Assembly (NCBI GenBank): GCA_033977065.1
Contig: JAXCHI010000002.1
Location: 128,001-192,000 of the forward strand
Source: Candidatus Algichlamydia australiensis
Lineage (GTDB): Bacteria; Chlamydiota; Chlamydiia; Chlamydiales; JAJFMI01
Direction of reading: 5' to 3'
Length of the DNA: 64,000 nt
The notes beneath the pieces were generated by a model, which was not told the DNA's origin, did not search any database, and saw only the letters and a list, made by a program, of their open reading frames with translations. Made by a program: the position numbers and the translations under genes. Shown here piece by piece: positions 1 through 64,000 of the stretch; within the stretch, counting starts at the first letter, position 1; each line of letters starts with the position of its first letter.

Positions 1-37
1 TTCTAGCTATGCTGGGCTTAGCGTCCATTAAGTTTCA

Positions 38-1141
38 ATGAAAAAAGCACTGATCATAGGGATGGGAAAAAGTGGCAAAGCTGCAAAAGCTTTGCTAGAA
101 AAGAAGGGGTACTACCCTGTCTGTTTTGATGGGAAGGGGGGAGAGTTACCAAAAAATTTGGATCTTGTCATTCTCTCTCCAGGAGTGCCTCCTTCACATA
201 CACTTGTGCAGCAAGCTCAAGCTGCGAGTGTTGAGGTGATTGGAGAGATGGAGCTCGGTTTGCGTTATTTGCAGCAGCGAGCAATTGGAATTACAGGGAC
301 AAATGGCAAGACGACAACAACTCTTTTGATCACACACGCTTTGCAGTCTAGCAGGATAAAGGCGCGGGCAGTCGGCAATGTTGGATTGCCGCTCTGCGAA
401 TATTTGCTTGCCCCCAACCTTAAAGAGACTCTTGTGTTGGAATTTAGCTCGTTTCAGTTAGAGACGTGCACGACTAAAGCTTTAGAAAGTGCCATTTTGC
501 TCAATATAACGCCTGATCATCTTGATCGTTATGAGAATTTTGAAGCGTATGCAAAAACGAAATTTCGTATAGGAGAGTTGTGCGAGACCCTTTGGCTGGG
601 AGAGGATGTAAAAAAAATATTTGAAACATATTCCCCAACGCGTGACACTCGGGAGTATAACGAAGTCTCTTTTTTGCAAAGCATTGGTGCGGATGCTGCC
701 CAAGCAAGAGAGAGTTTTGTTTACCCTCAGCATCGCTTTGAGCGCTTAAAAACCCTGCACGGGGTGGAGTTTGTGAACGATAGCAAAGCGACAAATGTAG
801 AGGCTGTTCTGCATGCACTGAAGCAGGTGGATCGCTCCGTACTCCTTTTAGTTGGAGGGCGCGATAAGGGAGCAAATTTTATGGATTTACTCCCTTCCTT
901 AAAAAAAGTTCGTAAAATCTTTGCATTTGGTGAAGCAGGGGGTAAAATAGAGATGGCGCTTAAAGGGTCGTGTGAGATTTCACGCTTTGGTACCCTCGAA
1001 GAGAGTTTTGCTCAGGCTGCAAAAGAGGCAAAAGAGGGAGAGATGGTTCTCCTTTCGCCAGCTTGCAGTAGTTTGGATGCCTTCGCCAATTTTGAAAAGA
1101 GGGGAGAGAAGTTTAAACAGATGGTAGAGGAATTATCATGA
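38..1141 (+). CDS. murD: UDP-N-acetylmuramoyl-L-alanine--D-glutamate ligase (short)
   Basis: IGMGKSG, SPGVPP, GITGTNGKTTT P-loop, LNITPDHLDRY, NDSKATN and LSPACSSLD motifs; dcw context. Confidence 0.95.
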   Translation: MKKALIIGMGKSGKAAKALLEKKGYYPVCFDGKGGELPKNLDLVILSPGVPPSHTLVQQAQAASVEVIGEMELGLRYLQQRAIGITGTNGKTTTTLLITHALQSSRIKARAVGNVGLPLCEYLLAPNLKETLVLEFSSFQLETCTTKALESAILLNITPDHLDRYENFEAYAKTKFRIGELCETLWLGEDVKKIFETYSPTRDTREYNEVSFLQSIGADAAQARESFVYPQHRFERLKTLHGVEFVNDSKATNVEAVLHALKQVDRSVLLLVGGRDKGANFMDLLPSLKKVRKIFAFGEAGGKIEMALKGSCEISRFGTLEESFAQAAKEAKEGEMVLLSPACSSLDAFANFEKRGEKFKQMVEELS

Positions 1142-1755
1142 ATCGAAGAGATATCATTATCACAGCAGTTTTAATCAATGCAGGTCTACTTATTGTCCTC
1201 TTCATTAGTTCACTCAAGAGTCACGATCCAAAAGAGCTTGTGATGACAAAAAAAGAGGTTGTAGAGAAGAAACCAAAAGTTGCAGCAGCAAAAAAAGAGG
1301 TGGCACCTGCCCCTCCAAAGACGCCTCTTGATAAAGCGCTGGCCGCTCATAAAGCTGCAGAGCCAAAAAAAGAGGTGGCAAAAAAGCCTGAAGCAAAAGT
1401 TGCTGCAAAGCCTGAAGCACTCGCAGTTGTAGAGGTGAGTAGTGGGGATGCTTTAGAAAAGATTGCACGTCGCCATAATGTTGATGTTGATGAGCTGATG
1501 CGCATCAACAATCTGACCTCCGCAAGATTGCAGATTGGCCAAAAACTCAAAGTTCCTTCTGCAAAAAAAGTAGCGCAGAAAACAGAAGCAAAGCGCGATG
1601 AAAAAGGAGAATACTATATCATTCGTCATGGAGACAACCTCTGGAATATAGCGCGTGAACATAAGATTAAATTTGAAGAGCTTCTAGATCTGAATAATCT
1701 CGACGAAGAAAAATCGCGAAGACTTAAGCCAGGTGAACGCATTCGTATCAAATGA
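1138..1755 (+). CDS. Membrane-anchored protein with two LysM domains (chlamydial NlpD-like)
   Basis: N-terminal TM helix (MNRRDIIITAVLINAGLL), Lys/Ala/Pro linker, two LysM repeats (GDALEKIARRH, GDNLWNIAREH). Confidence 0.9.
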   Translation: MNRRDIIITAVLINAGLLIVLFISSLKSHDPKELVMTKKEVVEKKPKVAAAKKEVAPAPPKTPLDKALAAHKAAEPKKEVAKKPEAKVAAKPEALAVVEVSSGDALEKIARRHNVDVDELMRINNLTSARLQIGQKLKVPSAKKVAQKTEAKRDEKGEYYIIRHGDNLWNIAREHKIKFEELLDLNNLDEEKSRRLKPGERIRIK

Positions 1756-2846
1756 ATCGTAGCTGGCTATTTGGAATAACTCTTGCCCTCTTTTTTATTG
1801 GGCTAGTGTTGATCTACAACACCACTTCAGCTGAGGTCATTGACCGAGAGCTAGCGCTCTCTCCCTTTAACGCAACAATCAAGCAGTTTCTCTACGCAAT
1901 TTTTGCTCTTTTTGTCTGTGGGGGTATCTGGTTTGTCGGTTATGAAAGGCTGATTGATTTGAGTCCGAAGCTCATGACCTACACAGTGATCTTTTTGCTG
2001 CTCGTTTTTTTTCCTGGAATTGGAATGAAAATTAATGGGGCGCGTCGCTGGATAGGGTTTGGAGGATTCTCTTTCCAACCTTCGGAGCTCGCAAAAGGAG
2101 TGATCCCGCTCTACTTTATTTTTTTAACTACAAGTGAAGAGAAGTTTGGTTTAAACGCTTTCGTCCACTTTCTTTTTCGCATTTCTCTACCGCTTTTTCT
2201 TATTTTAATCGAGCCCGATAACGGCACAACAGCTTTGATTTTGGCGACACTCTGCGTTCTCTTTTTTTTGAGCGAGGTGAAGATGAGTTGGTGGGCAACC
2301 CCCCTCTGCTTCTTGACTCTTTTCGGAGCTTTGATTGCCTCACAAATGAGCCATGTTGCGGCCCGGATTAAAATTTACCTTCATCCTGAATTAGACCTTC
2401 TTGGCCGTGGGCATCAACCCTATCAAGCAAAAATTGCCTCTGGTTCGGGGGGATTTTTTGGACGAGGCCTTGGAGAGAGCTTGCAAAAACTGAACTATCT
2501 TCCCGAAGCGCGTAGCGACTATATTGCAGCGATCTATGCTGAAGAATTTGGTTTTGTGGGAGTGGTTATTTTAATCCTCCTCTATGTTGCCATTGGCTAC
2601 TTTGGCTTTCGCATCGCCATGAAAGCACCAACGAAACGCGGCTTCTTAGTGGCAGCTATAGTTACTTTTCTGATTACATTCCAGGCCTTTATCAATTTAG
2701 GTGTAGTCTCGGCTCTTTTGCCAAGCAAAGGGATGAGCCTACCTTTTCTTAGCCAAGGAGGAACATCCTTGCTCTTCAATATGATCCTGATGACTCTACT
2801 TTTTCAAGTAGGAACGGAGGAGAGGTGCGCCCAAAAATCTTACTAG
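1752..2846 (+). CDS. ftsW: SEDS family protein FtsW
   Basis: GARRWI, FQPSE, EPDNG, LPEARSDY, GMSLPFLSQGG; multi-TM; precedes murG. Confidence 0.93.
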   Translation: MNRSWLFGITLALFFIGLVLIYNTTSAEVIDRELALSPFNATIKQFLYAIFALFVCGGIWFVGYERLIDLSPKLMTYTVIFLLLVFFPGIGMKINGARRWIGFGGFSFQPSELAKGVIPLYFIFLTTSEEKFGLNAFVHFLFRISLPLFLILIEPDNGTTALILATLCVLFFLSEVKMSWWATPLCFLTLFGALIASQMSHVAARIKIYLHPELDLLGRGHQPYQAKIASGSGGFFGRGLGESLQKLNYLPEARSDYIAAIYAEEFGFVGVVILILLYVAIGYFGFRIAMKAPTKRGFLVAAIVTFLITFQAFINLGVVSALLPSKGMSLPFLSQGGTSLLFNMILMTLLFQVGTEERCAQKSY

Positions 2847-3730
2847 CTGCAGGTGGTACAGGAGGGCATATTTTACCCGCCCTTAAAATTCAGCAGGAGC
2901 TTTCTGATTTTTGTGATGTAAAAATTGCTGGAGTTGGTTTAAAAGAGGGGATTGCTATTCCTGGTGGACCGCTCTCACCCCGCTCTTTGCCACAAATTGC
3001 TTGGGGCATTCTAGCCTCTGAAAAACTCCTCCGCAACTTTTCACCTGATCTTGTTATTGGGTTTGGAAGCTATCATAGTTTTCCTCTTGTTGCTGCAGCG
3101 CGTCGACGTAAAATTCCTCTCTGGCTTTTTGAAGCAAATCGTGTGATGGGACGTGTAAATGGACTTTTTGCTAAAAAAGCCAAAGTTTTTTCTCTTTTCC
3201 CGAGTAGTTTTGCTACAGCTATTTCCATGCCTCAGCCACCTCTCATTAAAAGTTGTCAATCCTCTCCTACGATTCTTGTTATTGGCGGTTCACAAGGTGC
3301 CAAGGCATTAAATGAAAGAGTTCCCCCCATCTTAGATTCTATGGAGGGGATTCAAGTCGTGCACTTAACGGGAAGAGGCAAAAGAGCTACCTATCAAAAA
3401 ACTCCTGCAAAAGTCATTGAGTACGAGAGCCAAATGGAGAGAGTGTATGGGGCAGCTGATTTTGTCATTGCGCGAGGAGGAGCTAGCACTGTTGCCGAAA
3501 TTTTGCACTATAAAATTCCCTCTCTTCTCATTCCTCTACCAGGTGCAATACGTGATCATCAGGCAGAAAATGCCATCTATTTGCAAGACTTAGGAGTTGC
3601 AACGATGGTACGGGAGGAGGACCTAAATTCGCAAATTGTAAAAAGTGCATTTGCCAATCGCAAAAAAAATTCTTTTCCTCAGCAAGATTTTCCCAATTTC
3701 ATCAACCTTATCCGTAAGGAAGTTCTATGA
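2825..3730 (+). CDS. murG: Lipid II GlcNAc transferase MurG (short)
   Basis: GGTGGH, GFGSY, GGSQGA, ARGGASTVAE, HQAENA motifs. Confidence 0.93.
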   Translation: MRPKILLAAGGTGGHILPALKIQQELSDFCDVKIAGVGLKEGIAIPGGPLSPRSLPQIAWGILASEKLLRNFSPDLVIGFGSYHSFPLVAAARRRKIPLWLFEANRVMGRVNGLFAKKAKVFSLFPSSFATAISMPQPPLIKSCQSSPTILVIGGSQGAKALNERVPPILDSMEGIQVVHLTGRGKRATYQKTPAKVIEYESQMERVYGAADFVIARGGASTVAEILHYKIPSLLIPLPGAIRDHQAENAIYLQDLGVATMVREEDLNSQIVKSAFANRKKNSFPQQDFPNFINLIRKEVL

Positions 3731-4974
3731 CACACTTCATTGGAATTGGAGGAATAGGAATGAGCGCCTTGGCTCACCTTCTGCTTGATCAAGGAAAAAC
3801 TGTAACAGGCAGTGATCGTAAAGCTTCATCTATCACTAAAGAGTTAGAAAAGCGCGGAGCAAAAATTGATCTTACAGGGAGGGGAAAATATGTAGAGCAA
3901 GCGGATGAGATCGTTGTAAGTACTGCCATTTCAAAAGATCATCCGGAGATACTTTTAGCAAAAGCGCCTATTTTACATCGCTCCGAACTTTTAGAAAAAG
4001 AGACAGAAAAACAGAAACTTCTTGCCGTGACGGGAAGTCACGGTAAAACAAGTACATCAGCACTCCTTGCTCATACTCTGCAAAATCTTGATTCAAGCTA
4101 TGTTGTGGGAGGGATTGTACCAACACTACCAGCTCATGGACACTTTGGGAAAGGGGAGTATTTTGTTGCGGAGGCAGATGAGAGCGATGGCTCTTTTTTA
4201 CGAGGAACTCCATACGGTGCCATTATTACTTCAACAGAACCGGACCACCTCGATTTCTGGAAAACACCTAAAAGACTTGAAGAGGCTTACGCAACCTTTA
4301 GTAAGAATGTTTCTGGCCCGCTCTTTCACTATAATAAAAATTATGGCTATGGGAGTGATTGGCAATTAGAGAGCTGTAAACAGCTGGGGCCAAAAATTCA
4401 CTTTACCATCTCCTACAAAGGAAAGACTTTTTTACCCCTTACACTTAACGCAATTGGTGAGCACCAAGCGCTCAATGCCTTAGCTGTCTTTGCACTCTGC
4501 ATTGAACTGGGGCTTTCAGAAAGGGATCTGCAAAAGTCTTTTGCCTCATTTCGTGGAGTGAAAAGACGCGCAGAGTATTTAGGAGAGCACCTTGGGGCTT
4601 ATTTTTACGATGATTATGCGCATCATCCTACTGAAGTAAAAGCCATTTTGAAATCCCTCCGTGCTGCATACCCGACAAGACGCATTGTGGCCCTTTTCCA
4701 ACCGCACCGTTACTCCCGCTTTGCCCATGAATGGGAAGCCTTTTCTAAGAGTTTTACCGATGCTGATAAGCTCATCATTACAGATGTGTGGGAGGCTGGA
4801 GAGGCGCCTATAGAGAGGATTTGTCCCAAGAGATTCGCACAAGAAATCGGAAGTTGCTATCTTAGGCGGGATCAGCTACCGGGAAAGATTCAGAAAAACG
4901 ATCTGGTTGTTACCCTAGGTGCCGGAGATATCACATGCGTGTTAAGAAAAAAGTTCCTCTGCCAAAAGCGCTAG
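3727..4974 (+). CDS. murC: UDP-N-acetylmuramate--L-alanine ligase, no fused Ddl domain
   Basis: HFIGIGGIGMSALA, GSHGKTST, EADESDGSF, DDYAHHPTE, FQPHRYSR, GAGDI. Confidence 0.95.
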   Translation: MTHFIGIGGIGMSALAHLLLDQGKTVTGSDRKASSITKELEKRGAKIDLTGRGKYVEQADEIVVSTAISKDHPEILLAKAPILHRSELLEKETEKQKLLAVTGSHGKTSTSALLAHTLQNLDSSYVVGGIVPTLPAHGHFGKGEYFVAEADESDGSFLRGTPYGAIITSTEPDHLDFWKTPKRLEEAYATFSKNVSGPLFHYNKNYGYGSDWQLESCKQLGPKIHFTISYKGKTFLPLTLNAIGEHQALNALAVFALCIELGLSERDLQKSFASFRGVKRRAEYLGEHLGAYFYDDYAHHPTEVKAILKSLRAAYPTRRIVALFQPHRYSRFAHEWEAFSKSFTDADKLIITDVWEAGEAPIERICPKRFAQEIGSCYLRRDQLPGKIQKNDLVVTLGAGDITCVLRKKFLCQKR

Positions 4975-5741
4975 CCATCATCGTCTTTTCTACACTACTC
5001 ATTTCAGGCTCAGGCTATTTCTGCTTACGCTCCTGGCAAAAACACCAAGTAAAACGGGCTCTTGATCCCGCTTATAATCTGCGCTATATCCAGGCAAAGG
5101 GCGATCTTCCTAGCCACTATATAGAAGAACTTTTGGGGTTATCTAAAGAGATTCAAGTCTCCTATTATCAATTTGATGAAAAAGAGGCAGAAGAGCATCT
5201 CTTGCGCTATCCAACAATTGCAAAAGCGGAGGTAAAAAAACTCTTTCCTCAAACCTTAAAAGTTCACATAAAAGTGCGCAAACCAATTGCGAAGCTCCAT
5301 GACTTTGAAAATACCCTTGTGGATGAAGAAGGACACTTGATTCCGCAACACCCGCTCTTCTCGGCTCAGAAGCTTCCGCAAATCTATCTTGGGCTACAAG
5401 ATTTTGATCAGACGATCTACCAGAATGAAGAGTTTTGGCAAGAGCAGCTCTCTGGAGAAGATTTTGACCTCTCTTTGCGTTTTATTAAACTGCTTTTGAA
5501 CCGTGATTTTTCCTTGTCGCGCGTTGATCTTTCCAATCGGCAGAACTTAAGCCTTGGAAAAAGAGAGATTGTCTTAATGCTTAGGAATCAGGATGGTACA
5601 ACCCACGCGCTGCGGCTTCCAACAAAGGATTGGGAAAAGCAGTTATCCAACTATCTCTCTATGCGCGAAGAGTGTGATTTTTTTGGCAAAGACCGCGTGA
5701 TCGACATGCGCCTGCCGTCTCTTGCCTATATCAGCGAATAG
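4935..5741 (+). CDS. ftsQ: FtsQ-like POTRA-domain cell division protein
   Basis: N-terminal TM, POTRA-like segment (KKLFPQTLKVHIKVRKPIA), C-terminal IDMR motif; position after murC. Confidence 0.8.
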   Translation: MRVKKKVPLPKALAIIVFSTLLISGSGYFCLRSWQKHQVKRALDPAYNLRYIQAKGDLPSHYIEELLGLSKEIQVSYYQFDEKEAEEHLLRYPTIAKAEVKKLFPQTLKVHIKVRKPIAKLHDFENTLVDEEGHLIPQHPLFSAQKLPQIYLGLQDFDQTIYQNEEFWQEQLSGEDFDLSLRFIKLLLNRDFSLSRVDLSNRQNLSLGKREIVLMLRNQDGTTHALRLPTKDWEKQLSNYLSMREECDFFGKDRVIDMRLPSLAYISE

Positions 5742-5830
5742 ACATCTCAAAATATGATTCTATTGCTGCAGTAAGGAGAGCTTGTGCATTTATTCTTTAA
5801 TCTGGTTCTGCCACAACTTCTGTGATAAAT

Positions 5831-5866
5831 GGTACGCGAGATCGACAAATGCAGATTTCGCGTACC
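5831..5866. other. Short stem-loop downstream of ftsQ (possible terminator or processing hairpin)
   Basis: ggtacgcga...tcgcgtacc, 9-bp perfect inverted repeat. Confidence 0.45.
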
Positions 5867-5910
5867 AAAATCATTTTAAATATTTAGAAATTAACATGTT
5901 GTGAATACAG

Positions 5911-6009
5911 AAAAAAGAGCCCCTCTCTATTTGGAGGGAAACAGAAATCCAAAGGACATCAACCTCCAAAGCAGACTGATCTAAAAGCGACCAATAATTA
6001 GAAAGGGGC
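5911..6009 (-). ncRNA. Candidate structured small RNA (three-way junction ending in a U-tract)
   Basis: Minus strand GCCCCUUUCUA/UAGAGAGGGGC closing stem, internal stems AUUGGUC/GAUCAGU and UUUGGAGG/CCUCCAAA, then U6; no ORF here. Confidence 0.45.
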
Positions 6010-6221
6010 AAGTGTTTATTATTAAATGTTATTATCAGTTAACCAAATAGTATCAAATTAGAATTAAACTGTAATAAATATTATTTAGTGTTGTAGGTAA
6101 AGAGGTTAGTGCTGATGGATTCGATTTTTCTTTTGTCTTTTTGTTCCGATTTCTGCTATGCTTGGGCGTGAGAGTCAAACAAGGGCTCTAATATTTTGAA
6201 CTTTTACGGAGCGTCTGAGCC

Positions 6222-6385
6222 ATGAACCTATCCAACTAAACATGCTTTTGCCTTTTTCCACATTTTTGGCTGGATTTTGAGCTATTTTTTCAAACAACTT
6301 AATTAAGTTGTTTTCAAAAAGATCCCAAAATCCTTCTCAAAACTGAGAAAAAATTTCAAAAGCAGCTTTAGTTGGATAGGTTCAT
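6222..6385. repeat. 164-bp long-hairpin (MITE/RPE-like) element
   Basis: 19-bp perfect terminal IR atgaacctatccaactaaa/tttagttggataggttcat; nested pairing to central aaacaacttaattaagttgttt. Confidence 0.85.
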
Positions 6386-6413
6386 TCAGTCCCTCCCTTA
6401 CAACTTGAGAATT

Positions 6414-6644
6414 ATGAAAGATTTTATTGCTTATATTATTAAAAACATTGTGTCTAAACCCGATGATGTGAACATTGAAGTAAACGAGGGAGAGCAAAGT
6501 ACTGTTGTCGATATTCATGTTGACAAAGAGGACATCTCCAAAGTAATTGGTAAACAGGGCCGTACCATTAAAGCGATCCGCACAATTGCGCTTGCTGTAG
6601 GTGCCCGCTACGGACGTAAAGTCCGCATTGAGGTAATTCAATAG
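6414..6644 (+). CDS. khpA: KH-domain RNA-binding protein (KhpA family)
   Basis: KVIGKQGRTIKAIR GxxG loop; ATG at 6414 preferred because the longer ORF begins inside the hairpin element. Confidence 0.88.
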   Translation: MKDFIAYIIKNIVSKPDDVNIEVNEGEQSTVVDIHVDKEDISKVIGKQGRTIKAIRTIALAVGARYGRKVRIEVIQ

Positions 6645-6645
6645 T

Positions 6646-6987
6646 ATGACAACAATTAAAATTCGCGAAGAGAAGATCAAGGGGTGTCCTGTTCTTAAAG
6701 TGGAAGGACGTCTTGACGCGGCTTCAACAGCAACACTTGAAGCGCGCTTAAGCTCTCATCTTGAAAAGGGAGTTGATAAGATTTTAATCGACTTTTCAAA
6801 GATCGAATACTTGAGTAGTGCTGGCATGCGTCTTCTTCTCTCTGTGAATAAGCGTCTTCAGGAGGCAGGAGGCTTTTTAGGTCTCTACTCCTTGCGTGAG
6901 AGCGTAAGAGAGATTGTCAAACTTGCTGGATTTGAAAAGATTTTGACAATCTATGCAGACGAGAAAGAAGTAATTCAGACGATCTAA
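6646..6987 (+). CDS. rsbV: STAS-domain anti-sigma-factor antagonist
   Basis: GRLDAAS and YLSSAGMRLLL phospho-Ser motif; syntenic with chlamydial rsbV2-miaA. Confidence 0.9.
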   Translation: MTTIKIREEKIKGCPVLKVEGRLDAASTATLEARLSSHLEKGVDKILIDFSKIEYLSSAGMRLLLSVNKRLQEAGGFLGLYSLRESVREIVKLAGFEKILTIYADEKEVIQTI

Positions 6988-7994
6988 TGTCACAAGATTT
7001 TGGTACTTCGCCTCTTATCTCTCCTAAACGCTCACATATACAGCCTTCCCCTAAAAAGGGGAAGGTTTTGGTTTTAGCAGGCCCGACAGCAACGGGTAAA
7101 ACCAAAATAGGCATTGAAGTTGCTAAAAAACTTTCTGGTGAAATTATTTCTGCCGATTCTATGCAAGTCTATCTCGGCATGGACATCGGTACAGCCAAAG
7201 CCTCCCTCGAAGAACGCCTGGAAATCCCACATCACCTCATCGATATTTGCGAAATAGCAGACCCATTCAATGTAGCTAAATTTCACACAGAAGCCACTCG
7301 TCTCATAGAGGGGATTATTGCACGCGATCAGGTCCCGATTGTTGTAGGAGGAACTGGGTTTTACATTCACGCTCTTCTCTATGGACCACCGCAAGGACCG
7401 CCCTCAGATGAAAAAACGCGTATGGAGCTTGAAGAAGAGCTTGGTGAAAAGGGGGTAGAAGAGCTCTACGAAAGATTAAAAAGTTTAGATCCTGAGTATG
7501 CGAAGACGATTACACCACAAGATCGTGTAAAAATTGTACGCGCTTTAGAAATCATCAAGCTCTCTGATGAAAAAGTTTCAAAATTTAAAATTACCCTTCC
7601 TTCCCAGGCGATATCTCCATTTGATTTTCACTGCTGGTTTTTACACTATCCACGAGAAATATTATATCCACGAATAGAGATGCGCTGTGATGAGATGATT
7701 GCTAAAGGCTTTGTTAAAGAGGTAGAAGCTCTTTTGCGAAGAGGGTTGAGGGAGAATCGAAGTGCAGCTCTCTCCATCGGATACCGGCAATGTATAGAAT
7801 TTTTGGAGTCCGATCGTACGTCTCAGGAATTTGAAAAATTTATTTGGAGCTTCAAACAGGCCTCGCGGCGCTATGCAAAACGGCAATTTACCTGGTTTCG
7901 CAAAGAGCCCCTCTTTCATTGGCTTGATCTTTCCGAGCAGGGTGAAGAAGCTGCGATCGATCTTATCGTAGAAGAGTTCATTTCCTCGATATGA
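6987..7994 (+). CDS. miaA: tRNA dimethylallyltransferase
   Basis: GPTATGKT, SADSMQVY, VGGTGFY, YAKRQFTWFR. Confidence 0.97.
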   Translation: MSQDFGTSPLISPKRSHIQPSPKKGKVLVLAGPTATGKTKIGIEVAKKLSGEIISADSMQVYLGMDIGTAKASLEERLEIPHHLIDICEIADPFNVAKFHTEATRLIEGIIARDQVPIVVGGTGFYIHALLYGPPQGPPSDEKTRMELEEELGEKGVEELYERLKSLDPEYAKTITPQDRVKIVRALEIIKLSDEKVSKFKITLPSQAISPFDFHCWFLHYPREILYPRIEMRCDEMIAKGFVKEVEALLRRGLRENRSAALSIGYRQCIEFLESDRTSQEFEKFIWSFKQASRRYAKRQFTWFRKEPLFHWLDLSEQGEEAAIDLIVEEFISSI

Positions 7995-8009
7995 ACCTAA
8001 ATTTTTGCC

Positions 8010-8068
8010 CAGTTTTGCTCGATTTTTCGGCTTCTTTTCAAAAAGAGCAATTATTCAGTGGTTCCTAA
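8010..8068. repeat. Partial (one arm) copy of the 42971-43132 hairpin family
   Basis: aaaagagcaattattcagtggttcc matches the reverse complement of 42971-42996 (aaaagagcagttattcagtatctcc). Confidence 0.6.
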
Positions 8069-8095
8069 TTTACAAAATTGTTAACATATTCTTCT

Positions 8096-9622
8096 ATGGC
8101 TGAAAGTGCATTTACTGCTTTGCAAGAAGCGATTAAAAACAAGGAAAACGTCGAAGATAAGATCCGTGCGGTGATCGACTTTATGAAGGGAGCGATCTCC
8201 TCTTCCGAAAGTCCTCGATTTAAAGATTTTTGGAATGCGAAAGAGCTTGCCTTAACCCTATTTAAAGAAAAGCTCAATCCAGGACTTCGCTCCGAATTTT
8301 GGAAAGAGTACACTTCTCTTATCGAAGAGGCGCGTCGTTTAAAAGAAGTATTTGATGAGCAAGCAACATTTGCTCTTGAGCAGATCGACCTTGCGATTAA
8401 TGCTTTTACAGAGAGTTTGGAAGAAAAAGAGGAAAAAGTAGCGGCAATCAAATCTCTCTCTTTTCCCAAAAGTGCTTACCATTTAAATCAAAATCATAAA
8501 CTCTACGATCCCCATTATCGCGAGTTAAAGTTTTTAACCAGCTTAGGAGAGAGGCTAAAAGCGCTTCGTAAGGAAGTTTTAGGAACGGAGATGCGTATTC
8601 GTTTCAAAAATAAAATCTTGCAAAAGCTCTCCGCACTAGGAGATCAAATTTTTCCTCGTCGTCGTGTTCTTATCGATGAGATCTCTGCACAATTTATTGA
8701 AGATGTAAAGAGATTCTCTGATAAGCATTTTGGCAATGGCGCATCTGCTAAAGGATTTCAGCTTCGCGATGAGATCAAGGCTTTTCAAGAGTATGCAAAA
8801 GTTTTGACAATCTCAAGTACGATCTTTCAACAAGCGCGTAAAATATTGAGCGCTTGCTGGGATAAAATCAAAGAGGGTGATAAAGAGCGCAAAAAAGAGT
8901 ACGAAGAGAAAAAAGATCTCTTTGATGCCAATGCTGCCAAAATTCAAGAACTTATAGCACCTCTTGAAGAAGAGAAAGAGAAGTTGACGCTTGACGAGAC
9001 AAGCAAGAGAGTCGACGCCATCCTTAAGGAGATGCGTGAAACAGAGCTCTCTTTTGAAGCGATCAAAAAATTTAAAGATCTTCTTCACGGAATCCGTCGG
9101 GAAAAAATGGCAAAAGTAGAAGAAGAGGCTAAGAAGCGCCGCAGTATAGAAAAAGAGAAGATGGAGCAGCGCAAAAAAGAGCTCGATGATCTCTATGCTG
9201 ATTGGAGTCAATTCTTAGAGAGTTCTCCGGAAAAAACCCTTCTTTCAGAGGCCCCAAGTGTCTGGGAAGAGAAGTTGCAAACTCTGCAGGTTGTTGAGCA
9301 TGAACGCGAGCCATTCTCTGTTCTTTTTGACCAACTTGAAGATCTAAATTTAGTCCATAAAGAGGGCGAACTTTTAGAAGTTACTGACATCAATGAAGAC
9401 TATTTAGAAGCTCTAGAGAGTGCGCTAGCTCAGCGTATCGAATTTCGTGACCGTATAAAAATGCGATTAGAACTCTTGCGAAAAGAGGCGGGAGGATCTA
9501 GTCTAGACTTTGAAAGGGCAATCAAGGCGCAAGAGCACGTTAACAGAGAAAAGACGCGGCTTACGCATGCAAATGACGCGATTGCTCAACTTGAGAGTCG
9601 CATTGATGAGATCACAGAGTAA
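8096..9622 (+). CDS. Conserved chlamydial coiled-coil protein (CT768-like)
   Basis: Long helical Glu/Lys-rich ORF with FKDFW, EMRIRFKNK, FPRRR, LSACWD, GGSSLDFE blocks; located between miaA and rsfS as in Chlamydia. Confidence 0.75.
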   Translation: MAESAFTALQEAIKNKENVEDKIRAVIDFMKGAISSSESPRFKDFWNAKELALTLFKEKLNPGLRSEFWKEYTSLIEEARRLKEVFDEQATFALEQIDLAINAFTESLEEKEEKVAAIKSLSFPKSAYHLNQNHKLYDPHYRELKFLTSLGERLKALRKEVLGTEMRIRFKNKILQKLSALGDQIFPRRRVLIDEISAQFIEDVKRFSDKHFGNGASAKGFQLRDEIKAFQEYAKVLTISSTIFQQARKILSACWDKIKEGDKERKKEYEEKKDLFDANAAKIQELIAPLEEEKEKLTLDETSKRVDAILKEMRETELSFEAIKKFKDLLHGIRREKMAKVEEEAKKRRSIEKEKMEQRKKELDDLYADWSQFLESSPEKTLLSEAPSVWEEKLQTLQVVEHEREPFSVLFDQLEDLNLVHKEGELLEVTDINEDYLEALESALAQRIEFRDRIKMRLELLRKEAGGSSLDFERAIKAQEHVNREKTRLTHANDAIAQLESRIDEITE

Positions 9623-10187
9623 AATTGCATTTTTCGGTGGGTCTTTTGACCCTGTCCATCTTGGCCATTTAAATCTTATTGTCTCAATGAGAGAGAGGTG
9701 GGAATTAGATGAAATCATCATCAGTCCTGTTTTTTGTTCTCCGTTCAAAGAGAATGACCCTCCGATCGCATCTCCTGAACATCGCCTAAAAATGTGTGAA
9801 ATTGCTTTCTCAGATATTCCAGGTGTGCACGTTTCCGATAGAGAAGTAAAGAGAGGGGGGCCTTCATTTACTATTGAAAGCATTGAAACTCTCTATGAAG
9901 ATCATAAAGAAAAAATTTTTCTTATACTAAGTGAAGATGTAGCAGAACATCTTCTGAATTGGAAAAACGCAAAAAAATTACTTGAAATCTCAACTCCTTT
10001 GATTTGCGATCGGAAATTAGGACGATTAGACAGCCTACCTCTCGAGATCAAAAAAAATATTACCACACTTCCGCTCTTCGAAGTCTCTAGCACTGAAGTG
10101 CGTGCGCGCCTCAAAAAAAAGCTTTATTGTAGGCATCTTCTTCCAAGTAAAGTCCTGGACTACATATATCAAAATGATTTATACTAG
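9606..10187 (+). CDS. nadD: Nicotinate-nucleotide adenylyltransferase
   Basis: FGGSFDPVHLGH, SFTIESI, VSSTEVR; upstream of rsfS. Confidence 0.92.
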   Translation: MRSQSKIAFFGGSFDPVHLGHLNLIVSMRERWELDEIIISPVFCSPFKENDPPIASPEHRLKMCEIAFSDIPGVHVSDREVKRGGPSFTIESIETLYEDHKEKIFLILSEDVAEHLLNWKNAKKLLEISTPLICDRKLGRLDSLPLEIKKNITTLPLFEVSSTEVRARLKKKLYCRHLLPSKVLDYIYQNDLY

Positions 10188-10195
10188 TACCCATC

Positions 10196-10555
10196 ATGAG
10201 TACAGACAAAGAACAAAACATTCAACTTGCAGCTAAAATTATTTCTGACAAAAAGGGGGACAATATTGTCGGCCTTGATGTCAGCGAAGTCTCTTCAATG
10301 ACCAACCATATTCTCATTGCAGAGGGGATGATCGATCGCCATGTTGTTGCGATGGCTAAAACTCTGCAAGCAGAAATGAAGGAGGCCGGAAACCCTCCGA
10401 CACGTGTAGAGGGAGTAGAAAGTGGTGATTGGGTTGTGCTTGACTTTGTTGACTTAATCGTTCATATTTTCACTCCACAGATGAGGGAGCTTTTTCAGCT
10501 CGAAAAGCTCTTCCAATCTGCAAAACCTCTCAACTTAAATTTACAAAACGCATGA
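10196..10555 (+). CDS. rsfS: Ribosome silencing factor
   Basis: DKKGDNI, EG..GDWVVLDFVDLIVHIF, LEKLF. Confidence 0.93.
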   Translation: MSTDKEQNIQLAAKIISDKKGDNIVGLDVSEVSSMTNHILIAEGMIDRHVVAMAKTLQAEMKEAGNPPTRVEGVESGDWVVLDFVDLIVHIFTPQMRELFQLEKLFQSAKPLNLNLQNA

Positions 10556-11799
10556 AGAAAAAAAGAGTAGTTGTTACGGGAATGGGGCTAGTTTCCTGTT
10601 TCGGAAGTGACATTGATACATTTTACGAAAAGCTATTGAAAGGGGAGAGTGGTATCTCTTCTATCGAATCTTTTGATGTTTCTGATTACCCTACGCGCTT
10701 CGCTGGAGAGATCAAAGAAGTTGACTCTGAAGGCTACATCGATAAGAAGCAGGCAAGACGGGTCGATCCCTACATTCGCTACACTATGGTCGCGGGAAAT
10801 CGCGCAATCGAAAATGCAAACCTTGATGATAGCAGAATCAATAAGGAGCGTGTTGGTGTTATTATCGGTTCTGGCATGGGAGGCATGCATACTTTTGAAA
10901 ATGGTGTACACACTCTTACAAATCGCGGTTTTAATCGGTTAACCCCATTTTTTATTCCCTATGTGATCACAAATATGGGAGGATCGCTTCTCGCCACAGA
11001 TCACGGTTACATGGGTCCCAATTACTCGATTTCAACCGCTTGTGCAACAGCAAACTACTCAATTGTGGCAGCAGCGAACCATATCCGAAATGGCGATGCA
11101 GATGTGATGCTCTGTGGAGGGGCAGAAGCACCTCTTACGCCAGTTGGAGTGGCAGGCTTTGTCGTGATCAAAGCGCTTTCTACACGTAATGAAGAGCCTG
11201 AAAAAGCGGGACGTCCTTGGGACAAATCGCGTGATGGATTTGTGATGGGAGAGGGTTGCGGAGTCCTAGTACTTGAAAGTCTAGAACACGCTCAAGCTCG
11301 TGGAGCGACGATTCTTGCCGAATATCTCGGTGGTGCTTACTCCTGCGATGCCTATCATATGACAAGCCCGCGTGAAGATGGTTCAGGTGTTGCGATCTGT
11401 ATTGAAAATGCAATTAAAGATGCGGAAATTTCTCCTGAGCAAATCAATTATGTCAATGCCCACGCTACATGTACTCCAGTTGGAGATCTGTGTGAAATCC
11501 GTGCAATGAAAAAAGTCTTTGGTGGTCATATCAACAATATCGCGATCAATGCAACAAAGCCGATGACAGGGCACTGTCTCGGTGCCGCTGCCGCGATTGA
11601 GGGAGTTGCAACAATCAAAGCAATTCAAACAGGAAGGGTCCATCCGACGATCAATTGCGAAGATCCTGAAGATGAAGTAGCTGGTATCGACCTTGTGCGT
11701 GATGGCGCAAAAGAGATGAAAATTACAGCAGCCGCTTCAAATTCCTTTGGGTTTGGTGGGCATAACTCCACAGTCATTTTTGCACCCTACAATGGATAA
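10552..11799 (+). CDS. fabF: 3-oxoacyl-ACP synthase II
   Basis: RVVVTGMG, STACAT catalytic Cys, NAHAT, TGHCLGAA, NSFGFGGHN. Confidence 0.97.
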   Translation: MKKKRVVVTGMGLVSCFGSDIDTFYEKLLKGESGISSIESFDVSDYPTRFAGEIKEVDSEGYIDKKQARRVDPYIRYTMVAGNRAIENANLDDSRINKERVGVIIGSGMGGMHTFENGVHTLTNRGFNRLTPFFIPYVITNMGGSLLATDHGYMGPNYSISTACATANYSIVAAANHIRNGDADVMLCGGAEAPLTPVGVAGFVVIKALSTRNEEPEKAGRPWDKSRDGFVMGEGCGVLVLESLEHAQARGATILAEYLGGAYSCDAYHMTSPREDGSGVAICIENAIKDAEISPEQINYVNAHATCTPVGDLCEIRAMKKVFGGHINNIAINATKPMTGHCLGAAAAIEGVATIKAIQTGRVHPTINCEDPEDEVAGIDLVRDGAKEMKITAAASNSFGFGGHNSTVIFAPYNG

Positions 11800-12205
11800 G
11801 GAGATTTCCTTCGGCATTCTACCTCTTCGCAAGAGAGAAAAGGGATGGGAACTCTTTCTTGTACAGCATAAAAATGGCAATTTTTGGGGTTTCCCCAAAG
11901 GGCATGCGGATAAAGGAGAGTCTCCCTTTCAAACAGCTGCTCGAGAGTTAAAAGAGGAGACAGATCTTGATATAGAAAAATTTCTTACACTAAAGCCCTA
12001 CTCAGAAAATTACTCCTTTATGCGAGATGGACGCAGAATTAAAAAAGAGGTACACTACTACTCAGCCCTAGTAGAAGGGGAAGGCAAGCGGTGTCAGGAA
12101 GAACTTCTAGATGCTGGCTGGTTCCCCATTGATGAAGTAGAAAAAAAACTTACCTACCTAGAGGCAAAAAAAATATTTACTCGATTAAAAGAGGACTTAA
12201 AATGA
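11792..12205 (+). CDS. Nudix hydrolase (Ap4A hydrolase-like, CT771-like)
   Basis: WGFPKGH...TAARELKEET Nudix box. Confidence 0.9.
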   Translation: MDKEISFGILPLRKREKGWELFLVQHKNGNFWGFPKGHADKGESPFQTAARELKEETDLDIEKFLTLKPYSENYSFMRDGRRIKKEVHYYSALVEGEGKRCQEELLDAGWFPIDEVEKKLTYLEAKKIFTRLKEDLK

Positions 12206-12729
12206 TCAAAACTTTAGCACAGATTAAAAACAAAACTTTTGCAAAAGATGCTATACTCGTAGTTGGTGCTTCTCTTCTTATTGGGCTCTCTGCAAAAGTC
12301 CATATTCCTTTAGGGTTTACCCCCATTCCTCTTGCAATTCGCTCTCAACTCATTCTGTTTTTGGCACTTTTTTTAGGCCCAAAGCGTGCTGCTCTAGCAA
12401 CAGCAGGCTTCCTTCTTCAAGGGATTGCGGGTCTCCCAGTGTTTATGGGAGCTGGTCTAACGGGGCCGATGGCGGGCTATCTACTTGGGTATGTGGGCGC
12501 TGCCTATATAACAGGAAAACTTGCAGAAAGCTCTACAACTTATAAGCAAAATTTTATTGCAATGGGCGTAGGAGCGCTCGTGATCTATCTCTTTGGTGTG
12601 ATTGGATTAACTCCTTACGTTGGAAGCGTGCAAAAAGCTGTGTTACTTGGAGTGCTACCGTTTCTTCCAGGAGATCTACTAAAACTCGTACTTGCAACTA
12701 AGATTTCACAGCTTCGATTGAAGTTTTGA
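12202..12729 (+). CDS. bioY: Biotin transporter BioY
   Basis: PIPL, GLPVF, GPMAGYLLGY, PFLPGDLLK; hydrophobic. Confidence 0.9.
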   Translation: MIKTLAQIKNKTFAKDAILVVGASLLIGLSAKVHIPLGFTPIPLAIRSQLILFLALFLGPKRAALATAGFLLQGIAGLPVFMGAGLTGPMAGYLLGYVGAAYITGKLAESSTTYKQNFIAMGVGALVIYLFGVIGLTPYVGSVQKAVLLGVLPFLPGDLLKLVLATKISQLRLKF

Positions 12730-12951
12730 TCTAGTTTCAGTTACTCTCTGATCCGTTTTTCTAGTCGCTTCGGCGGTGCCTTTTGTAAACTTATGTGCAC
12801 CAATGATAACTTTACTGCGCTCGGTATTAACAGAAGGTTGAGCGCTTTTCCAAACACTCTTTGTTTTTTCTGACCCTCTACTCATCGCTTCGCTCTCATC
12901 AGGTTTTTTGGGTGCAGGTGTTCCGCCAGGGCCATTAACAGGTGTTGTCAT
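12706..12951 (-). CDS. Small hypothetical protein, possible type III secretion substrate
   Basis: AAGGAG SD before ATG; Pro/Gly/Thr-rich disordered N-terminus MTTPVNGPGGTPAP. Confidence 0.55.
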   Translation of the reverse strand: MTTPVNGPGGTPAPKKPDESEAMSRGSEKTKSVWKSAQPSVNTERSKVIIGAHKFTKGTAEATRKTDQRVTETRSKLQSKL

Positions 12952-13136
12952 AACTATCTCCTTCGTTTGTATCTATACTAGTTAATATAGTAAATTTTAG
13001 AAGTCAATCGATTTTATTTGGAAATCGTAAGAAATGTATCTAATTTTCATTACAAAATCATCCTTTTGTCTTCAACCTAAACACTTTGCCCTTTTTAAAT
13101 TTTTCAGATTTTTCTGAATGTGGTATGCTAGGAGCT

Positions 13137-15800
13137 ATGCAGCTACTATTTAAAATTCTCTCCAAGTTTCTCCTTACTATTTTAAAATTGCGCTACCGCT
13201 TCAAAGTTAAGGGTTTTAAGGAACTCAACCGCAAAGGAAGAGGCTATCTCTTTCTACCCAATCACCCCGCAGAAATTGACCCCATTATCATGATGGCTTT
13301 TTTAGGTGGTGATTTCCGTCCACGCCCTCTGGCAGTTGATCACTTCTATTACATGAAAGGTGCCAAACCTTTTATGGATTTTGTCAAAGCTCTTCCTATT
13401 CCTAATTTTGAGACCTCTGCTAACAGCTGGAAAATTAAGAGAGGGGAGAAGTGCCTCAAAGAGGTAGAAGAGGGACTGCGTCGTGGAGAAAACTTTTTAA
13501 TTTATCCTTCAGGAAATTTGCGCCGTTCTCCTCGTGAACGCATTGGGGGAAGCTCTTTTGTACATACGATTACAAAAGAAGTTCCTGAAGCGAATATAGT
13601 TTTAATTCGCACGACTGGGCTTTGGGGATCGATGTTTTCACGAGCCATCACAGGGAAGTCTCCCGACTTTTGGAAGACCCTTTCCACTGGATTCAAGTCG
13701 ATTTTAAAAAATGGAATCTTCTTTGTTCCTAAGCGTGAAGTGGAGATTGAATTTTTCCAGCCTAAAGAGCAACTGCCTCGGAACGAAGATCGCATGGTTT
13801 TTAACCGCTACTTAGAAAATTGGTACAATCAATATGGCGCCCCAGAGATCACTGGTGAACCGTTAAAACTTATCTCGTTGAGTCGCTTTAAAGAAGAGCT
13901 CCCGGAAGTGATTCCAATTGAAAAACAGCGTTTAACACGTGAGCAAGAAGTACCCGAGAATATTCGCCAAGATATCTATGCAAAGTTAGCGGAAACAGCA
14001 GAAATTGATATCGCTAAAATTTCTGATGAGAAAGATCTCTCTTCCGACCTGGGTCTTGACTCTCTAGATGTTGCCGACATGCTTGCCTATCTTGATCACA
14101 AATATGAGGTGCAGAGCAATCGTCCAGGTGATCTGCTTACAGTACGCGATCTTTTGGACGTGGCAATGGGAGAGAAAATTTCAGAAGAAGAGGCCTCGCC
14201 TCTACCACCTGATCTTACTTGGGAAGAAGAAGCGAGTCGTCCTAATCCCGGTTTTGCACAAGGAGAGACAATACCTGAAGCCTTTTTAACAACATGCAAA
14301 AAAATGGGAGATCATGCTGCTGGAGCTGATGCCAATTCAGGGATCTTGTCTTACAAACGGATGCGAAAGGGTGCTTTTGTTTTGGCAGAGTATTTCAAAA
14401 CTCTACCAGGTGAGAACATCGGTGTGATGATTCCTGCTTCAGCCGCAACCTACATCGTTGTGCTTGCGTGCTATTTTGCGAAAAAAACGCCTGTGATGCT
14501 CAACTGGACGGTAGGACCGCGCAATCTCAGTCATGCAGTTAACGTGGCTGAAGTTGAGGTTATTTTGACCTCACGGCGCTTTTTGGAGCGTGCCGAAACT
14601 CTTGAAATTGGGGACCTTGATGAGAAGCTTAAAATGTTGGAAGATATAAAAGCAGAGCTCTCTTTAAAACAGAAATTGACAGGTGTTTTCAAAACATTTA
14701 CCAAACCTAAGTTTCCAAATCCTAAAGATACTGCAGTACTGCTCTTCACAAGCGGTACAGAAAACCTTCCAAAAGCAGTTCCTCTTACTCATAAAAATAT
14801 TTTAGAAAATCAGCGCGCCGCTCTAAGTTGCATCGATCCGTGCACAACCGATGTCATGCTCGGCTGTCTGCCTCCTTTTCACTCTTTTGGCTTCTCTGTC
14901 ACAGGACTCCTGCCTCTTCTCTCGGGCTTCCGTGTCTTCTATTCACCTGACCCAACAGATAGCAAACTTTTAGCAGAAATGTGTGGACAGTGGCGCATTA
15001 CAATGACCTGCTTAGCGCCAAGTTTTTATCGCAATTTAATCAAGCTTGCAACAGCTGAGCAGCTTGCTTATGTGCGCTATTTTGTCACTGGAGCAGAAAA
15101 GGCACCGGAAGAGCTCTATCGGGAAGTTGAACGTCGCTTCCCTAATGGGCAAGTGATTGAAGGGTACGGTATTACAGAGTGTGCCCCAATCGTAACAATG
15201 ACCCGTCCTGAGCTCTCTCCACGCGGTGTTGGGCAGCCACTTCCTGGAATTGATCTCTGCGTCATCCACCAGGAAACAGAAAAAGTTCTGTCACAAGGCG
15301 AATCGGGAGAAGTCTGCATCAAAGGTCCCAACGTCTTTCCCGGCTACCTCGGTAAAGATGCGCCCAACCCTTTTATTGAAATCGAAGGAGAGCGCTGGTA
15401 CCGTAGTGGCGACATTGGTCGCTTAGATGAAGAGAACTTTTTGCTTTTTGAAGGACGACTGAAGCGCTTTGTGAAAATTGGCGGAGAGATGCTGAGCCTG
15501 AACGCAATGGAAAATGTTCTGCTTGAAGAGGGGGCAAAGCGTAACTGGTTTGATGCAGAACACGACAAATACCCTCTAGCTGTCTGCGCCTTGGAAGAGG
15601 GCGAAACAGCACAACTCATCCTGGTTACAACCTTTGACTTGGAAAAAGAGGAGGCGAACCGCGCTTTGCGAGAAGGAGGCCTTGGCCGTATTGCCAAAGT
15701 TTCTACTGTCAAGCGTGTGGAAGAAATTCCTTTAACTGGAACGGGAAAAGTGCACTTAAAAGGATTAATTGATTTAGTTGAGAAGCTTGTTCATGGTTAA
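13137..15800 (+). CDS. aas: Acyltransferase-ACP-acyl-ACP synthetase fusion (Aas-like)
   Basis: NHPAEID (HX4D) PlsC domain, DLGLDSLD phosphopantetheine motif, FTSGTENLPK / EGYGITE / YRSGD AMP-binding motifs. Confidence 0.88.
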   Translation: MQLLFKILSKFLLTILKLRYRFKVKGFKELNRKGRGYLFLPNHPAEIDPIIMMAFLGGDFRPRPLAVDHFYYMKGAKPFMDFVKALPIPNFETSANSWKIKRGEKCLKEVEEGLRRGENFLIYPSGNLRRSPRERIGGSSFVHTITKEVPEANIVLIRTTGLWGSMFSRAITGKSPDFWKTLSTGFKSILKNGIFFVPKREVEIEFFQPKEQLPRNEDRMVFNRYLENWYNQYGAPEITGEPLKLISLSRFKEELPEVIPIEKQRLTREQEVPENIRQDIYAKLAETAEIDIAKISDEKDLSSDLGLDSLDVADMLAYLDHKYEVQSNRPGDLLTVRDLLDVAMGEKISEEEASPLPPDLTWEEEASRPNPGFAQGETIPEAFLTTCKKMGDHAAGADANSGILSYKRMRKGAFVLAEYFKTLPGENIGVMIPASAATYIVVLACYFAKKTPVMLNWTVGPRNLSHAVNVAEVEVILTSRRFLERAETLEIGDLDEKLKMLEDIKAELSLKQKLTGVFKTFTKPKFPNPKDTAVLLFTSGTENLPKAVPLTHKNILENQRAALSCIDPCTTDVMLGCLPPFHSFGFSVTGLLPLLSGFRVFYSPDPTDSKLLAEMCGQWRITMTCLAPSFYRNLIKLATAEQLAYVRYFVTGAEKAPEELYREVERRFPNGQVIEGYGITECAPIVTMTRPELSPRGVGQPLPGIDLCVIHQETEKVLSQGESGEVCIKGPNVFPGYLGKDAPNPFIEIEGERWYRSGDIGRLDEENFLLFEGRLKRFVKIGGEMLSLNAMENVLLEEGAKRNWFDAEHDKYPLAVCALEEGETAQLILVTTFDLEKEEANRALREGGLGRIAKVSTVKRVEEIPLTGTGKVHLKGLIDLVEKLVHG

Positions 15801-17193
15801 ATTTTTTAATACTCACACGCGCAAAAAAGAGAGTCTCAAACCGCAATCAGGGAAAACTTTTCGCATCTACACCTGCGGTCCTACAGTTTACGACTATGCA
15901 CACATCGGCAATTTTAGGACCTATGTTTTTGAGGACCTGCTGCGCCGCACCCTCCAATACTTTGGCTATAAAGTGCACCAAGTGATGAATATCACAGACG
16001 TGGATGATAAAACTATCCGAGGAGCATTGGCAAAGAAGCAGAGTCTCTCTGATTACACCAAACCCTACACAAAAGCCTTTTTTGAGGATTTGAAAACCCT
16101 CTTCATCGAACCAGTGGAAAGCTATCCAAAAGCGACCGACCACTTTCCAGAAATGATCGCCATGATCGAAACTCTTCTCAAAAAAGAGATCGCCTACAAA
16201 GGCTCTGACAATTCAATCTACTTTCGCATTGCAAGTTTTTCAAGCTACGGGAATCTCTCCCATCTTAAGCTTGATGAACTTGAACAGGGTGCCTCTGAGC
16301 GCGTAGCAAGTGATGAATATGAGAAAGAGACAGCAGCAGATTTTGTTCTCTGGAAAGCGTATGATGAGAAGCGAGACGGCAATATCTTTTGGGAGAGTCC
16401 ATTTGGCAAGGGTAGACCAGGCTGGCACCTTGAGTGCTCTGCTATGGCACGAAAACATTTAGGTGACACACTCGATATTCACTGCGGAGGAGTCGACAAC
16501 ATCTTTCCCCACCATGAAAATGAAATCGCCCAGTCAGAATGCTGCACAGGAAAAACCTTTGCGCGTCACTGGATGCACTCCGAGCATCTACTCGTCGACA
16601 ATAAAAAAATGAGCAAAAGCCTCGGAAATTTTTACACTCTGCGCAATCTTCTTGATAAAGGTTACAGTGGTAGAGAGGTGCGCTACCTGCTGCTTTCCAC
16701 CCACTACCGCACTCAGCTCAATTTTACTCTTGATGGCCTCACCGCCGCACGAAATTCGCTTAAACGCCTCGATGACTTTGTTCAGCGCCTAAAGCAAGCC
16801 CACGGAGCCGGCAACGCCACTGCCCTTATCACGGAAACTGAAAAACGCTTCTCTGATGGCTTAGCTGACGACCTCAATATTTCCGTCTCCTTAGCTGCCC
16901 TCTTTGATCTTGTGCGTGATGTAAACAGACTTATCGACAAACAAGAGTTGAGTGAGGAAGGGGCTCAAGAAGTTTTTTCCCTATTACAAAAATTCAATAC
17001 CGTTCTAGCTGCCCTAAATTTTGAAAAAAAAGAGTTATCCGTCCCAGCTGAGGTAGAAGAGCTTTTAACAAAACGCAATGCTGCGCGTAGCGCCAAAAAT
17101 TGGGCAGAAGCAGACCGTTTCCGCGATCAGATATTAGAGAAAGGCTTTACAATTGTTGATGAGCCTGGTGGGTCGCATCTTAAGGCGCTTTAA
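15793..17193 (+). CDS. cysS: Cysteine--tRNA ligase
   Basis: CGPTVYDYAHIGN, GRPGWHLECSAM, FPHHENE, KMSKS. Confidence 0.98.
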   Translation: MVKFFNTHTRKKESLKPQSGKTFRIYTCGPTVYDYAHIGNFRTYVFEDLLRRTLQYFGYKVHQVMNITDVDDKTIRGALAKKQSLSDYTKPYTKAFFEDLKTLFIEPVESYPKATDHFPEMIAMIETLLKKEIAYKGSDNSIYFRIASFSSYGNLSHLKLDELEQGASERVASDEYEKETAADFVLWKAYDEKRDGNIFWESPFGKGRPGWHLECSAMARKHLGDTLDIHCGGVDNIFPHHENEIAQSECCTGKTFARHWMHSEHLLVDNKKMSKSLGNFYTLRNLLDKGYSGREVRYLLLSTHYRTQLNFTLDGLTAARNSLKRLDDFVQRLKQAHGAGNATALITETEKRFSDGLADDLNISVSLAALFDLVRDVNRLIDKQELSEEGAQEVFSLLQKFNTVLAALNFEKKELSVPAEVEELLTKRNAARSAKNWAEADRFRDQILEKGFTIVDEPGGSHLKAL

Positions 17194-17203
17194 GATTTCT
17201 TCT

Positions 17204-17260
17204 AAACTCAAGTTGCTACCCAGTCTCTCCAGAGGGGGAACGGGGTAGCAACTTGAGTTT
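17204..17260. repeat. Internally deleted hairpin element of family A; could serve as cysS terminator
   Basis: aaactcaagttgctaccc...gggtagcaacttgagttt 18-bp IR, same ends as 49481-49646 and 58503-58668. Confidence 0.8.
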
Positions 17261-17396
17261 CTAATCCTTTGTATTATAAAAAATAAATATTATTTAATTT
17301 TTTAATTACTGTTGAGTCAAAAATAGTCTGCGTTTACATGTTTTTTAATTGGTAATGTGGTAAGATATTCTTTTTATAATTCATTAAGGGAGTAGC

Positions 17397-18242
17397 ATGA
17401 AAAAGCTTGGGACGTCATTTTTTATCTTTTTTAGCCTATTTGGATCGATTGATCTTGGAAAGACCCCTCAACGAGCTAAATTTGTACAACAAGAGGTGTT
17501 TACAGTCTCTTTAAAAGAGCGTTATCGACTGAACAATCGTACTTTTCACGTTGTCTTAGAGGCTCCAGAAATTTCTTATACTCCTGGCTCTGTAATTGCT
17601 ATTTATCCTGAAAGCTCTTCGGAGACATTTCGGCCTCGCCATCGCTACTATTCAATTGCATCTTCATTAAAAGCAACTCCAGGAGAAATTCATTTAACAG
17701 TTGTCACATTTACAAAAGAGAAAGATGGTCATAAAACTCCTGGTCTTTGTAGCAACTTTCTTTGCAAAGAGGCAAAAATTGGACAGAAAATTAACTGCTT
17801 TATTCCAAGTAAAAAAAAGTTTTCCCCGCCAAAAAGTCCCGATTCGCCTGTTATCATGATTAGTTCAGGCGCAGGCATTGCTCCATTTCGTGGCTTTATG
17901 CAAGAGCGCAGTCAGACCCCCTCAAAGAATTGGCTTATCCATGGGGGACGCACTTACAAAGATGATTTTTACTACCAAGAGGAGTGGGAAAGACTCATAG
18001 CTTCAGATCATCTAAAAGTGACAACAGCATTTTCGCGAGATCAGGATGAAAAAATTTATGTTCAACACCGCATGCATGAGCACGCAGAAGAGATTCGCAA
18101 GTGGATTGATGAAGGCGCTGTAGTGTACATCTGTGGAAACTCAAAACAGATGGTGAAAGATGTGACAAAAACACTAGAAGAGATCTTAGGTAGCAAAGAA
18201 CAGGTAGATAGCTTGCGAAAAGCGGGCCGCCTCTTTCCTTAA
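17397..18242 (+). CDS. Ferredoxin-NADP reductase-like / CysJ-type flavoprotein (FAD and NADPH domains, no flavodoxin)
   Basis: RYYSIASS, GLCSNFL, GAGIAPFRGF, AFSRDQDEKIYVQ, VYICG; hydrophobic N-terminus. Confidence 0.8.
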   Translation: MKKLGTSFFIFFSLFGSIDLGKTPQRAKFVQQEVFTVSLKERYRLNNRTFHVVLEAPEISYTPGSVIAIYPESSSETFRPRHRYYSIASSLKATPGEIHLTVVTFTKEKDGHKTPGLCSNFLCKEAKIGQKINCFIPSKKKFSPPKSPDSPVIMISSGAGIAPFRGFMQERSQTPSKNWLIHGGRTYKDDFYYQEEWERLIASDHLKVTTAFSRDQDEKIYVQHRMHEHAEEIRKWIDEGAVVYICGNSKQMVKDVTKTLEEILGSKEQVDSLRKAGRLFP

Positions 18243-18258
18243 CCTATTCAGTGATTCT

Positions 18259-19617
18259 TTAATTGGCTTTTTTAGCTAAAGGAGAAAACCCTGAAGGAGC
18301 GCCTTTTTCAACAAGAAAATCATGTAGGCCATGGAGCTTATTCTTGTCTGCTTCTAAAACTTCGTCAGAATTAAGGTTATTTGTGATGATTCTAGTTATT
18401 GCTAGTCCCTTATCATCACGCTTATTTAGCAATTCTGAAAGTTGTTCAGGGTTTTTTTGGAACATGATATCGATAAATTGACGAAAGTTATCCAAATCTA
18501 CCAATCCATCGATTAAAACATAAATTAGAGATTGGTAAATATTGTATACACGAAAATCATAACCTAGATCAAAAAAGTTATGCAGTATGTCAGGAGGGGT
18601 TGAAACAGAAATATCTGTTATTTTAGGGAGGAGAGGTTCGATTTTATTTGGATACTCTTCAAGCAAAAGCCTCATTATTTTGAAAGTTACCTCATTAATT
18701 TTCTCTTCAAATTGATCTCGTCGGAATGAATAACAATCGGCTGGAACCCAACAGCCGTTAAACAAGAGTTCAATAAAGGTGGTTTTTTCTGAGCTCTTTG
18801 CATCAAGAGTATGAGAATTGATCTCTAATAAAAACAAAAAGGAATCGTAGTTTAATATTGTCCATTTATATAAAAAGTTGTCGAATAACTTAGGTGTACT
18901 TAACTCATTTTTGACCTTTTCTCCCGAAGAAGGCTCATTAAATTTATACAGTGTTTTCGCTTCTTCGAGATTATTAGATTCTATGAAAGCCCAGAAGAAA
19001 GAAGATGCATTTTTACGGATAAGATCGGGATGATTTTTTTTAAGAAACTGGTAGCAACTAGTTTGATTGGCACTAGTAATATTCGAAACTACCTGAGATA
19101 TGAGGGTTTCTTCAAATTTACTAGACATATTTATGTATCCAAACCCATTTCCAATTTTTAAATACCATTCGATATAGGTTGGGTCATCATTTTTAAAGCT
19201 ATCTAACGCTTTAAAAATTTTGTTTCTAGCATTGAATATTGAGAAGAAAATATTTCCAACTGTTAACACGGTTAAAAAGGAAATGAATACTTGTGATGAT
19301 TTTCCAGAAAATTCTAAATTTGTAGAGTTGCATTTTTTAAAAATAGGTCTAAAAATATTAAATAGGGCAAAATTAAAATAAATAGAGAACTTTATTCCCG
19401 CAATTATATAAGGAATAGAAAGCTTTTGCACCCTCTCTCTTTTCTCAATTGGACCTACAAGATGATCTTCATTAAGTGCTCTTCCAACTGAATCAATGAG
19501 CACATTTATTGCCACAGCGGTTACTGTAGCTCTGTTTAAATACAGAGGTGCTAATCTCTGAATACCAGATAAGGAGAAAGCAGCGCATTTAGAAAGCGCA
19601 CACGTAATATTACTCAT
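18259..19617 (-). CDS. Hypothetical protein, paralog of 19674-21059; putative secreted or inclusion-membrane effector
   Basis: 452-aa AT-rich ORF; N-terminal hydrophobic segments; shared C-terminus LHxFLVEKGAPSGF. Confidence 0.6.
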   Translation of the reverse strand: MSNITCALSKCAAFSLSGIQRLAPLYLNRATVTAVAINVLIDSVGRALNEDHLVGPIEKRERVQKLSIPYIIAGIKFSIYFNFALFNIFRPIFKKCNSTNLEFSGKSSQVFISFLTVLTVGNIFFSIFNARNKIFKALDSFKNDDPTYIEWYLKIGNGFGYINMSSKFEETLISQVVSNITSANQTSCYQFLKKNHPDLIRKNASSFFWAFIESNNLEEAKTLYKFNEPSSGEKVKNELSTPKLFDNFLYKWTILNYDSFLFLLEINSHTLDAKSSEKTTFIELLFNGCWVPADCYSFRRDQFEEKINEVTFKIMRLLLEEYPNKIEPLLPKITDISVSTPPDILHNFFDLGYDFRVYNIYQSLIYVLIDGLVDLDNFRQFIDIMFQKNPEQLSELLNKRDDKGLAITRIITNNLNSDEVLEADKNKLHGLHDFLVEKGAPSGFSPLAKKAN

Positions 19618-19673
19618 TTTATCATCTCTCGGGGTTTGTATTTTGTTTCATAGAACTAAATATTAATTTTATT

Positions 19674-21059
19674 TTAATTCATAGCAGCACTCTTAGTCGG
19701 ATTTGGGAATCCTGAAGGAGCACCTTTTTCTACTAAAAACACGTGTAGATCACTAATTAAGCCTTTTTGCTCTTCTGAAATTTGGATATGCTCATTAGTA
19801 GTAATCATTTTTACAAGAGAGAGTGTAAAATATTTGCCTTTTATTAATTCAGAAAAGCCCGAAGGATCGATTTCTTCTACTAATTCAATAAATTCTTTGA
19901 ATTTTGTGATCTTTTCTTTATCGAAGTTAGCAGTTCTAAGTATGGGACCATAAAACCCTTGGGTGTGTAAATCTATTGCTGAATTAGAGAACGTTCTATA
20001 AAGAGTTGTTTTTTGAACTCTATATCCAATATCATATAGTTTGGGAAGAATTTCTGGAGCTTCAAAAAAAGAAAAAGAATTAATCTTTGGAAAATATTCT
20101 TTTACTGATTCTGGGTAGTGTTCTATTATATGGCTTTTAGTCCTTAATCTCTCATTTTCTATTTCTTCATCTGCAATATTGGGATTCCATGTATTTACAA
20201 AAATAGATTTATTGAGAGTATGACCATGACTGTTTTTTATTTTGAATAAGTTGGGGTTAATTTTAAGTAAAAAGACGAGGGATTCATAAGTTAAATAGTC
20301 CCAAGACAAAAACTCTCCCTTGAAAATATTATTTGTTGTGAGAATATTTATTATTCCATTTTTATCGCAATACGATTTATGAAACTCAAATAACTCCCTT
20401 GCTTTTTCCAAATTTTTCGAAATTATAAAACGTTTGAAAAAGGCAGAAACATGTTCGTGGATAAATTTGGGATGGGTATCCTTTACATACTGATAAACTT
20501 CTACTTGGCCGTTTTCAATATTCAAGCAAAGATTTCTGCTTAGCAAACTATTGAAATAATCTATTTTTTTAAAAATATTAAGAGCATAGTTAGCTGTAAA
20601 AAAGGTGCCAATATAGGTTGTATTATTATTTTCAAAACTTTTTTGAAGTTTATTTTCAATATAAGACTTGATTTTTTCTCTGCCATTTATAATAGATAAA
20701 CCAATATTTCCAATAGTTATTGCCAACAACACTACACCAAACTGTTTTGTTAAACTCTTATGAATTGGATTCTCAAAACCCTCAGGTAAGTTTTCTGGAA
20801 TATTTAAAAAAACAAGGCCAACTACCGATAAATCATATAGTACAAACCTAGTAAGAAGTTGTGTTTCATTAAAAATTTTATTAAATCGACTAGGATACCC
20901 ATTTGCTCCAATGATGTGTGCTTCACCAAAAATTTTATAACCTGCACATTCAATTAAGATATTCACAGCAAGTGTTGTGATAACAGCTGCGTTACGAGAA
21001 ACCGGAGTTAAAGCTCGGTACCCAGAGCTTATAAGAGAACTACATTGAGAAAGCTGCAT
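19674..21059 (-). CDS. Hypothetical protein, paralog of 18259-19617; putative effector
   Basis: 461-aa AT-rich ORF; shared AxNxLI, TxGNI, DxGY and FLVEKGAPSGF blocks. Confidence 0.6.
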   Translation of the reverse strand: MQLSQCSSLISSGYRALTPVSRNAAVITTLAVNILIECAGYKIFGEAHIIGANGYPSRFNKIFNETQLLTRFVLYDLSVVGLVFLNIPENLPEGFENPIHKSLTKQFGVVLLAITIGNIGLSIINGREKIKSYIENKLQKSFENNNTTYIGTFFTANYALNIFKKIDYFNSLLSRNLCLNIENGQVEVYQYVKDTHPKFIHEHVSAFFKRFIISKNLEKARELFEFHKSYCDKNGIINILTTNNIFKGEFLSWDYLTYESLVFLLKINPNLFKIKNSHGHTLNKSIFVNTWNPNIADEEIENERLRTKSHIIEHYPESVKEYFPKINSFSFFEAPEILPKLYDIGYRVQKTTLYRTFSNSAIDLHTQGFYGPILRTANFDKEKITKFKEFIELVEEIDPSGFSELIKGKYFTLSLVKMITTNEHIQISEEQKGLISDLHVFLVEKGAPSGFPNPTKSAAMN

Positions 21060-21060
21060 T

Positions 21061-21480
21061 TTAATTCCTATCTTTCAAGGTTCTATATCTCTCTCCACAA
21101 AAAAACCAAGAGTCTTCTAACTTCCAGCTAAATGGATTATACTTGTAGACGTGCTTATCCACCTCTTGGAAAAAACTTAGGTCAGCATCATGCTTTGCAT
21201 AGTGATGCACTTTCGCCGCAGCAATTGTTAAGACATTTAGAATGGCAAATGAATAAAAGAGTTGTGCTGGAAAAGATTTCCGCGGTGTATCGAATAAGTT
21301 CTTTATTCCTGCATAAACTACTACAGCGGATGTAAAGACTCCAAATTTATTAACCTGAGTTGCCTCTTTTGCTGTCCACACATTTGCTGCTACAAGAGCA
21401 ATGGTTGCTACGGCGTCTGTGCCTTGAACAAATTTGGGATCTATTTTAGGGATAAAATTTTGTACTGTTTTAATATTCAT
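21061..21480 (-). CDS. Hypothetical membrane protein (Inc-like candidate)
   Basis: Several hydrophobic segments; ATGA overlap with the upstream ORF. Confidence 0.5.
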   Translation of the reverse strand: MNIKTVQNFIPKIDPKFVQGTDAVATIALVAANVWTAKEATQVNKFGVFTSAVVVYAGIKNLFDTPRKSFPAQLFYSFAILNVLTIAAAKVHHYAKHDADLSFFQEVDKHVYKYNPFSWKLEDSWFFCGERYRTLKDRN

Positions 21481-21869
21481 TTTTTTAATTCATCCTCGGG
21501 ATAGTAAATTGGAGAGGTATTCTCTTTATTTTCAAAAAAACTATTTATGAAAGAGGCTGTTTCCCTTCCAAGATTTTGTGAGGTTTCTATGAGTTCGTTT
21601 GATTTATTGTAAGCGTATATTAAGACGTTCATAGCAGTTAAAAGATAGAAGAGGGGATTGAGTTTGGTAAAGTGGCAAGAAGCTAGCCCCAATGCTATAT
21701 TTGGTCCTGTAAGCGATCTTTGAATCAAATAGGGATTTTCGTTTCTATACTGGTTGTCAAAGTAAATATTTGAAATAAGCGCTGCAACTTTAGTTGTAAC
21801 TTTTAATGTATGTGTTATTTGCTCTACTGTAGGAAGGGGGAGATATCTCCCTAAGACTGCAGCTGACAT
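21477..21869 (-). CDS. Hypothetical membrane protein (Inc-like candidate)
   Basis: AGGAG SD upstream; hydrophobic segments; first gene of a four-gene AT-rich run. Confidence 0.5.
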   Translation of the reverse strand: MSAAVLGRYLPLPTVEQITHTLKVTTKVAALISNIYFDNQYRNENPYLIQRSLTGPNIALGLASCHFTKLNPLFYLLTAMNVLIYAYNKSNELIETSQNLGRETASFINSFFENKENTSPIYYPEDELKK

Positions 21870-21939
21870 AGATCGGTCTCCTGATTTATAGAGAAAATTT
21901 TACCACAGATAGAGATATACTAAAATAGTATTAAAATTT

Positions 21940-24174
21940 TTATTCCTCGGGGCGCATAACAGGAAAGAAGACCACGTCGCGAATACTGGTTTCTCCTGTA
22001 AAGAGCATGGTAAGACGATCGATGCCGATACCAAAGCCGCCAGTAGGAGGCATTCCCTGGCAGATCGCTTCAAGGAACTCTTCATCGAGGGGACTCGCCT
22101 CTTCATCACCTGCTTCGCGCTTTTCATTTTGCTGGACGAGCAGTTGGCGTTGGATTTCTGGGTCGTTGAGTTCGGTGTAGGCGTTGCAAAATTCAAAGCC
22201 AAGGATGAATGTTTCAAAACGCTCAACGATCTGCTCTTCGCGCTCTTTCGGATTGCGATGCAGCTTGCAGAGAGGAGTCGTTTCAATCGGGTGATCGATG
22301 ATGTGTGTAGGCTGAATAAGATGATGTTCAACGAGTTCTTCAAAGAGCATAGCGATCAGTTTGCCGCGTGGAGCGTTGTCGATCGCTTCTTGTTCAAGAT
22401 CGGATTTGTCGGAGAGAGTCTTGCGTATCTGCTCATCTGAGAGTTTTTCAACATTGATATTGGCATACTCTTGGATGCTATCTTTCATTGTGATGCGCTT
22501 CCAAGGGCGTTGCAGGTTGATTGCGTGCTCTTTTCCCTCTTTATCTTTGCGCATGCCGATCTGTGTGGTGCCGAAAAGGGCGAGAGCGACATCTTCAAAG
22601 ATTTTTTCTACAAAGTCCATCACATCATTGTAATCCCAGTATGCCGCGTAGGCTTCGAGCATAGTGAATTCGGGATTGTGTGTGCGGTCGATACCCTCAT
22701 TGCGAAAAACTTTTGCGAGTTCATAGACGCGCTCAAAGCCTCCTACAATGAGTTTTTTGAGAGGAAGCTCAAGAGAGATGCGCAAAAACATCTCTAGGTT
22801 GAGGGCGTTGAGGTGCGAGACGAAGGGACGCGCTTCGGCACCGCCATACATGTTTTGCAGAACGGGATTTTCGACTTCCAGAAACTTTGTCTCCTCCATT
22901 GTTTTGCGAATGGTGGAGAGGATTTTTGAGCGAACTTTAAATGTCTCGATCGACTGTTTGTTGGTGATCAGGTCGAGCCAGCGCTTGCGGTAGCGTGTGC
23001 CTTTATCGGTTAGGCCGTGATGCTTGTCGGGAAGCGGAAGAAGAGATTTTGTAAGAAGAGTGACCTCTTTAGCATAGAGAGTAAGCTCGCCTTTTTGCGT
23101 GCGAAAGAGGTGGCCTGAGACGCCAATAATATCGCCAAGGTCGATCTTCTTTTCAATAAATTTTATTGCTGATTCCCCATCGGGCAGCCCGCAAACAGTT
23201 GTATGATCGCGGTTGAACATCACTTGAACGCGCTCTCCCTCTTCTTGCAGATGGGCAAAAGCGTTTTTTCCCATAGCGCGAAAGAGCATGAGACGGCCAG
23301 CGACACAGCTCTCAGGTGTGGTCCCACTTGCTGCTGCTTCGCTATCTGCTAACTCCTCTTTTTCATATTTACTATTGAGGTCGCGAATCGCGTGAGTGGG
23401 AGAGTACTTGTGCGGATAGGGATTCATTCCTGATGCGCGAATCTCAGCTAGTTTTTCTGAGCGCTTTTTAAAGTCGTCCCACCGAAAGTAATCGGGAAGG
23501 GGGTTGGCAATGATGATTTTTTCTTCAACAAAGCCGCCGCAATATTTTTCGATCAGGGTTTTAAGCTCAAGAGTAGCCTGGCGCAGCTCTTCTTTAGTCG
23601 TGCTTTCTAAACCCTCAATAACAAAGTTTGCGTTAGTTGTATTCTCAGTGACTTTACTCTTCTCACATTCACGATAGTTCCAAGAGCGACAGAGTACTTC
23701 CTCATCGTCGCGGTAGATAACCTCACCGGGATTCACATTTACCGTTTTGTCACCACCCAAAATAGTGAAGGGCTCATTACCTTCTGCAACCGTTAGTTCA
23801 ATTTTTCCCTTCACGTGATCAAGGTCATCAGAACCAGCTGCTAGGGTATGCTTTAAAGAGATAAGGTTGTAGAGATTGACAAGGGGATTGATGTCGGGAA
23901 GCTCTTTACCCTGCAAAGCGCGACGCGTGAGCGCTTCAACAGAGCTGCGATCTTTAGAACCAAAAGCGCGGTAGGCTTCACGCCAATCTTTAATCTTAGG
24001 CACCTGAGAAATTTTTTCAATTTCATAGCGCTCGCGAATCTCTTTTTCAGCAACGCGTAGCTGCTCCAAGATTTCTGCATGCGCTTTGCGATTATTGGCA
24101 CCGCGAACGGTAACAACCCCAAGCTTGGCATGGGGGAATTTCTTTTTAATTTCTGGGGCTATTTGTACGATCAT
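21940..24174 (-). CDS. lysS: Class II lysine--tRNA ligase with N-terminal B3/4 editing-like domain
   Basis: From about aa 225: AGRLMLFRAMGK OB fold, GGAEARPF, FRNEGIDRTHNPEFT, GMPPTGGFGIGIDRL. aa 1-220: WREAYRAFG, SSVEAL.RR, INPLVNLYNLISL, GEVIYRDD, WNYRE (B3/4). Confidence 0.95.
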   Translation of the reverse strand: MIVQIAPEIKKKFPHAKLGVVTVRGANNRKAHAEILEQLRVAEKEIRERYEIEKISQVPKIKDWREAYRAFGSKDRSSVEALTRRALQGKELPDINPLVNLYNLISLKHTLAAGSDDLDHVKGKIELTVAEGNEPFTILGGDKTVNVNPGEVIYRDDEEVLCRSWNYRECEKSKVTENTTNANFVIEGLESTTKEELRQATLELKTLIEKYCGGFVEEKIIIANPLPDYFRWDDFKKRSEKLAEIRASGMNPYPHKYSPTHAIRDLNSKYEKEELADSEAAASGTTPESCVAGRLMLFRAMGKNAFAHLQEEGERVQVMFNRDHTTVCGLPDGESAIKFIEKKIDLGDIIGVSGHLFRTQKGELTLYAKEVTLLTKSLLPLPDKHHGLTDKGTRYRKRWLDLITNKQSIETFKVRSKILSTIRKTMEETKFLEVENPVLQNMYGGAEARPFVSHLNALNLEMFLRISLELPLKKLIVGGFERVYELAKVFRNEGIDRTHNPEFTMLEAYAAYWDYNDVMDFVEKIFEDVALALFGTTQIGMRKDKEGKEHAINLQRPWKRITMKDSIQEYANINVEKLSDEQIRKTLSDKSDLEQEAIDNAPRGKLIAMLFEELVEHHLIQPTHIIDHPIETTPLCKLHRNPKEREEQIVERFETFILGFEFCNAYTELNDPEIQRQLLVQQNEKREAGDEEASPLDEEFLEAICQGMPPTGGFGIGIDRLTMLFTGETSIRDVVFFPVMRPEE

Positions 24175-24294
24175 TTCTCAGTTCCTTCCCTCCCATTCTA
24201 GAGAGTTGCCTCTCTTTTGGCAAGGGTTCACAATTTTTCTTTACCTGTATGTAAATTTTTGATAAACTCAGGGAGTTTTTGGATTTGGAGAAAG

Positions 24295-26238
24295 ATGCAA
24301 TTACAAGATTTGCAAAAGCTCGTAGTTAAGGGAGAGTCTGAAACCCTTGAATTTAAAAAAACAACTGGACAAAGATGTGAGGCAGCGAAAACAATTTGTG
24401 CATTTTTGAATGGAGTTGGTGGGTATGTGCTTTTTGGTATTTCCGACGATGGAAAACTTATTGGACAGCAAATAACAACAAAAACTTTAGAAGATATTAC
24501 GCATGAAATACGCAAATTGGAGCCTCCTGCATTTCCAGAAATAGAAATTGTTGGGGTTCGGTCAAATAGGTCAGTGATTGTTGTGCGAGTCCCAGGAAAA
24601 TTTGGGACGTTTTCCTATTGTGGACGGCCTTATATTCGACTTGGCTCTACAACACAGATCATGCCGCGTGAAGAGTATGAAAAACGTATATTGGATAAAT
24701 TTCATGCTCATCGAAGATGGGAAAATGAGCTTGCTCCTGATTGGGTGACAATCGCGGATTTGGATGAGGAAGAGATAGAGACTACATTGCAAAATGCGAT
24801 TCAGCTTGGGAGGATGAGGCAACCTTCTAAAACAGATTCTGAGTCAATTTTAAGGGGGTTAGGTCTCATAGATCAGAATCGGTTGATCAATGCAGCTATT
24901 GCTTTATATGGGAAAAGTGAAAAATTATTTTCGTGCTTTCCTCAGCTTATGATGAAACTGGCTAGATTTCGAGGAGCTGATCGGTTGCAAGGATTTATTG
25001 ATAATCGCGAATACTGGGGGAGTGCTTTTTCTTTGTTAAAAAGAAGTGAGCAGTTTTTACTTGATCATGTTCCTATTGCAGGTAGGGTAGTTCCTGGGAA
25101 AATGATTCGTGAAGATTATCCACTATTTCCCCCACTTGCTATTCGTGAGGCGATGGCAAATGCAATTTGCCATCGGGATTATACCACTTCTGGGGGAGCG
25201 GTTGGTATTGCCATGTATGATGATCATCTTGAAGTAATCAATCCGGGAACATTTCATTTTGATATTACACCTGAAAAACTCTCTTTACCACACGAATCCA
25301 AACCTTGGAATCCCATTATTGCAAGTGTGTTATATCGGGCGGGTGTGATAGAAAAGTGGGGAACAGGAACTTTAAATATCATTGAATGGTGTGTTAAAAA
25401 CAAAAATCCAGCTCCAGAATGGAAAGTACGGTCCCAATCTGTTGTAACGACTTTTTACCCTTCATCAGTGTTTAGTGGATACAAAAAACCCGAGTTGAGG
25501 CCCGAGTCATTAGAGGCAGAGGTGGTAAAATTGCTTCAAAAAGGAGCTCTCTCAAAGTCTGAAATAGCCCAATCTTTAGGGCATAAAAAGATATCTGGTG
25601 CATTGAAGAAAACACTCGATCAGCTGCTTAAGAAAAAAGAGATTTTTTATACAATCCCCGAAAAACCAAATAGTAAATTTCAGAAATATAAAAGTCCTGA
25701 ATCGGGGCCCGAGTTGAGGCCCGAGTTGAGGCCCGAGTTGAGGCCCGAGTTGAGGCCCGAGTCATTAGAGACTGAGGTGGTAAAGTTGCTTCAAAAAGGA
25801 GCTCTCTCAAAGTCTGAAATAGCCCAATCTTTAGGGCATAAAAAGATATCTGGTGCATTGAAGAAAACACTCGATCAGCTGCTTAAGAAAAAAGAGATTT
25901 TTTACACAATTCCTGAGAAACCAAATAGTAGACTTCAAAAATACAAAAGGCCCGAGTCGAGGCCCGAGTTGAGGCCCGAGTCGAGGCCCGAGTCGAGGCC
26001 TGAGTCGAGGCCTGAGTCGAGGCCTGAGTCAAGGCCTGAGTCACTCGAAATGGCTATATTAAAATTACTAGGAGAGAAGCCTCGATCAAAATCTGAAATT
26101 GCTGCTGCTTTAGGTCACAAGCACGTTTCTGGGGGGCTGAAAAAATTGCTTCTTCTTCTGTTGCAACAAGGCAAAATTGCTTACACGATTCCTGAAAAGC
26201 CAAATAGTAGGTTGCAAAAATACCGATTAGAAAATTAA
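24295..26238 (+). CDS. Schlafen/AlbA_2 + ATPase-like (RecG_C / HATPase_c_4 type) protein with three C-terminal winged-HTH repeats
   Basis: ESETLEFKK, CAFLNGVGG.VLFGISDDG (AlbA_2); REAMANAICHRDY, NPG, IEKWGTG; three copies of SKSEIA..LGHK...YTIPEKPNS..QKY; GGAG SD before ATG 24295. Confidence 0.85.
   Translation: MQLQDLQKLVVKGESETLEFKKTTGQRCEAAKTICAFLNGVGGYVLFGISDDGKLIGQQITTKTLEDITHEIRKLEPPAFPEIEIVGVRSNRSVIVVRVPGKFGTFSYCGRPYIRLGSTTQIMPREEYEKRILDKFHAHRRWENELAPDWVTIADLDEEEIETTLQNAIQLGRMRQPSKTDSESILRGLGLIDQNRLINAAIALYGKSEKLFSCFPQLMMKLARFRGADRLQGFIDNREYWGSAFSLLKRSEQFLLDHVPIAGRVVPGKMIREDYPLFPPLAIREAMANAICHRDYTTSGGAVGIAMYDDHLEVINPGTFHFDITPEKLSLPHESKPWNPIIASVLYRAGVIEKWGTGTLNIIEWCVKNKNPAPEWKVRSQSVVTTFYPSSVFSGYKKPELRPESLEAEVVKLLQKGALSKSEIAQSLGHKKISGALKKTLDQLLKKKEIFYTIPEKPNSKFQKYKSPESGPELRPELRPELRPELRPESLETEVVKLLQKGALSKSEIAQSLGHKKISGALKKTLDQLLKKKEIFYTIPEKPNSRLQKYKRPESRPELRPESRPESRPESRPESRPESRPESLEMAILKLLGEKPRSKSEIAAALGHKHVSGGLKKLLLLLLQQGKIAYTIPEKPNSRLQKYRLEN
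25489..25952 (+). repeat. Intragenic near-identical duplication of an HTH module (255-bp period)
   Basis: 25489-25697 recurs almost identically from 25744. Confidence 0.9.
25708..25764 (+). repeat. 12-bp tandem repeat (cccgagttgagg)x4 plus partial, encoding PELR
   Basis: Directly visible. Confidence 0.95.
25948..26043 (+). repeat. 12-bp tandem repeat (aggccYgagtYR)x8, encoding RPES/RPEL
   Basis: Directly visible. Confidence 0.95.
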
Positions 26239-26242
26239 TCGT

Positions 26243-28478
26243 TCAAAAGTGGGTCGACTGTGGGTCGATGTCAATTGTGTAGCGCGTCTCTTTTGGCGTT
26301 TTCAGTTTTGTTTGCAGGTTGATCAGGGCGTTGGAAAGAGTAAATCCTTTTTTAGGTCCTTTGATTAGGAATTGAAAGCGGTAGCGGTCGCGGATTTTGG
26401 CGTAGCCACAGGGGACGACAGGCAATATTTCGTAAGTAGGCGGTAGGAGTTTAAGGAGGATGTCGCGCGCATCTTTGGCAAAGCTCATTGTTGCACCATC
26501 TTTTAGTCCGGAGAAGATCAGCCGGGCGATTTGTGTGAACGGGGGATAGTGAAAGAGTTTGCGCTCTTCGATTTCTTGTGTATAAAAATTTTCATAATCA
26601 TCTTTGGCAGCGAGTTGAATGAGCGGATGTGTGGGCATGCGACTTTGGATGATCACTTCTCCTTCAAGTAGGCTGCGCCCGGAGCGGCCAGCGACTTGGG
26701 TGACAAGTTGAAAAAGGTTTTCACTAGAGCGAAAGTCGGGAATGTTCATGGCACCATCGGAGTTGAGGACACCGACAAGGGTAACAGCGGGAAAATGGAG
26801 GCCTTTGGCGATCATTTGGGTGCCGATGAGCACGTCGGCTTTTCCAGAACGAAACTGTTTGAAGAGTTCATCGTGGCTTCCTTTATGGCGGGTTGTATCC
26901 GCATCCATGCGCAGAGTGCGTATTTCAGGAAAGATGGCCTTGAGGGTGCGTTCCACTTGTTCTGTTCCGGCGCCGCGGTAGTTGAGGGTTTCAGCTGCGC
27001 ATTTGGGGCATTTGCGTGGGGGAGGATTGAGGGTGTAATCGCAGAGGTGGCAGGTAAGCAAGTTTTCTTTTTTGTGAAAAGTAAGGGAGAGTTCGCAGTG
27101 GGGGCATTTGATGCTCTCATTGCACTCGGAGCAGAGCAAAAAAGAGTTATAGCCGCGGCGGTTAAGAAAAAGCAAACTCTGCTCGCCAAGTGCAGTGCGT
27201 TTTTCAATTGCTGCAAGAAGAGGGGCAGAGAGCAGAGGGATGCGTTTCTCTTTTTCTGCTTCGCGCATCAAATCTACGAGCGTGATTTTGGGGCGGCGCG
27301 CGTTTTTAGGGCGGTTTTTCAAAATACTTAATTTGTATTTGCCGTTTTTCGCATTGGTGTAACTCTCTAAGCTTGGTGTAGCAGAGCCAAGGAGGCAGAC
27401 GGCGTTTTCGAGTTTTGCACGCATGATTGCGACATCACGACCGTTGTAGCAGGGCATTTCATCTGTCTGTTTGTAGGAGTTGTCGTGCTCTTCATCGACG
27501 ATAATGAGGCCAAGATTGGGTAGGGGGGGAGAAGAGTGCCGAGCGGGCACCGACGACAATGGGAATTTCACCGCGCGCAATGCGTACCCAACTATCATAG
27601 CGCTCTCCAAAGGAGAGACGGTGGTGGAGTATTGCAATTTTTTCTTGAAAACGACTTTTGAGGCGCTCTGCTGTTTGGGTAGTGAGGGCAATTTCAGGAA
27701 CAAGCATGAGTACAGAGCGTCCCAGTTGCATCGTTTCGGCCATTGCTTGAAGGTAGACTTCAGTTTTTCCTGAACCGGTAATACCGTGCAGGAGATGGGT
27801 GGAAAAGTTTTTTGATTTGATGTCTGCAAGTAGGCAGTCAAGTGCGCTTTGTTGCTGGCTTGAGAGGGTTTTTGGCTTCGTGGGAAAGTAGGGGAATTCA
27901 TCAAAGGGCGTGCGGTCGACTTCAACCTCGCGAATCTCAATCACTCCCTGCTTTTCAAGGGTCTCTACAGGACTTATTGAGCCTTTTGTCTGCTGCAAAA
28001 GCTCTGAAAGAAAGAGTCCTTTTGGTTTTTTTAACAGGGTTTCTAAAACTTTTGCTTGTGCGGGCTTTTTTCTTTGTAGTTCTTTGCAGAGAGCCGTGAG
28101 CTCAGCGAGGGGTTTTTTGCGGCTAATGCGTTTTTGCATTTTTGCTTTTGCTTTGCCGCGCATGGCGGAGGGCAAAAATAGTTTGAGTACGCGCCGCATC
28201 GGTGTAGCGTAGTAGTGGCTGATCCATTCAGCGAGCTGAAAGAGTTCATCTGTGAGTTTGCCCTCTTCATCTAAAATTTCAAGAGCGGTCTGCAACTTGG
28301 CAAAAGCGCTCTTTTTTTTAATTTCGATGATCGTGCCTTTGACTTTTCGCCCGCGAATCGTGACAAGTACGCGCAGGCCGGGGCGCAAATTTTCCCACTC
28401 GTTTGGAGCAAGGTAGTCGAGTGGCCTGTCGAGGGCTTCGTCGAGTTGAACGTTTAGGATTGTCGTAGTCTTTCCCAA
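26243..28478 (-). pseudogene. priA: Primosomal protein N' split by a +1 frameshift at a C7 tract (plus-strand G7, 27523-27529); may be a sequencing error
   Basis: 5' ORF has GITGSGKTEVY, VPEIALT, VVGARSALFSP; 3' ORF continues LPNLGLIIVDEEHD, SATPSLES, Zn-binding Cys pairs, QVAGRSGR; removing one C restores FSPLPNL. Confidence 0.9.
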
Positions 28479-28618
28479 AATTTCTCAATACCCCTTGACC
28501 TATTTTTTTTCACTTGGCTTTGTGCTCGAACTCGTAAACTTATTTAAGTTTACTTCGTTCTCCGCACTTTGCCAATTAAAAAAATCTAGGCGCAATTGGC
28601 ATTAAGAAATTTTAGGAA
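28472..28618. repeat. 147-bp long-hairpin element overlapping the priA start and the upstream gene's stop
   Basis: ttcccaaaatttctcaatacc pairs with ggcattaagaaattttaggaa; centre gtaaacttatttaagtttac. Confidence 0.8.
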
Positions 28619-29304
28619 CCACTACTGAGGGTTTTGCATAACACCGTCCAGAGGGAGCGTTTAAGGAGGGGATCTTTAATATATAGAGAGGGATCGGGGA
28701 GGAGTAAGAGCGACTTGTCGCCAAGTGTACGCGCCTTTTTTTGTGGGATTTCTTGGTAGTGAGAGAGCATTTTTGGGTGGGAAAAGAGAAGTTGGTCGGG
28801 GCAGATGATCAGGCGCAAGGTTGGGGAGGCGAGCAGCGCTTCCCATTTTTCTTGCTTGTCAAGTCTAACTACATCAACGAGTTTGCAGCTGCCAAGGCGT
28901 GTGTCGATGGCGCGCGCGATGCTAGAGAGTAGGGGATGAAATTTAGCGTAGTGGGGGGAGCTTATGAGCAAAATTTCTGGCGCACCCGCTTTTACACGCG
29001 AAGCGATTTTCGCTTTTTTGGCTGATTCATCAGAGGGGGGGGCTTTGTGCAGATGGACGGTTGGGGCGATTTTTCCCAAGATGTTGCCCCACTTGCTGTC
29101 GACTTTTGCCTCTTCAAGTTTTGGCTTTTCAAGAGTGAGCTCTGGCTCTGACTCCGGTTTAGGTGGGGGTGGGGGAACTTCTTGCTTTTTGGGCTTAGGC
29201 GGAGGCGGGAGTTTAATAGCAGGAACAGGTTTTTTTTTAGCAGGAAGATCTTGCAATAGCCAAGCTTTGGCGTCGCGTGTGAGTTCAAGAAGCTCATCTC
29301 TCAT
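28612..29304 (-). CDS. Conserved chlamydial hypothetical protein (CT779-like)
   Basis: Pro-rich N-terminus; C-terminal Y.KDPLLKRSLW motif; upstream of priA as in Chlamydia. Confidence 0.7.
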   Translation of the reverse strand: MRDELLELTRDAKAWLLQDLPAKKKPVPAIKLPPPPKPKKQEVPPPPPKPESEPELTLEKPKLEEAKVDSKWGNILGKIAPTVHLHKAPPSDESAKKAKIASRVKAGAPEILLISSPHYAKFHPLLSSIARAIDTRLGSCKLVDVVRLDKQEKWEALLASPTLRLIICPDQLLFSHPKMLSHYQEIPQKKARTLGDKSLLLLPDPSLYIKDPLLKRSLWTVLCKTLSSGS

Positions 29305-30206
29305 TTTTGGAAGAGTGCCTCAGCAAAGATTTTTTCATCAAATGGAAGAAGATCTTCTGCTTTTTCGCCTACTCCAAGGTAGCAAATTGGCACGCCAAGT
29401 TTGCGATAGATTGAGAGGACGATTCCACCTTTGGCGCTGCCATCGATTTTGGTCAGAGCGATGCCGGTTAGCGGGGTGAACTGATTAAAGGTGATCGCTT
29501 GATCAAGGGCATTTTGTCCTGTTGTTGCATCAAGCACAAGTAGCGCTTCGTGTGGAGCGCTATCTAGTTGTTTTTTACAGACTTGCTCTACTTTTCCTAG
29601 CTCATGCATCAGCTCTGTTTTCGCCTGCAGTCGACCTGCAGTGTCGGCAATGAGCACATCATAGCCCGATTTTGCTTTGGCAATTGCGTCATAGAGAACA
29701 GCCGCGCTATCTCCTCCAGCTCTTCCTTTGACAATGTCAATTTTGAGGCGCTTTGCCCAAATTTCTAGCTGCTCAACTGCAGCTGCACGAAAGGTGTCAC
29801 CTGCAGCAACTAGAACTTTTTTGCCCTCATCACGATAGCGCTTTGCGAGTTTTGCAACAGTTGTTGTCTTACCTGAGCCGTTTACGCCTACAACTAAGAT
29901 GACTTTGGGTTCTCCCTCTTTTGGCTCCTTTGGCCCAATGTCTGTAGGAGTTTGAAGGATTTTTTCTGCATGTGTAGCAAAGCCTTCTAAAATCTCCTCT
30001 TTGGGCAGATGGCGGGCGAGGTTTGTAAACTCCTCTGCAAGTTCTGGACCAAGATCGGACTCATAAAGGATCTCCTCTAGAGCGATAAAGGTCTCATCAT
30101 TAAGGGGATTTTTAAATAGGGAACGAATTTGATCGCCTAATAAAGATCTTGTTTTATTTAGTGCTTTTTTTAATTTTTGCGCGCTAGTTTTTATTAAGTT
30201 AAACAT
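29301..30206 (-). CDS. ftsY: SRP receptor FtsY
   Basis: GVNGSGKTTT, DTFRAAAVEQL, DTAGRL, TKIDGSAKGG. Confidence 0.97.
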   Translation of the reverse strand: MFNLIKTSAQKLKKALNKTRSLLGDQIRSLFKNPLNDETFIALEEILYESDLGPELAEEFTNLARHLPKEEILEGFATHAEKILQTPTDIGPKEPKEGEPKVILVVGVNGSGKTTTVAKLAKRYRDEGKKVLVAAGDTFRAAAVEQLEIWAKRLKIDIVKGRAGGDSAAVLYDAIAKAKSGYDVLIADTAGRLQAKTELMHELGKVEQVCKKQLDSAPHEALLVLDATTGQNALDQAITFNQFTPLTGIALTKIDGSAKGGIVLSIYRKLGVPICYLGVGEKAEDLLPFDEKIFAEALFQK

Positions 30207-30249
30207 TTAATAGTATTAGAAAAAACCTCTTTATATTAATAAGAAAATT

Positions 30250-31422
30250 ATGAATACCCACGAGTACCAAGCCAAGAAAGTTCTAGCCCAATATAACATA
30301 CCTGTTCCGGAAAGCAAACTGATCCGTGATCCGGATGAGATTGAGGGCGCGATCACCGCTTTAGGAAAGGATCAGGCAATTGTTAAAATCCAGGTGCATG
30401 CTGGAGGCCGCGGCAAAGCAGGCGGTGTGAAGTTTGCCAAATCGAAGGACGAAATTCGCAAATATGCAAATGAGATGCTTGGCATGAAAATTGTCAATAA
30501 TCAGACAGGTCCCGATGGCATTGTCGCACATGAGGTGCTTCTCTCCGATCCTGTGGACATTGCAAAAGAGTATTATATTGGTGCCATTATCGATCGCGCA
30601 AATGCACAGGCCATTTTGATCGCTTCTCCTGAAGGGGGAATGGAGATTGAAGAAGTAGCGGAAAAAACTCCAGAAAAAATTTTGAAGCTTCCCATCAGTT
30701 TGGAGGGAGATCTAAGTGATGATCAGCTGTTAAAGCTTGTTGAATTTATGGGATGGGAGGGTGAAACAGCCCAGCAGGGGCGCCAGATAGCGGCAGGACT
30801 TGCAAAAGCATTTATTGAAAGCGATGGCGATCTTTTGGAGATCAACCCTCTTGTTGAAACACCAGATGGAAAGATCTGGGCCGTTGATGCAAAGCTCTCG
30901 ATCGATGATAACGCGCTCTATCGCCAAAAAGAGATTGCGGCTTTCTACGATCCAACACAAATCAGTGAGAATGAGGTACGTGCGAAAGAGCACGACCTTG
31001 CCTACATTGGTTTGCATGGGGAGATTGGTTGTATGGTCAACGGTGCTGGTCTTGCGATGGCAACGATGGATATTATCCACTTTTATGGTGGGGCGCCTGC
31101 CAATTTCCTCGATGTGGGAGGCAGTGCGACCAAAGAAAAGGTAGCCTACGGTTTCAAAATTATTCTTTCCGATCCGGAAGTCAAAGCGATCTTTGTCAAT
31201 ATCTTTGGTGGCATCATGAGCTGCGCTACCATTGCTGAGGGAGTGATCCATGCGGCAAAAGAGCTGGCACTCAAAGTGCCACTGATTGTCCGTCTTGAGG
31301 GAACAAATGTTGATGAAGGAAAAAGATTGCTGCGCGAGTCGGGACTTAAAATCATTGCGGCAGAAGATCTGGCTGATGGAGCCAAAAAAGCAGTAGATAG
31401 TGTGAAAAATGGGGATGCGTAA
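30250..31422 (+). CDS. sucC: Succinyl-CoA synthetase beta subunit
   Basis: [33 protein letters not shown]. Confidence 0.98.
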
Positions 31423-32297
31423 TGGCAATATTAGTGAATAAAGAGACAAAGATCATCACACAAGGTCTGACGGGAAAAGCGGGCAGCTTCCACACGGAGC
31501 AGGGCCTTAAGTATGGTTCAAAATTTGTGGGAGGGGTGACGCCCAAAAAAGGAGGAACAACCCACCTCGGTCTTCCTGTTTTTAATAGTGTTGCAGAATC
31601 GGTTAGGGCTGTGCAGCCCGATGCTACACTCATTTTTGTGCCGCCTCCCTTTGCAGCAAGTGCGATTTTAGAAGCAGAAAGCGCAAATATTCCCTTGATT
31701 ATCTGCATTACAGAAGGAATTCCGATTCGAGATATGTTGAAAGTTACCCAAGTGATGCGCGCCTCCAAAAGTTCGCGCCTCATTGGTCCCAACTGTCCTG
31801 GCATTATCACTCCTGGTGAGTGCAAAATTGGGATTATGCCGGGCTACATTCACAAAAAAGGAAGAATTGGCATTGTTTCGCGCTCTGGAACGCTCACTTA
31901 TGAAGCGGTTTGGCAAACATCAGAGCTCGGCCTTGGTCAAAGCACCTGTGTGGGAATTGGAGGAGATCCTCTTAATGGCACAAACTTTATCGACGTACTC
32001 AAACTCTTTGAAGAAGATCCACAGACAGAAGGCATTCTGATGATTGGTGAAATTGGCGGAGATGCGGAAGAGCAAGCTGCTGCTTGGATTAAAGAAAACT
32101 GCACCAAACCCGTTGCGGGATTTATAGCAGGGGTAACAGCGCCTCCAGGGCGCCGTATGGGCCATGCCGGTGCGATTGTCTCTGGTGGACAGGGAACCGC
32201 AGAAGCCAAAATCAGAGCGTTGCAAGATGCGGGCGCAGTTGTGACAGAATCGCCTGCAGAGATGGGTAAAGCGATGCAAGAGGCGCTTAGAAAATGA
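31422..32297 (+). CDS. sucD: Succinyl-CoA synthetase alpha subunit
   Basis: [24 protein letters not shown] phospho-His. Confidence 0.98.
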
Positions 32298-33424
32298 ATT
32301 TTAAGTTACCCGGAAATATTCCTGTACGCGTCAGCTTTGGCTTCTGGGTAACCGCTGCCATCATTGGCGTTCTCTATAGTTTTAATGTAGTAGGTACCCT
32401 GATTTGGATGGCGATCATCTTCATCTCTATCCTCGTCCATGAGTTTGGTCACGCGATTGCTTCGCTTATCTTTGGCCAGCACCCGCGCATTGAGCTCATT
32501 CCCTTTGGTGGGCTGACCTATCCCGAAGGAAAAAAAATCTCCAAATTCAAAGAGTTTCTTGTGATCTTCAACGGCCCCTTCTTCGGCATCCTCCTCTTTG
32601 CTATCAGCTACGCCATCTTAAAAATCCCCGCCGTAGAAAATAGTTTTTGGAAAGGACCTCTGCTTGTGATGCGCAATGTTAACCTCTTCTGGACTTTGGT
32701 GAACTTGCTTCCTGTTTTGCCGCTTGATGGAGGACAACTGATGCGAGTGATTTTTGAAAGCATTTTTAAAAATAAAGGGATTAAAATCGCCCTTATTGCA
32801 TCAATCTGCATCTCGATTAGCTTCATTCTGACCTCCTTTCTTATTGGTTACTTTTTGATTGGTGCGATCTTTGCGCTCTTCGCCTTTCAAAATTTTGAGA
32901 CTTACCGCCACATGCGCTCTTTTGATGAGAGCGACCGCGATGAAGAGAATCAAGAGCTCATACGCAAGGCAGAAGAGGCTCTCGCAAATGATCACAAGCC
33001 TGTTGCCAAGCCTCTTCTAGAAAAGATTATTAAAAAAACCAGCCGCGGCATGATCTTTAATGCTGCAAGCCAATATCTTGCGAAAATTCTCTACGATGAG
33101 GGAGATGAAAAACGCTCTTACGAGCTGCTTATTCGTGTGCATCGTGACCTGCCCTTTGAAGGAAAACTCCTGCTGCATGAGCTTGCATTTAAAAATGGTA
33201 ACGATCAGATGACCCTGCAACTTGCAGGCGAATGTTTTCAAGAGACACAAAACGCGGAAGTGGCACTGCGCTCTGCAAAAGCGGCGGCACGTCTCAAGCA
33301 AGTCGAGCCTGCCATCGGCTGGCTGCAAGCAGCCGAGCGAGCTGGACTCAAAAATATCGAAACACATCTTAAGGAAAAAGATTTTGATTCTATCCGTAAC
33401 CACCCAAATTTGAACCTATCTTAA
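32294..33424 (+). CDS. Site-2 (M50) membrane metalloprotease with helical/TPR-like C-terminus
   Basis: HEFGH and [11 protein letters not shown] motifs; TM helices. Confidence 0.9.
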
Positions 33425-33489
33425 ATAAACAGGTGTTCCATTTTTTTCACATTTTCGGCTCGATCTATTGGTAAATGAATAGATTAGTC

Positions 33490-34926
33490 CTATTTTGTCT
33501 TAAGTGAGTAAAAGCGCACTTGGCCTTTGTAGTTGATTACAAGGAGGATAGCACTCTTTTTCCCGTCAGACTTTTTGAGAGCCTCGTTGAGGTCATTGAG
33601 GCTACCCACTTTTTGGCGGTTAGCCTGGATGATGATCGATCCTGCAGGGATGCGGGCACTACTACTGATAGAACCGGGTTTTACAGCTGTGATGAGCACG
33701 CCTTCTGTGTCTGTAGGATAGCCGAGTTGTTGGGCTTGTGAGGCAGTAAGTTCCTCAACTTCAAGGCCGATGTTTTGCGCAAGGGCAGAGACGTTGGCAG
33801 TTGTCGTCATTTGCGAGCCGATTGTGATCGGAACTTGCATGATTTTGCCTTCGCGGTTCACTGTAAGTGTGACTTTGGTTCCAGGCTTTGCGAGGCCGAT
33901 TTCATTGCGGATGGAAGTGGGGGAGCGAACAGGTTTTCCATTAATTTCTAAAATGATATCGCCCTGCTTTAGTCCTGCTTTATCTGCAGGTGAGTCGCCC
34001 ATGACACGAGTCACAAGAACGCCTTCTGTTTTTTGTAGATTAAGGCCTTCAGCAAGTCCTTTATCAATCGGTTGCAGTTCTACACCGAGATAGCCGCGGG
34101 TTACTTTTCCATCGGAGAGGATTTGTGACTGGATCGTATTGGCAATGTTGCTGGGAACGGCAAATCCAATGCCCATGCTGCCGCCAGAACGTGAGACGAT
34201 TGCAGTGTTAATGCCAATGACTTCTCCGTCTAAGTTTAGAAGAGGACCACCCGAATTACCGGGATTGATTGCCGCATCTGTTTGAATAAAGTCTTCACGG
34301 TCTGTGATTTGCAAGTTTTGTCTGCCTTTGGCACTTATGTTTCCAATTGTTACTGTCGCCTCTAATCCGAAGGGGTTGCCAATCGCCATGCAAAATTCTG
34401 CAATTTCAACGGCTTCAGAGTCGCCAAAAGGAAGATAATCATAATTTTTCCCGTCAATTTTGATGATGGCAAGGTCTGTTTGTGGATCACCACCAACAAA
34501 GGTCGCTTCGACCTCTTCGCTATGACCATTTTGAATGACAACAGTCAACTTTTTTGCATCGCGCACGACGTGGAAGTTGGTCATGATGTAGCCATCTTGT
34601 GTGAAAATAAAACCAGAGCCCTGGCTGCGCTGCGGCTGTGGCTGACGATGGAATCTAGGGGTGCCTTCAAAAAAACGGCGAAAAAATTCGTCTTGTTGAC
34701 TGAAAGGATTGCTAGGGCCGTAACCTTCGTAGAGATCTTCGCTCGTATAGCCTTCTGTTTTGATGAAGACAACGGCTGGTGTAGCTTTTTTTGCGACGGC
34801 GGAAAAGGCGCGCGATAAGTCTTTTGCGGTGCAGATACACTTCTCATCACTTGTTTTCGATTTAGCTGCTTCGATGTTTGTGCTAATAAGAAGAATTGAA
34901 CTTAATGCAATTGCAGTAAATTTCAT
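33490..34926 (-). CDS. htrA: HtrA/DegP serine protease with two PDZ domains
   Basis: Signal peptide, TNFHVV, DLAIIKI, AINPGNSGGPL. Confidence 0.96.
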   Translation of the reverse strand: MKFTAIALSSILLISTNIEAAKSKTSDEKCICTAKDLSRAFSAVAKKATPAVVFIKTEGYTSEDLYEGYGPSNPFSQQDEFFRRFFEGTPRFHRQPQPQRSQGSGFIFTQDGYIMTNFHVVRDAKKLTVVIQNGHSEEVEATFVGGDPQTDLAIIKIDGKNYDYLPFGDSEAVEIAEFCMAIGNPFGLEATVTIGNISAKGRQNLQITDREDFIQTDAAINPGNSGGPLLNLDGEVIGINTAIVSRSGGSMGIGFAVPSNIANTIQSQILSDGKVTRGYLGVELQPIDKGLAEGLNLQKTEGVLVTRVMGDSPADKAGLKQGDIILEINGKPVRSPTSIRNEIGLAKPGTKVTLTVNREGKIMQVPITIGSQMTTTANVSALAQNIGLEVEELTASQAQQLGYPTDTEGVLITAVKPGSISSSARIPAGSIIIQANRQKVGSLNDLNEALKKSDGKKSAILLVINYKGQVRFYSLKTK

Positions 34927-34967
34927 AACGGTTTTCCTTTTTCAATATTTCTTTAGTTTATCTTCAT

Positions 34968-37898
34968 CTATGCAATTTGGCAAGAGATGGTTTCTTGCAA
35001 TGAATGGGTAGGGATTTTTTCTTTTTCTAAAAGTTCTTTAGCAGCAAAGGTAGCATAAAGAGCACTCTCTTTTTTAGAGAGTAGATGCTCTTTGGCCACA
35101 CGCGCAACCTCTTCCGGCTTTGCCGATAGGATGCGATCGCGCCACTCTTGGCGTCGTTTTACTGTTTTTCCTTCACGGAGTGCAAAGTATTCTGCAGAGG
35201 CACGCGCGCTTGGGGAAATCGGCATATCCAAATTTTGCAATAAAAGTAGCTGCGCCTCTTCTAAATCAGCTGCGGTGAAGTTGCCACTGGCAACTTCTTC
35301 GATACCTTTATCAAATGCTTTGAGTGTGGATTGAATGTGCGGATCGCGTGAGCCGAGGCAGATAAAATGACCGGTTAAGGGATTGTAACCGGCACCAGAG
35401 CCGTAAGCACCACCCTGTTCGCGGATTGTTTTATGTAAGACTTTATTTTCCATCAGTTTTGGTACGAGTAGAAGAAGCGGTGCATCGGGATTTGTCGAGG
35501 TAATTGTGCGGAAACCCCAGCCGGTAAAGGCAACAGGGGATGCGATTGCTCTTCCTTGTGAGGTAATAGAGAGCAGCTCTTCGTTTGTTTTCCAGGGAGT
35601 AAAGGGTTTGGCTGAAATTTTGCTAAGATTAAAGAAATTTTCTTTTTTAAGTCTTTGGTAGTCTTCTTCATCGCAGCTAATGATGAGATTCGGTTGATGA
35701 AAATGGAGAATTTTTTCCTTTAACTCTACAAGTTTTGCTAGCAATTCATCCGCAAGTCGATCAAAGTTTGTGGCGAGATGTTCAATAAATTGGTAGTAGT
35801 GCAAGCCAAAGCTCTGCTCTTTAATACTTCCAGAAGGCGAGCAACCAGCAGTAGCAAGAGAGAGGGCATAACTCATTGGACTGCTTTGTACTTTGCTCTG
35901 GAGTCCGGTGTACATTTGTAGCACTAGCTCGCGAATACGCTCTTTTTCATCAAAGCGCACCTCTCTTGCTGTCTCAATCAGGGTTTGTAGCATCGCTCCT
36001 GCATTGCGAGAGAGGGCTTTAGAAGAGAGGGAGAATGAGGGGCGCATCTGATTAGGATCATCAAATTGTGTATTGAGGGAACTGGAGGCCCAAATGCCGC
36101 CTGTAATACTTTCAAGGTGCTGCAAGTTTTGCGCGAAATCGCGCTCTGCGCAGCCAAGTTCTGGAAGCAACTTGGTAAAAAGAGTGAAGTAGGGAAGCTC
36201 TTCTGCTTCAAGTGCAGGTGTGTCAAAAACAAGTTGAGCATAGACAAGGCCGTTAGTGAAGCAGTTGTGTGAAAAGACGGTTAGATGATCAAATTTTTCT
36301 TCGCGCAGTGGGAAGCTACGCGCTTTGGTATCCACATCTTCAAGACTCACTTTTGGCAAACAACTTAAGTCTTGACCCTCTTGTTTCTCTTGCAGCTCTT
36401 TTAAATCTTTTGCTTGGGCAATAATCTGTTTTTTTTGTTCATCTGTTAGCTGTTTTTCTATTTCCGTAAGCCGCTCTTTTTCTTCTTGGTCTTCACGCTC
36501 TCCACGTTTAGGATCGGGCTCCATTGTCAGGTTGACAAAATGCGGGTTATCAAGGAAATACTTTCTCAGCAGGTCTGTGAGGTAGTTTTGATCTTTTAGC
36601 TTCTCTTCGATCTGGTCAAAGAGCGCATGCAGTTGCAGTCCGCGCGCAGGATCGATGTTGTGCTGTTTTAGCAATCCAGAACGGAAGAAGAGTGTGAGAC
36701 CAAATGGTGTAGACCCACTTGTTGTTTCTAGTCGGTCGAGCTCGAGCTGGTGGAGGGAATTTTGAATAAGCTTTGGATCAATTCCCTCATTCGCAATCTC
36801 CTCTAAGCTCTCGCGTACAAGCTTTTCAATCGCCTCAGCACTCTCTTTTTTTGCTCCGCGACAAAAGATCAGATAGGGAATCTCATGCATATCTGTGTCC
36901 ATAAATCCATCAGCGTGTGTGCAGAGCCCTGATGCGAGCAGACGACGTTTGAGCGGCGATGCGTCCGTATCCATTAGTGTTGATTCTAGTAAACTTAAGC
37001 CCAGCAAATCCTCCTGATTTTGGATTGGTACTGTGAGCCAGCCAAGCGCCACAAACGATTTTCCCTCTAGTTCTGTGTCGCTTGTCGGGTAGGTATCACA
37101 AACGCGTTTGGGTGCCGTGAATCTTCTTTGAGAAGCGATTGGTGGGAGTGGTTGTTTGAGCTCCGCCTCATGTAAAACATTTTTCTCAATAAAATCGAGA
37201 TGCCCCTCTAAAGGCAAGTTGCCATAAAAATAGAAGAGACAGCGGCTAGGATGGTAAAACGTTTTATGAAAGCCGAGGAATTCCTCATAACTTAAGTTGG
37301 GAATATCGCGCGGATCGCCTCCCGAATTAAAGGCGTAAGGGGTGTCAGGTAATAGGAGTTCATTGATCTTATGCCAGGTGCGCATTTCAGGGGAAGCGAC
37401 TGAACCTTTCATCTCATTAAAAACAATTCCTTTGTAAATCAAATTCTCTGCTTCATCAAAGTCAAAGCGGTGTCCCTCCTGACGAAAGCTCAACTCGTTC
37501 AATTCAGGGTAGAAAACAGCATCCAAGTAGACGCCTAGCAAATTATAAAAGTCTTTCTTTACCTGCGTAGCACATGGATAGCAGGTCATATCTTGACCTG
37601 TTAACGCATTCATGTACGTATTGAGGCTGCGGCGATTCATAGAGAAGAAGGGATCCTTTACAGGATATTTTTTGGAGCCGCATAAAACTGTATGCTCAAG
37701 AATATGAGGCGCGCCATTGGAGCTCTCTGGCAATGTCTGAAACGAGAGACAAAAAACATTTTCCTTGTCGTCACAGGCAATGTGCATGACCTTGGCTCCG
37801 CTCGGCCTGTGGGTCAGTTCGATTAATGTCGCTTTTAGCTCTTCAATTGGCTCACTTCGCATGCAAACAAAATTGCCGTATTCTTGGTCTTTCTTCAT
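34968..37898 (-). CDS. M16C (presequence-protease-like) zinc metalloprotease
   Basis: HILEHTVLCGS inverted HxxEH, GIVFNEMKG, IREQGGAYG. Confidence 0.93.
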   Translation of the reverse strand: MKKDQEYGNFVCMRSEPIEELKATLIELTHRPSGAKVMHIACDDKENVFCLSFQTLPESSNGAPHILEHTVLCGSKKYPVKDPFFSMNRRSLNTYMNALTGQDMTCYPCATQVKKDFYNLLGVYLDAVFYPELNELSFRQEGHRFDFDEAENLIYKGIVFNEMKGSVASPEMRTWHKINELLLPDTPYAFNSGGDPRDIPNLSYEEFLGFHKTFYHPSRCLFYFYGNLPLEGHLDFIEKNVLHEAELKQPLPPIASQRRFTAPKRVCDTYPTSDTELEGKSFVALGWLTVPIQNQEDLLGLSLLESTLMDTDASPLKRRLLASGLCTHADGFMDTDMHEIPYLIFCRGAKKESAEAIEKLVRESLEEIANEGIDPKLIQNSLHQLELDRLETTSGSTPFGLTLFFRSGLLKQHNIDPARGLQLHALFDQIEEKLKDQNYLTDLLRKYFLDNPHFVNLTMEPDPKRGEREDQEEKERLTEIEKQLTDEQKKQIIAQAKDLKELQEKQEGQDLSCLPKVSLEDVDTKARSFPLREEKFDHLTVFSHNCFTNGLVYAQLVFDTPALEAEELPYFTLFTKLLPELGCAERDFAQNLQHLESITGGIWASSSLNTQFDDPNQMRPSFSLSSKALSRNAGAMLQTLIETAREVRFDEKERIRELVLQMYTGLQSKVQSSPMSYALSLATAGCSPSGSIKEQSFGLHYYQFIEHLATNFDRLADELLAKLVELKEKILHFHQPNLIISCDEEDYQRLKKENFFNLSKISAKPFTPWKTNEELLSITSQGRAIASPVAFTGWGFRTITSTNPDAPLLLLVPKLMENKVLHKTIREQGGAYGSGAGYNPLTGHFICLGSRDPHIQSTLKAFDKGIEEVASGNFTAADLEEAQLLLLQNLDMPISPSARASAEYFALREGKTVKRRQEWRDRILSAKPEEVARVAKEHLLSKKESALYATFAAKELLEKEKIPTHSLQETISCQIA

Positions 37899-37967
37899 AG
37901 AGCCCCAGTATACGACAACTCTCTTTTTTTAATTAACTCAAGATCACTAATCGCATCTTCGTCAAGG

Positions 37968-37989
37968 TTTTTCTGTTACAGAGTACTAG
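37968..37989. repeat. Isolated right end of the 50560-50728 hairpin family
   Basis: ttttctgttacagagtactag matches the terminal IR; shares its CTAG with the next element. Confidence 0.7.
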
Positions 37990-38152
37990 ATAGTGTCGTC
38001 AAAAGGCTATAATCAGATTATTTTTCATGTTTGCAGCTTATTTTTGTGCGGAAAATGAAGCTGAATTTGTAAATTCCGCTTCATTTGAGCACAAAAATGG
38101 AGCCCAAACATGAAAAATAAGATGGTTGTATGCTTTTGACGACGCTATCTAG
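37986..38152. repeat. 167-bp long-hairpin element with CTAG ends
   Basis: ctagatagtgtcgtcaaaag / cttttgacgacgctatctag termini; nested pairing to central gaagctgaatttgtaaattccgcttc. Confidence 0.85.
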
Positions 38153-38185
38153 ACAACTCGGTCAAAATAATCCAAAAGCTAGATG

Positions 38186-38209
38186 AAAGGCACCCCGAAA
38201 GGGGCGCCC
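38186..38209 (-). terminator. Probable intrinsic terminator of nrdAB
   Basis: gggcgcccc-tttc-ggggtgcc hairpin followed by ttt, about 10 nt after the nrdB stop. Confidence 0.6.
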
Positions 38210-38219
38210 ATTGAAGAGA

Positions 38220-39260
38220 CTACCAAGTGAGGCTGGCAGAAGATTGGTACTCGTTGACGCGGGTTTCAAAGAAGTTCTTCTCTTTGCCCAGATCAATTGT
38301 TTCGCTCATCCAGGGGAAGGGGTTGCTCGATCCATAGAGCGCTTTGAGGCCGATACGCTCGAGGCGACGGTCAGCGATGTGCTGCACGTACTCGCGGAAC
38401 ATCGGAGCCGTGAGGCCGAGGATGCCTTTAGGAAGGCAGTCAACAGCGTACTGATACTCCAGTTCAACAGCCTCTTTGATCAGACCGATGATGTGCTGCT
38501 GGAACTCGGGGGTCCAGAGGTGGGGATTTTCCTCCTTGATTCCGTTAATCAAGTCGATGCCAAAGTTCAAATGGATGGTCTCATCGCGCAGAATGTATTG
38601 GAACTGCTCGCCGATTCCGGTCATTTTATTTTGGCGGTGTAGAGAGAGAATCATTGCAAAGCCGCTGTAGAAGAAGAGACCTTCCATAATGATATAATAG
38701 CCGATCAGGTTTTCTAAGAATTTTTGCGCACCTTCAGTTGTTTCAGTTGTGAAATTTTCGTTCAGCATATCTTCGGTAAGCTGCATCTCAAATTTATCTT
38801 TAGCTTGTATAGCAGGGATTTCGTTGTACATGTTGAAGATTTCACCTTGGTCAAGGTTAAGAGACTCAACTATGTAGTGGAAGGTGTGAGTGTGGATCGC
38901 TTCTTCAAACCCTTGGCGTAGGAGATATTGGCGCGCTTCGGGGTTAGTCAGATGTTTATAGATACCGAGAACAATGTTGTTGCCAACTAAGCTCTCTGCT
39001 GTGCTAAAGAAGCCGAGGTTGCGCATGATCAGCCGGCGCTCTGCTTCTGTAAGCTCATTAGACTTCCAAAGTTCGATGTCTTTTGCCATCGGTACTTCTG
39101 TTGGCATCCAGTGGTTAGCACAACCATTGAGATAGTGCTCCCATGCCCAACCATATTTGAGGGGCATCAGTTGGTTGACATCAACTTTGGTGCAGTTAAT
39201 CAGTTTTTTTTCATTTGCTTGGACGCGCTTATTTTCGCCGTCTTTAATATGTTCTTCCAT
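38220..39260 (-). CDS. nrdB: Ribonucleotide reductase R2 subunit, class Ic (Mn/Fe) type
   Basis: FFSTAESL (Glu as first ligand), EEAIHTHTF (Phe at the radical-Tyr position), [14 protein letters not shown]. Confidence 0.93.
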
Positions 39261-39276
39261 TATTAACCTCTTTTTT

Positions 39277-39439
39277 AGGAGACACTGAACGACTCATGCA
39301 CCGTTATCTGGGCCGATAAATTCTAGAAGAGATTATTTTCGATCTCCATCAACTTGCAAAAGTTGATTGCGATTTCCAAATAATCTTTTCTAGATTTTTC
39401 AGCTCGGTCTAACGGCACAGCAGCTATTCAGCGGCTCCT
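39277..39439. repeat. 163-bp long-hairpin element (family B1) between nrdA and nrdB
   Basis: aggagacactgaa...ttcagcggctcct; clearly homologous to 42806-42966. Confidence 0.85.
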
Positions 39440-39444
39440 TTTTT

Positions 39445-42400
39445 TTATTGACAGCTCTCGCATCCCTCTTCGAGATTGCATACTGGTACATCTACTTTTT
39501 CAGCGCGATCAACTTTGACGCGGGCAGAGGGGGATTCGCTCTTCATCCAGCGCGGTTGCAGTCCGCGTTTATTGATGTCTGTTGTAGATTTTTCTACTTG
39601 CGTGGCTCCAAGTGTACGCAGATAGTAGGTTGTTTTCAAGCCGCGTTTCCACGCTAACATGTACATCTGGTGCAGTTTTTTTCCACTCGGTTCACCCATG
39701 AAGAGATTGAGGGATTGGCCCATATCAATCCATTTTTGACGACGCGAGCCACACTCGATAATCCATTCGGGATCAATCTCAAAACAAGTCGCAAAGAGTT
39801 GTTTAACATCATCTGGAATGCGCTCAATTTCACTGATGACGCCATCAAAATATTTTAGATCATCCAGCATCTCTTCATCCCAGAGGTTCATTGACTTCAA
39901 CTTTTCAATGAGGTGGGTGTTAGGTACTGTAAACTCACCAGAGAGGTTGGATTTAGCAAAAAGATGCTTGTAGGTCGGCTCAATGGTAGGAGTGACTCCA
40001 GCAATATTGGAAATCGTTGCTGTTGGAGCGATAGCCATTGTATTGGAGTTGCGCATACCAAATTGCTTGATATGGTTGCGTACGGGTTGCCAATCCATGC
40101 GAGTCGTGCGATCTACTTCAAAGTTGCCGCCACGCTCTTTTTCAACTAAGTCAAGGGTGTCGATTGGAAGAAGACCACGATCCCATTTTGACCCCTTGAA
40201 ACTTTCGTAGGCTCCACGCTCTTTTGCTAGCTCACTGGAGGAGAGGATAGCGTAGTAGGAGATCATCTCTTGACTCTTATCAGCAAACTCAACGGCTTCA
40301 TGTGAGGCAAAAGAGATCTCTTGCATGTAGAGCGCATCTTGGAAGCCCATTACGCCAAGACCGATAGGACGGTGGCGTGCATTGGCATTTTTGGTTTCTG
40401 GAATGGGGTAGAAATTGATGTCGATCACATTATCAAGCATGCGAATTGCGGTGCGCACAGTTTTGGCAAGACGCTCTTCATTGATACCTTGGGGTGTGGT
40501 GTGTTTAGCAAGGTTGACAGAGCCAAGGTTGCAGACAGCTGTCTCTTTATCAGAGGTATTTAAAAGAATCTCTGTACAGAGGTTGGAGCAGTGCACGACG
40601 CCTTCGTGATCTTGTGGAGAGCGGATGTTTGAGGGATCTTTGAACGTGATCCAGGGGTGGCCTGTTTCAAAGAGCATGCTGAGCATTTTTCGCCAGAGGG
40701 TCATCGCTTCCATTGTTTTGAAGCTGCGAATTTTTCCTTCTGCTGCCATCTTCTCGTACTCCTCATAGCGTTTTTCAAACGCTGCACCATAAAGATCGTG
40801 TAGATCGGAGACTTCATCAGGACTAAAGAGCGTCCAGTTACCATTTTCTGCCAAGCGTTTCATGAAAAGATCGGGAATCCAGTTGGCAGTATTCATGTCG
40901 TGGCAGCGGCGACGCTCATCACCCGTATTTTTGCGTAGTTCTAGGAAATCTTCGATGTCAAGGTGCCACGTTTCCAGGTAACAACAGCTCGTACCTTTGC
41001 GTTTCCCGCCCTGGTTTACAGCTACAGTGGTGTCATTCACAATTTTTAAGAAGGGGACAACGCCCTGGCTCTGACCATTGGTGCCTTTGATACGGGCTCC
41101 GGTGGCGCGTACATTGGTCCAGTCGTTGCCGATACCGCCGGCCCATTTTGCTAGCTGCGCATTATCGGAAATCACTTTAAAGATGTGCACGAGATCATCG
41201 TAGACAGTGCCGAGGAAGCAAGAGGAGAGCTGCGAGTGGTTGGTACCGGAGTTAAAGAGAGTAGGTGTTGAAGAGACAAAGTAAAACTGTGAAAGCAGAT
41301 TGTAAAACTCAATTGCACGCTCGGTTTTTTTCTCTTCGCGAATGGCAAGACCCATTGCTACACGCATCCAGAAGACTTGTGGCGTTTCAATGCGGCGTCC
41401 CTCATCGTGAATGAAGTAGCGATCGTAGAGCGTTTGAATCCCCAAGTAAGTGAAAAGAAGATCATTTTTTAGGTCCATCGCTTCAGCTAAGCGATCGAGA
41501 TCAAAATCTAAAAGTTCTTCTGAAACACGATGGATGCTAATGCCGTGCTTGATATACTTTTTCAAGTAATCTTTGTGCTCTTTAATCAGTCGTGGGTCGC
41601 TGGCAGAGACGCCGATTGTTTCGCGATAAATCTGGTCAAGAAGAAGTCTGGCGGAGGCAAATGAGTAGTTAGGATCGACTTCAATTTTGGCTCGTGTTGC
41701 CATAATAAGAGCTGTATCGATCTCCTCCTCTTTAATCCCTTCGTAGAAGTTGAGAGTGGTATTGTGCACAAGAAGGTCGACATCAACATCTTTCAAGTCA
41801 CGACAAGCAAACTGTAAGCGTCTTCTAATTTCTGATTCGGTAAGCTGCTTCTCTTTGCCCTCACGATCCGTGTAAGTGAAATATTTCTCTTCTTTGATCT
41901 CTCTTTCTGCTGCAATTTCGGAGGGAGCTTTCTGTTGGCCCACCAATGATCTATAGAGAATGTACTCCTTAGCAACATCAAAATAGCCCTCATGCATCAA
42001 GGCATCTTCAATACTATCTTGGAGTTTGTGCAGTGTGAGCGTACCTCCCTCTTTCACAAGAAGCATCGCTTTTTCTACAACAATTTCTGTAAGGAGGTTG
42101 ACAGCTGAGATTACCTCTTCTGGTGAGGTTCCTTGGATATGGAATGTACGGTGAAAAGCTTTTTCAATTGAGGAGGCAATTTTAATCGGCTTAAAGCGCA
42201 CAGGAGCGGTGCTGCCTTCGCGGAAAATTTTAAGGTTTTCGGGAGAGTCTTCACGGATCTGTTTGTGGTGATCGCGGTAGATGATATAATCGCGAGCAAC
42301 ATCGTGATGGCCTTTCTTCATCAAAGTGACCTCAACTAAATCCTGAATCCCTTCTACAGTAATGGAGATGCCCTTTTGAGCGAGCTCTGTGATCTGTTCC

Positions 42401-42651
42401 ACAACAAGGTTTGTGAGATTTTCAATCGATTTTGCCACATCTTCTGGAAGAGGATTGGGGGTTGCGACTTTTTTCGTATCGCGAAACGCAAGCTCAATCG
42501 CTTTTAAGATCAGTTCTTTATGAAAGGGAACAATCGTACCATTACGTTTGACCACCGTAAATGTGGTGATCGTACCTTTTTTCATGCTGCCCGCAATTTT
42601 ACTAATCAGTTTTTCTTTGGGCTCTCTTCCTGCTCTTTTTGTCTCTCTCAT
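39445..42651 (-). CDS. nrdA: Ribonucleotide reductase R1 subunit with multiple N-terminal ATP-cones
   Basis: VVKRNG ATP-cone, [36 protein letters not shown]-terminal CxxC. Confidence 0.97.
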
Positions 42652-42665
42652 ATTTCTCCTCGAAT

Positions 42666-42712
42666 TACCATATATTGTGGTTATAACCTTTCCATTACAC
42701 TATATATTGTAG
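42666..42712. promoter_or_regulatory. Tandem NrdR boxes upstream of nrdA
   Basis: taccatatattgtggt (42666-42681) and acactatatattgtag (42697-42712), 31 bp apart, match acaCwAtATaTwGtg. Confidence 0.8.
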
Positions 42713-42805
42713 AACGATAGATTAAGTCTAGGAAAAAAATTCCTTCCTATGAACGCGTGTTTTGGCGTGACAAGAGTCTGTTTTTCTGTTATAAATGAAG
42801 TATGA

Positions 42806-42966
42806 GGAAACATTGAACAATTCATGTACCGCTATCTCGGCCGAGAAATTCTAAGAAACTGCATTTTCAATCTTCATCAACTTAATACAGTTGATTGCGA
42901 TCTCCAAATGAAGTTTTTTAGAATTTTCGGCTCGACCTACCGGCACAGCAACTGTTCAGTGTTTCC
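42806..42966. repeat. 161-bp long-hairpin element (family B1)
   Basis: ggaaacattgaac...gttcagtgtttcc; centre atcaacttaatacagttgat; followed by ctaa. Confidence 0.85.
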
Positions 42967-42970
42967 CTAA

Positions 42971-43132
42971 GGAGATACTGAATAACTGCTCTTTTCGAGA
43001 AGAGATCAAAAAATGAGGACAAATTGGTTTTGGAGAACGGAGCTAACTCCAATATGAGTTAGTGAGTTTGAAAAACCGATTTGGACCAATTTTTGATCCC
43101 TTATCGAGAAGTCTGAGTTATTCAATGTTTCC
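42971..43132. repeat. 162-bp long-hairpin element (family B2), tandem with the previous one
   Basis: ggagatactgaataac...gttattcaatgtttcc, flanked by ctaa on both sides; same termini as B1 but a different interior. Confidence 0.85.
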
Positions 43133-43152
43133 CTAAGAGAAGGATTAAAGTC

Positions 43153-43977
43153 ATGCGACAAGTCTATCTTGTTCCGAATATCATCACAGCATTTGGGCTC
43201 TCATGCGGTCTTTACGTAATCTTTAAGGCTAACCTTATTGGAGAAGACATGGGCATATATGGTGTACTTTTATCCTCCTCTCTTCTTTTGATTCTCGCTT
43301 CGTTTGCAGACTTTCTTGATGGAGCAGTTGCGCGTGTACTGCATGCAGAAAGCGAATTTGGATTGATGTTTGACTCCCTTTCCGATGCGATCACTTTTGG
43401 AGTAGCACCTTCAGTCCTCCTTGTGAAAAGTCTTTCACCAGAACTTGGCACGCCCCTTTCTTTCTTTGTTGTGTTAGGGGCGATGCTCTTTTCTCTCTGC
43501 GGCGTTTTGCGTCTTGTTCGCTACAATGTAAAAGCGGCAGAGAAAAAGGAAAAACCTAAAGAAGAAAAACCGAGTTTTACTGGCTTGCCTATTCCCTCTG
43601 CAGCTCTCGCTGCTCTCTCAATCAATCTCTTTCTTAACTCTCCAAAAGGAGAGCTCTGGTTTCCGATGAGCATGATGACAAAATCGATCGTTCTCACTCT
43701 TTGCACACTCTTTGTCGGCTGTCTGATGGTTTCCAAAATCAAATTTCCTAGCCTCAAAGCACTGCACATCCGTGTCCCATCCGTACACCTCCTCTTTGCA
43801 ACTGTGATCTTTGCCATATTTTTGCTCTACGGCATTCTCTACCAATTTACTCTTGTCTTTACGATCCTTACTTGGGGTTATATCTTCACAGCCCTCGCTC
43901 TTCTCGTTACGCATTATATCGTCGGTAAGCGCACAAATGCCCTCAAAGCTTTCGATCCCGACGACGAAGAGGAATAA
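43153..43977 (+). CDS. pssA: CDP-diacylglycerol--serine O-phosphatidyltransferase
   Basis: PNIITA, DFLDGAVAR...G..FDSLSDAITFGVAP CDP-alcohol motif, LRLVRYN, FTGLPIP. Confidence 0.93.
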   Translation: MRQVYLVPNIITAFGLSCGLYVIFKANLIGEDMGIYGVLLSSSLLLILASFADFLDGAVARVLHAESEFGLMFDSLSDAITFGVAPSVLLVKSLSPELGTPLSFFVVLGAMLFSLCGVLRLVRYNVKAAEKKEKPKEEKPSFTGLPIPSAALAALSINLFLNSPKGELWFPMSMMTKSIVLTLCTLFVGCLMVSKIKFPSLKALHIRVPSVHLLFATVIFAIFLLYGILYQFTLVFTILTWGYIFTALALLVTHYIVGKRTNALKAFDPDDEEE

Positions 43978-44026
43978 AAATTTTACTCTTATTTTGTAAA
44001 AAGAGAATTTTTGGTACAATATTCCC

Positions 44027-45157
44027 ATGAGTATTAAAGAATTTCCTTTAAATTTAGCGCTTCCTTCATTTGGACAAACGGCTTTCCTCTCCTGGGGGTT
44101 GTGTCAGCTTGGATTGAGTCATCTTCAATCTAGAAGTCCTTATATTCAAAATAAAATTGTAGACAGGCGTCACACACTTCATACTGTAAATTCTTTTATT
44201 AGCTATTCAACGCTCGCATTTTTTTCCTATCGAGTAGTGAATGTGATACAGTACGGCGAATCTTGGGGCGTCCTAGAACCAGTAAGAAAGCTATTCTGTG
44301 AATTCAGGAGCTCTCCATTTATTCAATCTTCTTATAAATCGACAGTAACACTCTCAGAAATGACTGAAAAAATCTGCAGGAATTATATTGGAAATGATTT
44401 AACTTTCTTTGCTGCTCTTATGCTAGGATCGTTTTTCTTTATGGCTGTTTCAGGAGTTATAATAACGGTTTCAATATTGGCAGTAACTCGTTTTCACACT
44501 GCATTGCAGGATATCTCTAAAAAAACGAATTCACGTTGCTTGCCTTCAGAGGGTTTTGAGGATGTAGAAGATAAGATAAGTGTGGAATGGATAAATTCCC
44601 CTTATCAAAATACGCTGCAGTTTGATCACTTGCTTTCTCTTGTTGCAACAGTTGCGTTTGCTGCTTTAGCCGAGCAAAAATGGGCATTTCTTGTATTAGT
44701 GGTAGCGCAGATTAGCGCGGTAGTTACTGTGGCAAAATGGAAAACATTAAAATTCTCTTCAAAAGAAATAGAGTTGGAGAAAGTGAATGAGGGGCCTCAA
44801 AAATGCAAATTTCACTATATTTTTCCGGTAATTGAGTCTGCATCAGCAGGTACATATTTTTGCACGAATCACGAATTTCCTTTAATTAAAATTGTAGAGT
44901 CAATTTGTCAACAGCTAAATAGAGCTAAAATTAAGATTAAAAATCGACATACAGACCATCATTGGGAATACAACAAATTTTTGTATGATCGTATTTCGTA
45001 CAAAGTGACCGTCGAAAACAAAAACCTTCCTAGATGTAAACATGAGTGCAAAGCGCCACCTCGAAATGTATTTAGTGTGCAATTTTTCGATCGCCATATA
45101 GATCAAAAAAGAAAAGTGTCAGAGGAGTGGATTCCGGCCCAAATCACAGTTGTATAG
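44027..45157 (+). CDS. Hypothetical membrane protein; cargo between two pssA 3' ends
   Basis: 376-aa ORF, several hydrophobic segments, Cys/His-containing C-terminus; TG-n-TACAAT promoter immediately upstream. Confidence 0.6.
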   Translation: MSIKEFPLNLALPSFGQTAFLSWGLCQLGLSHLQSRSPYIQNKIVDRRHTLHTVNSFISYSTLAFFSYRVVNVIQYGESWGVLEPVRKLFCEFRSSPFIQSSYKSTVTLSEMTEKICRNYIGNDLTFFAALMLGSFFFMAVSGVIITVSILAVTRFHTALQDISKKTNSRCLPSEGFEDVEDKISVEWINSPYQNTLQFDHLLSLVATVAFAALAEQKWAFLVLVVAQISAVVTVAKWKTLKFSSKEIELEKVNEGPQKCKFHYIFPVIESASAGTYFCTNHEFPLIKIVESICQQLNRAKIKIKNRHTDHHWEYNKFLYDRISYKVTVENKNLPRCKHECKAPPRNVFSVQFFDRHIDQKRKVSEEWIPAQITVV

Positions 45158-45236
45158 GGGATACTGAATAAAGAACCCATCCTGGTAAACAAGTTTTTGT
45201 CACTTTCTCTTATTTTGTCCAGTACTGAGATTTAAA

Positions 45237-45353
45237 ACTATTCTCACTTGGGGCTACATCTTCACAGCACTCTGCCTCCTCATCACACATTACATTGTGG
45301 GCAAACGCACCGATGCCCTCAAAGCTTTTGATCCTGACGACGAAGAGGAATAG
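45237..45353 (+). pseudogene. Orphan second copy of the last 38 codons plus stop of pssA
   Basis: Translates TILTWGYIFTALCLLITHYIVGKRTDALKAFDPDDEEE*, collinear with 43861-43977. Confidence 0.9.
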
Positions 45354-45356
45354 TAT

Positions 45357-46271
45357 TTACAGAGACTTAAGGGAAGTTTTGTAGAAGAATTGCGCTTGCT
45401 CATTTAGGGCTTTTTCGTCGCTTTCAAACGTATGGAATGAGTGCACCATATCGGCGTAAAAGAAAAAGTCATAGAACTCGCGCGTAGATGTTGGAATCTC
45501 TACAGTGTAGTTTGTATCAAAAATTTCCATTAATTCTGCAATTTGCGCTTTTGTAAGTCCGCAGTATTCTGCTTCCAATTTAATGTAGTTCCGGGCGTAG
45601 ATCGCATCGCGCGCTAGCGGTCCACCGCGATCGCGCTGTAGCGAGGGGGCCATGCTCACAAGATCGATCATGATCAGCTGATCATTTTGATCATCATAAA
45701 AGAGATTTCCAGGGTGGGGATCCCCATGAATCACAGCTGGAGCTAAGGTTTCTTTTTCCATTGCTGCTTTAAGGCGGTCGAATTTCTTTCGGACTCTGCG
45801 TGAGGTAAGGAGCTTAACTCCCTCTTCAATCCTCTCCTGCTGCTTGAGATAGGAGTTGGGAACTTTTTTCTTATATGTGTTTGTTTTGCTATGCAGTTCT
45901 GAAAAGCTTAAAGCCGTTTTGCGTACGGCACGCTTGAGGAGTTCAAAGTCAGAGTTGTGGATCAGTTCGCTTAATTGCCTGCCATGTGCTGGAGTCATAG
46001 TAAGAAGGTTTCTTTCCGTAGAAATATTAAGAATTTGGGGGGCTGAAAAGTTTTCATAGGAAGTGTGAGCAAGATATTCGAGCGCTTTTTTCTCTTTGAG
46101 TAGCGTTTTAGTGGCGTCATATTTTTTGGTAACCGCAATGCACTGACCGTTAGCGCCTGTCTGAAAGAAAACCTCCGAATTAAATCCTACACTGGTAAGA
46201 TCAAGATGCGTCGGGGCTCCGCATAGGAGGGAGGCAAATAGAGTGAGAATTATAGTTACATTTTTAAACAT
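45357..46271 (-). CDS. Aminoglycoside/choline kinase-like phosphotransferase with signal peptide
   Basis: IHGDPHPGNLF and MIDL motifs; N-terminal MFKNVTIILTLFASLLCG. Confidence 0.75.
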   Translation of the reverse strand: MFKNVTIILTLFASLLCGAPTHLDLTSVGFNSEVFFQTGANGQCIAVTKKYDATKTLLKEKKALEYLAHTSYENFSAPQILNISTERNLLTMTPAHGRQLSELIHNSDFELLKRAVRKTALSFSELHSKTNTYKKKVPNSYLKQQERIEEGVKLLTSRRVRKKFDRLKAAMEKETLAPAVIHGDPHPGNLFYDDQNDQLIMIDLVSMAPSLQRDRGGPLARDAIYARNYIKLEAEYCGLTKAQIAELMEIFDTNYTVEIPTSTREFYDFFFYADMVHSFHTFESDEKALNEQAQFFYKTSLKSL

Positions 46272-46309
46272 TTTTAACTATTATAAACCTTTTTATTATT
46301 AAATTCTAT

Positions 46310-47449
46310 ATGGTAATTTTAATTTTATCTTTGTTATTAGGAATTTTTGGAATTCTTCTTTTATTAAAAGAGAAAAAAGTCATTGAGCTTAAAGCGGAGC
46401 TTAAGGGGAGTCAGGAGCGCGAGCGCTTTTTGCAGGAGACGAAGGAGGAAATGCAGCATACGTTTAAGTCTTTATCTTCTGATGCGCTTGAGAAAAACAA
46501 TCGCTCATTTATGCAGCTTGCGGGGCAGATGGTTGAGCCGATGAAGGAGTCGCTCGGCAAGTTGGATAAAGGCATGCGCGAGATAGAAAAAGAGCGCAAA
46601 GGAGAGCACGCCTCGCTAAAGACGCAGATGGAACATCTGGCCCAGTCAGAAAAAGAATTAAAACGCGAAACAGAGCGGTTGGTACGAGCTCTTAAGCGTC
46701 CAGGTCAGCTAGGAAAGTGGGGTGAATTACAGCTCCGGCGTGTTGTCGAACTTGCAGGCTTAAAAAAACATTGCGATTTTGTGGAGCAGAAGACAATTGA
46801 TGTTGGGGGGAATAAGATTCGTCCTGATCTGATTGTACAGCTACCGGGAGAAAAGCAGATCATCGTCGATTCCAAAGCGCCCTTTGACGCCTATCTGGAA
46901 GCGATGGAGACAGAAGAAGAGGGAGTGCGCGCTCTTAAGCTCAAAGAACATGCCAAAGCGATTCGTCACCATGTTATGGACCTAAGCAAGAGAAAATATT
47001 TTGAGTCAGTCACACTCTCGCCGGAGTTTGTTGTTCTTTTTCTTCCTTCGGAAGGATTTTTTAGCGCTGCATTGGAAGTTGACCCTGGTTTGATGGAGAT
47101 GGGGCTTGATCAAGGAGTGATTCTTTCAACACCCACAACACTGATCGCGCTGCTGCGCTCAGTTGCATATGGTTGGAAACAGGAAGCCATTGCAAATAGT
47201 GTGCAAGAAGTTTCTAAGTTGGGGCATGAGCTTTATAAGAGAATTTCTGACATGAACACGCACTTTGCCAAGCTAGGTCGCCAGTTACAAAGCTCTGTCG
47301 ACGCGTATAACAGTGCGATGGGGTCCTATGAGTCGCGCGTATTGGTCAGTGCAAGACGTTTTCAAGAGCTTGGTGCCGCGTCAAAAGAGCGCGAGTTAAC
47401 AGAATTAATGCAGATTGATAAAAGTACACGCCAATTAGATCAGCGCTAA
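46310..47449 (+). CDS. rmuC: DNA recombination protein RmuC
   Basis: GKWGELQLRRVVE, RPD, VDSKAP, PEFVVLFLPSE, TPTTLIALL. Confidence 0.95.
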   Translation: MVILILSLLLGIFGILLLLKEKKVIELKAELKGSQERERFLQETKEEMQHTFKSLSSDALEKNNRSFMQLAGQMVEPMKESLGKLDKGMREIEKERKGEHASLKTQMEHLAQSEKELKRETERLVRALKRPGQLGKWGELQLRRVVELAGLKKHCDFVEQKTIDVGGNKIRPDLIVQLPGEKQIIVDSKAPFDAYLEAMETEEEGVRALKLKEHAKAIRHHVMDLSKRKYFESVTLSPEFVVLFLPSEGFFSAALEVDPGLMEMGLDQGVILSTPTTLIALLRSVAYGWKQEAIANSVQEVSKLGHELYKRISDMNTHFAKLGRQLQSSVDAYNSAMGSYESRVLVSARRFQELGAASKERELTELMQIDKSTRQLDQR

Positions 47450-48211
47450 GTTTTCAATCCAATCGTCGGGCACGCGCGCTTTTTTACGATTATTGATCTG
47501 GTACACATGTCCTTTTGCGCGCTTGGGAATAAGGTGCTCAGGAAGAGCTTTCCTCCAGGCATCCCACTCAGAAAGCTCTTTGGATTTAAATCGCTTTAGC
47601 CACTGCATACCAAAGGAGACATGACCAATCTCGTCGCGTAAAATTTGTGCCATGAGTTCGGCTGATTCATGATCACCAAACCGTTCAAAATTTTTGCCGT
47701 AGTTGGGAGCAAAGTCTAGGTTGGCCATTTCAAAAGTCAAGCTCATCACACTCACATATTTAATTGGCGAGGTGAGGTGGCGCACCTGACGCCAAAAGTG
47801 TTCATAAAGGGGCATTGAGCCAAACTCTACACCCATCTGTTTTAATCTATCACAGTAGATACGCACATGTTCTTGCTCCTCTTTTAAAGTATTTGCCAGT
47901 CCCTTACGAAATGCTTTGGGAGCATCTGGAAAAGCAAGAAGAGCTTGGGCCATAATCTCTACAGCAAGTAATTCATGACCACAAAAGCGGTGAAGGCAGA
48001 TGGCGCGATTATCAGCACTTTTATGTTCGTGAAGGGGAGGAAGTTTATCCTCCTTAGTGCGGGTAGAAAATTCCATCCCTACGGGGCGAGACGGTTTGTC
48101 AAAAAGAAGAGAGGGGCCGGGAGTCTCATCTGTTAAAACCTCTGGAGTAAGAAGTTTCTCCTCCAGAGTTTTTGCAGATAAGATGCGCTCGGCCCATATG
48201 CGAAGTTCCAC
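47435..48211 (-). CDS. Ferritin-like protein (DUF455 family)
   Basis: LHRFCGHELLAVE, EEQEH, EMANLD, DEIGHV diiron motifs. Confidence 0.8.
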   Translation of the reverse strand: MELRIWAERILSAKTLEEKLLTPEVLTDETPGPSLLFDKPSRPVGMEFSTRTKEDKLPPLHEHKSADNRAICLHRFCGHELLAVEIMAQALLAFPDAPKAFRKGLANTLKEEQEHVRIYCDRLKQMGVEFGSMPLYEHFWRQVRHLTSPIKYVSVMSLTFEMANLDFAPNYGKNFERFGDHESAELMAQILRDEIGHVSFGMQWLKRFKSKELSEWDAWRKALPEHLIPKRAKGHVYQINNRKKARVPDDWIENLALI

Positions 48212-48213
48212 AC

Positions 48214-49365
48214 CTATTCGCTGTCGAGAACGTAGTAGGCAGGAAAGGCAAAATTATTGTTTGGTCTTTCCGAGACTTGGAGATTCACCCTTTTTCCAAT
48301 CAAATTCTCTAAATTGATGTGAGTGCTATAAACGCACCCAACTGGTATGCCATTCTCTTTCAAAATATGGCTCCCTGGTTTATTTCCAACAGGATCAGAA
48401 AAGAGCTCAAGTACACCTGAAATAAATTTTGCGTTGAGCTTCTGATCAGTGTAGTAGTCATCCATGGTTTTGGCATGGTGCATAGCAGACCAGGAAATAA
48501 AGATTGCTTCCTCTACTTTCTCCCAAACTTTTGTTCTTTCAGGACAGGCATTTTGCATAGATACATCGTTTTGCTTAGCAGAAGCGATTGCGTCATGAGA
48601 GAACTTATTGGAGAGGTTATCGTTCTTTGCTTTGAGATAAGCAATTTGACGATTTTGGTAGTCCTTTTCTAATTCATTTAAAAGGTTTTTTGCTTTTTCA
48701 ACAGCTCCGGGAAAGTCGACGTAGTCATTGATGACAGTAAGGTAAGTATTTTTGATGCGGGCGATATTAATCTCTTCAAAAGACTTGTGCATCTCAGACT
48801 GTGTGAGAAGAGCGGCTGAATCCATCAGCTGCTTCATCGTCGCGTAACGCTTATCTTGAACAGCCTTATACTCAGGACCGCCGGCATACTCTACAAATTC
48901 TTTTGCAATGTAGAAAACTGTATTTTCTGGGGGAGCAATTTCCAGCCACTTTCCATTGCGCTCGCAAATTTTTCCATCAACACGAGTGCCTGAATTGACA
49001 TGCCCTACAACAGGAGCTTCTAAAGAAGGCTCGAGGCGTACATTGACACGATTTCCTTCTACAATGTTATCGAGAACAAAGCTGCGAAAAATATAGGCTT
49101 TGCTGTTTGTTGGAGGAGCAACTTTGTAAAAGTCATTTTTTTCTCCTACAACAACAAAGAGATCGCCTTTGTTATATTCACCAACAATGGAGCTTTCAAG
49201 CTCGGGAGCTGTGCGCAAACGTACGTGGCTTCCTACAACTTTTCCTGAAAAACTTTTAAATTCTTTCTGCTGACGAGCAGGAAGGGTTTTGCTGGCGTTA
49301 TTCTCTTCTGCTTTGGCAGCTGTTAGAGAGAAAAGCGCGCACCCAACAAAGACATACTTAAACAT
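48214..49365 (-). CDS. Secreted protein with two bacterial SH3 domains (CT017-like)
   Basis: Signal peptide; HVRLRTAP and RVNVRLEP SH3b repeats; C-terminal RPNNNFAFPAYYV. Confidence 0.8.
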   Translation of the reverse strand: MFKYVFVGCALFSLTAAKAEENNASKTLPARQQKEFKSFSGKVVGSHVRLRTAPELESSIVGEYNKGDLFVVVGEKNDFYKVAPPTNSKAYIFRSFVLDNIVEGNRVNVRLEPSLEAPVVGHVNSGTRVDGKICERNGKWLEIAPPENTVFYIAKEFVEYAGGPEYKAVQDKRYATMKQLMDSAALLTQSEMHKSFEEINIARIKNTYLTVINDYVDFPGAVEKAKNLLNELEKDYQNRQIAYLKAKNDNLSNKFSHDAIASAKQNDVSMQNACPERTKVWEKVEEAIFISWSAMHHAKTMDDYYTDQKLNAKFISGVLELFSDPVGNKPGSHILKENGIPVGCVYSTHINLENLIGKRVNLQVSERPNNNFAFPAYYVLDSE

Positions 49366-49480
49366 AGCCGCGACTCCTAAATGATCATTTACTCCAGAGT
49401 TTAGTTTTTTTCGCTTTTTGTTTCCATATGAAAATAATTCCTTTGTCGCTGTATCTTTAACACAGGATTTTTAAATTTAA

Positions 49481-49646
49481 AAAACCCGAGTTGCTACCCC
49501 CTTCCCCCTTTGGAGAGTGCCTTTTCGCGACCTACTTAACTTCAACTCTCAGAAATGTTTATTAAACATTCCCTTCGAGTTGAAATTAAGTATCCCATCA
49601 AAAATCCTTCTCTCCATAGGAGAAATTGGGTAGCAATTCGAGTTTT
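49481..49646. repeat. 166-bp long-hairpin element (family A)
   Basis: aaaacccgagttgctaccc...gggtagcaattcgagtttt; homologous to 58503-58668. Confidence 0.88.
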
Positions 49647-49794
49647 AAAAAAAGAGAGGAGTATGGCTGGTCAAACTACTCTTATTCGGCATGAAGGCGG
49701 GACTCAAAATGGAGCTAAAGATGGCTCGCATGTTAGAAGCTAGAGTATTGATTGCATAGCCCCAAAAACACCTTACAGTGTAAAACTCAAGTTG

Positions 49795-50451
49795 TTAACC
49801 AATTTCTTCTAAGGCGAGATTCTTCTCATGAAAATGCATTGCGTGTGAACTCTCTTTACTCAGGCCCATTTCTTTATACGAGAATGAAGCTTCCAAATTA
49901 GGAAGTCTTTTATATCCTAAACTTTCCCAAAAAGTAGTTAGACTTTTGTATTCAGTAGGCATCCTTTTGTCAGATTTATCACGGAAAATTTCACATAAAA
50001 CAACTTTTTCAAATTTCTTTAGTTCTTTCAAGAATTTTTCAAAAGCCAAATACATTTTCTTTCCTGTGCCTTTATTTCTAAACTCCTTCAAAAGCATGAT
50101 TTCACCTAAATAGTAAACTTTATTCATTGGAAGGTTTTTTTTAAGGAACACCTCTTGGACTTCCTCCATCGATTCGCTTACCGGAATTCCGGTAACAGCA
50201 CCAATAACAGTCCCACCTTCAATTGCTAAAATAAATAAAGCATTTTGAGTTTCGGCGTAGATTTGAAGATACTTTTCTTCCCCATCATAACTTCCATCGT
50301 ATAGGTATGGCCACTCTTTAAAAACAACCATTCTAAGTCTAGCAAGCTCGCGTAAATATGGAAGTATCTCTTTTCCTTGTAAGCTAATAATTTCAATGTT
50401 TTTCTTGTAAGTCATATTAAAAATCGAAGCGAAGCAAAGCAAAAAGGTCAA
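49795..50451 (-). CDS. GNAT-family acetyltransferase (start uncertain; ATG alternative at 50415)
   Basis: LARLRMVVFKEWPYLYDG, YLGEIMLLKEFRNKGTG acetyl-CoA motif, FWESLGY. Confidence 0.85.
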   Translation of the reverse strand: MTFLLCFASIFNMTYKKNIEIISLQGKEILPYLRELARLRMVVFKEWPYLYDGSYDGEEKYLQIYAETQNALFILAIEGGTVIGAVTGIPVSESMEEVQEVFLKKNLPMNKVYYLGEIMLLKEFRNKGTGKKMYLAFEKFLKELKKFEKVVLCEIFRDKSDKRMPTEYKSLTTFWESLGYKRLPNLEASFSYKEMGLSKESSHAMHFHEKNLALEEIG

Positions 50452-50559
50452 CCCGCGGAAGTAAAAACTTTTTTCTGATGTAAGCTATTACCGATTGCTT
50501 GGGCATCTTGGTCTTTGCGAAGCGCATTCTTATCGAAAAATCTTCTTATCCATATGAGG

Positions 50560-50728
50560 CTAGTACTCTGTAACAGAAAATTTTAGCATTATTTTTACGT
50601 TAAAGCCTCGGGATTGAACTATCGAAAATCACCTCGTATTTGATTAATACTAGGTGACTTGCGATAGCCCAATCGCGAGAGCTTTCACGTTAAAAAGAAT
50701 AGCAAAATTTTCTGTTACAGAATACTAG
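50560..50728. repeat. 169-bp long-hairpin element (family C) with CTAG ends
   Basis: ctagtactctgtaacagaaaatttt / aaaattttctgttacagaatactag; nested pairing to the centre. Confidence 0.88.
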
Positions 50729-50814
50729 GTAATGGAAAAATAAATATCAAGTATAAAGAGATGAAAAGTTTGTACTCCATATTTTTAGAGATGTTGTTAC
50801 GGGGGGGGTGAGAG

Positions 50815-51516
50815 TTAGCTACTTAAAACAGCTCGGATGTGGTTGCAGTTTTTCTCCCCACAGGTGCAGCCTACTGGTGAACCCAAGTGCACACGATAGC
50901 GCTCTTCAAGGCTAAGAGGGTTTTGCACTTCGTAGGTCTGCTCACCCACTTTGGCGATTTTCCATTCTGAGAAGGTAAGTTCATCATCAGTGACAATTTC
51001 ACTGTCGCTTCCGTCAAACTCGGGATGAACCAGCTCTTTTTCTTTACCTTGCATAGCACGCGCGACCTGGCAGTAAAAGCAGTTACAATGTGGCTCTGCT
51101 TTTGGCATCGCCTCAGTCGCCTCAGAACCAAGCGCTTCGGTTATTTTAGCAATTCTTTCCAACATCTCTTGTGGAAGGTCAGGAGCACCGGATTGGCTTT
51201 GATTGTGCTCAAAGACATTGCCCATTCCTTCTAGCCCTTCAATACCAAACTTAAATGGCATGGCAAAAGCGACGTTGGAGTCGGGGCGCATCTCTGGTTT
51301 AGGCTTTTTAGGTTTTTCTGGTAGAGACTCAAGGTGTTCAGCGTGAGCGATAAAGATCTGCTCTAAGATATCTGTCTCTAGCTCGGGAAGTTCAATTGTT
51401 GCGCCACTCTGGAGAGTGATCAGCAATTTCCCTTCGTGAATGTGGAGCGCGCTGATATTTTTCCACGATGTGGAGATATAAGGGGGGATGCTAAGAATTT
51501 TTTTTGTGAACTTCAT
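50815..51516 (-). CDS. Conserved chlamydial protein with Cys motifs (CT016-like)
   Basis: ILSIPPYISTSW, EPHCNCFYCQ, LGSPVGCTCG..NC.HI; synteny with phoH and the SH3 gene. Confidence 0.8.
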   Translation of the reverse strand: MKFTKKILSIPPYISTSWKNISALHIHEGKLLITLQSGATIELPELETDILEQIFIAHAEHLESLPEKPKKPKPEMRPDSNVAFAMPFKFGIEGLEGMGNVFEHNQSQSGAPDLPQEMLERIAKITEALGSEATEAMPKAEPHCNCFYCQVARAMQGKEKELVHPEFDGSDSEIVTDDELTFSEWKIAKVGEQTYEVQNPLSLEERYRVHLGSPVGCTCGEKNCNHIRAVLSS

Positions 51517-51801
51517 GAGACACCTGCCAGTTTGCTTATACCTAATATTACAATACTTGTGTCAATTTGGTCAAGAAAAATTAGCACTCTAGGTTGCGGT
51601 CTGCTTGTTTTAAACTATTGATTATTACTACCCATTAATGTAAAACATAATTAGAAAGAATAAGGGGAGAGATTAATAATAATTATTTTAAATTACCTAA
51701 TCTCAGGAGATTAATAATAAATACCCCAATTTCCATTCAAAAATCCAATTGGATTATTCAAAAAAATTCTTTTTCTAGCGTCTTTATGTCGCTAAATGTA
51801 A

Positions 51802-51920
51802 GGCAAGTGCTGAACAGGTCACGATTTCCGAAAAAGCTTCGAAAATCGGTCGAAATTAATTTTTCGAACTCGCTAACTCTTATGAAGTTAGCTCTGTTCT
51901 CCAACATCAATTTTGCCTCA
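51802..51920. repeat. Truncated, diverged reverse-orientation copy of the B2 hairpin
   Basis: ttttcgaactcgctaactcttatgaagttagctctgttctccaa aligns to the reverse complement of about 43030-43075. Confidence 0.7.
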
Positions 51921-51948
51921 ATAACCAAAATAACCAAGGAGGGACCTT

Positions 51949-52896
51949 ATGGCCCTAATATCCAATGATGTAATCATACCTCATAATAAATCCAACTCGT
52001 CCAAATCAAGGCGTACCGATCGCAGGCTTTCTAGGTCTGGTGAATCAAAACTCTATAAGGGACGCCGCACGATCAATGTTGCTAAAGAGGAGATCGACCT
52101 CTTTTATGCAAAGGCTGGCCTACAGGTTGAGGCAAATGATTTCTACCCAAATGAGTACTGTCTCCTCTCCTCTCCTGAAAACACATCTGCTCTAGCAAAG
52201 TATAATTCTAAAACCAAACTTTTAGAGCCACTTGTTCCATTAAAGCGCGATGTGTGGGGGATCAACCCTCTCAATGTTGAGCAGCGCTGCGCTATGGACC
52301 TGCTTCTGCGTGACGACATCAAACTGGTAACGTTTATTGGGAAAGCAGGAACAGGAAAGACCTTGATGGCTCTCGCTTGTGCCCTTCGAAAAGTTTTTGA
52401 TGAGGACTCTTTTCGCCGTATCTTTGTTTCACGACCGATCATGCCTCTTGGCAAAGATATCGGCTATCTTCCTGGAACTAAAGAGGAAAAGCTTGTTCAC
52501 TGGATGCAGCCGATCTTTGATAACCTCGATGTGCTTTGTGATTCAGGTGACAACTCAGGAGAGACAAAAAATTGGATCATGGAGTCGGGCAAAGTTGAAA
52601 TGGAGGCGATCACCTATGTTCGTGGTCGATCGCTCTCTAACGCCTTCATTATCATTGACGAAGCGCAAAATCTTACCCCCCACGAAATGAAAACAATCAT
52701 TTCGCGTGCGGGTCACAACACCAAGATTGTTCTCACAGGAGATCCTTGGCAGATTGACAACCCAAAGCTTGATCCGGAAAACAACGGCCTCACGTATGTG
52801 GTCGACCGCTTTAAAAAGCAGAAGATTTATGGCCATATGGTGCTGGAGAAGTCTGAGCGTTCTGAGCTTGCTGCTTTAGCTGCCGACCTTCTATAA
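51949..52896 (+). CDS. phoH: PhoH-family ATPase (PhoH2-type, lacking a PIN domain)
   Basis: GKAGTGKT, IGYLPG, YVRGRS, IIDEAQN, GDPWQID; AAGGAGG SD. Confidence 0.88.
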   Translation: MALISNDVIIPHNKSNSSKSRRTDRRLSRSGESKLYKGRRTINVAKEEIDLFYAKAGLQVEANDFYPNEYCLLSSPENTSALAKYNSKTKLLEPLVPLKRDVWGINPLNVEQRCAMDLLLRDDIKLVTFIGKAGTGKTLMALACALRKVFDEDSFRRIFVSRPIMPLGKDIGYLPGTKEEKLVHWMQPIFDNLDVLCDSGDNSGETKNWIMESGKVEMEAITYVRGRSLSNAFIIIDEAQNLTPHEMKTIISRAGHNTKIVLTGDPWQIDNPKLDPENNGLTYVVDRFKKQKIYGHMVLEKSERSELAALAADLL

Positions 52897-52905
52897 TTTG
52901 TTTTT

Positions 52906-53760
52906 ATGAAGCGTTACCATCAATTATCGCCTCCTCAAGAGGCGATTTTGGTTAAAAAAGGAACGGAGCGTCCCGGTTCGGGCAAGTTCAATGATTTTTC
53001 TGAGCCTGGCATCTACACCTGCGCGCAATGCGATGCGCCTCTCTATCTCTCTAAAGATAAATTCTCCTCCGGCTGTGGCTGGCCCAGCTTTGATGATGAA
53101 ATTCCAGATGCCGTCAACCGCTATCCCGACCCCGATGGGATGCGCACAGAAATTGTCTGCGCACGCTGCAATGGCCATCTTGGTCATGTCTTTACAGGGG
53201 AAAATCTCACCGATACAAACACACGCCACTGTGTTAATTCTATTTCTCTTTCCTTTGAGCCTGCTTTAACTGAAGAGAGATATGAGCGCGCGCTTTTTGC
53301 TGGCGGCTGTTTTTGGGGAGTGGAGCATCTTTTTGCAAAAGAGAAAGGTGTAATCAAAGCGACCTCAGGCTACTGTGGCGGTCACCTTGTCAACCCCACC
53401 TACAAAGAAGTTTGTGGCGGTGGCACAGAACATGCAGAAGTTGTAGAAGTTCTTTTTGATCCGCAAAAAACCGATTATGAAACTCTTACCAAATTCTTCT
53501 TTGAAATTCACGATCCGACACAAGGCCCGCGCCAAGGTCCCGATATTGGTCGGCAGTATCGCTCTGCCATTTTTTACTTCACTGAAGAGCAGAAACAGAT
53601 CGCGGAAAAACTTGTTGCAAAGCTTAAGGCGAAAGGATTTGAGGTGACAACAGAAATTGTTCCTGCAAGTCATTTTTATAAAGCAGAAGAGCATCACCAA
53701 CACTACTACGAAAAAACAGGAAAAAATCCCTATTGCCACATACGTATATCTAGGTTTTAG
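52906..53760 (+). CDS. msrAB: Bifunctional methionine sulfoxide reductase MsrB-MsrA
   Basis: [20 protein letters not shown] (MsrB); [21 protein letters not shown] (MsrA). Confidence 0.96.
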
Positions 53761-54907
53761 TTCCTGCTAGAAAGCTTGTCGTCCAGGCATTCTGAAAGTT
53801 AAAGCCACCTGTAACGCCATCAATATCTAAAATTTCGCCGGCGAAGTGGAGACCAGGGCAGATTTTGCTCTCCATCGTTTTGAAGTTGACCTCGCGGAGG
53901 GGGATGCCGCCGCAGGTCACAAATTCTTCTTTATTCGTTGTTTTGCCCTCGACTTGGTAGGTGTCGGCTTGGAGCTTTTTGGTGAGTTGCCCGATTTCTT
54001 GGTTAGAGAGAGTGGCGATTTTCTTTTCTCCAATGGGGCCAATGAGAGTTTTCCAGAGGGATTTGGGAAGTAGGTTTTCTGAAGAAAGAAGTTTTTTGGG
54101 ATTGGCATTTTTGATTTGTTCTGGAGAGAAGTTGGGAAGCCAGTTGATGGTGAGGGGAGTGCAATACTTTTTTTCTGCGAGGTGGCGTGCGGCAAAGGCG
54201 GAGAGTTTGAGTGCGGCAGGACCGCTAAAGCCAAAGTGGGTAATGAGCAGGGGACCGGTTTGTGTAAAGTGGTCGAGGGTTAATTTTGCAGGAACGGAGA
54301 TACCAGAGAGCTCTTTAAGTGGTGAGTTGGGGACATTAAAGGTGAAGAGGGAGGGAACGGGATCAATGATCGTATGACCGAGAGATTTGGCAAAGTTGTG
54401 GCCTTGGAATGAGCTACCGGTAGCGAGTAAAAGTTTTTTGGTGTGAAGGTTATCAAGCTGAAAGCCATTTTCGGTTTTTGTGATGCTTTGGATGCGCGTG
54501 CGTGTGCGGATTTCAACCCCGAGTGTTTCGGCTTCTTTCAGGAGGCAGTTAATGATGGTTTCGGAAGAGTTTGTTACGGGAAACATGCGGCCATCTTTTT
54601 CAGTTTTCAGTTTGACACCGCGAGAGGAGAACCAGTCGATGGTCTCTTGTGGGCCAAATTTGTGAAAAGGACCAAGAAGCTCTTTAGAGCCGCGTGGATA
54701 ATTTTGAGTGAGTTCGCGTGGATCAAAGCAGGAGTGAGTAACATTGCAGCGCCCCCCGCCAGAGATACGCACTTTTGACAGAAGTTGCGCGGTTTTTTCT
54801 ACGACAAGAACGCGAGCGAATTTTGCTGCATGACAAGCGGCAAAAATCCCGGCGGCACCACCACCTAAGATAATAAGGTCATACTCTTCTTTTTGCGCGA
54901 TAGCCAT
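53750..54907 (-). CDS. HI0933/BaiN-family flavoprotein
   Basis: [39 protein letters not shown]. Confidence 0.92.
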
Positions 54908-56258
54908 AGAATAAAAGGACAGGGAGTAGGAGCGAGATAAGCCCTATTCCAATCATGGTAGAGTAGGTTTTAATGGATTCTATATGAATTTCTTCAGGCG
55001 GGAAGAAGCCGACAAAGATGGTGAGGGCGCAGGCGAAAAGGCCAAGCAGACAGGTGGTCCAGATGCCAAGATTATTCCCAGGAATTTTAAATACTGCAGG
55101 GCGATCGTGGTGCTTGTAGTGAAGAATGAGACCAGAGAGAAACATGAGGATGTACATCAACATGTAGAGGCAGGTGCTAAGTGCAGTTAAAAACCAGTAG
55201 AAACTATTGACGCTAGGAACAAGGAGGAAGAGTAGGCAGAAAAGACTTACAAATACTCCCTGCGCAATCATAATGCGAGAGGGAACACCATAACGATTTT
55301 TTTTAGAAAAGAAAGGGGGCATAAAGCCAAATTCAGAGGCGTGAAGCAGGCCTTTGGCGGGGGAAATCAGCCAATTAATAATGCTGCCAACGGTGCCGAT
55401 GACGACAAGGAAAGTGAGCGGCATGAGGCACCACTCCATGTGAAAGACGGAGAAAAAGTTGGCAAAGACTTGCATCACACCTGATACAAGGTTGATTTCG
55501 GAATCGGGAAGGACAAAAGCGATGGCAAGAGAGCCCAAAATCATGGTTGTCAAGATAAAGGCACAGGAGATGAAAATCGCTTTGGGAAAGTTGCGCTGTG
55601 GGCTATCAATCTCTTTAATATGCACGCCAGAGAGTTCCATTCCGAGGTAGGAGGCCATAATGGCAATCAGCGAGACCCAGCTTGTAGAAGACTTAAATGA
55701 GGGCAAAATGCTCCCAAAGGTAATCGAAATTTGAAGAGGTTCTCCAGAAACGGCCCAAAAAATTCCTAAGAATATGAGGGCAAACATCGGAAAGACAGTT
55801 CCAATAAGGACGCAGATACTATTGATTTTTGCAGAGATACGTAGGCCGAAGAGATTGACAAAGGTGAGACCCCAAAACACGGAGAGGACAACAGCTGCGA
55901 TATAACCTTTATGTTCGGCAAGTGCGGGATTAACGAGGTAGGCGAGGGTTCCCGCAATGAAAGAGAGAATTGTCGGATACCAGACCATGGTATTGATCCA
56001 TTGGAGCCAGATAGCAAGCATCCCAGTCTTTTCGCCAAAGGCCATCTGCACCCAGTGGTAGACCCCGCCTTTTTCGGGAAAAGTTGCGGAGAGTTCAGCT
56101 GCAATTAGAGAGGTAGGAATTAAAAATATTAATGCCGCAAAAATAAAAAAGAAAATTAACTCACTGCCAAAAAGAGCAGCAGCAGGAAGATTGCGAATGC
56201 TATCAATAGCAGCAATGACTAAAAGGACAAGGGAAAATAGAGAAATTTTCTTACTCAT
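54879..56258 (-). CDS. APC-superfamily amino acid permease (GadC-like)
   Basis: SIRNLP, AELSATFPEKGGVYHWV, GMELS; about 12 TM segments. Confidence 0.9.
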   Translation of the reverse strand: MSKKISLFSLVLLVIAAIDSIRNLPAAALFGSELIFFFIFAALIFLIPTSLIAAELSATFPEKGGVYHWVQMAFGEKTGMLAIWLQWINTMVWYPTILSFIAGTLAYLVNPALAEHKGYIAAVVLSVFWGLTFVNLFGLRISAKINSICVLIGTVFPMFALIFLGIFWAVSGEPLQISITFGSILPSFKSSTSWVSLIAIMASYLGMELSGVHIKEIDSPQRNFPKAIFISCAFILTTMILGSLAIAFVLPDSEINLVSGVMQVFANFFSVFHMEWCLMPLTFLVVIGTVGSIINWLISPAKGLLHASEFGFMPPFFSKKNRYGVPSRIMIAQGVFVSLFCLLFLLVPSVNSFYWFLTALSTCLYMLMYILMFLSGLILHYKHHDRPAVFKIPGNNLGIWTTCLLGLFACALTIFVGFFPPEEIHIESIKTYSTMIGIGLISLLLPVLLFYGYRAKRRV

Positions 56259-56283
56259 CCTTCGAGTATAATGGGTTTAAGAA

Positions 56284-56670
56284 TTATCTGCGACCGCGGC
56301 GCCCTCTGTGCTCTCCTCTTCTTTCACGCTCTCTTCGGTAATATCTACGGCTGCGGCGACGGTGATAGTGTCTTCCTCCGTAGTAACGTCTGTCATAGTA
56401 GTGGTAGTGCCACCGTCTATAGCCATAATGGTAGTAGCGATGGTAGTAAAGATTTCTTCTCCGCCATGCGTAGAAGTCGGGCCTTGTAGAAAAATAAACC
56501 CCGTAATAGACGCCAGGTCCAACCCAGATTACTTCTGAATCGTCATAGCCATCTGGGTCATCGTAGTCATCATACCCACCAGAATGGTACTCTACATAGC
56601 CGCCTTGCGCAGAGAGTTTTCCTCCTAAAACAATCATGCAAACAAAAACTAAGAAGTGGTATCTATTCAC
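56284..56670 (-). CDS. Secreted Tyr/His/Arg-rich low-complexity protein (paralog 2)
   Basis: Signal peptide ending LSA, acidic spacer, WVGPGVYYG core, Y/H/R-rich tail. Confidence 0.7.
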   Translation of the reverse strand: MNRYHFLVFVCMIVLGGKLSAQGGYVEYHSGGYDDYDDPDGYDDSEVIWVGPGVYYGVYFSTRPDFYAWRRRNLYYHRYYHYGYRRWHYHYYDRRYYGGRHYHRRRSRRYYRRERERRGEHRGRRGRR

Positions 56671-56676
56671 TCGCTT

Positions 56677-57114
56677 TTACCTGCGCCCGCCGCCTCTACG
56701 GCCTCCGCCGCGACGTCCACCACCTCCGCCATGGTAATGGTAGTGTTGGTGCACATCTGTTTTGTGGCCTCCAGCTGGTTCAGCGCGACGCTCTCCAGCT
56801 CTATTATCGCGCTCGCGGTTGCGATCTCGATTTCGATCATAGTCACGATCTCGGTCCCAATCTCGGTCATAGTGGTAGTGGTAATGGTAGAAGAGGTGGT
56901 TGCGTCTCCAACCGATAAAGGCTGCTTCGGTTGCAAACCAGAGACCGTAATAGTAGCCCGGACCGACCCAAACGACATTATCTGATTGATCAGAGTCGTT
57001 TTGACTATCTGACTTGTCATTACTACTATCTTGATTATTTTGATCGTTTTGAGCGCACATGGTGCAACAGACCATTGTTATGGAAGCAAGAAAAAAAGAA
57101 AGATATTTATTCAT
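56677..57114 (-). CDS. Secreted Tyr/His/Arg-rich low-complexity protein (paralog 1)
   Basis: Signal peptide ending MCA, D/N/Q/S spacer, WVGPGYYYG core, HY and RD repeats, RGG tail. Confidence 0.7.
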   Translation of the reverse strand: MNKYLSFFLASITMVCCTMCAQNDQNNQDSSNDKSDSQNDSDQSDNVVWVGPGYYYGLWFATEAAFIGWRRNHLFYHYHYHYDRDWDRDRDYDRNRDRNRERDNRAGERRAEPAGGHKTDVHQHYHYHGGGGGRRGGGRRGGGRR

Positions 57115-57169
57115 TTTAAAGAAAATTAAGCTTTTCTTTTTAATAACAAATAAAAATTATTTGGTAAAA

Positions 57170-58396
57170 TTACTTTCTTCTTTTTCTTTTTGCGGGTTTT
57201 CTTTTATTTTGAAAACGGGGACGAGGCTTTGGACGAGATGAAGTTGAAGGTTTTTTTCTAGATGGCTCAAATCCCACTCTTTCAACGACATCCATCTTGT
57301 GCCCTGTGAATTCTTGAATTTTTTTCACTAAGTGCGCATCCCGATGGGAAGCAAACGAGAGAGCTGTACCTTTTGCACCCGCTCGACCTGTTCTTCCAAT
57401 CCGATGAACGTAATCTTCGATGTTACGCGGAAGATCAAAGTTGATCACGTGGGTGATCGATTGTACATCGATACCGCGCGCTGCAACATCAGTTGCAACT
57501 AAAATTTTAATCTTTCCATTGCGCAGCTGAGAGATCGTGCGTGTGCGCTGTCTTTGGCTCATATCGCCATGGAGTGCCGCTGTAGAAAACCCTTTGTCAT
57601 AAAGCTCCTCAACTAACTGATCGGCATGCCGTTTAGTAGAAGTAAAGACGATCGCGTTATCAATAGGATCTTCATTTAGGATATGGTCGAGCAGACGGTT
57701 TTTATGCCCAATGTTATCGACATAGTGAAGATTTTGTTGGATGTTCTCGTGCTTTGCTTTTTTAGCGTGGACAACAACATCTACAGGATTCCGCATCAGC
57801 TCGTTAGAAAATTTCATAACACTACCTTCAAGGGTGGCGGAAAAGAGGAGTGTTTGACGCGATTTTGGAGTTGCCGAAGCGATTTGATTGACGGGTTCAA
57901 CAAAACCCATATCGAGCATGCGATCCGCTTCATCAAGAATAAGCATCTCAACTTTTGAAAGGTTAACCTTGCGCTGCGTGATGAGATCGATCAAGCGTCC
58001 TGGGGTGGCAATCAGCAAATCACATGGCCGTGCGAGCTTTCGCAGCTGTTTGTGATAGGGAACACCGCCATAAATACAAGCAACTTTCATCTTCTGCAAA
58101 TATTTGCCGTACTTTTCAACCTGAGTAGAGATTTGAATTGCTAACTCGCGAGTTGGAGCCAAAATCAGTACACGAGGAGCCTTGCTTGGTTTTTCTCGAG
58201 GAGTGAGAATTTTGTTAATAGCAGGGAGAAGAAACGCAGCAGTCTTACCAGTCCCTGTTTGGGCAGAAGCGCGAAGGTCGAGACCTTCAGAGACTTTCGT
58301 TATAGTTTTAAATTGAACTTCAGTAGGTTCCAAATACCCGGCCTCTTCAAGAGCTTTTAGAAGTTTGGGGTGTAGATTAAATTTTTCAAAAGACAC
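57170..58396 (-). CDS. DEAD-box RNA helicase (RhlE-like)
   Basis: AQTGTGKT, PTRELA, DEADRMLDMGF, SAT, HRIGRTGRAG; basic C-tail; GTG start with AAGGA SD. Confidence 0.95.
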   Translation of the reverse strand: MSFEKFNLHPKLLKALEEAGYLEPTEVQFKTITKVSEGLDLRASAQTGTGKTAAFLLPAINKILTPREKPSKAPRVLILAPTRELAIQISTQVEKYGKYLQKMKVACIYGGVPYHKQLRKLARPCDLLIATPGRLIDLITQRKVNLSKVEMLILDEADRMLDMGFVEPVNQIASATPKSRQTLLFSATLEGSVMKFSNELMRNPVDVVVHAKKAKHENIQQNLHYVDNIGHKNRLLDHILNEDPIDNAIVFTSTKRHADQLVEELYDKGFSTAALHGDMSQRQRTRTISQLRNGKIKILVATDVAARGIDVQSITHVINFDLPRNIEDYVHRIGRTGRAGAKGTALSFASHRDAHLVKKIQEFTGHKMDVVERVGFEPSRKKPSTSSRPKPRPRFQNKRKPAKRKRRK

Positions 58397-58502
58397 GAGA
58401 TATTCCTTGGTGATTTTTTGGATCTATCTGAATAGGCTTGTTGTGCTATTTTCTACCAATTTTGCGATATTTTCCCGAATAACTTTAATCAAGTTAGTCT
58501 TG

Positions 58503-58668
58503 AAAACTTAAGTTGCTGCCCCCCTTTCCCCTCTGAAGAGATCCTTTTTGCGACCTGTTTCGTTTCAAATTTCAGAAATGTTTAACAAACATTCCTTCAA
58601 TTTGAAACGAAACATCTCATCAAAAATCCCTCTCTCTATAGAAGAAACTGGGTAGTAACTTAAGTTTT
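58503..58668. repeat. 166-bp long-hairpin element (family A)
   Basis: aaaacttaagttgctgccc...gggtagtaacttaagtttt; collinear with 49481-49646. Confidence 0.88.
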
Positions 58669-58766
58669 TGAAAAGATCCTAAACTCTTTGAAAACCTTTA
58701 AAACAGCTTTATTAGGACTGACCCTTAATATATCTTAACAGATAGTGTGTAATAAAAAGAAACTTT

Positions 58767-59510
58767 TTATTCAGAATATCTAAAAAGATATTGATCGAAG
58801 AGATCTGGATAATGCTCTTTGACCTTTTTATTCATCTGATAAGCGACCTCTTTCGAGCGGCTTTTCATATGATAATCAGTTGACTTTCCCCTTGAATGGG
58901 CGCGGCCAGGATAAAGTTTAAAAATATTTCTTGATTCTTCTTTCGCCCTAAGAATTAATGCTGGCAAATCTTTAACATTTAATCCCAATTCATTGTGGAG
59001 TTTTTGAAGCTCGGGGAGGGGGTCAAAAAGAAAGTCTTCATAGTAAAGAATAAGTTTGTCACCTTCCCACTCATCAAAAAAATGGATGTTTTCAAAATAA
59101 GAGTTCATGTTTTTAGGAAATTTTGAAAATTCTTGGGATATAGAACCTTTCAACATCCCGTTTATAATTTCATGGAAAAAACACTCTTTGTAGTCCCTAA
59201 GTAGCAAAAGGAGAAAACTTTTCTCATCTTTTGGAACTTTTTGAGAAAAATGTGTTCGATAATATTTTGGTGCTCTTGGGTTGTTTGTTAAGTGAAAGAG
59301 GTGATTGAATTTATCGTAGGCCAGAACCTTGTCCTTACGAATAATCGTTACGTCTGTATTCAGAAGTCTTGCAACATAAAGATTCATCAGATGCGATCCT
59401 GAACCGCTATAACAGAGCTGATAAAGAGCGTTATAAGGTTGCTCCTGTGAATAGGCTTTTGCTCCTACAAAAAGAATCGAAACCAGGAGTATGATAAATT
59501 TGTTTTTCAT
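58767..59510 (-). CDS. Sulfotransferase-like protein with signal peptide
   Basis: CYSGSGSHLM (5'-PSB-like), RTH, LLLRDYKEC (3'-PB-like), ILYYEDFL. Confidence 0.6.
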   Translation of the reverse strand: MKNKFIILLVSILFVGAKAYSQEQPYNALYQLCYSGSGSHLMNLYVARLLNTDVTIIRKDKVLAYDKFNHLFHLTNNPRAPKYYRTHFSQKVPKDEKSFLLLLLRDYKECFFHEIINGMLKGSISQEFSKFPKNMNSYFENIHFFDEWEGDKLILYYEDFLFDPLPELQKLHNELGLNVKDLPALILRAKEESRNIFKLYPGRAHSRGKSTDYHMKSRSKEVAYQMNKKVKEHYPDLFDQYLFRYSE

Positions 59511-59587
59511 TGTGCCAAGTATTGCAATCACATTTAGATCTTGTCAAGAAACAAAAAAGCACGTAGAAATAACGTTTTGAGGTAGTT

Positions 59588-60712
59588 ATGAAAAGATTTA
59601 TTTGTGCTCTTGGATTTTTGCCAGCACTCTTTGCGTCAGAAATTTATGATTTAAAGTCCCATGGACATCCACAATATCAGGACATATTTTTAAACGGAGA
59701 GGTAGTGAGTAAAGCAAGCGGTTATGAGCGATTTGAAGAGAAGAGGTTTGCAGTTCTTGACTCTATTCTCTCTCGCTATACAAGACCCTTTACAATGCTT
59801 GATGTTGGGGCCTCTCAGGGCTATTTTACATTTCGGGCTGCTGACAAGTACCCTGAGGGGATATTTGTAATGCTAGAGGGATCAAATTATCACTATCCTA
59901 AAATTTCGCAGCAGCTTAGGAGCATTTGCAGAGCAAATACAAATTCAAAAAATGTCATCTGGCTTGACCGCTCAATTTATGCAAAAGATTTTGCTCGAAT
60001 GGCAACCTGTGAACATTTCGATGTCATTTTAGCGCAAAATATTTTGCATTGGTTCAAAGACGATTGGGAGATACTGCTAAATAGCTTTTTACAGATGTCT
60101 CATGTAACAATTATTGAGCTGCCTCCGAATGATTGCAAAAAAGGGTCAAAACAATATTTATTACGAAACGAGCTTCACGCCCATCTATCTGAGACAGCAA
60201 CTCAGGTTTTAGAGGGTGTACCTCGCCATACAAACCCTCGCCTTAAAACGACCTATTACATCTTTATAAACGAGAAAGGTGAGACGAATTTACAGCGCAA
60301 CTCAATGGTTCATGGCGACTACAAGGATCGAGACCATCTCATTACATTCGATTTTGAAGCGAAAAAGTTTATTAAACGGGATCACAAGCCTCCTTTTATG
60401 GAGGAGTGTATTGAGTGGGAACCAGGTATCAATTTGCTAACCTACCTCTGCTTAAACGGACAATACCCGCAAAGAGATGTGATTGCAAATCTCTTGCCAA
60501 TTAATCGGAATCATAAAGATTGGATGCCAAACAATATGATTTTGCAAGGGCATAAATTAACCCTTATTGATTTTGATGATTGGAAAAATGAAAGAGGGGG
60601 ATTTGGACAAAATTGCTGTTCAAAAGCGCGAATAGAAAAACTAAAAAGATTAATTCGTCATGGAGATGAGCAGAAAGTAAAAGAATTTTTATGGGGAAAA
60701 AAGAAGAAGTAA
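59588..60712 (+). CDS. Class I SAM methyltransferase fused to a kinase-like C-terminal module, with signal peptide
   Basis: MLDVGASQGYF, FDVILAQNILHW; C-terminal HKDWMPNNMIL...LIDFD; GAGG SD. Confidence 0.7.
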   Translation: MKRFICALGFLPALFASEIYDLKSHGHPQYQDIFLNGEVVSKASGYERFEEKRFAVLDSILSRYTRPFTMLDVGASQGYFTFRAADKYPEGIFVMLEGSNYHYPKISQQLRSICRANTNSKNVIWLDRSIYAKDFARMATCEHFDVILAQNILHWFKDDWEILLNSFLQMSHVTIIELPPNDCKKGSKQYLLRNELHAHLSETATQVLEGVPRHTNPRLKTTYYIFINEKGETNLQRNSMVHGDYKDRDHLITFDFEAKKFIKRDHKPPFMEECIEWEPGINLLTYLCLNGQYPQRDVIANLLPINRNHKDWMPNNMILQGHKLTLIDFDDWKNERGGFGQNCCSKARIEKLKRLIRHGDEQKVKEFLWGKKKK

Positions 60713-60717
60713 AAAAA

Positions 60718-61125
60718 ATGCTTTTATGCCCTTGCGGAAGTAAAAAAAATTATGCCTACTGTTGTAGGCCCTATCATGACGGAAAACTTCCAGAGAGTGC
60801 GCTTCTTCTAATGAAATCGCGTTACTCTGCGTATGCAAGAAATCTTCCTGAATATATTATTTCTACAACACATCCGGAAAATCCTCATCGAAATCCAAAC
60901 CAGGATAATTGGAAGAGGTCTATTGTAGCCTTTTCAGAAGGTACAGAGTTTGAGAGATTAGAGGTTTTAGATTTCCAAGAGAGAGGGAACAAGGCAACGG
61001 TTACATTTACCGCCTATCTATTACAGGATGGTAAAAACGCCTCGTTCACTGAAAAGAGTTTTTTTGAAAAAATAGGAGAGCGTTGGCTCTATCAATCAGG
61101 AGAAGTGCAATTAGGGAACACTTGA
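60718..61125 (+). CDS. ychJ: YchJ-family SEC-C protein
   Basis: CPCGS...CC.PYH, LMKSRYSAY, EKS.F....W.Y. Confidence 0.88.
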   Translation: MLLCPCGSKKNYAYCCRPYHDGKLPESALLLMKSRYSAYARNLPEYIISTTHPENPHRNPNQDNWKRSIVAFSEGTEFERLEVLDFQERGNKATVTFTAYLLQDGKNASFTEKSFFEKIGERWLYQSGEVQLGNT

Positions 61126-61150
61126 GTGAAAACACTCATTTCCCTATAAT
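61122..61150 (+). promoter_or_regulatory. Sigma66/70-type promoter for the RRM gene
   Basis: TTGAGT-N17-TATAAT. Confidence 0.6.
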
Positions 61151-61240
61151 AGATTTGTCAATGCAGTGGTATCGAGAATTTCTGGGGTTAGTCTCCCTTT
61201 TCTCAAAAGCGGCATATGAGAAATTAAAAGGAGAGACAAA

Positions 61241-61507
61241 ATGTCTAACAAGAAACTTTATGTGGGAAATATCCCTTATTCATTTGATGATGCAAAATTA
61301 GAAGAGGTGTTTAAAGCTTTTGGCGAAGTTGCATCAGCCCAAATCATTAAAGACAGAGATACGGGCCGTTCAAAAGGCTTTGGCTTTGTTGAAATGAGCG
61401 ATGAAGAGCAGGCAAAAGCTGCAATCAAAGGGTTGAACGGAACTGAATTCGATGGTCGTGCTCTGACAGTGAATGAAGCGCGTCCTAAGGTCGATCGCAA
61501 TAGATAG
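61241..61507 (+). CDS. Single-RRM RNA-binding protein
   Basis: RNP2 LYVGNI, RNP1 KGFGFVEM, VNEARP. Confidence 0.95.
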   Translation: MSNKKLYVGNIPYSFDDAKLEEVFKAFGEVASAQIIKDRDTGRSKGFGFVEMSDEEQAKAAIKGLNGTEFDGRALTVNEARPKVDRNR

Positions 61508-61514
61508 GAATTTA

Positions 61515-61769
61515 TTAATTCCTCTTAACCCCAATTGTAATGTGAAATTCATATTTTTTTTGGGGAAGACCATACTTTTTTCTGATCGCATCTAATTCAG
61601 GTGCCTCAATTACAAGAAAATAGACCTCATCAACTCCTTCGAGTTTTTGAGGTTTAACGCTCCCATACCCTTTTAATTGGAATGGGATGCTCATTCCCAG
61701 CTCTTCAAATTCAATTTTTTTGTACTCATTAGGAAAAATCAGACTGACGTCGACTTCAAATCGTTTCAA
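61515..61769 (-). pseudogene. Probable 5'-truncated 2H-phosphoesterase-like fragment
   Basis: C-terminal L..IR.KYGL...FHITIG; only one HxT motif; TTG start overlapping the lysR stop. Confidence 0.4.
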
Positions 61770-62608
61770 TGTTTAAGTTTCTGTATTACAAATTTTTCCA
61801 ACGTATTAATTGCTGAATTATTTGCTTGGTGTTTGAGTAAAGATACATGTGTATCTTCGAGCCCAGGGAGAAAAGAAAAATCCAGAATTGGTAGGTCATC
61901 GGGGATCATAATATGCGGCATAACCGTAATCCCCATTCCCGCTTTAACTGCAGCTACGGTGCTAGAGTAGCTTGGGCTAGTAAAAACTAGGCGCCATGCT
62001 CGATTCAATTCAGCAAGAGCTTTTAATCCTGCTGCTCGATAAACACAAGGATCCGGTGCAAGTACAAGAGGCACCGGTTTATTTGGATCTAAAAGGTTTG
62101 GATCTCCTACCCACCTCAATGGTTCAGACCAAATTTCAAGGCCATTAGGAAAATCTTCCGGTCGGTTCATTTTTACTAAGACAAGGTCGAATTCATTTTT
62201 TTTGAAGTGGCTGAAAAGATTGATGGTCAGGTCACACTCGACATTCAATAAAATTCTTGGATGTATCCTCGAAAAATCAGCCAAAACGTCTGACAAGAAC
62301 AAACTTGCAAAGTCTTCTGGCAGACCAAAACGGACTTCCCCTTCAAGATCGGGCTCATTAAAACGATCCATGACTTCACTATGAAGAGCAAAAATTTTTC
62401 TTGCATAACCAAGGAACACCTGCCCAGCTGGGGTAAGAGTGAGTGTTTTTTGACGCACAATTAGCTGTTGATTAAGTGTTTTTTCAAGCTTTACAACTTG
62501 TTGACTAACAGCCGATTGAGTGCGATTTACGCGTTTTGCAGCTTTGGTAAAGCTGCCCGTTTCTGCAATGGCTATAAAAGTTTGTAGGATAAAGGTATCT
62601 ATTGACAT
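61766..62608 (-). CDS. LysR-family transcriptional regulator
   Basis: GSFTKAAKRVNRTQSAVSQQVVKLE HTH; substrate-binding domain. Confidence 0.95.
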   Translation of the reverse strand: MSIDTFILQTFIAIAETGSFTKAAKRVNRTQSAVSQQVVKLEKTLNQQLIVRQKTLTLTPAGQVFLGYARKIFALHSEVMDRFNEPDLEGEVRFGLPEDFASLFLSDVLADFSRIHPRILLNVECDLTINLFSHFKKNEFDLVLVKMNRPEDFPNGLEIWSEPLRWVGDPNLLDPNKPVPLVLAPDPCVYRAAGLKALAELNRAWRLVFTSPSYSSTVAAVKAGMGITVMPHIMIPDDLPILDFSFLPGLEDTHVSLLKHQANNSAINTLEKFVIQKLKH

Positions 62609-62642
62609 AAGAATTTCTAATCCAAGCTATAAGTTATTCTAT
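62607..62642. promoter_or_regulatory. Putative LysR operator (T-N11-A) in the divergent promoter
   Basis: ataagaatttctaat (62607-62621) and related ataagttattctat (62629-62642). Confidence 0.45.
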
Positions 62643-62708
62643 CTTTACTAATAACACACCTCCGAATATCATAGAATCAAGAAAAATATTCGTGTAAGTA
62701 TATTGATT

Positions 62709-64000
62709 ATGTTCTCTTATTTTAAAGATTTGTTTTACATTGATCAGATCTCAATATTGATGCTTGGGCTCCTCGCTTTTGTCGGCACTTGCATAGGTGC
62801 TTTTGCTCATCGTTATATGAAAGGCGATAGCCGTTATCTCTCGTTTTTCTCTTATCTCGTTCTTTTGCTTCTATCGATTGGGGTGATGGTAAGCGCTGAT
62901 CATATGATGCTCCTATTTTGTAGTTGGTGTATAAGCAATTTTATTTTAGCAAAACTTATGGTTCATAAAGCCAGTTGGAGGGCAGCAAAAAACTCCGGCA
63001 TGCTGGCTTTAAAAAATTTCCTTTTAGGGGCGGTCTGTGTCGGCAGTGGTCTATTTTTCCTTTATACTGGAACTGGTGAGGTTTCCATCAAAGCTGCAAT
63101 CCACACTAATTTAAAAAATAACTTTACAGATTTTGCTCTTTTTTTCTTGCTTTTAGGTGCAATGGCCCAATCTGCAATTTGGCCATTTCATCGCTGGTTG
63201 ATTAGCTCTCTTAATTCACCTACTCCTGTTTCAGCCATCATGCATGCTGGGCTTATCAATGGAGGAGGTTTTTTACTGGCACGTTTTGCCCCGCTTTATC
63301 TACAAACCCCGAATATGCTTACGCTAATTTTTGTAATAGGTATGGCTACAGCACTTATTGGCACACTATGGAAGTTAATGCAGCATGATGTAAAACGCAT
63401 GCTCGCTTGCTCGACAATGGGACAGATGGGGTTTATGTTAGCTCAGTGTGGTTTGGGTCTTTTTCCTGCTGCTATTGCTCACCTTTTGACACACGGTTTA
63501 TTTAAAGCCTTTCTTTTTCTTGGCAGTGATGGAGCAGTTTTTGAGAAGAGGCAAGACTTGAGCTGTAGTAGGAAGGGTTCTGTTTTTATTTGCGCACTAT
63601 TTTGTGGCTTGGTAGGCAGTTGTTGTTTTGCATTTACAAGCGGTAAATCTTGGTTTGCTGGTGATACAACACTCGTACTTATGGTGATTGCTCTGCTCAC
63701 TACGAGCCAAGCAGCACTAACAATTCTGGCGATGAAGATTCGTCATAGAATTTCTGTGGCATTGAGTGTTAGTAGTATAATGGGGTTAATCTACGGGCTA
63801 AGTGTGTACTCTCTATCAAAGATTTTAGAGCCCGCTGGACTCATGCAACCCATGCCAATCAACTATTTTCATATTGGGGGGATAACTCTTTTGGTAGCAT
63901 CATGGCTATCAATTGTTTTCCTCAATAAAAAGAGAGTACCAAAATTTTTAGAAGTTTGGACTCAAAGAGGGTATGTAGCTGCACTAAATGCAAGTCAGCC
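62709..64000 (+). CDS. NuoL-like membrane subunit, DabB/MpsA type (partial, runs off the window; absent from the ORF track)
   Basis: Open frame from ATG 62709: RYMKGD, AQSAIWPFHRWLISSLNSPTPVSAIMHAGLINGGG, KRMLACSTMGQMGFM, HGLFKAFLFL. Confidence 0.8.
   Translation, partial: MFSYFKDLFYIDQISILMLGLLAFVGTCIGAFAHRYMKGDSRYLSFFSYLVLLLLSIGVMVSADHMMLLFCSWCISNFILAKLMVHKASWRAAKNSGMLALKNFLLGAVCVGSGLFFLYTGTGEVSIKAAIHTNLKNNFTDFALFFLLLGAMAQSAIWPFHRWLISSLNSPTPVSAIMHAGLINGGGFLLARFAPLYLQTPNMLTLIFVIGMATALIGTLWKLMQHDVKRMLACSTMGQMGFMLAQCGLGLFPAAIAHLLTHGLFKAFLFLGSDGAVFEKRQDLSCSRKGSVFICALFCGLVGSCCFAFTSGKSWFAGDTTLVLMVIALLTTSQAALTILAMKIRHRISVALSVSSIMGLIYGLSVYSLSKILEPAGLMQPMPINYFHIGGITLLVASWLSIVFLNKKRVPKFLEVWTQRGYVAALNASQ

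Follow-up and report, generated by a model that had tools for sequence, protein, structure and literature searches.

Several unrelated families of short MITE-type hairpin elements share a length of about 160 bp in a chlamydial genome

Results

Long palindromes in the gene spacers of a 64-kb window

We analysed a window (the whole stretch of DNA examined, 64 kb) of the genome of Candidatus Algichlamydia australiensis, in which the spacers beside genes such as miaA, priA, htrA and the nrdA-nrdB pair hold hairpin-forming repeats. All copies are intergenic: elements or remnants were found in 13 of the 18 spacers of at least 60 bp, and they account for 34% of the intergenic bases. A palindrome census, in which the window was compared by BLAST with its own reverse complement and spans of up to 800 bp were accepted, returned 18 non-overlapping local palindromes. 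Nine were long (161-189 bp) and nine short (82 bp or less), and none in the whole window fell between 82 and 161 bp. The nine long ones, with the BLAST palindrome length in brackets, are:

6208..6397, unstranded, element D, probable full length 190 bp; 164-bp palindromic core at 6222-6385, TTAC direct repeat flanking 6208-6397 (palindrome 6208-6396, 189 bp)
28465..28625, unstranded, element E, a 161-bp palindrome filling the spacer between priA and the upstream ORF; fold z -6.9 (161 bp)
37986..38152, unstranded, element C, 159 bp (37990-38148) between two CTAG; fold z -14.6 (167 bp)
39277..39439, + strand, family B copy 1, 161-163 bp, with T runs (TTTT) on its flanks; fills the nrdA-nrdB spacer (163 bp)
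42806..42966, + strand, family B copy 2, 161 bp, 79-80% identical to copy 1, without a matching flanking repeat (161 bp)
42971..43132, - strand, element B2, 162 bp, related to B but diverged and inverted, terminal repeat as in B; CTAA duplication (palindrome 42968-43135, 168 bp)
49481..49646, + strand, family A copy 1, element proper 49482-49645 (164 bp, AAAC...GTTT), TAAA duplication (166 bp)
50560..50728, unstranded, element C2, 161 bp (50564-50724) between two CTAG; fold z -18.6 (169 bp)
58503..58668, + strand, family A copy 2, element proper 58504-58667 (164 bp), TTGA duplication (166 bp)

All nine full elements listed in a preliminary description of this DNA were real by both BLAST and folding, and the end-to-centre fold ascribed to them was borne out. 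The minimum free energies of the DNA folds ranged from -29 to -55 kcal/mol, compared to -10 to -17 kcal/mol for dinucleotide shuffles (100 per element), giving z-scores between -5.2 and -18.6. Without flanking duplications the net lengths are 159, 161, 161, 161-163, 162, 164, 164 and 161 bp, plus the probable 190 bp of element D. The near-fixed length of 161-169 bp claimed earlier therefore stands, as a net 159-164 bp, for eight of the nine elements and probably fails for the ninth. Two individual sizes had to be revised. The element described as 147 bp (28472-28618) is a 161-bp palindrome, and the 164 bp assigned to element D cover its core, which runs on into an outer B-type inverted repeat, imperfect and 11-14 bp long (GGAGCGTCTGA / GGGAGGGACTGA), and, with the TTAC direct repeat, probably extends to 190 bp (fold z -9.8 for the core and -11.5 for the extended form).

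At least five groups without detectable similarity

The hairpins form at least five groups without detectable similarity to one another, in agreement with the earlier count of at least five distinct terminal inverted repeats. Local alignment z-scores between groups did not exceed 4.6, and were at most 2.8 for pairs of A, C and C2 with each other or with the B group; MAFFT across the groups gave no common columns, and in-register identity between groups was found only for B and B2 (53-57%, inverted). Within families, the two A copies are 78% identical, and seven of seven A termini fit one 18-nt pattern. We confirmed that a common hairpin length is found in groups without detectable similarity, in a sample of nine elements in 64 kb of which one (D) is probably 190 bp. 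The apical AACT-N(5-8)-AGTT stem that had been noted in five elements was present in five of the nine full elements and in one fragment; the pattern occurs 16 times in the window, compared to 6.9 expected. In addition, the 40-nt apex of element E is related to that of B2.

Shorter pieces of the same families are scattered between the full elements:

7991..8067, - strand, 77-bp remnant with a B2-like arm and a B-type terminal repeat at 8049-8065; its D-like start (ATGAACCTA) abuts the miaA stop codon
17204..17260, - strand, 57-bp internally deleted family-A element, both terminal repeats kept and 95% complementary
33411..33480, + strand, D-like left-arm remnant between an M50 peptidase gene and htrA
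37969..37989, - strand, family C2 solo end, matches the 50564 terminus at 17/17 positions; adjoins element C, with one CTAG common to both
45157..45173, + strand, possible B-type terminal remnant with 3 mismatches, at chance level
49782..49819, - strand, solo family-A arm end, overlapping the stop of a GNAT gene
51839..51920, - strand, B2-like internal remnant, 81% over 83 nt, AACT...AGTT apex included

Six of the seven fragments reported previously were recovered by BLAST or motif search; the piece at 45157 was not distinguishable from chance, as the B terminal pattern at 3 mismatches matched 14 times compared to 6.8 expected.

Marks of insertion

Perfect non-palindromic 4-bp duplications flank four elements of three groups: TAAA and TTGA at the two A copies (49482-49645 and 58504-58667), CTAA at B2 and TTAC at D (6208-6397). 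A symmetric 4-bp repeat surrounded a random 165-bp span in 3.5% of 20,000 trials. CTAG flanks both C and C2; together with the outer A/T of both A copies, it is probably a target duplication. CTAG is its own reverse complement and in C and C2 may be an inverted repeat instead. The TTTT beside the first B copy is of low complexity and sits in a T run, the TTAC duplication of D needs asymmetric ends, and the 57-bp A derivative has a TCTA duplication only if its ends are shifted by 1 bp. No matching flanking repeat was seen at the second B copy, and inspection of the flanks of E revealed no readable duplication.

Furthermore, two insertions lie exactly at a duplication beside an older element, namely the C2 solo end and C at CTAG, and B2 at 4 bp from the end of the second B copy. 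Family A has left both a 57-bp deletion form and a solo arm. Multi-copy families, terminal inverted repeats, 4-bp duplications, solo ends, deletion derivatives, insertions abutting older elements and the lack of a transposase in the window together uphold the earlier view that these are non-autonomous mobile elements. A staggered duplication of 4 bp is the signature of DDE transposition, whether cut-and-paste or copy-paste, into double-stranded DNA, and to our knowledge no such trace is expected from HUH/RAYT or integron recombination. The flanking duplications therefore identify the elements as MITE-type non-autonomous transposons inserted by staggered cuts, and not as attC, REPIN or HUH-type elements.

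The arms of the hairpins co-vary

The preliminary description had proposed folding and covariation within families as a check. Two families are present in two copies, and each shows covariation between its arms well above control levels. Of 51 pairs in family A, 9 were changed on both sides and still paired, compared to none in six slid controls and 0 of 500 shuffles. With a single-sequence fold as reference, 8 compensated pairs were found where 1.5-1.8 were expected (0 of 20,000 permutations reached 8), and single-sided changes were depleted (8-9 vs 19-20). Asymmetric internal loops are conserved between the A copies. Family B displayed 6 compensated pairs of 52, compared to 0-1 in slid controls (P about 0.001-0.002), including the transversion swaps GC/CG and AU/UA. 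Because the arms co-vary in both families, we conclude that the hairpin rod itself is maintained and that its whole-length pairing is no passive relic. Covariation between two copies per family, as sampled here, is compatible with selection for transposition, selection at the insertion site or arm-to-arm correction.

A candidate mobiliser for the commonest group

None of the 68 window ORFs scanned matched transposase, integrase or HUH families, as the preliminary description had stated for transposases, and a lenient rescan of 11 unknown ORFs gave sub-threshold matches only. The ends of the commonest group (B, B2 and D) are IS5-like (GGAA....GAAYAA) and its targets are IS5-like YTAR sites. In E. 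coli K-12 the 16-bp IS5 ends read GGAAGGTGCGAATAAG/GGAAGGTGCGAACAAG, and IS5B and IS5D are flanked by TTAG duplications; the B-type ends, GGAAACATTGAATAAC for example, agree with the IS5 ends at 10 of 16 positions, GGAA and GAAYAA among them, in a match picked post hoc with IS5 as the sole IS family compared. The YTAR-type 4-bp duplication is likewise common to both (CTAA, possibly CTAG, here). From these ends and targets, an IS5-family transposase would therefore be the most likely mobiliser of B, B2 and D; as no transposase lies in the window, this partner is one that we infer. The resemblance to IS5 and its derived MITEs (IS5 family, IS5 group) does not extend to the ends of families A, C, C2 and E, and the TAAA and TTGA duplications of A are not of YTAR type; IS5 itself, in contrast to these elements, is not palindromic over its full length. 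To move elements with five or more unrelated terminal repeats, several transposases would be required, or one of relaxed specificity.

Discussion

Rickettsia palindromic elements, of which there are several families, have multiplied within the genome of an obligately intracellular bacterium, and they are known for in-frame insertion into protein-coding genes. Like the hairpins described here they are palindromic repeats, of 100-150 bp, and their duplications are given as uncertain in Table 1 of PMC2229807, whereas here the duplications are clear and all copies are intergenic; by description the two are set apart. Bacterial MITEs of 100-200 bp with long stem-loop folds, target-site duplications and co-transcription are well described (PMC2229807), and several elsewhere measure 154-170 bp (PMC3184786). 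ERIC/IRU (~127 bp), YPAL/RU-2 (~168 bp) and Correia/NEMIS (~104-157 bp) are, like the present hairpins, non-coding, shorter than 200 bp and intergenic, with terminal inverted repeats, target-site duplications and end-to-centre pairing, and they are often co-transcribed with their neighbours (PMC2229807; PMC3184786). ERIC, YPAL and Correia are single families in their hosts, whereas the present window contains at least five unrelated families of one length, with a duplication of 4 bp instead of TA or the 3-26 bp of YPAL. The bcr1 element of the Bacillus cereus group (~155 bp, 5-bp direct repeats) is likewise mobile with flanking direct repeats, and compensatory base changes, reported at the RNA level, keep its double-stranded structure (PMC3184786); it differs in host phylum, sequence and duplication length, and is one family rather than several of equal size. 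Neither Rfam nor a plasmid collection searched with six queries yielded repeats similar in sequence to our elements.

Taken as a whole, the data are probably best explained by MITE families moved in trans by DDE-type transposases, with the rod maintained and the length a physical optimum. Each element is a non-coding, single long imperfect palindrome with a family-specific terminal inverted repeat and, where the junctions are readable, a 4-bp target-site duplication. DDE-type transposases making staggered cuts, encoded outside the window, would have placed the elements in double-stranded DNA. Selection probably acts on the rod, either in the lineage that propagates or where the elements have inserted. 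The most likely reason is that a short element could join both its ends for the transposase only by extrusion as a cruciform or hairpin, and/or that read-through transcripts must fold as a harmless or useful RNA hairpin. The common net 159-164 bp would best be read as a physical optimum: at about 2 x 80 bp, an element comes close to the stiffness length of duplex DNA, can still fold or synapse, and avoids the instability from which long palindromes suffer. We do not take the length for a ruler that is part of a structure-reading enzyme.

Alternatively, these may be old MITE insertions now kept by the host as RNA hairpins in operon spacers or UTRs, for processing, stability or termination, so that covariation and length reflect selection on the transcript at each site and not mobility. 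Every copy does lie in a short gene-gene spacer, several in or beside operons such as nrdA-nrdB, and ERIC, YPAL and Correia repeats are co-transcribed and affect mRNA stability (PMC2229807; PMC3184786). The mismatches are strand-biased (20 G.T vs 39 A.C on the + strand), although transcription-linked mutation bias could yield the same asymmetry. In five of the seven elements with same-direction neighbours, RNA in the sense orientation of these genes folds more stably than its counterpart, by as much as 27 kcal/mol; this proportion is not significant. Promoters and terminators were not enriched in the 14.5 kb scanned (promoter-like 24 vs 23.6 expected), the elements had no Rfam match, and function at single sites would leave the equal length of unrelated families unexplained. 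We consider this explanation unlikely.

The preliminary description had favoured a mobiliser guided by the structure and length of a single strand and not by its sequence, and had noted a resemblance to attC sites and REPINs. One such enzyme, recognising the folded strand as the integron integrase does attC, or as HUH/RAYT proteins do REP hairpins, could move families with unrelated ends. It would account for a common net 159-164 bp despite unrelated terminal repeats, for covariation over the full rod, even in the apical third at a distance from the ends, for the conserved internal loops of family A, and for an apex common to B, B2, D and E despite different arms. The duplications at four elements of three groups speak against it, and seven of seven A termini fit one pattern; such conservation of terminal repeats within families would be expected from an enzyme that reads sequence. 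The ends of the largest group resemble those of IS5. Integron attC sites follow gene cassettes, are recognised as a folded single strand and carry RYYYAAC/GTTRRRY core sites, which were absent from both strands of all nine elements. REPINs with RAYT and TIR repeats with TIRYT are also hairpin-forming repeats whose folded strand is recognised by an enzyme, and RAYT-like enzymes tied to long-TIR repeat families are described in PMC3733652; REP units, unlike our elements, are 20-40 bp and GTAG- or CGTC-tagged, and the window holds no HUH, RAYT or integrase gene. These observations render the proposed mobiliser improbable.

Descent of all families from one ancient palindromic element, with length inherited and sequences diverged past recognition, seems very doubtful. 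The AACTY...RAGTT apex of B, B2, D and E, the 40-nt apical stretch common to B2 and E, the in-register homology of B and B2 and the B-type outer ends on D are what common ancestry would leave. However, A, C and C2 have wholly different terminal repeats and resemble neither one another nor the B group, locally or in register, and a constraint on length would be needed in any case for size to stay within 5 bp as all bases diverged. Inverted chimeric joins from assembly or amplification, conceivable in a metagenome-assembled genome of an uncultured member of the Chlamydiales, can practically be dismissed, as the elements are short and internal with intact conserved genes in the expected order on their flanks, and diverged copies (78-80%), remnants and nested insertions with target duplications are not products of such joins.

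Returning to MITE families moved by DDE-type transposases, family lengths elsewhere vary (119, 165 and 257 bp in Haloquadratum and 150-435 bp in Microcystis; PMC3184786), and a general physical optimum alone is therefore an insufficient explanation of the common length. Our verdict is that these are new MITE families with one common length: several unrelated, tiny hairpin families are an ordinary kind of mobile element, held here to an unusually strict size of about 160 bases.

Long palindromes fold as single rods

A palindrome census, in which the window was compared by BLAST with its own reverse complement and spans of up to 800 bp were kept, returned 18 non-overlapping local palindromes. 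Nine of these are long (189, 161, 167, 163, 161, 168, 166, 169 and 166 bp) and the other nine span at most 82 bp. We found that every long palindrome folds as a single bulged rod, a hairpin running from its ends to its centre, with 56-73 pairs and a DNA minimum free energy of -29 to -55 kcal/mol, whereas shuffles that keep the dinucleotides reach -10 to -17 kcal/mol (z -5.2 to -18.6). Thus, the hairpin elements of the preliminary description are real, with some corrections to their coordinates. The element given there as 147 bp is a palindrome of 161 bp (28465-28625); the 164-bp palindrome at 6222 is extended outward by a further imperfect inverted repeat (6208-6396). The proposed fragments were confirmed except for that at 45157, which is at chance level.

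The elements measure 159-190 bp, well below the limit of about 500 bp for MITEs (non-autonomous DNA transposons), and carry terminal inverted repeats. They are listed here with their net length, that is, the element minus the 4-bp direct repeats (duplications) that flank it.

Full elements and net lengths
37986-38152: element C, net 159 bp
50560-50728: element C2, net 161 bp
42806-42966: family B, copy B42806, net 161 bp
28465-28625: element E, net 161 bp, ends taken from the palindrome alone
39277-39439: family B, copy B39277, net 161-163 bp
42971-43132: element B2, net 162 bp
49481-49646: family A, first copy, net 164 bp
58503-58668: family A, second copy, net 164 bp
6208-6397: element D, net 190 bp, or 164 bp if the element is the core only (6222-6385)

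Confirmed remnants
7991-8067: remnant
17204-17260: 57-bp deletion derivative of A
33411-33480: remnant
37969-37989: solo C2 end
49782-49819: solo arm of A
51839-51920: remnant

No open frame is conserved between copies, and translated searches of protein space with the element frames gave nothing real: the family-B frame led to no candidate, and the single match of the family-A frame, a 1282-aa tandem-repeat ORF, was rejected as low-complexity chance.

Flanking direct repeats identify hairpin MITEs

Symmetric ends are flanked by TAAA at the first A copy (49482-49645), TTGA at the second (58504-58667) and CTAA at B2, and TTAC flanks D at 6208-6397. C and C2 both have CTAG at either end, B39277 has T runs (TTTT) on either side, and a flanking repeat was not found at E or B42806. 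Perfect, non-palindromic 4-bp duplications are therefore present at four of the nine elements (TAAA, TTGA, CTAA and TTAC), far beyond chance, since a symmetric 4-bp repeat occurred in 3.5% of random 165-bp spans (20,000 trials). In two cases, the insertion point of a new element coincides exactly with the tetranucleotide next to an older one: C adjoins the solo C2 end at a shared CTAG (37969-38152), and a gap of 4 bp at CTAA separates B2 from B (42806-43132). These two insertions suggest targeting either of YTAR sites or of DNA adjoining an existing hairpin.

Together with the nested insertions, the 57-bp derivative and the solo A arm, the duplications form a signature of MITE-type transposition with staggered cuts. 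The flanking direct repeats settle the class of the elements as MITE-type with staggered-cut insertion. Hairpin MITEs with 4-bp duplications are a known kind of element, of which these are new families. That they are non-autonomous, as had been proposed, is supported by the multi-copy families, the duplications and the lack of a transposase in the window.

Unrelated families share one length

The two copies of family A are 78% identical and those of family B 79-80%. B2 has the same terminal repeat as B and, compared in inverted orientation, has 53-57% identity to B in register, which makes it a diverged relative. All other element pairs are at background (local alignment z of at most 4.6, no in-register identity), and when the nine elements were aligned together no column was common to them. 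An AACT-N(6-8)-AGTT motif forms the apex, the loop end of the rod, in five of the nine full elements (both B copies, B2, D and E) and in one remnant, with 16 matches in the window compared to 6.9 expected. Furthermore, B2 and E have an apical stretch of 40 nt in common, and the outer ends of D are of the B type. By our count, no homology is detectable between at least five groups, namely A, B/B2, C, C2 and E; D has a loose connection to B. Within the 64 kb, A is present as two full copies and two remnants, the B group as three to four full copies and remnants, C2 as one copy and a solo end, and C and E as one copy each.

The net length is 159-164 bp in eight of the nine elements, across five unrelated groups. 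Within the window these results bear out three earlier proposals, namely several distinct families, an apical stem shared among some of them, and a common length across them. MITE families within one genome can vary widely, with lengths of 119, 165 and 257 bp in Haloquadratum and 150-435 bp in Microcystis among entries of Table 1 of PMC3184786, which makes the shared length here unusual, although it falls within a size range recurring elsewhere (154-170 bp for several MITE families of other bacteria among the entries of the same table).

Rod pairing is maintained by compensatory change

In family A, 9 of 51 consensus pairs were changed on both sides between the copies and still pair; six slid-partner controls gave 0, and 0 of 500 shuffles reached 9/51. 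In family B, 6 of 52 pairs were changed on both sides compared to 0-1 in slid controls, and these compensated changes include GC/CG and AU/UA swaps, beyond what transitions explain. A second test took one copy's own fold as the reference and permuted the substitutions. It gave 8 compensated pairs for A compared to 1.5-1.8 expected (a value never reached in 20,000 permutations) and 6 for B compared to 1.5-1.7 expected (P about 0.001-0.002), while single-sided changes were depleted (8-12 compared to 19-21 expected). These results demonstrate that rod pairing is maintained by compensatory change in A and B, with two copies each. The earlier suggestion that structure matters is upheld by the excess of compensated pairs over controls in both families.

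The covariation may stem from selection for propagation, from selection at the insertion sites, or from correction of one arm by the other, and two copies per family fit all three. Perfect snap-back copying would have erased internal loops, yet family A has an asymmetric internal loop whose sequence is conserved. Co-evolution of transposase-binding ends does not account for the pattern, since the majority of A's compensated pairs lie in the apical third, distant from the terminal repeats, and the loop is conserved.

Unrelated families with one net length, and rods kept by compensatory change, are an unusual property that is so far unexplained. One account, which we think unlikely, is that environmental chlamydiae carry a guild of rod-hairpin transposons moved by structure-gated DDE transposition that still leaves 4-bp duplications. 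Propagation would then rely on the folded rod, with synapsis in a cruciform or single-strand form joining both ends; one transposase, or a few of relaxed sequence specificity, would act on whichever two ends such a rod, about 80 bp long, presents; and unrelated sequences would converge on one length, evolving by compensatory change like structured RNA. The preliminary description had envisaged a mobiliser that recognises single-stranded structure and length instead of sequence, which is not supported: the 4-bp duplications mark staggered cuts, and attC cores are absent.

Candidate mobilisers

Among the 68 ORFs scanned in the window there was no match to integrase, RAYT, Y1/HUH or transposase families, in agreement with the earlier remark that the window lacks a transposase. 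The elements are most likely mobilised in trans by putative DDE transposases, with an IS5-like enzyme as the candidate for the B group. IS5 of E. coli K-12 has the ends GGAAGGTGCGAATAAG and GGAAGGTGCGAACAAG, and its copies IS5B and IS5D are flanked by TTAG duplications. B-type ends, for example GGAAACATTGAATAAC, have 10 of 16 positions in common with the K-12 IS5 ends, in a post hoc comparison with IS5 as the sole IS family compared. A YTAR duplication (TTAG in the IS5 reference) fits CTAA at B2; TTAC at D and TTTT at B39277 do not fit, and B42806 has none. Because the comparison was made after the fact, we treat the resemblance of B-type ends to IS5 as a lead, which falls short of placing them in the IS5 family. 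An IS5-family DDE transposase was not found in the window.

A distant blastn search of a plasmid collection with six element-bearing stretches gave no match. A two-ended family-A pattern, which matches both copies in the window, found four loci in unrelated MAGs among genome contigs; none folds as a rod and we regard them as chance matches, and the collection scanned returned neither of the window's own copies. The orphan ORF at 44027-45157 was also considered as a mobiliser and not accepted, its only match being sub-threshold and restriction-endonuclease-like (E 0.021).

Comparison with known hairpin systems

The core sites of attC are RYYYAAC and GTTRRRY, at the two ends. These motifs are absent from both strands of all nine elements, the window has no integrase, and the elements are surrounded by housekeeping genes arranged as is usual. 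REPINs are pairs of 20-40 bp GTAG-tagged REP hairpins accompanied by a RAYT gene, as described in PMC3733652; the elements here each form one rod of about 160 bp, GTAG stands at the start of E alone, and the window has no Y1/HUH transposase. The staggered-cut signature thus argues against the attC, REPIN and HUH analogies, and the likeness to attC sites and REPINs drawn earlier falls away with the missing attC cores (9/9), the lack of integrase and RAYT in the window and the 4-bp duplications. Rickettsia palindromic elements, known for in-frame insertion within protein-coding genes, also differ from the elements here, every copy of which is intergenic.

Rfam covariance models gave no match at the gathering score; plant microRNA precursor models (E of at most 1) scored about 50 bits below threshold, a chance resemblance to generic long hairpins. 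Our literature searches did not find such elements described in chlamydiae. The MITEs of Thiomargarita and the repeats of Waddlia, as far as the relevant portions of PMC4853749 and PMC2878342 describe them, differ from those in the window in both host and element. The same portion of PMC2878342 reports repeats of more than 200 bp and transposases in the Waddlia genome, does not mention such hairpins, and describes classical Chlamydia as almost completely lacking repetitive elements.

Location and strand of the elements

Every copy is intergenic, with contact of no more than a few bases at ORF ends, and elements occupy 13 of the 18 spacers of at least 60 bp and 34% of intergenic bases in the window. 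Arm mismatches on the + strand are biased (20 G.T compared to 39 A.C). RNA folding predicts that five of seven elements with same-direction neighbours are more stable, by up to 27 kcal/mol, on the strand that reads in sense with those neighbours, a bias that is suggestive and not significant. The sense strand folds 9-27 kcal/mol better at 49482-49645, 58504-58667, 28465-28625 and 50564-50724, because the mismatches are G.U there and A.C on the other strand. The strand asymmetry could reflect a transcription-linked mutation bias. In a consensus scan of 37.5-52 kb, promoter-like sites were at chance level, and terminator-like sites (23 compared to 13.7 expected) had no consistent placement on elements.

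Host and gene setting

The window has a G+C content of about 43% and carries housekeeping genes typical of chlamydiae (the dcw cluster, fabF, aas, cysS, lysS, priA, ftsY, sucCD, htrA, a three-ATP-cone nrdA with nrdB, pssA and phoH). NrdB is 93-96% identical to proteins of metagenomic contigs and to a protein with the label "MAG: Chlamydiales bacterium", and 83-86% identical to Simkaniaceae and Rhabdochlamydiaceae proteins, which identifies the host as an uncultured member of the Chlamydiales.

Several further features were observed among these genes. The last 116 nt of pssA (43861-43976) are duplicated 1.38 kb downstream at 45237-45352 with 81% identity, and the same C-terminus of 39 residues is still encoded by the second copy. 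Between the two copies lies the orphan 376-aa ORF (44027-45157), for which we found no relatives in 5.8 billion protein clusters, no PDB relative and no usable Atlas match; the arrangement looks like a small insertion at the 3' end of pssA, bringing a replacement gene end. On the - strand, priA (26243-28478) is divided between two ORFs that overlap. Its N-terminal part ends at 27492 and the C-terminal homology begins near 27526 in a different frame; the gene is frameshifted, a pseudogene or misassembled. Lysyl-tRNA synthetase (21940-24174, - strand) has LysRS homology at residues 233-743, and its N-terminal extension, about 234 residues long, matches no family. A low-G+C island at 18259-21869 (- strand; 33% compared to 43%) holds four ORFs without a family match, and its two long ORFs (452 and 461 aa) have repeated stretches in common, about 1.4 kb apart, and are probably paralogues.

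Within ORF 24217-26238, whose product combines Schlafen/AlbA_2, HATPase_c_4 and Fic-like_C, a 255-nt unit is tandemly duplicated at 25489-26054 (93%), and each copy contains runs of a GAGGCCCGAGTT-like 12-nt repeat. This repeat and the family-A terminal repeat have CCCGAGTTG in common (match at 25486), possibly by chance. In addition, (A/T)TGAACCTA is the left boundary of D-like arms at 6222, 7991 and 33411, two of these boundaries lying directly at or over stop codons (miaA and an M50 peptidase); it may serve as an inner terminal repeat or mark a junction that is favoured.

Significance

MITEs are usually viewed as internally deleted insertion sequences that retain only the ends read by a transposase. 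Here, families with unrelated ends agree in length within 5 bp, and pairing over the whole length is kept by compensation. If this is true across the genome, what spreads would be limited by DNA or RNA shape and not by the ends alone, and the elements would offer a concrete system for how very short transposons unite their ends. For this uncultured member of the Chlamydiales, mobile hairpins make up about one third of the intergenic DNA in the window, a load that bears on genome assembly and operon regulation in Chlamydiales of this kind.

What the first reader, a model, noticed from the sequence alone, without database searches (positions are those of the whole stretch)
21940..24174. Lysyl-tRNA synthetase fused to a B3/4 (CtdA-like) tRNA-editing domain
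Seen: a 744-aa uninterrupted frame. Residues 1 to about 220 (about 23515-24174) carry motifs of free-standing B3/4 proteins (WREAY..FG, SVEAL.RR, INPLVNLYN.ISL, GEVIYRD, WNYRE). They join a complete class II LysRS with no stop or internal Met at the junction. Known: B3/4 is the editing domain of PheRS-beta, the stand-alone member CtdA deacylates canavanyl-tRNA(Arg), and canonical LysRS-II has no separate post-transfer editing domain. Inference: a LysRS with an acquired proofreading module that removes a non-cognate basic amino acid or analogue met in the host (for example ornithine, canavanine-like or modified lysines), in cis or in trans. I cannot confirm from the sequence alone how widespread or already described this fusion is.
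Basis: partly seen in the sequence, partly recalled or inferred. Interest (0 to 1): 0.8.

Follow-up and report, generated by a model that had tools for sequence, protein, structure and literature searches.

The report
Lysyl-tRNA synthetase with CtdA-type editing domain
The only lysyl-tRNA synthetase of this chlamydial symbiont carries an extra domain closely related to a known enzyme that strips a toxic amino-acid analogue off tRNA, which suggests an undescribed proofreading step for lysine decoding.

Summary
Window 21940-24174 (-) is one 744-aa frame. Residues 1-222 are a B3/4 domain and residues 233-744 are a complete class II LysRS, the only LysRS found in the genome.

The domain is of the CtdA (canavanyl-tRNA(Arg) deacylase) type, not the PheRS type:
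- Sequence match to solved CtdA structures, E 2e-23.
- Model with pLDDT 97, TM 0.89-0.90 to CtdA against about 0.58 to PheRS-beta.
- CtdA's pocket residues are kept or conservatively changed (N103, G114, D116, C162, E169, V185).

The fusion is not unique. It occurs in 35 of 400 Chlamydiota genomes scored, in four families, and patchily within genera. The same orthologous domain sits at the N-terminus, at the C-terminus (one genus), or stands free.

Close relatives elsewhere are fused to ArgRS, class I LysRS, other class II LysRS and TyrRS. Chlamydial and class I LysRS fusions share a D/E-or-D/K signature where CtdA and the ArgRS fusions have E/G/R.

Best reading (about 0.6): a tethered post-transfer editing module for mischarged tRNA(Lys). 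The activity and the substrate are inferred, not shown. I found no paper describing such fusions. The source record's own annotation trims the domain off.

The parts
24195..24223 (-). Promoter-like site TTGCCA-17-TAGAAT upstream of the gene
   Evidence: Consensus scan, 10 of 12 matches. This is a pattern match only.
24175..24194 (-). 5' leader with a Shine-Dalgarno-like GGAGGGAAGGA before ATG 24174
   Evidence: Read directly from the sequence.
23509..24174 (-). CtdA-type B3/4 aminoacyl-tRNA deacylase domain, residues 1-222. Pocket residues: N103, G114, D116, C162, E169, V185.
   Evidence: Pfam B3_4, E 1.5e-23. Solved CtdA 9f7e, E 2.2e-23, and 9mkl, E 6e-21. AF2 model pLDDT 97.2. Foldseek TM 0.89-0.90 to CtdA. 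Pocket mapping from the alignment and PMC12449066.
23479..23508 (-). Short linker, residues 223-232 (ANPLPDYFRW), without stop or start codon
   Evidence: pLDDT dips to 62 in the residue block 221-230 of the full-length model.
23050..23478 (-). LysRS N-terminal helix and OB-fold anticodon-binding domain, residues 233-375
   Evidence: Pfam tRNA_anti-codon at 291-374. TIGR00499 starts at residue 234.
21943..23004 (-). Class II LysRS catalytic domain, residues 391-744
   Evidence: Pfam tRNA-synt_2 at 391-740, E 9.5e-86. NF001756 646 bits against a cut-off of 468.
21940..21942 (-). Stop codon

Best explanation
The gene encodes the organism's sole, housekeeping class II lysyl-tRNA synthetase. A catalytically competent CtdA-type aminoacyl-tRNA deacylase is tethered to its N-terminus by a roughly 10-residue linker.

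The LysRS core charges tRNA(Lys). The appended domain hydrolyses the ester bond of tRNA(Lys) that carries a non-cognate amino acid and spares Lys-tRNA(Lys). The non-cognate is most likely basic: Arg or an Arg analogue, or a lysine analogue.

The same domain works at either end of LysRS, or free. So it probably acts as a locally concentrated, flexibly tethered 'trans-like' editor that captures the acceptor end during or just after release. It probably does not act through a fixed channel like the editing sites of class I enzymes.

Shown here: domain identity, fold, conservation of pocket residues, recurrence and mobility of the fusion, and that this is the sole LysRS found. Inferred: hydrolytic activity, tRNA(Lys) as the target, and the identity of the amino acid removed.
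For: (1) CtdA type, not PheRS type.
- phmmer against PDB sequences: CtdA 9f7e E 2.2e-23, 9mkl E 6e-21, and no PheRS hit up to E = 1.
- Foldseek with the pLDDT 97.2 model: TM 0.89-0.90 over 228-230 columns to CtdA, against about 0.47-0.61 to PheRS-beta chains.

(2) CtdA's pocket. It is N105, G116, E118, C166, Q173, I189 (PMC12449066, sections 24, 25 and 27 read).
- It maps to N103, G114, D116, C162, E169, V185 here (alignment).
- N105, G116, C166 and Q173 were shown by mutation to matter in CtdA.
- Glu at the Q173 position occurs in the Clostridium perfringens CtdA, where the paper says it is catalytically tolerated.

(3) Selection on the pocket. N-G-D-C-E at the five positions is kept in 74 of 99 chlamydial fused domains.

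(4) Link to LysRS.
- The domain clade (SH-aLRT 99) holds N-terminal fusions, C-terminal fusions and free-standing copies.
- On the LysRS-core tree the C-fused clade (23 rows) is sister to an N-fused clade (6 rows), support 99. The domain tree puts the domains of P0042 and P0049, the two rows of that N-fused clade kept in the subsample, together with the C-fused domains at SH-aLRT 93, below the starred threshold.
- Outside this clade, close relatives are fused to other class II LysRS (P0154, P0189 at the C-terminus; P0178 at the N-terminus) and to class I LysRS (P0130 at the C-terminus; P0145 at the N-terminus).

(5) Partner logic. Of the 39 of the 150 best representatives longer than 300 aa, 37 were scanned with Pfam: 20 carry ArgRS domains, 4 TyrRS, 2 class I LysRS, 4 class II LysRS, 2 GNAT, 1 amidase, 4 B3_4 only. 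The two not scanned are P0008, a class II LysRS fusion already shown, and P0133.

(6) Signature. Three columns separate chlamydial LysRS fusions from ArgRS fusions: 116 D/E, 159 E/G, 172 K/R.
- E-x-R in 21 of 21 ArgRS fusions, and E/G/R in both solved CtdAs.
- D-[ED]-K in 73 of 99 chlamydial LysRS fusions and 2 of 2 class I LysRS fusions.

(7) Need. One LysRS match in the genome, no class I LysRS, no usable internal start. [quoted passage not shown]
Against: - No activity, substrate or tRNA partner was tested.
- The pocket is very close to CtdA's, so the substrate could still be a canavanine-like residue on tRNA(Arg).
- The D/E/K signature is not universal among LysRS fusions. The 7 non-chlamydial class II LysRS fusion rows have E or Q, G or S, and R, like the ArgRS type.
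- The signature group may be a single subfamily rather than convergent. The AU test does not reject its monophyly (p 0.244), and I defined the group after seeing the tree.
- The domain is dispensable. It was not found in 5 of 15 genomes of genus g13, including a one-contig genome (G061). It was found fused in only 35 of 400 chlamydial genomes scored.
- 25 of 99 chlamydial fused domains have at least one change in the five-residue signature. A few have lost most of it (for example P0109, P0113, P0097, P0098), so a non-catalytic role exists at least there.
- The full-length model has pTM 0.42, so nothing can be said about how the two parts sit together.
Confidence: 0.6

Rival explanations
1. The domain keeps a CtdA-like job on another tRNA. 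For example, it removes canavanine or another arginine analogue from tRNA(Arg). LysRS is then only a constitutively expressed, dimeric carrier.
For: - The pocket residues N, G and C are identical to CtdA's. Glu at the Q173 position occurs in the Clostridium perfringens CtdA, where the paper says it is catalytically tolerated.
- CtdA works free-standing, and free-standing orthologues of this very domain exist in chlamydiae (G131, G139).
- The genome's ArgRS has no such domain (591-aa frame).
- If the earlier scan notes name the organism correctly, the paper on it lists arginine biosynthesis as absent, so arginine would come from the host (PMC11317633, passages seen).
Against: - A mere carrier would not explain why the partner is LysRS again and again: two unrelated LysRS classes, both termini, and at least six separate lineages of LysRS fusion on the domain tree.
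- It would also not explain why the relatives with CtdA's own E/G/R signature are the ones fused to ArgRS.
Confidence: 0.2
2. The domain is a non-catalytic appendage. It would be an extra tRNA-binding or dimer-stabilising module, like the N-terminal extensions of eukaryotic LysRS, or a domain with a new role unrelated to editing.
For: - Some fused lineages have lost most pocket residues yet keep the domain (P0097, P0098, P0099, P0109, P0113, P0033).
- CtdA is a dimer (PMC12449066, section 24). Class II LysRS is a dimer (my own knowledge).
Against: - In this protein all six pocket positions carry the clade's majority residue, and 74 of 99 chlamydial fused domains keep N-G-D-C-E.
- The catalytic-water Asn is kept in 101 of 106 class II LysRS-fused rows.
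- Such conservation of a substrate pocket is not expected of a plain RNA-binding appendage.
Confidence: 0.12
3. The fusion is not real in this organism. It would come from an assembly or frame error, or two separate products would be made, as the source record's 523-aa product suggests.
For: The collection holds a 523-aa product of this window (P0003). It begins at Ile222 read as Met, an ATT codon. Whoever annotated the record therefore called only the LysRS part.
Against: - The frame is open, with a promoter-like site and a ribosome-binding-like site before ATG 24174.
- There is no ATG, GTG or TTG near the junction.
- Contigs of two runs show no difference across it (possibly the source sample).
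- The same fusion is found in 34 other genomes and in 100 further clusters.
- P0101 (519 aa) is nearly identical in its core to the fused P0009, which suggests the same trimming of the start in another record.
Confidence: 0.03

Closest known systems
CtdA, canavanyl-tRNA(Arg) deacylase (PDB 9f7e Pseudomonas canavaninivorans, 9mkl Salmonella enterica; PMC10018355, PMC12449066, PMC12268091)
   Same: - Same fold, including the CtdA-specific helical insert (TM 0.89-0.90 over the whole domain).
- Clear sequence homology (E 2e-23).
- Pocket Asn, Gly and Cys are identical.
   Different: - Fused to LysRS instead of free-standing.
- Pocket E118 is D, Q173 is E, I189 is V.
- Two further nearby columns differ: CtdA has G where this protein has E159, and R where it has K172.
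- The substrate is unknown.
- It is only 25-29% identical over the structural alignment.
B3/4 editing domain of the PheRS beta subunit
   Same: - Same Pfam family (PF03483) and the same basic fold.
- It acts in cis within a synthetase to hydrolyse a mischarged tRNA.
   Different: - Much more distant: TM about 0.47-0.61 and 10-17% identity.
- pheT_bact scores 18 bits against a cut-off of 402.
- PheRS pocket residues are not shared with CtdA, except the Asn (PMC12449066, section 25).
- The genome has its own PheT elsewhere (contig C3).
Relatives fused to ArgRS, class I LysRS and TyrRS (P0148, P0184, P0130, P0145, P0206, P0237 and others; unnamed database proteins)
   Same: - The same CtdA-like domain (33-47% identity, E below 1e-30) attached to a synthetase.
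- The class I LysRS fusions share the D/D/K signature.
   Different: - Different partner enzymes.
- ArgRS fusions carry CtdA's E/G/R signature.
- Only one ArgRS fusion carries an organism name (a Candidatus Shapirobacteria MAG), and one LysRS fusion is named Candidatus Babeliales.
LysX (MprF-LysRS fusion), another bacterial LysRS with an added domain
   Same: A class II LysRS core carrying an extra N-terminal module.
   Different: The LysX model aligns only to the LysRS part and scores 501 bits against a cut-off of 742. The added module here is a deacylase fold, not a lipid-modifying membrane domain.

Membership tests
Class II lysyl-tRNA synthetase (lysS_bact, TIGR00499 / NF001756) | Full-length match above the curated cut-off | tested here: met
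   563.2 bits against 427.6, and 646 bits against 468, over residues 234-743.
Class II lysyl-tRNA synthetase (lysS_bact, TIGR00499 / NF001756) | Serves as the cell's LysRS (no other LysRS gene) | tested here: met
   One match in the own genome to the LysRS core. No class I LysRS family match. The genome is 93.4% complete, so absence elsewhere is not proven.
CtdA family (free-standing B3/4 aminoacyl-tRNA deacylases) | B3/4 fold with the CtdA-type helical insert | tested here: met
   Foldseek TM 0.89-0.90 to 9mkl and 9f7e over 228-230 columns. The next hits are PheRS-beta at about 0.58. Model pLDDT 97.2.
CtdA family (free-standing B3/4 aminoacyl-tRNA deacylases) | Pocket residues N105, G116, E118, C166, Q173, I189 of S. 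enterica CtdA | tested here: inconclusive
   N, G and C are identical. E is D, Q is E, and I is V (alignment; residues from PMC12449066).
CtdA family (free-standing B3/4 aminoacyl-tRNA deacylases) | Stand-alone protein of about 230 aa | tested here: not met
   Fused in frame to LysRS. Free-standing orthologues exist in G131 and G139.
CtdA family (free-standing B3/4 aminoacyl-tRNA deacylases) | Hydrolyses canavanyl-tRNA(Arg) and protects against canavanine | not testable with these tools
   This needs deacylation and growth assays.
PheRS beta-subunit B3/4 editing domain | Match to pheT models and PheRS-type pocket and insert | tested here: not met
   TIGR00472 scores 18.2 bits against a cut-off of 402.65. 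No PheRS chain up to E = 1 in the PDB sequence search. TM about 0.58.
LysX (lysylphosphatidylglycerol synthase-LysRS) | Match above the cut-off, including the MprF part | tested here: not met
   501.3 bits against a cut-off of 742. Only profile positions 620-1101 are matched.

The most novel reading that the evidence does not exclude
The CtdA fold is a general plug-in editing module. Nature has attached it repeatedly to synthetases long regarded as having no dedicated post-transfer editing domain: LysRS of both classes, ArgRS, and also TyrRS.

The chlamydial 'D/E/K' form would be a new deacylase specificity guarding lysine codons. It might act against Arg-tRNA(Lys), or against a natural lysine antimetabolite such as thialysine or oxalysine. 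That would point to so far unrecognised amino-acid analogues in the hosts of intracellular symbionts.
Probability: 0.45. Interest if true: 0.85.

Novelty: new variant of a known kind. Interest (0 to 1): 0.72.

Why it matters
LysRS and ArgRS are standard examples of synthetases without a separate post-transfer editing domain. E. coli LysRS is reported to leave Arg-, Thr- and Met-tRNA(Lys) uncorrected (PMC5370406). CtdA was described only in 2023-2025, as a free-standing enzyme.

A natural, recurrent fusion of that fold to LysRS, ArgRS and TyrRS would have several consequences:
- It would add a new class of cis-editing synthetases.
- It would give a ready-made set of natural specificity variants (E/G/R against D/E/K) for working out how the fold reads basic side chains.
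- It would hint at unknown antimetabolites met by intracellular bacteria.

It is also a practical annotation point. At least this record's pipeline trimmed the domain away, so the architecture is easy to miss.

Tried and rejected
- Paper searches. 'b3 4 domain' + 'lysrs' gave 0 papers. 'b3 b4' / 'lysyl-trna synthetase' / 'chlamydiae' gave 13 papers, none on this topic by title or abstract. 'b3 4' / 'arginyl-trna synthetase' / 'editing domain' / 'fused' gave 21 papers, none on this topic by title or abstract.
- The three CtdA papers contain no 'fused', 'fusion', 'LysRS' or 'lysyl' in their main text. I did not open their supplements, which include the list of CtdA-bearing proteomes.
- The library lacks most subscription journals, and InterPro could not be queried. 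'Not described' therefore means only 'not found in these searches'.
- Expression: no RNA holder is listed for this stretch.
- Earlier findings of the scan by sequence: nothing.
- Full-length AF2 model: pTM 0.42 and a low-confidence catalytic core, so domain placement was not interpreted.
- SbnA/SbnB idea. I suspected that the PLP enzyme and cyclodeaminase pair next to a free-standing orthologue makes 2,3-diaminopropionate. NCBIfam rejected this: the best, sub-threshold, hits are EutB/EutC-like and SbnB scores only 104 bits against a cut-off of 327. The cyclodeaminase has no match in the own genome.
- AU test of one origin for the D..K signature group: p 0.244, uninformative.
- 'Asp at position 116 goes with LysRS' as a simple rule was rejected. 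The non-chlamydial class II LysRS fusions have Glu or Gln there.
Full report
**What is there.** Window 21940..24174 (-) is one open frame of 744 codons.
- Pfam places a B3_4 domain at residues 71-203 (E 1.5e-23), the OB anticodon-binding domain at 291-374, and the class II catalytic core at 391-740.
- NCBIfam's lysS equivalog matches residues 234-743 well above its cut-off, 563 bits against 428.
- The junction, residues 215-248, has no stop and no ATG, GTG or TTG. The first internal Met is M249, inside the conserved N-terminal helix of LysRS.
- A promoter-like site (24223..24195) and a GGAGGGAAGGA stretch precede ATG 24174.
- Contigs of two public runs cover the junction without a difference. 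They may come from the source sample.

The protein collection holds this window's product as a 523-aa protein that starts at Ile222, an ATT codon (P0003). So the source annotation cut the extra domain off.

**What the extra domain is.** It is a CtdA-type domain, not a PheRS-type one.
- A sequence search of all PDB chains finds only two significant hits, both solved canavanyl-tRNA(Arg) deacylases: 9f7e at E 2.2e-23 and 9mkl at E 6e-21.
- A model of residues 1-225, built on 73 sequences, has mean pLDDT 97.2.
- Foldseek aligns the model to CtdA over its whole length with TM 0.89-0.90. PheRS-beta chains follow at about 0.47-0.61.
- The paper on S. enterica CtdA (PMC12449066; sections 24, 25, 27-29 read) defines the aminoacyl pocket as N105, G116, E118, C166, Q173, I189. 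It shows by mutation that N105, G116, C166 and Q173 matter.
- Through the alignment these positions are N103, G114, D116, C162, E169 and V185 here. Three are identical and three are conservative. The paper notes that Glu at the Q173 position occurs in the Clostridium perfringens CtdA and is catalytically tolerated.

**How common it is among chlamydiae.** Names attached to close relatives are Simkaniaceae, Simkania, Neptunochlamydia, Chlamydiia and Chlamydiales. Earlier notes of this scan name the organism Candidatus Algichlamydia australiensis; I did not verify that name independently.

Protein clusters. Of the query plus its 120 best relatives (90%-identity clusters):
- 78 have the domain at the N-terminus;
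- 23 have it at the C-terminus;
- 20 lack it, one of these being the window's own trimmed product.

Genomes. In a sample of 400 scored Chlamydiota genomes, 62 have a match to the domain:

| Kind of match | Genomes | Detail |
|---|---|---|
| Fused (frames of 535-818 aa) | 35 | |
| Orthologue-like, free-standing | 2 | 50-54% identity, frames of 233-265 aa; G131 has two copies, G139 one |
| Distant free-standing family | 25 | 25-38% identity, pocket N-G-Y-C-D-F |

- Fused forms occur in four family codes: f1 2 of 2 (with the own genome), f9 17 of 35, f10 13 of 90, f26 3 of 3.
- No match to the domain was found in the 29 scored genomes of f4, the small-genome family.
- By coordinates and a tblastn check, 25 are N-terminal and 8 are C-terminal. 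All 8 C-terminal ones are in genus g39. Two are undetermined.
- Presence is patchy even within genera. In g13, 10 of 15 have it. The one-contig genome G061 has a 532-aa LysRS frame and no match.
- Nearly all genomes have a single LysRS match.

**Trees.**
- Domain tree. It has 178 rows, after I left out 78 near-redundant chlamydial rows of 256 (IQ-TREE quick). The FastTree of all 256 rows agrees. All chlamydial N-fused, C-fused and orthologue-like free copies form one clade with support 99.
- LysRS-core tree. It has 126 rows. The C-fused clade (23 rows) is sister to an N-fused clade (6 rows) with support 99.
- Agreement between the trees. The domains of P0042 and P0049, the two rows of that N-fused clade kept in the subsample, group with the C-fused domains at SH-aLRT 93, below the starred threshold. 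So the same domain most likely moved from one end of the same enzyme to the other within one lineage.
- The architecture needs at least 8 changes on the core tree. Some 'unfused' database entries are probably trimmed annotations: P0101 is nearly identical in its core to the fused P0009.

**Beyond chlamydiae.** An exhaustive HMMER search of 1.84 billion representatives with the 225-aa domain gave 3081 hits at E 1e-3 or better, and 148 at 1e-30 or better.

Of the 150 listed, 39 are longer than 300 aa. I scanned 37 with Pfam. I left out P0008, already known as a LysRS fusion, and P0133, a 3395-aa protein with 28 partial matches.

| Partner | Proteins |
|---|---|
| ArgRS domains | 20 (18 with the catalytic domain) |
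| TyrRS | 4 (one also with a YbaK-type editing domain) |
| Class I LysRS | 2 (one N-terminal, one C-terminal) |
| Class II LysRS | 4 (one a fragment) |
| GNAT | 2 |
| Amidase | 1 |
| B3_4 alone | 4 |

- Only a few carry names: an ArgRS fusion from a Candidatus Shapirobacteria MAG and a LysRS fusion from Candidatus Babeliales.
- On the domain tree the ArgRS label needs at least 7 changes forced by well-supported branches. The LysRS fusions outside the chlamydial clade lie in several separate places.

**A specificity signature.** Only three columns separate chlamydial LysRS fusions from ArgRS fusions at 75% or more within each group: 116 (D against E), 159 (E against G) and 172 (K against R).

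| Group | Signature at 116 / 159 / 172 |
|---|---|
| ArgRS fusions | E-x-R in 21 of 21 (E-G-R in 17) |
| Both solved CtdAs | E / G / R |
| Chlamydial LysRS fusions | D-[ED]-K in 73 of 99 |
| Class I LysRS fusions | D-D-K in 2 of 2 |
| Other class II LysRS fusions (7 rows) | E or Q, G or S, and R |

So there is a 'K-type' and an 'R-type' pocket. K-type is found with LysRS of both classes and in some free proteins, but LysRS is not always paired with K-type.

An AU test does not reject a single origin of the K-type group (p 0.244). I defined the group after seeing the tree, so this says little.

**Reading.** The recurrent, partner-specific fusions argue that the fold is used as an editing module for the tRNA of the partner enzyme. 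They cover two LysRS classes, ArgRS and TyrRS, and both termini. The conserved pocket argues the same way.

For LysRS there is a known gap to fill. E. coli LysRS edits homocysteine, homoserine and ornithine before transfer, at its catalytic site. It also mischarges tRNA(Lys) with Arg and several other amino acids, and it does not deacylate Arg-, Thr- or Met-tRNA(Lys) (PMC5370406, passages seen).

I therefore favour, at about 0.6, a tethered post-transfer editor of mischarged tRNA(Lys). The identity of the non-cognate amino acid is open: Arg-like or a lysine analogue.

The main rival, at about 0.2, is that the domain still acts on tRNA(Arg)-type substrates and LysRS is only a carrier. A non-catalytic role, at about 0.12, fits the few lineages with degenerate pockets. 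It does not fit this protein, whose six pocket positions all carry the clade's majority residue.

**Novelty.** The proteins are in public databases as 'lysine--tRNA ligase'.
- Three targeted full-text searches found no description.
- None of the three CtdA papers mentions fusions or LysRS in the main text. Their supplements were not opened.
- InterPro could not be consulted.

I class it as a new variant of a known kind: the known CtdA deacylase fold, newly seen as a cis-appended domain of LysRS and, more widely, of ArgRS and TyrRS.

Noticed in passing
window 26243-28478 (-): priA appears split by a frameshift. The 328-aa frame 27492-28478 carries PriA_3primeBD and the start of the helicase domain. 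The overlapping 565-aa frame 26243-27940 carries Helicase_C, the PriA zinc ribbon and PriA_C. The cause could be a pseudogene or a sequencing indel near 27500-27600.
   Followed up: partly
window 24217-26238 (+): Divergently transcribed 673-aa protein with Schlafen AlbA_2 and HATPase_c_4 domains. It also has three Fic-like_C winged-helix modules separated by PE(S/L)RPE tandem repeats.
   Followed up: no
window 18259-21869 (-): Four genes downstream of lysS have no Pfam family: two small proteins (130 and 139 aa) and two paralogous proteins (461 and 452 aa) with hydrophobic N-terminal halves. The GC content there drops to about 0.29-0.34.
   Followed up: no
window 23509-24174 versus P0003: The product on record for this window starts at an ATT codon (Ile222) and omits the B3/4 domain. 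P0101 looks like the same kind of trimmed call for a relative.
   Followed up: partly
P0148, P0184, P0123, P0130, P0145, P0206, P0237 and others: CtdA-like domains fused to ArgRS (20 representatives; P0123 has two copies in tandem), to class I LysRS (2) and to TyrRS (4; P0237 also has a YbaK-type editing domain). Two are fused to GNAT acetyltransferases and one to an amidase.
   Followed up: partly
L015 2281-4696; L017 3063-5685: Free-standing orthologues of the domain sit in apparent operons with amino-acid enzymes. In G139 these are a YheO-type regulator and a PLP enzyme whose best, sub-threshold, NCBIfam hits include GntC and capreomycidine synthase VioD, which act on hydroxy-arginine. In G131 it is an EutB/EutC-like dehydratase and cyclodeaminase pair.
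   Followed up: partly
L018-L026 (G305, G050, G223, G208, G233, G252, G361, G100, G069): A second, distant free-standing B3/4 family occurs in 25 of 400 chlamydial genomes, with pocket N-G-Y-C-D-F. No genome listed had both this family and the LysRS-linked type.
   Followed up: partly
P0133: A 3395-aa representative matches residues 122-159 of the domain in 28 separate stretches. It is a repeat protein of unknown nature and was not examined.
   Followed up: no
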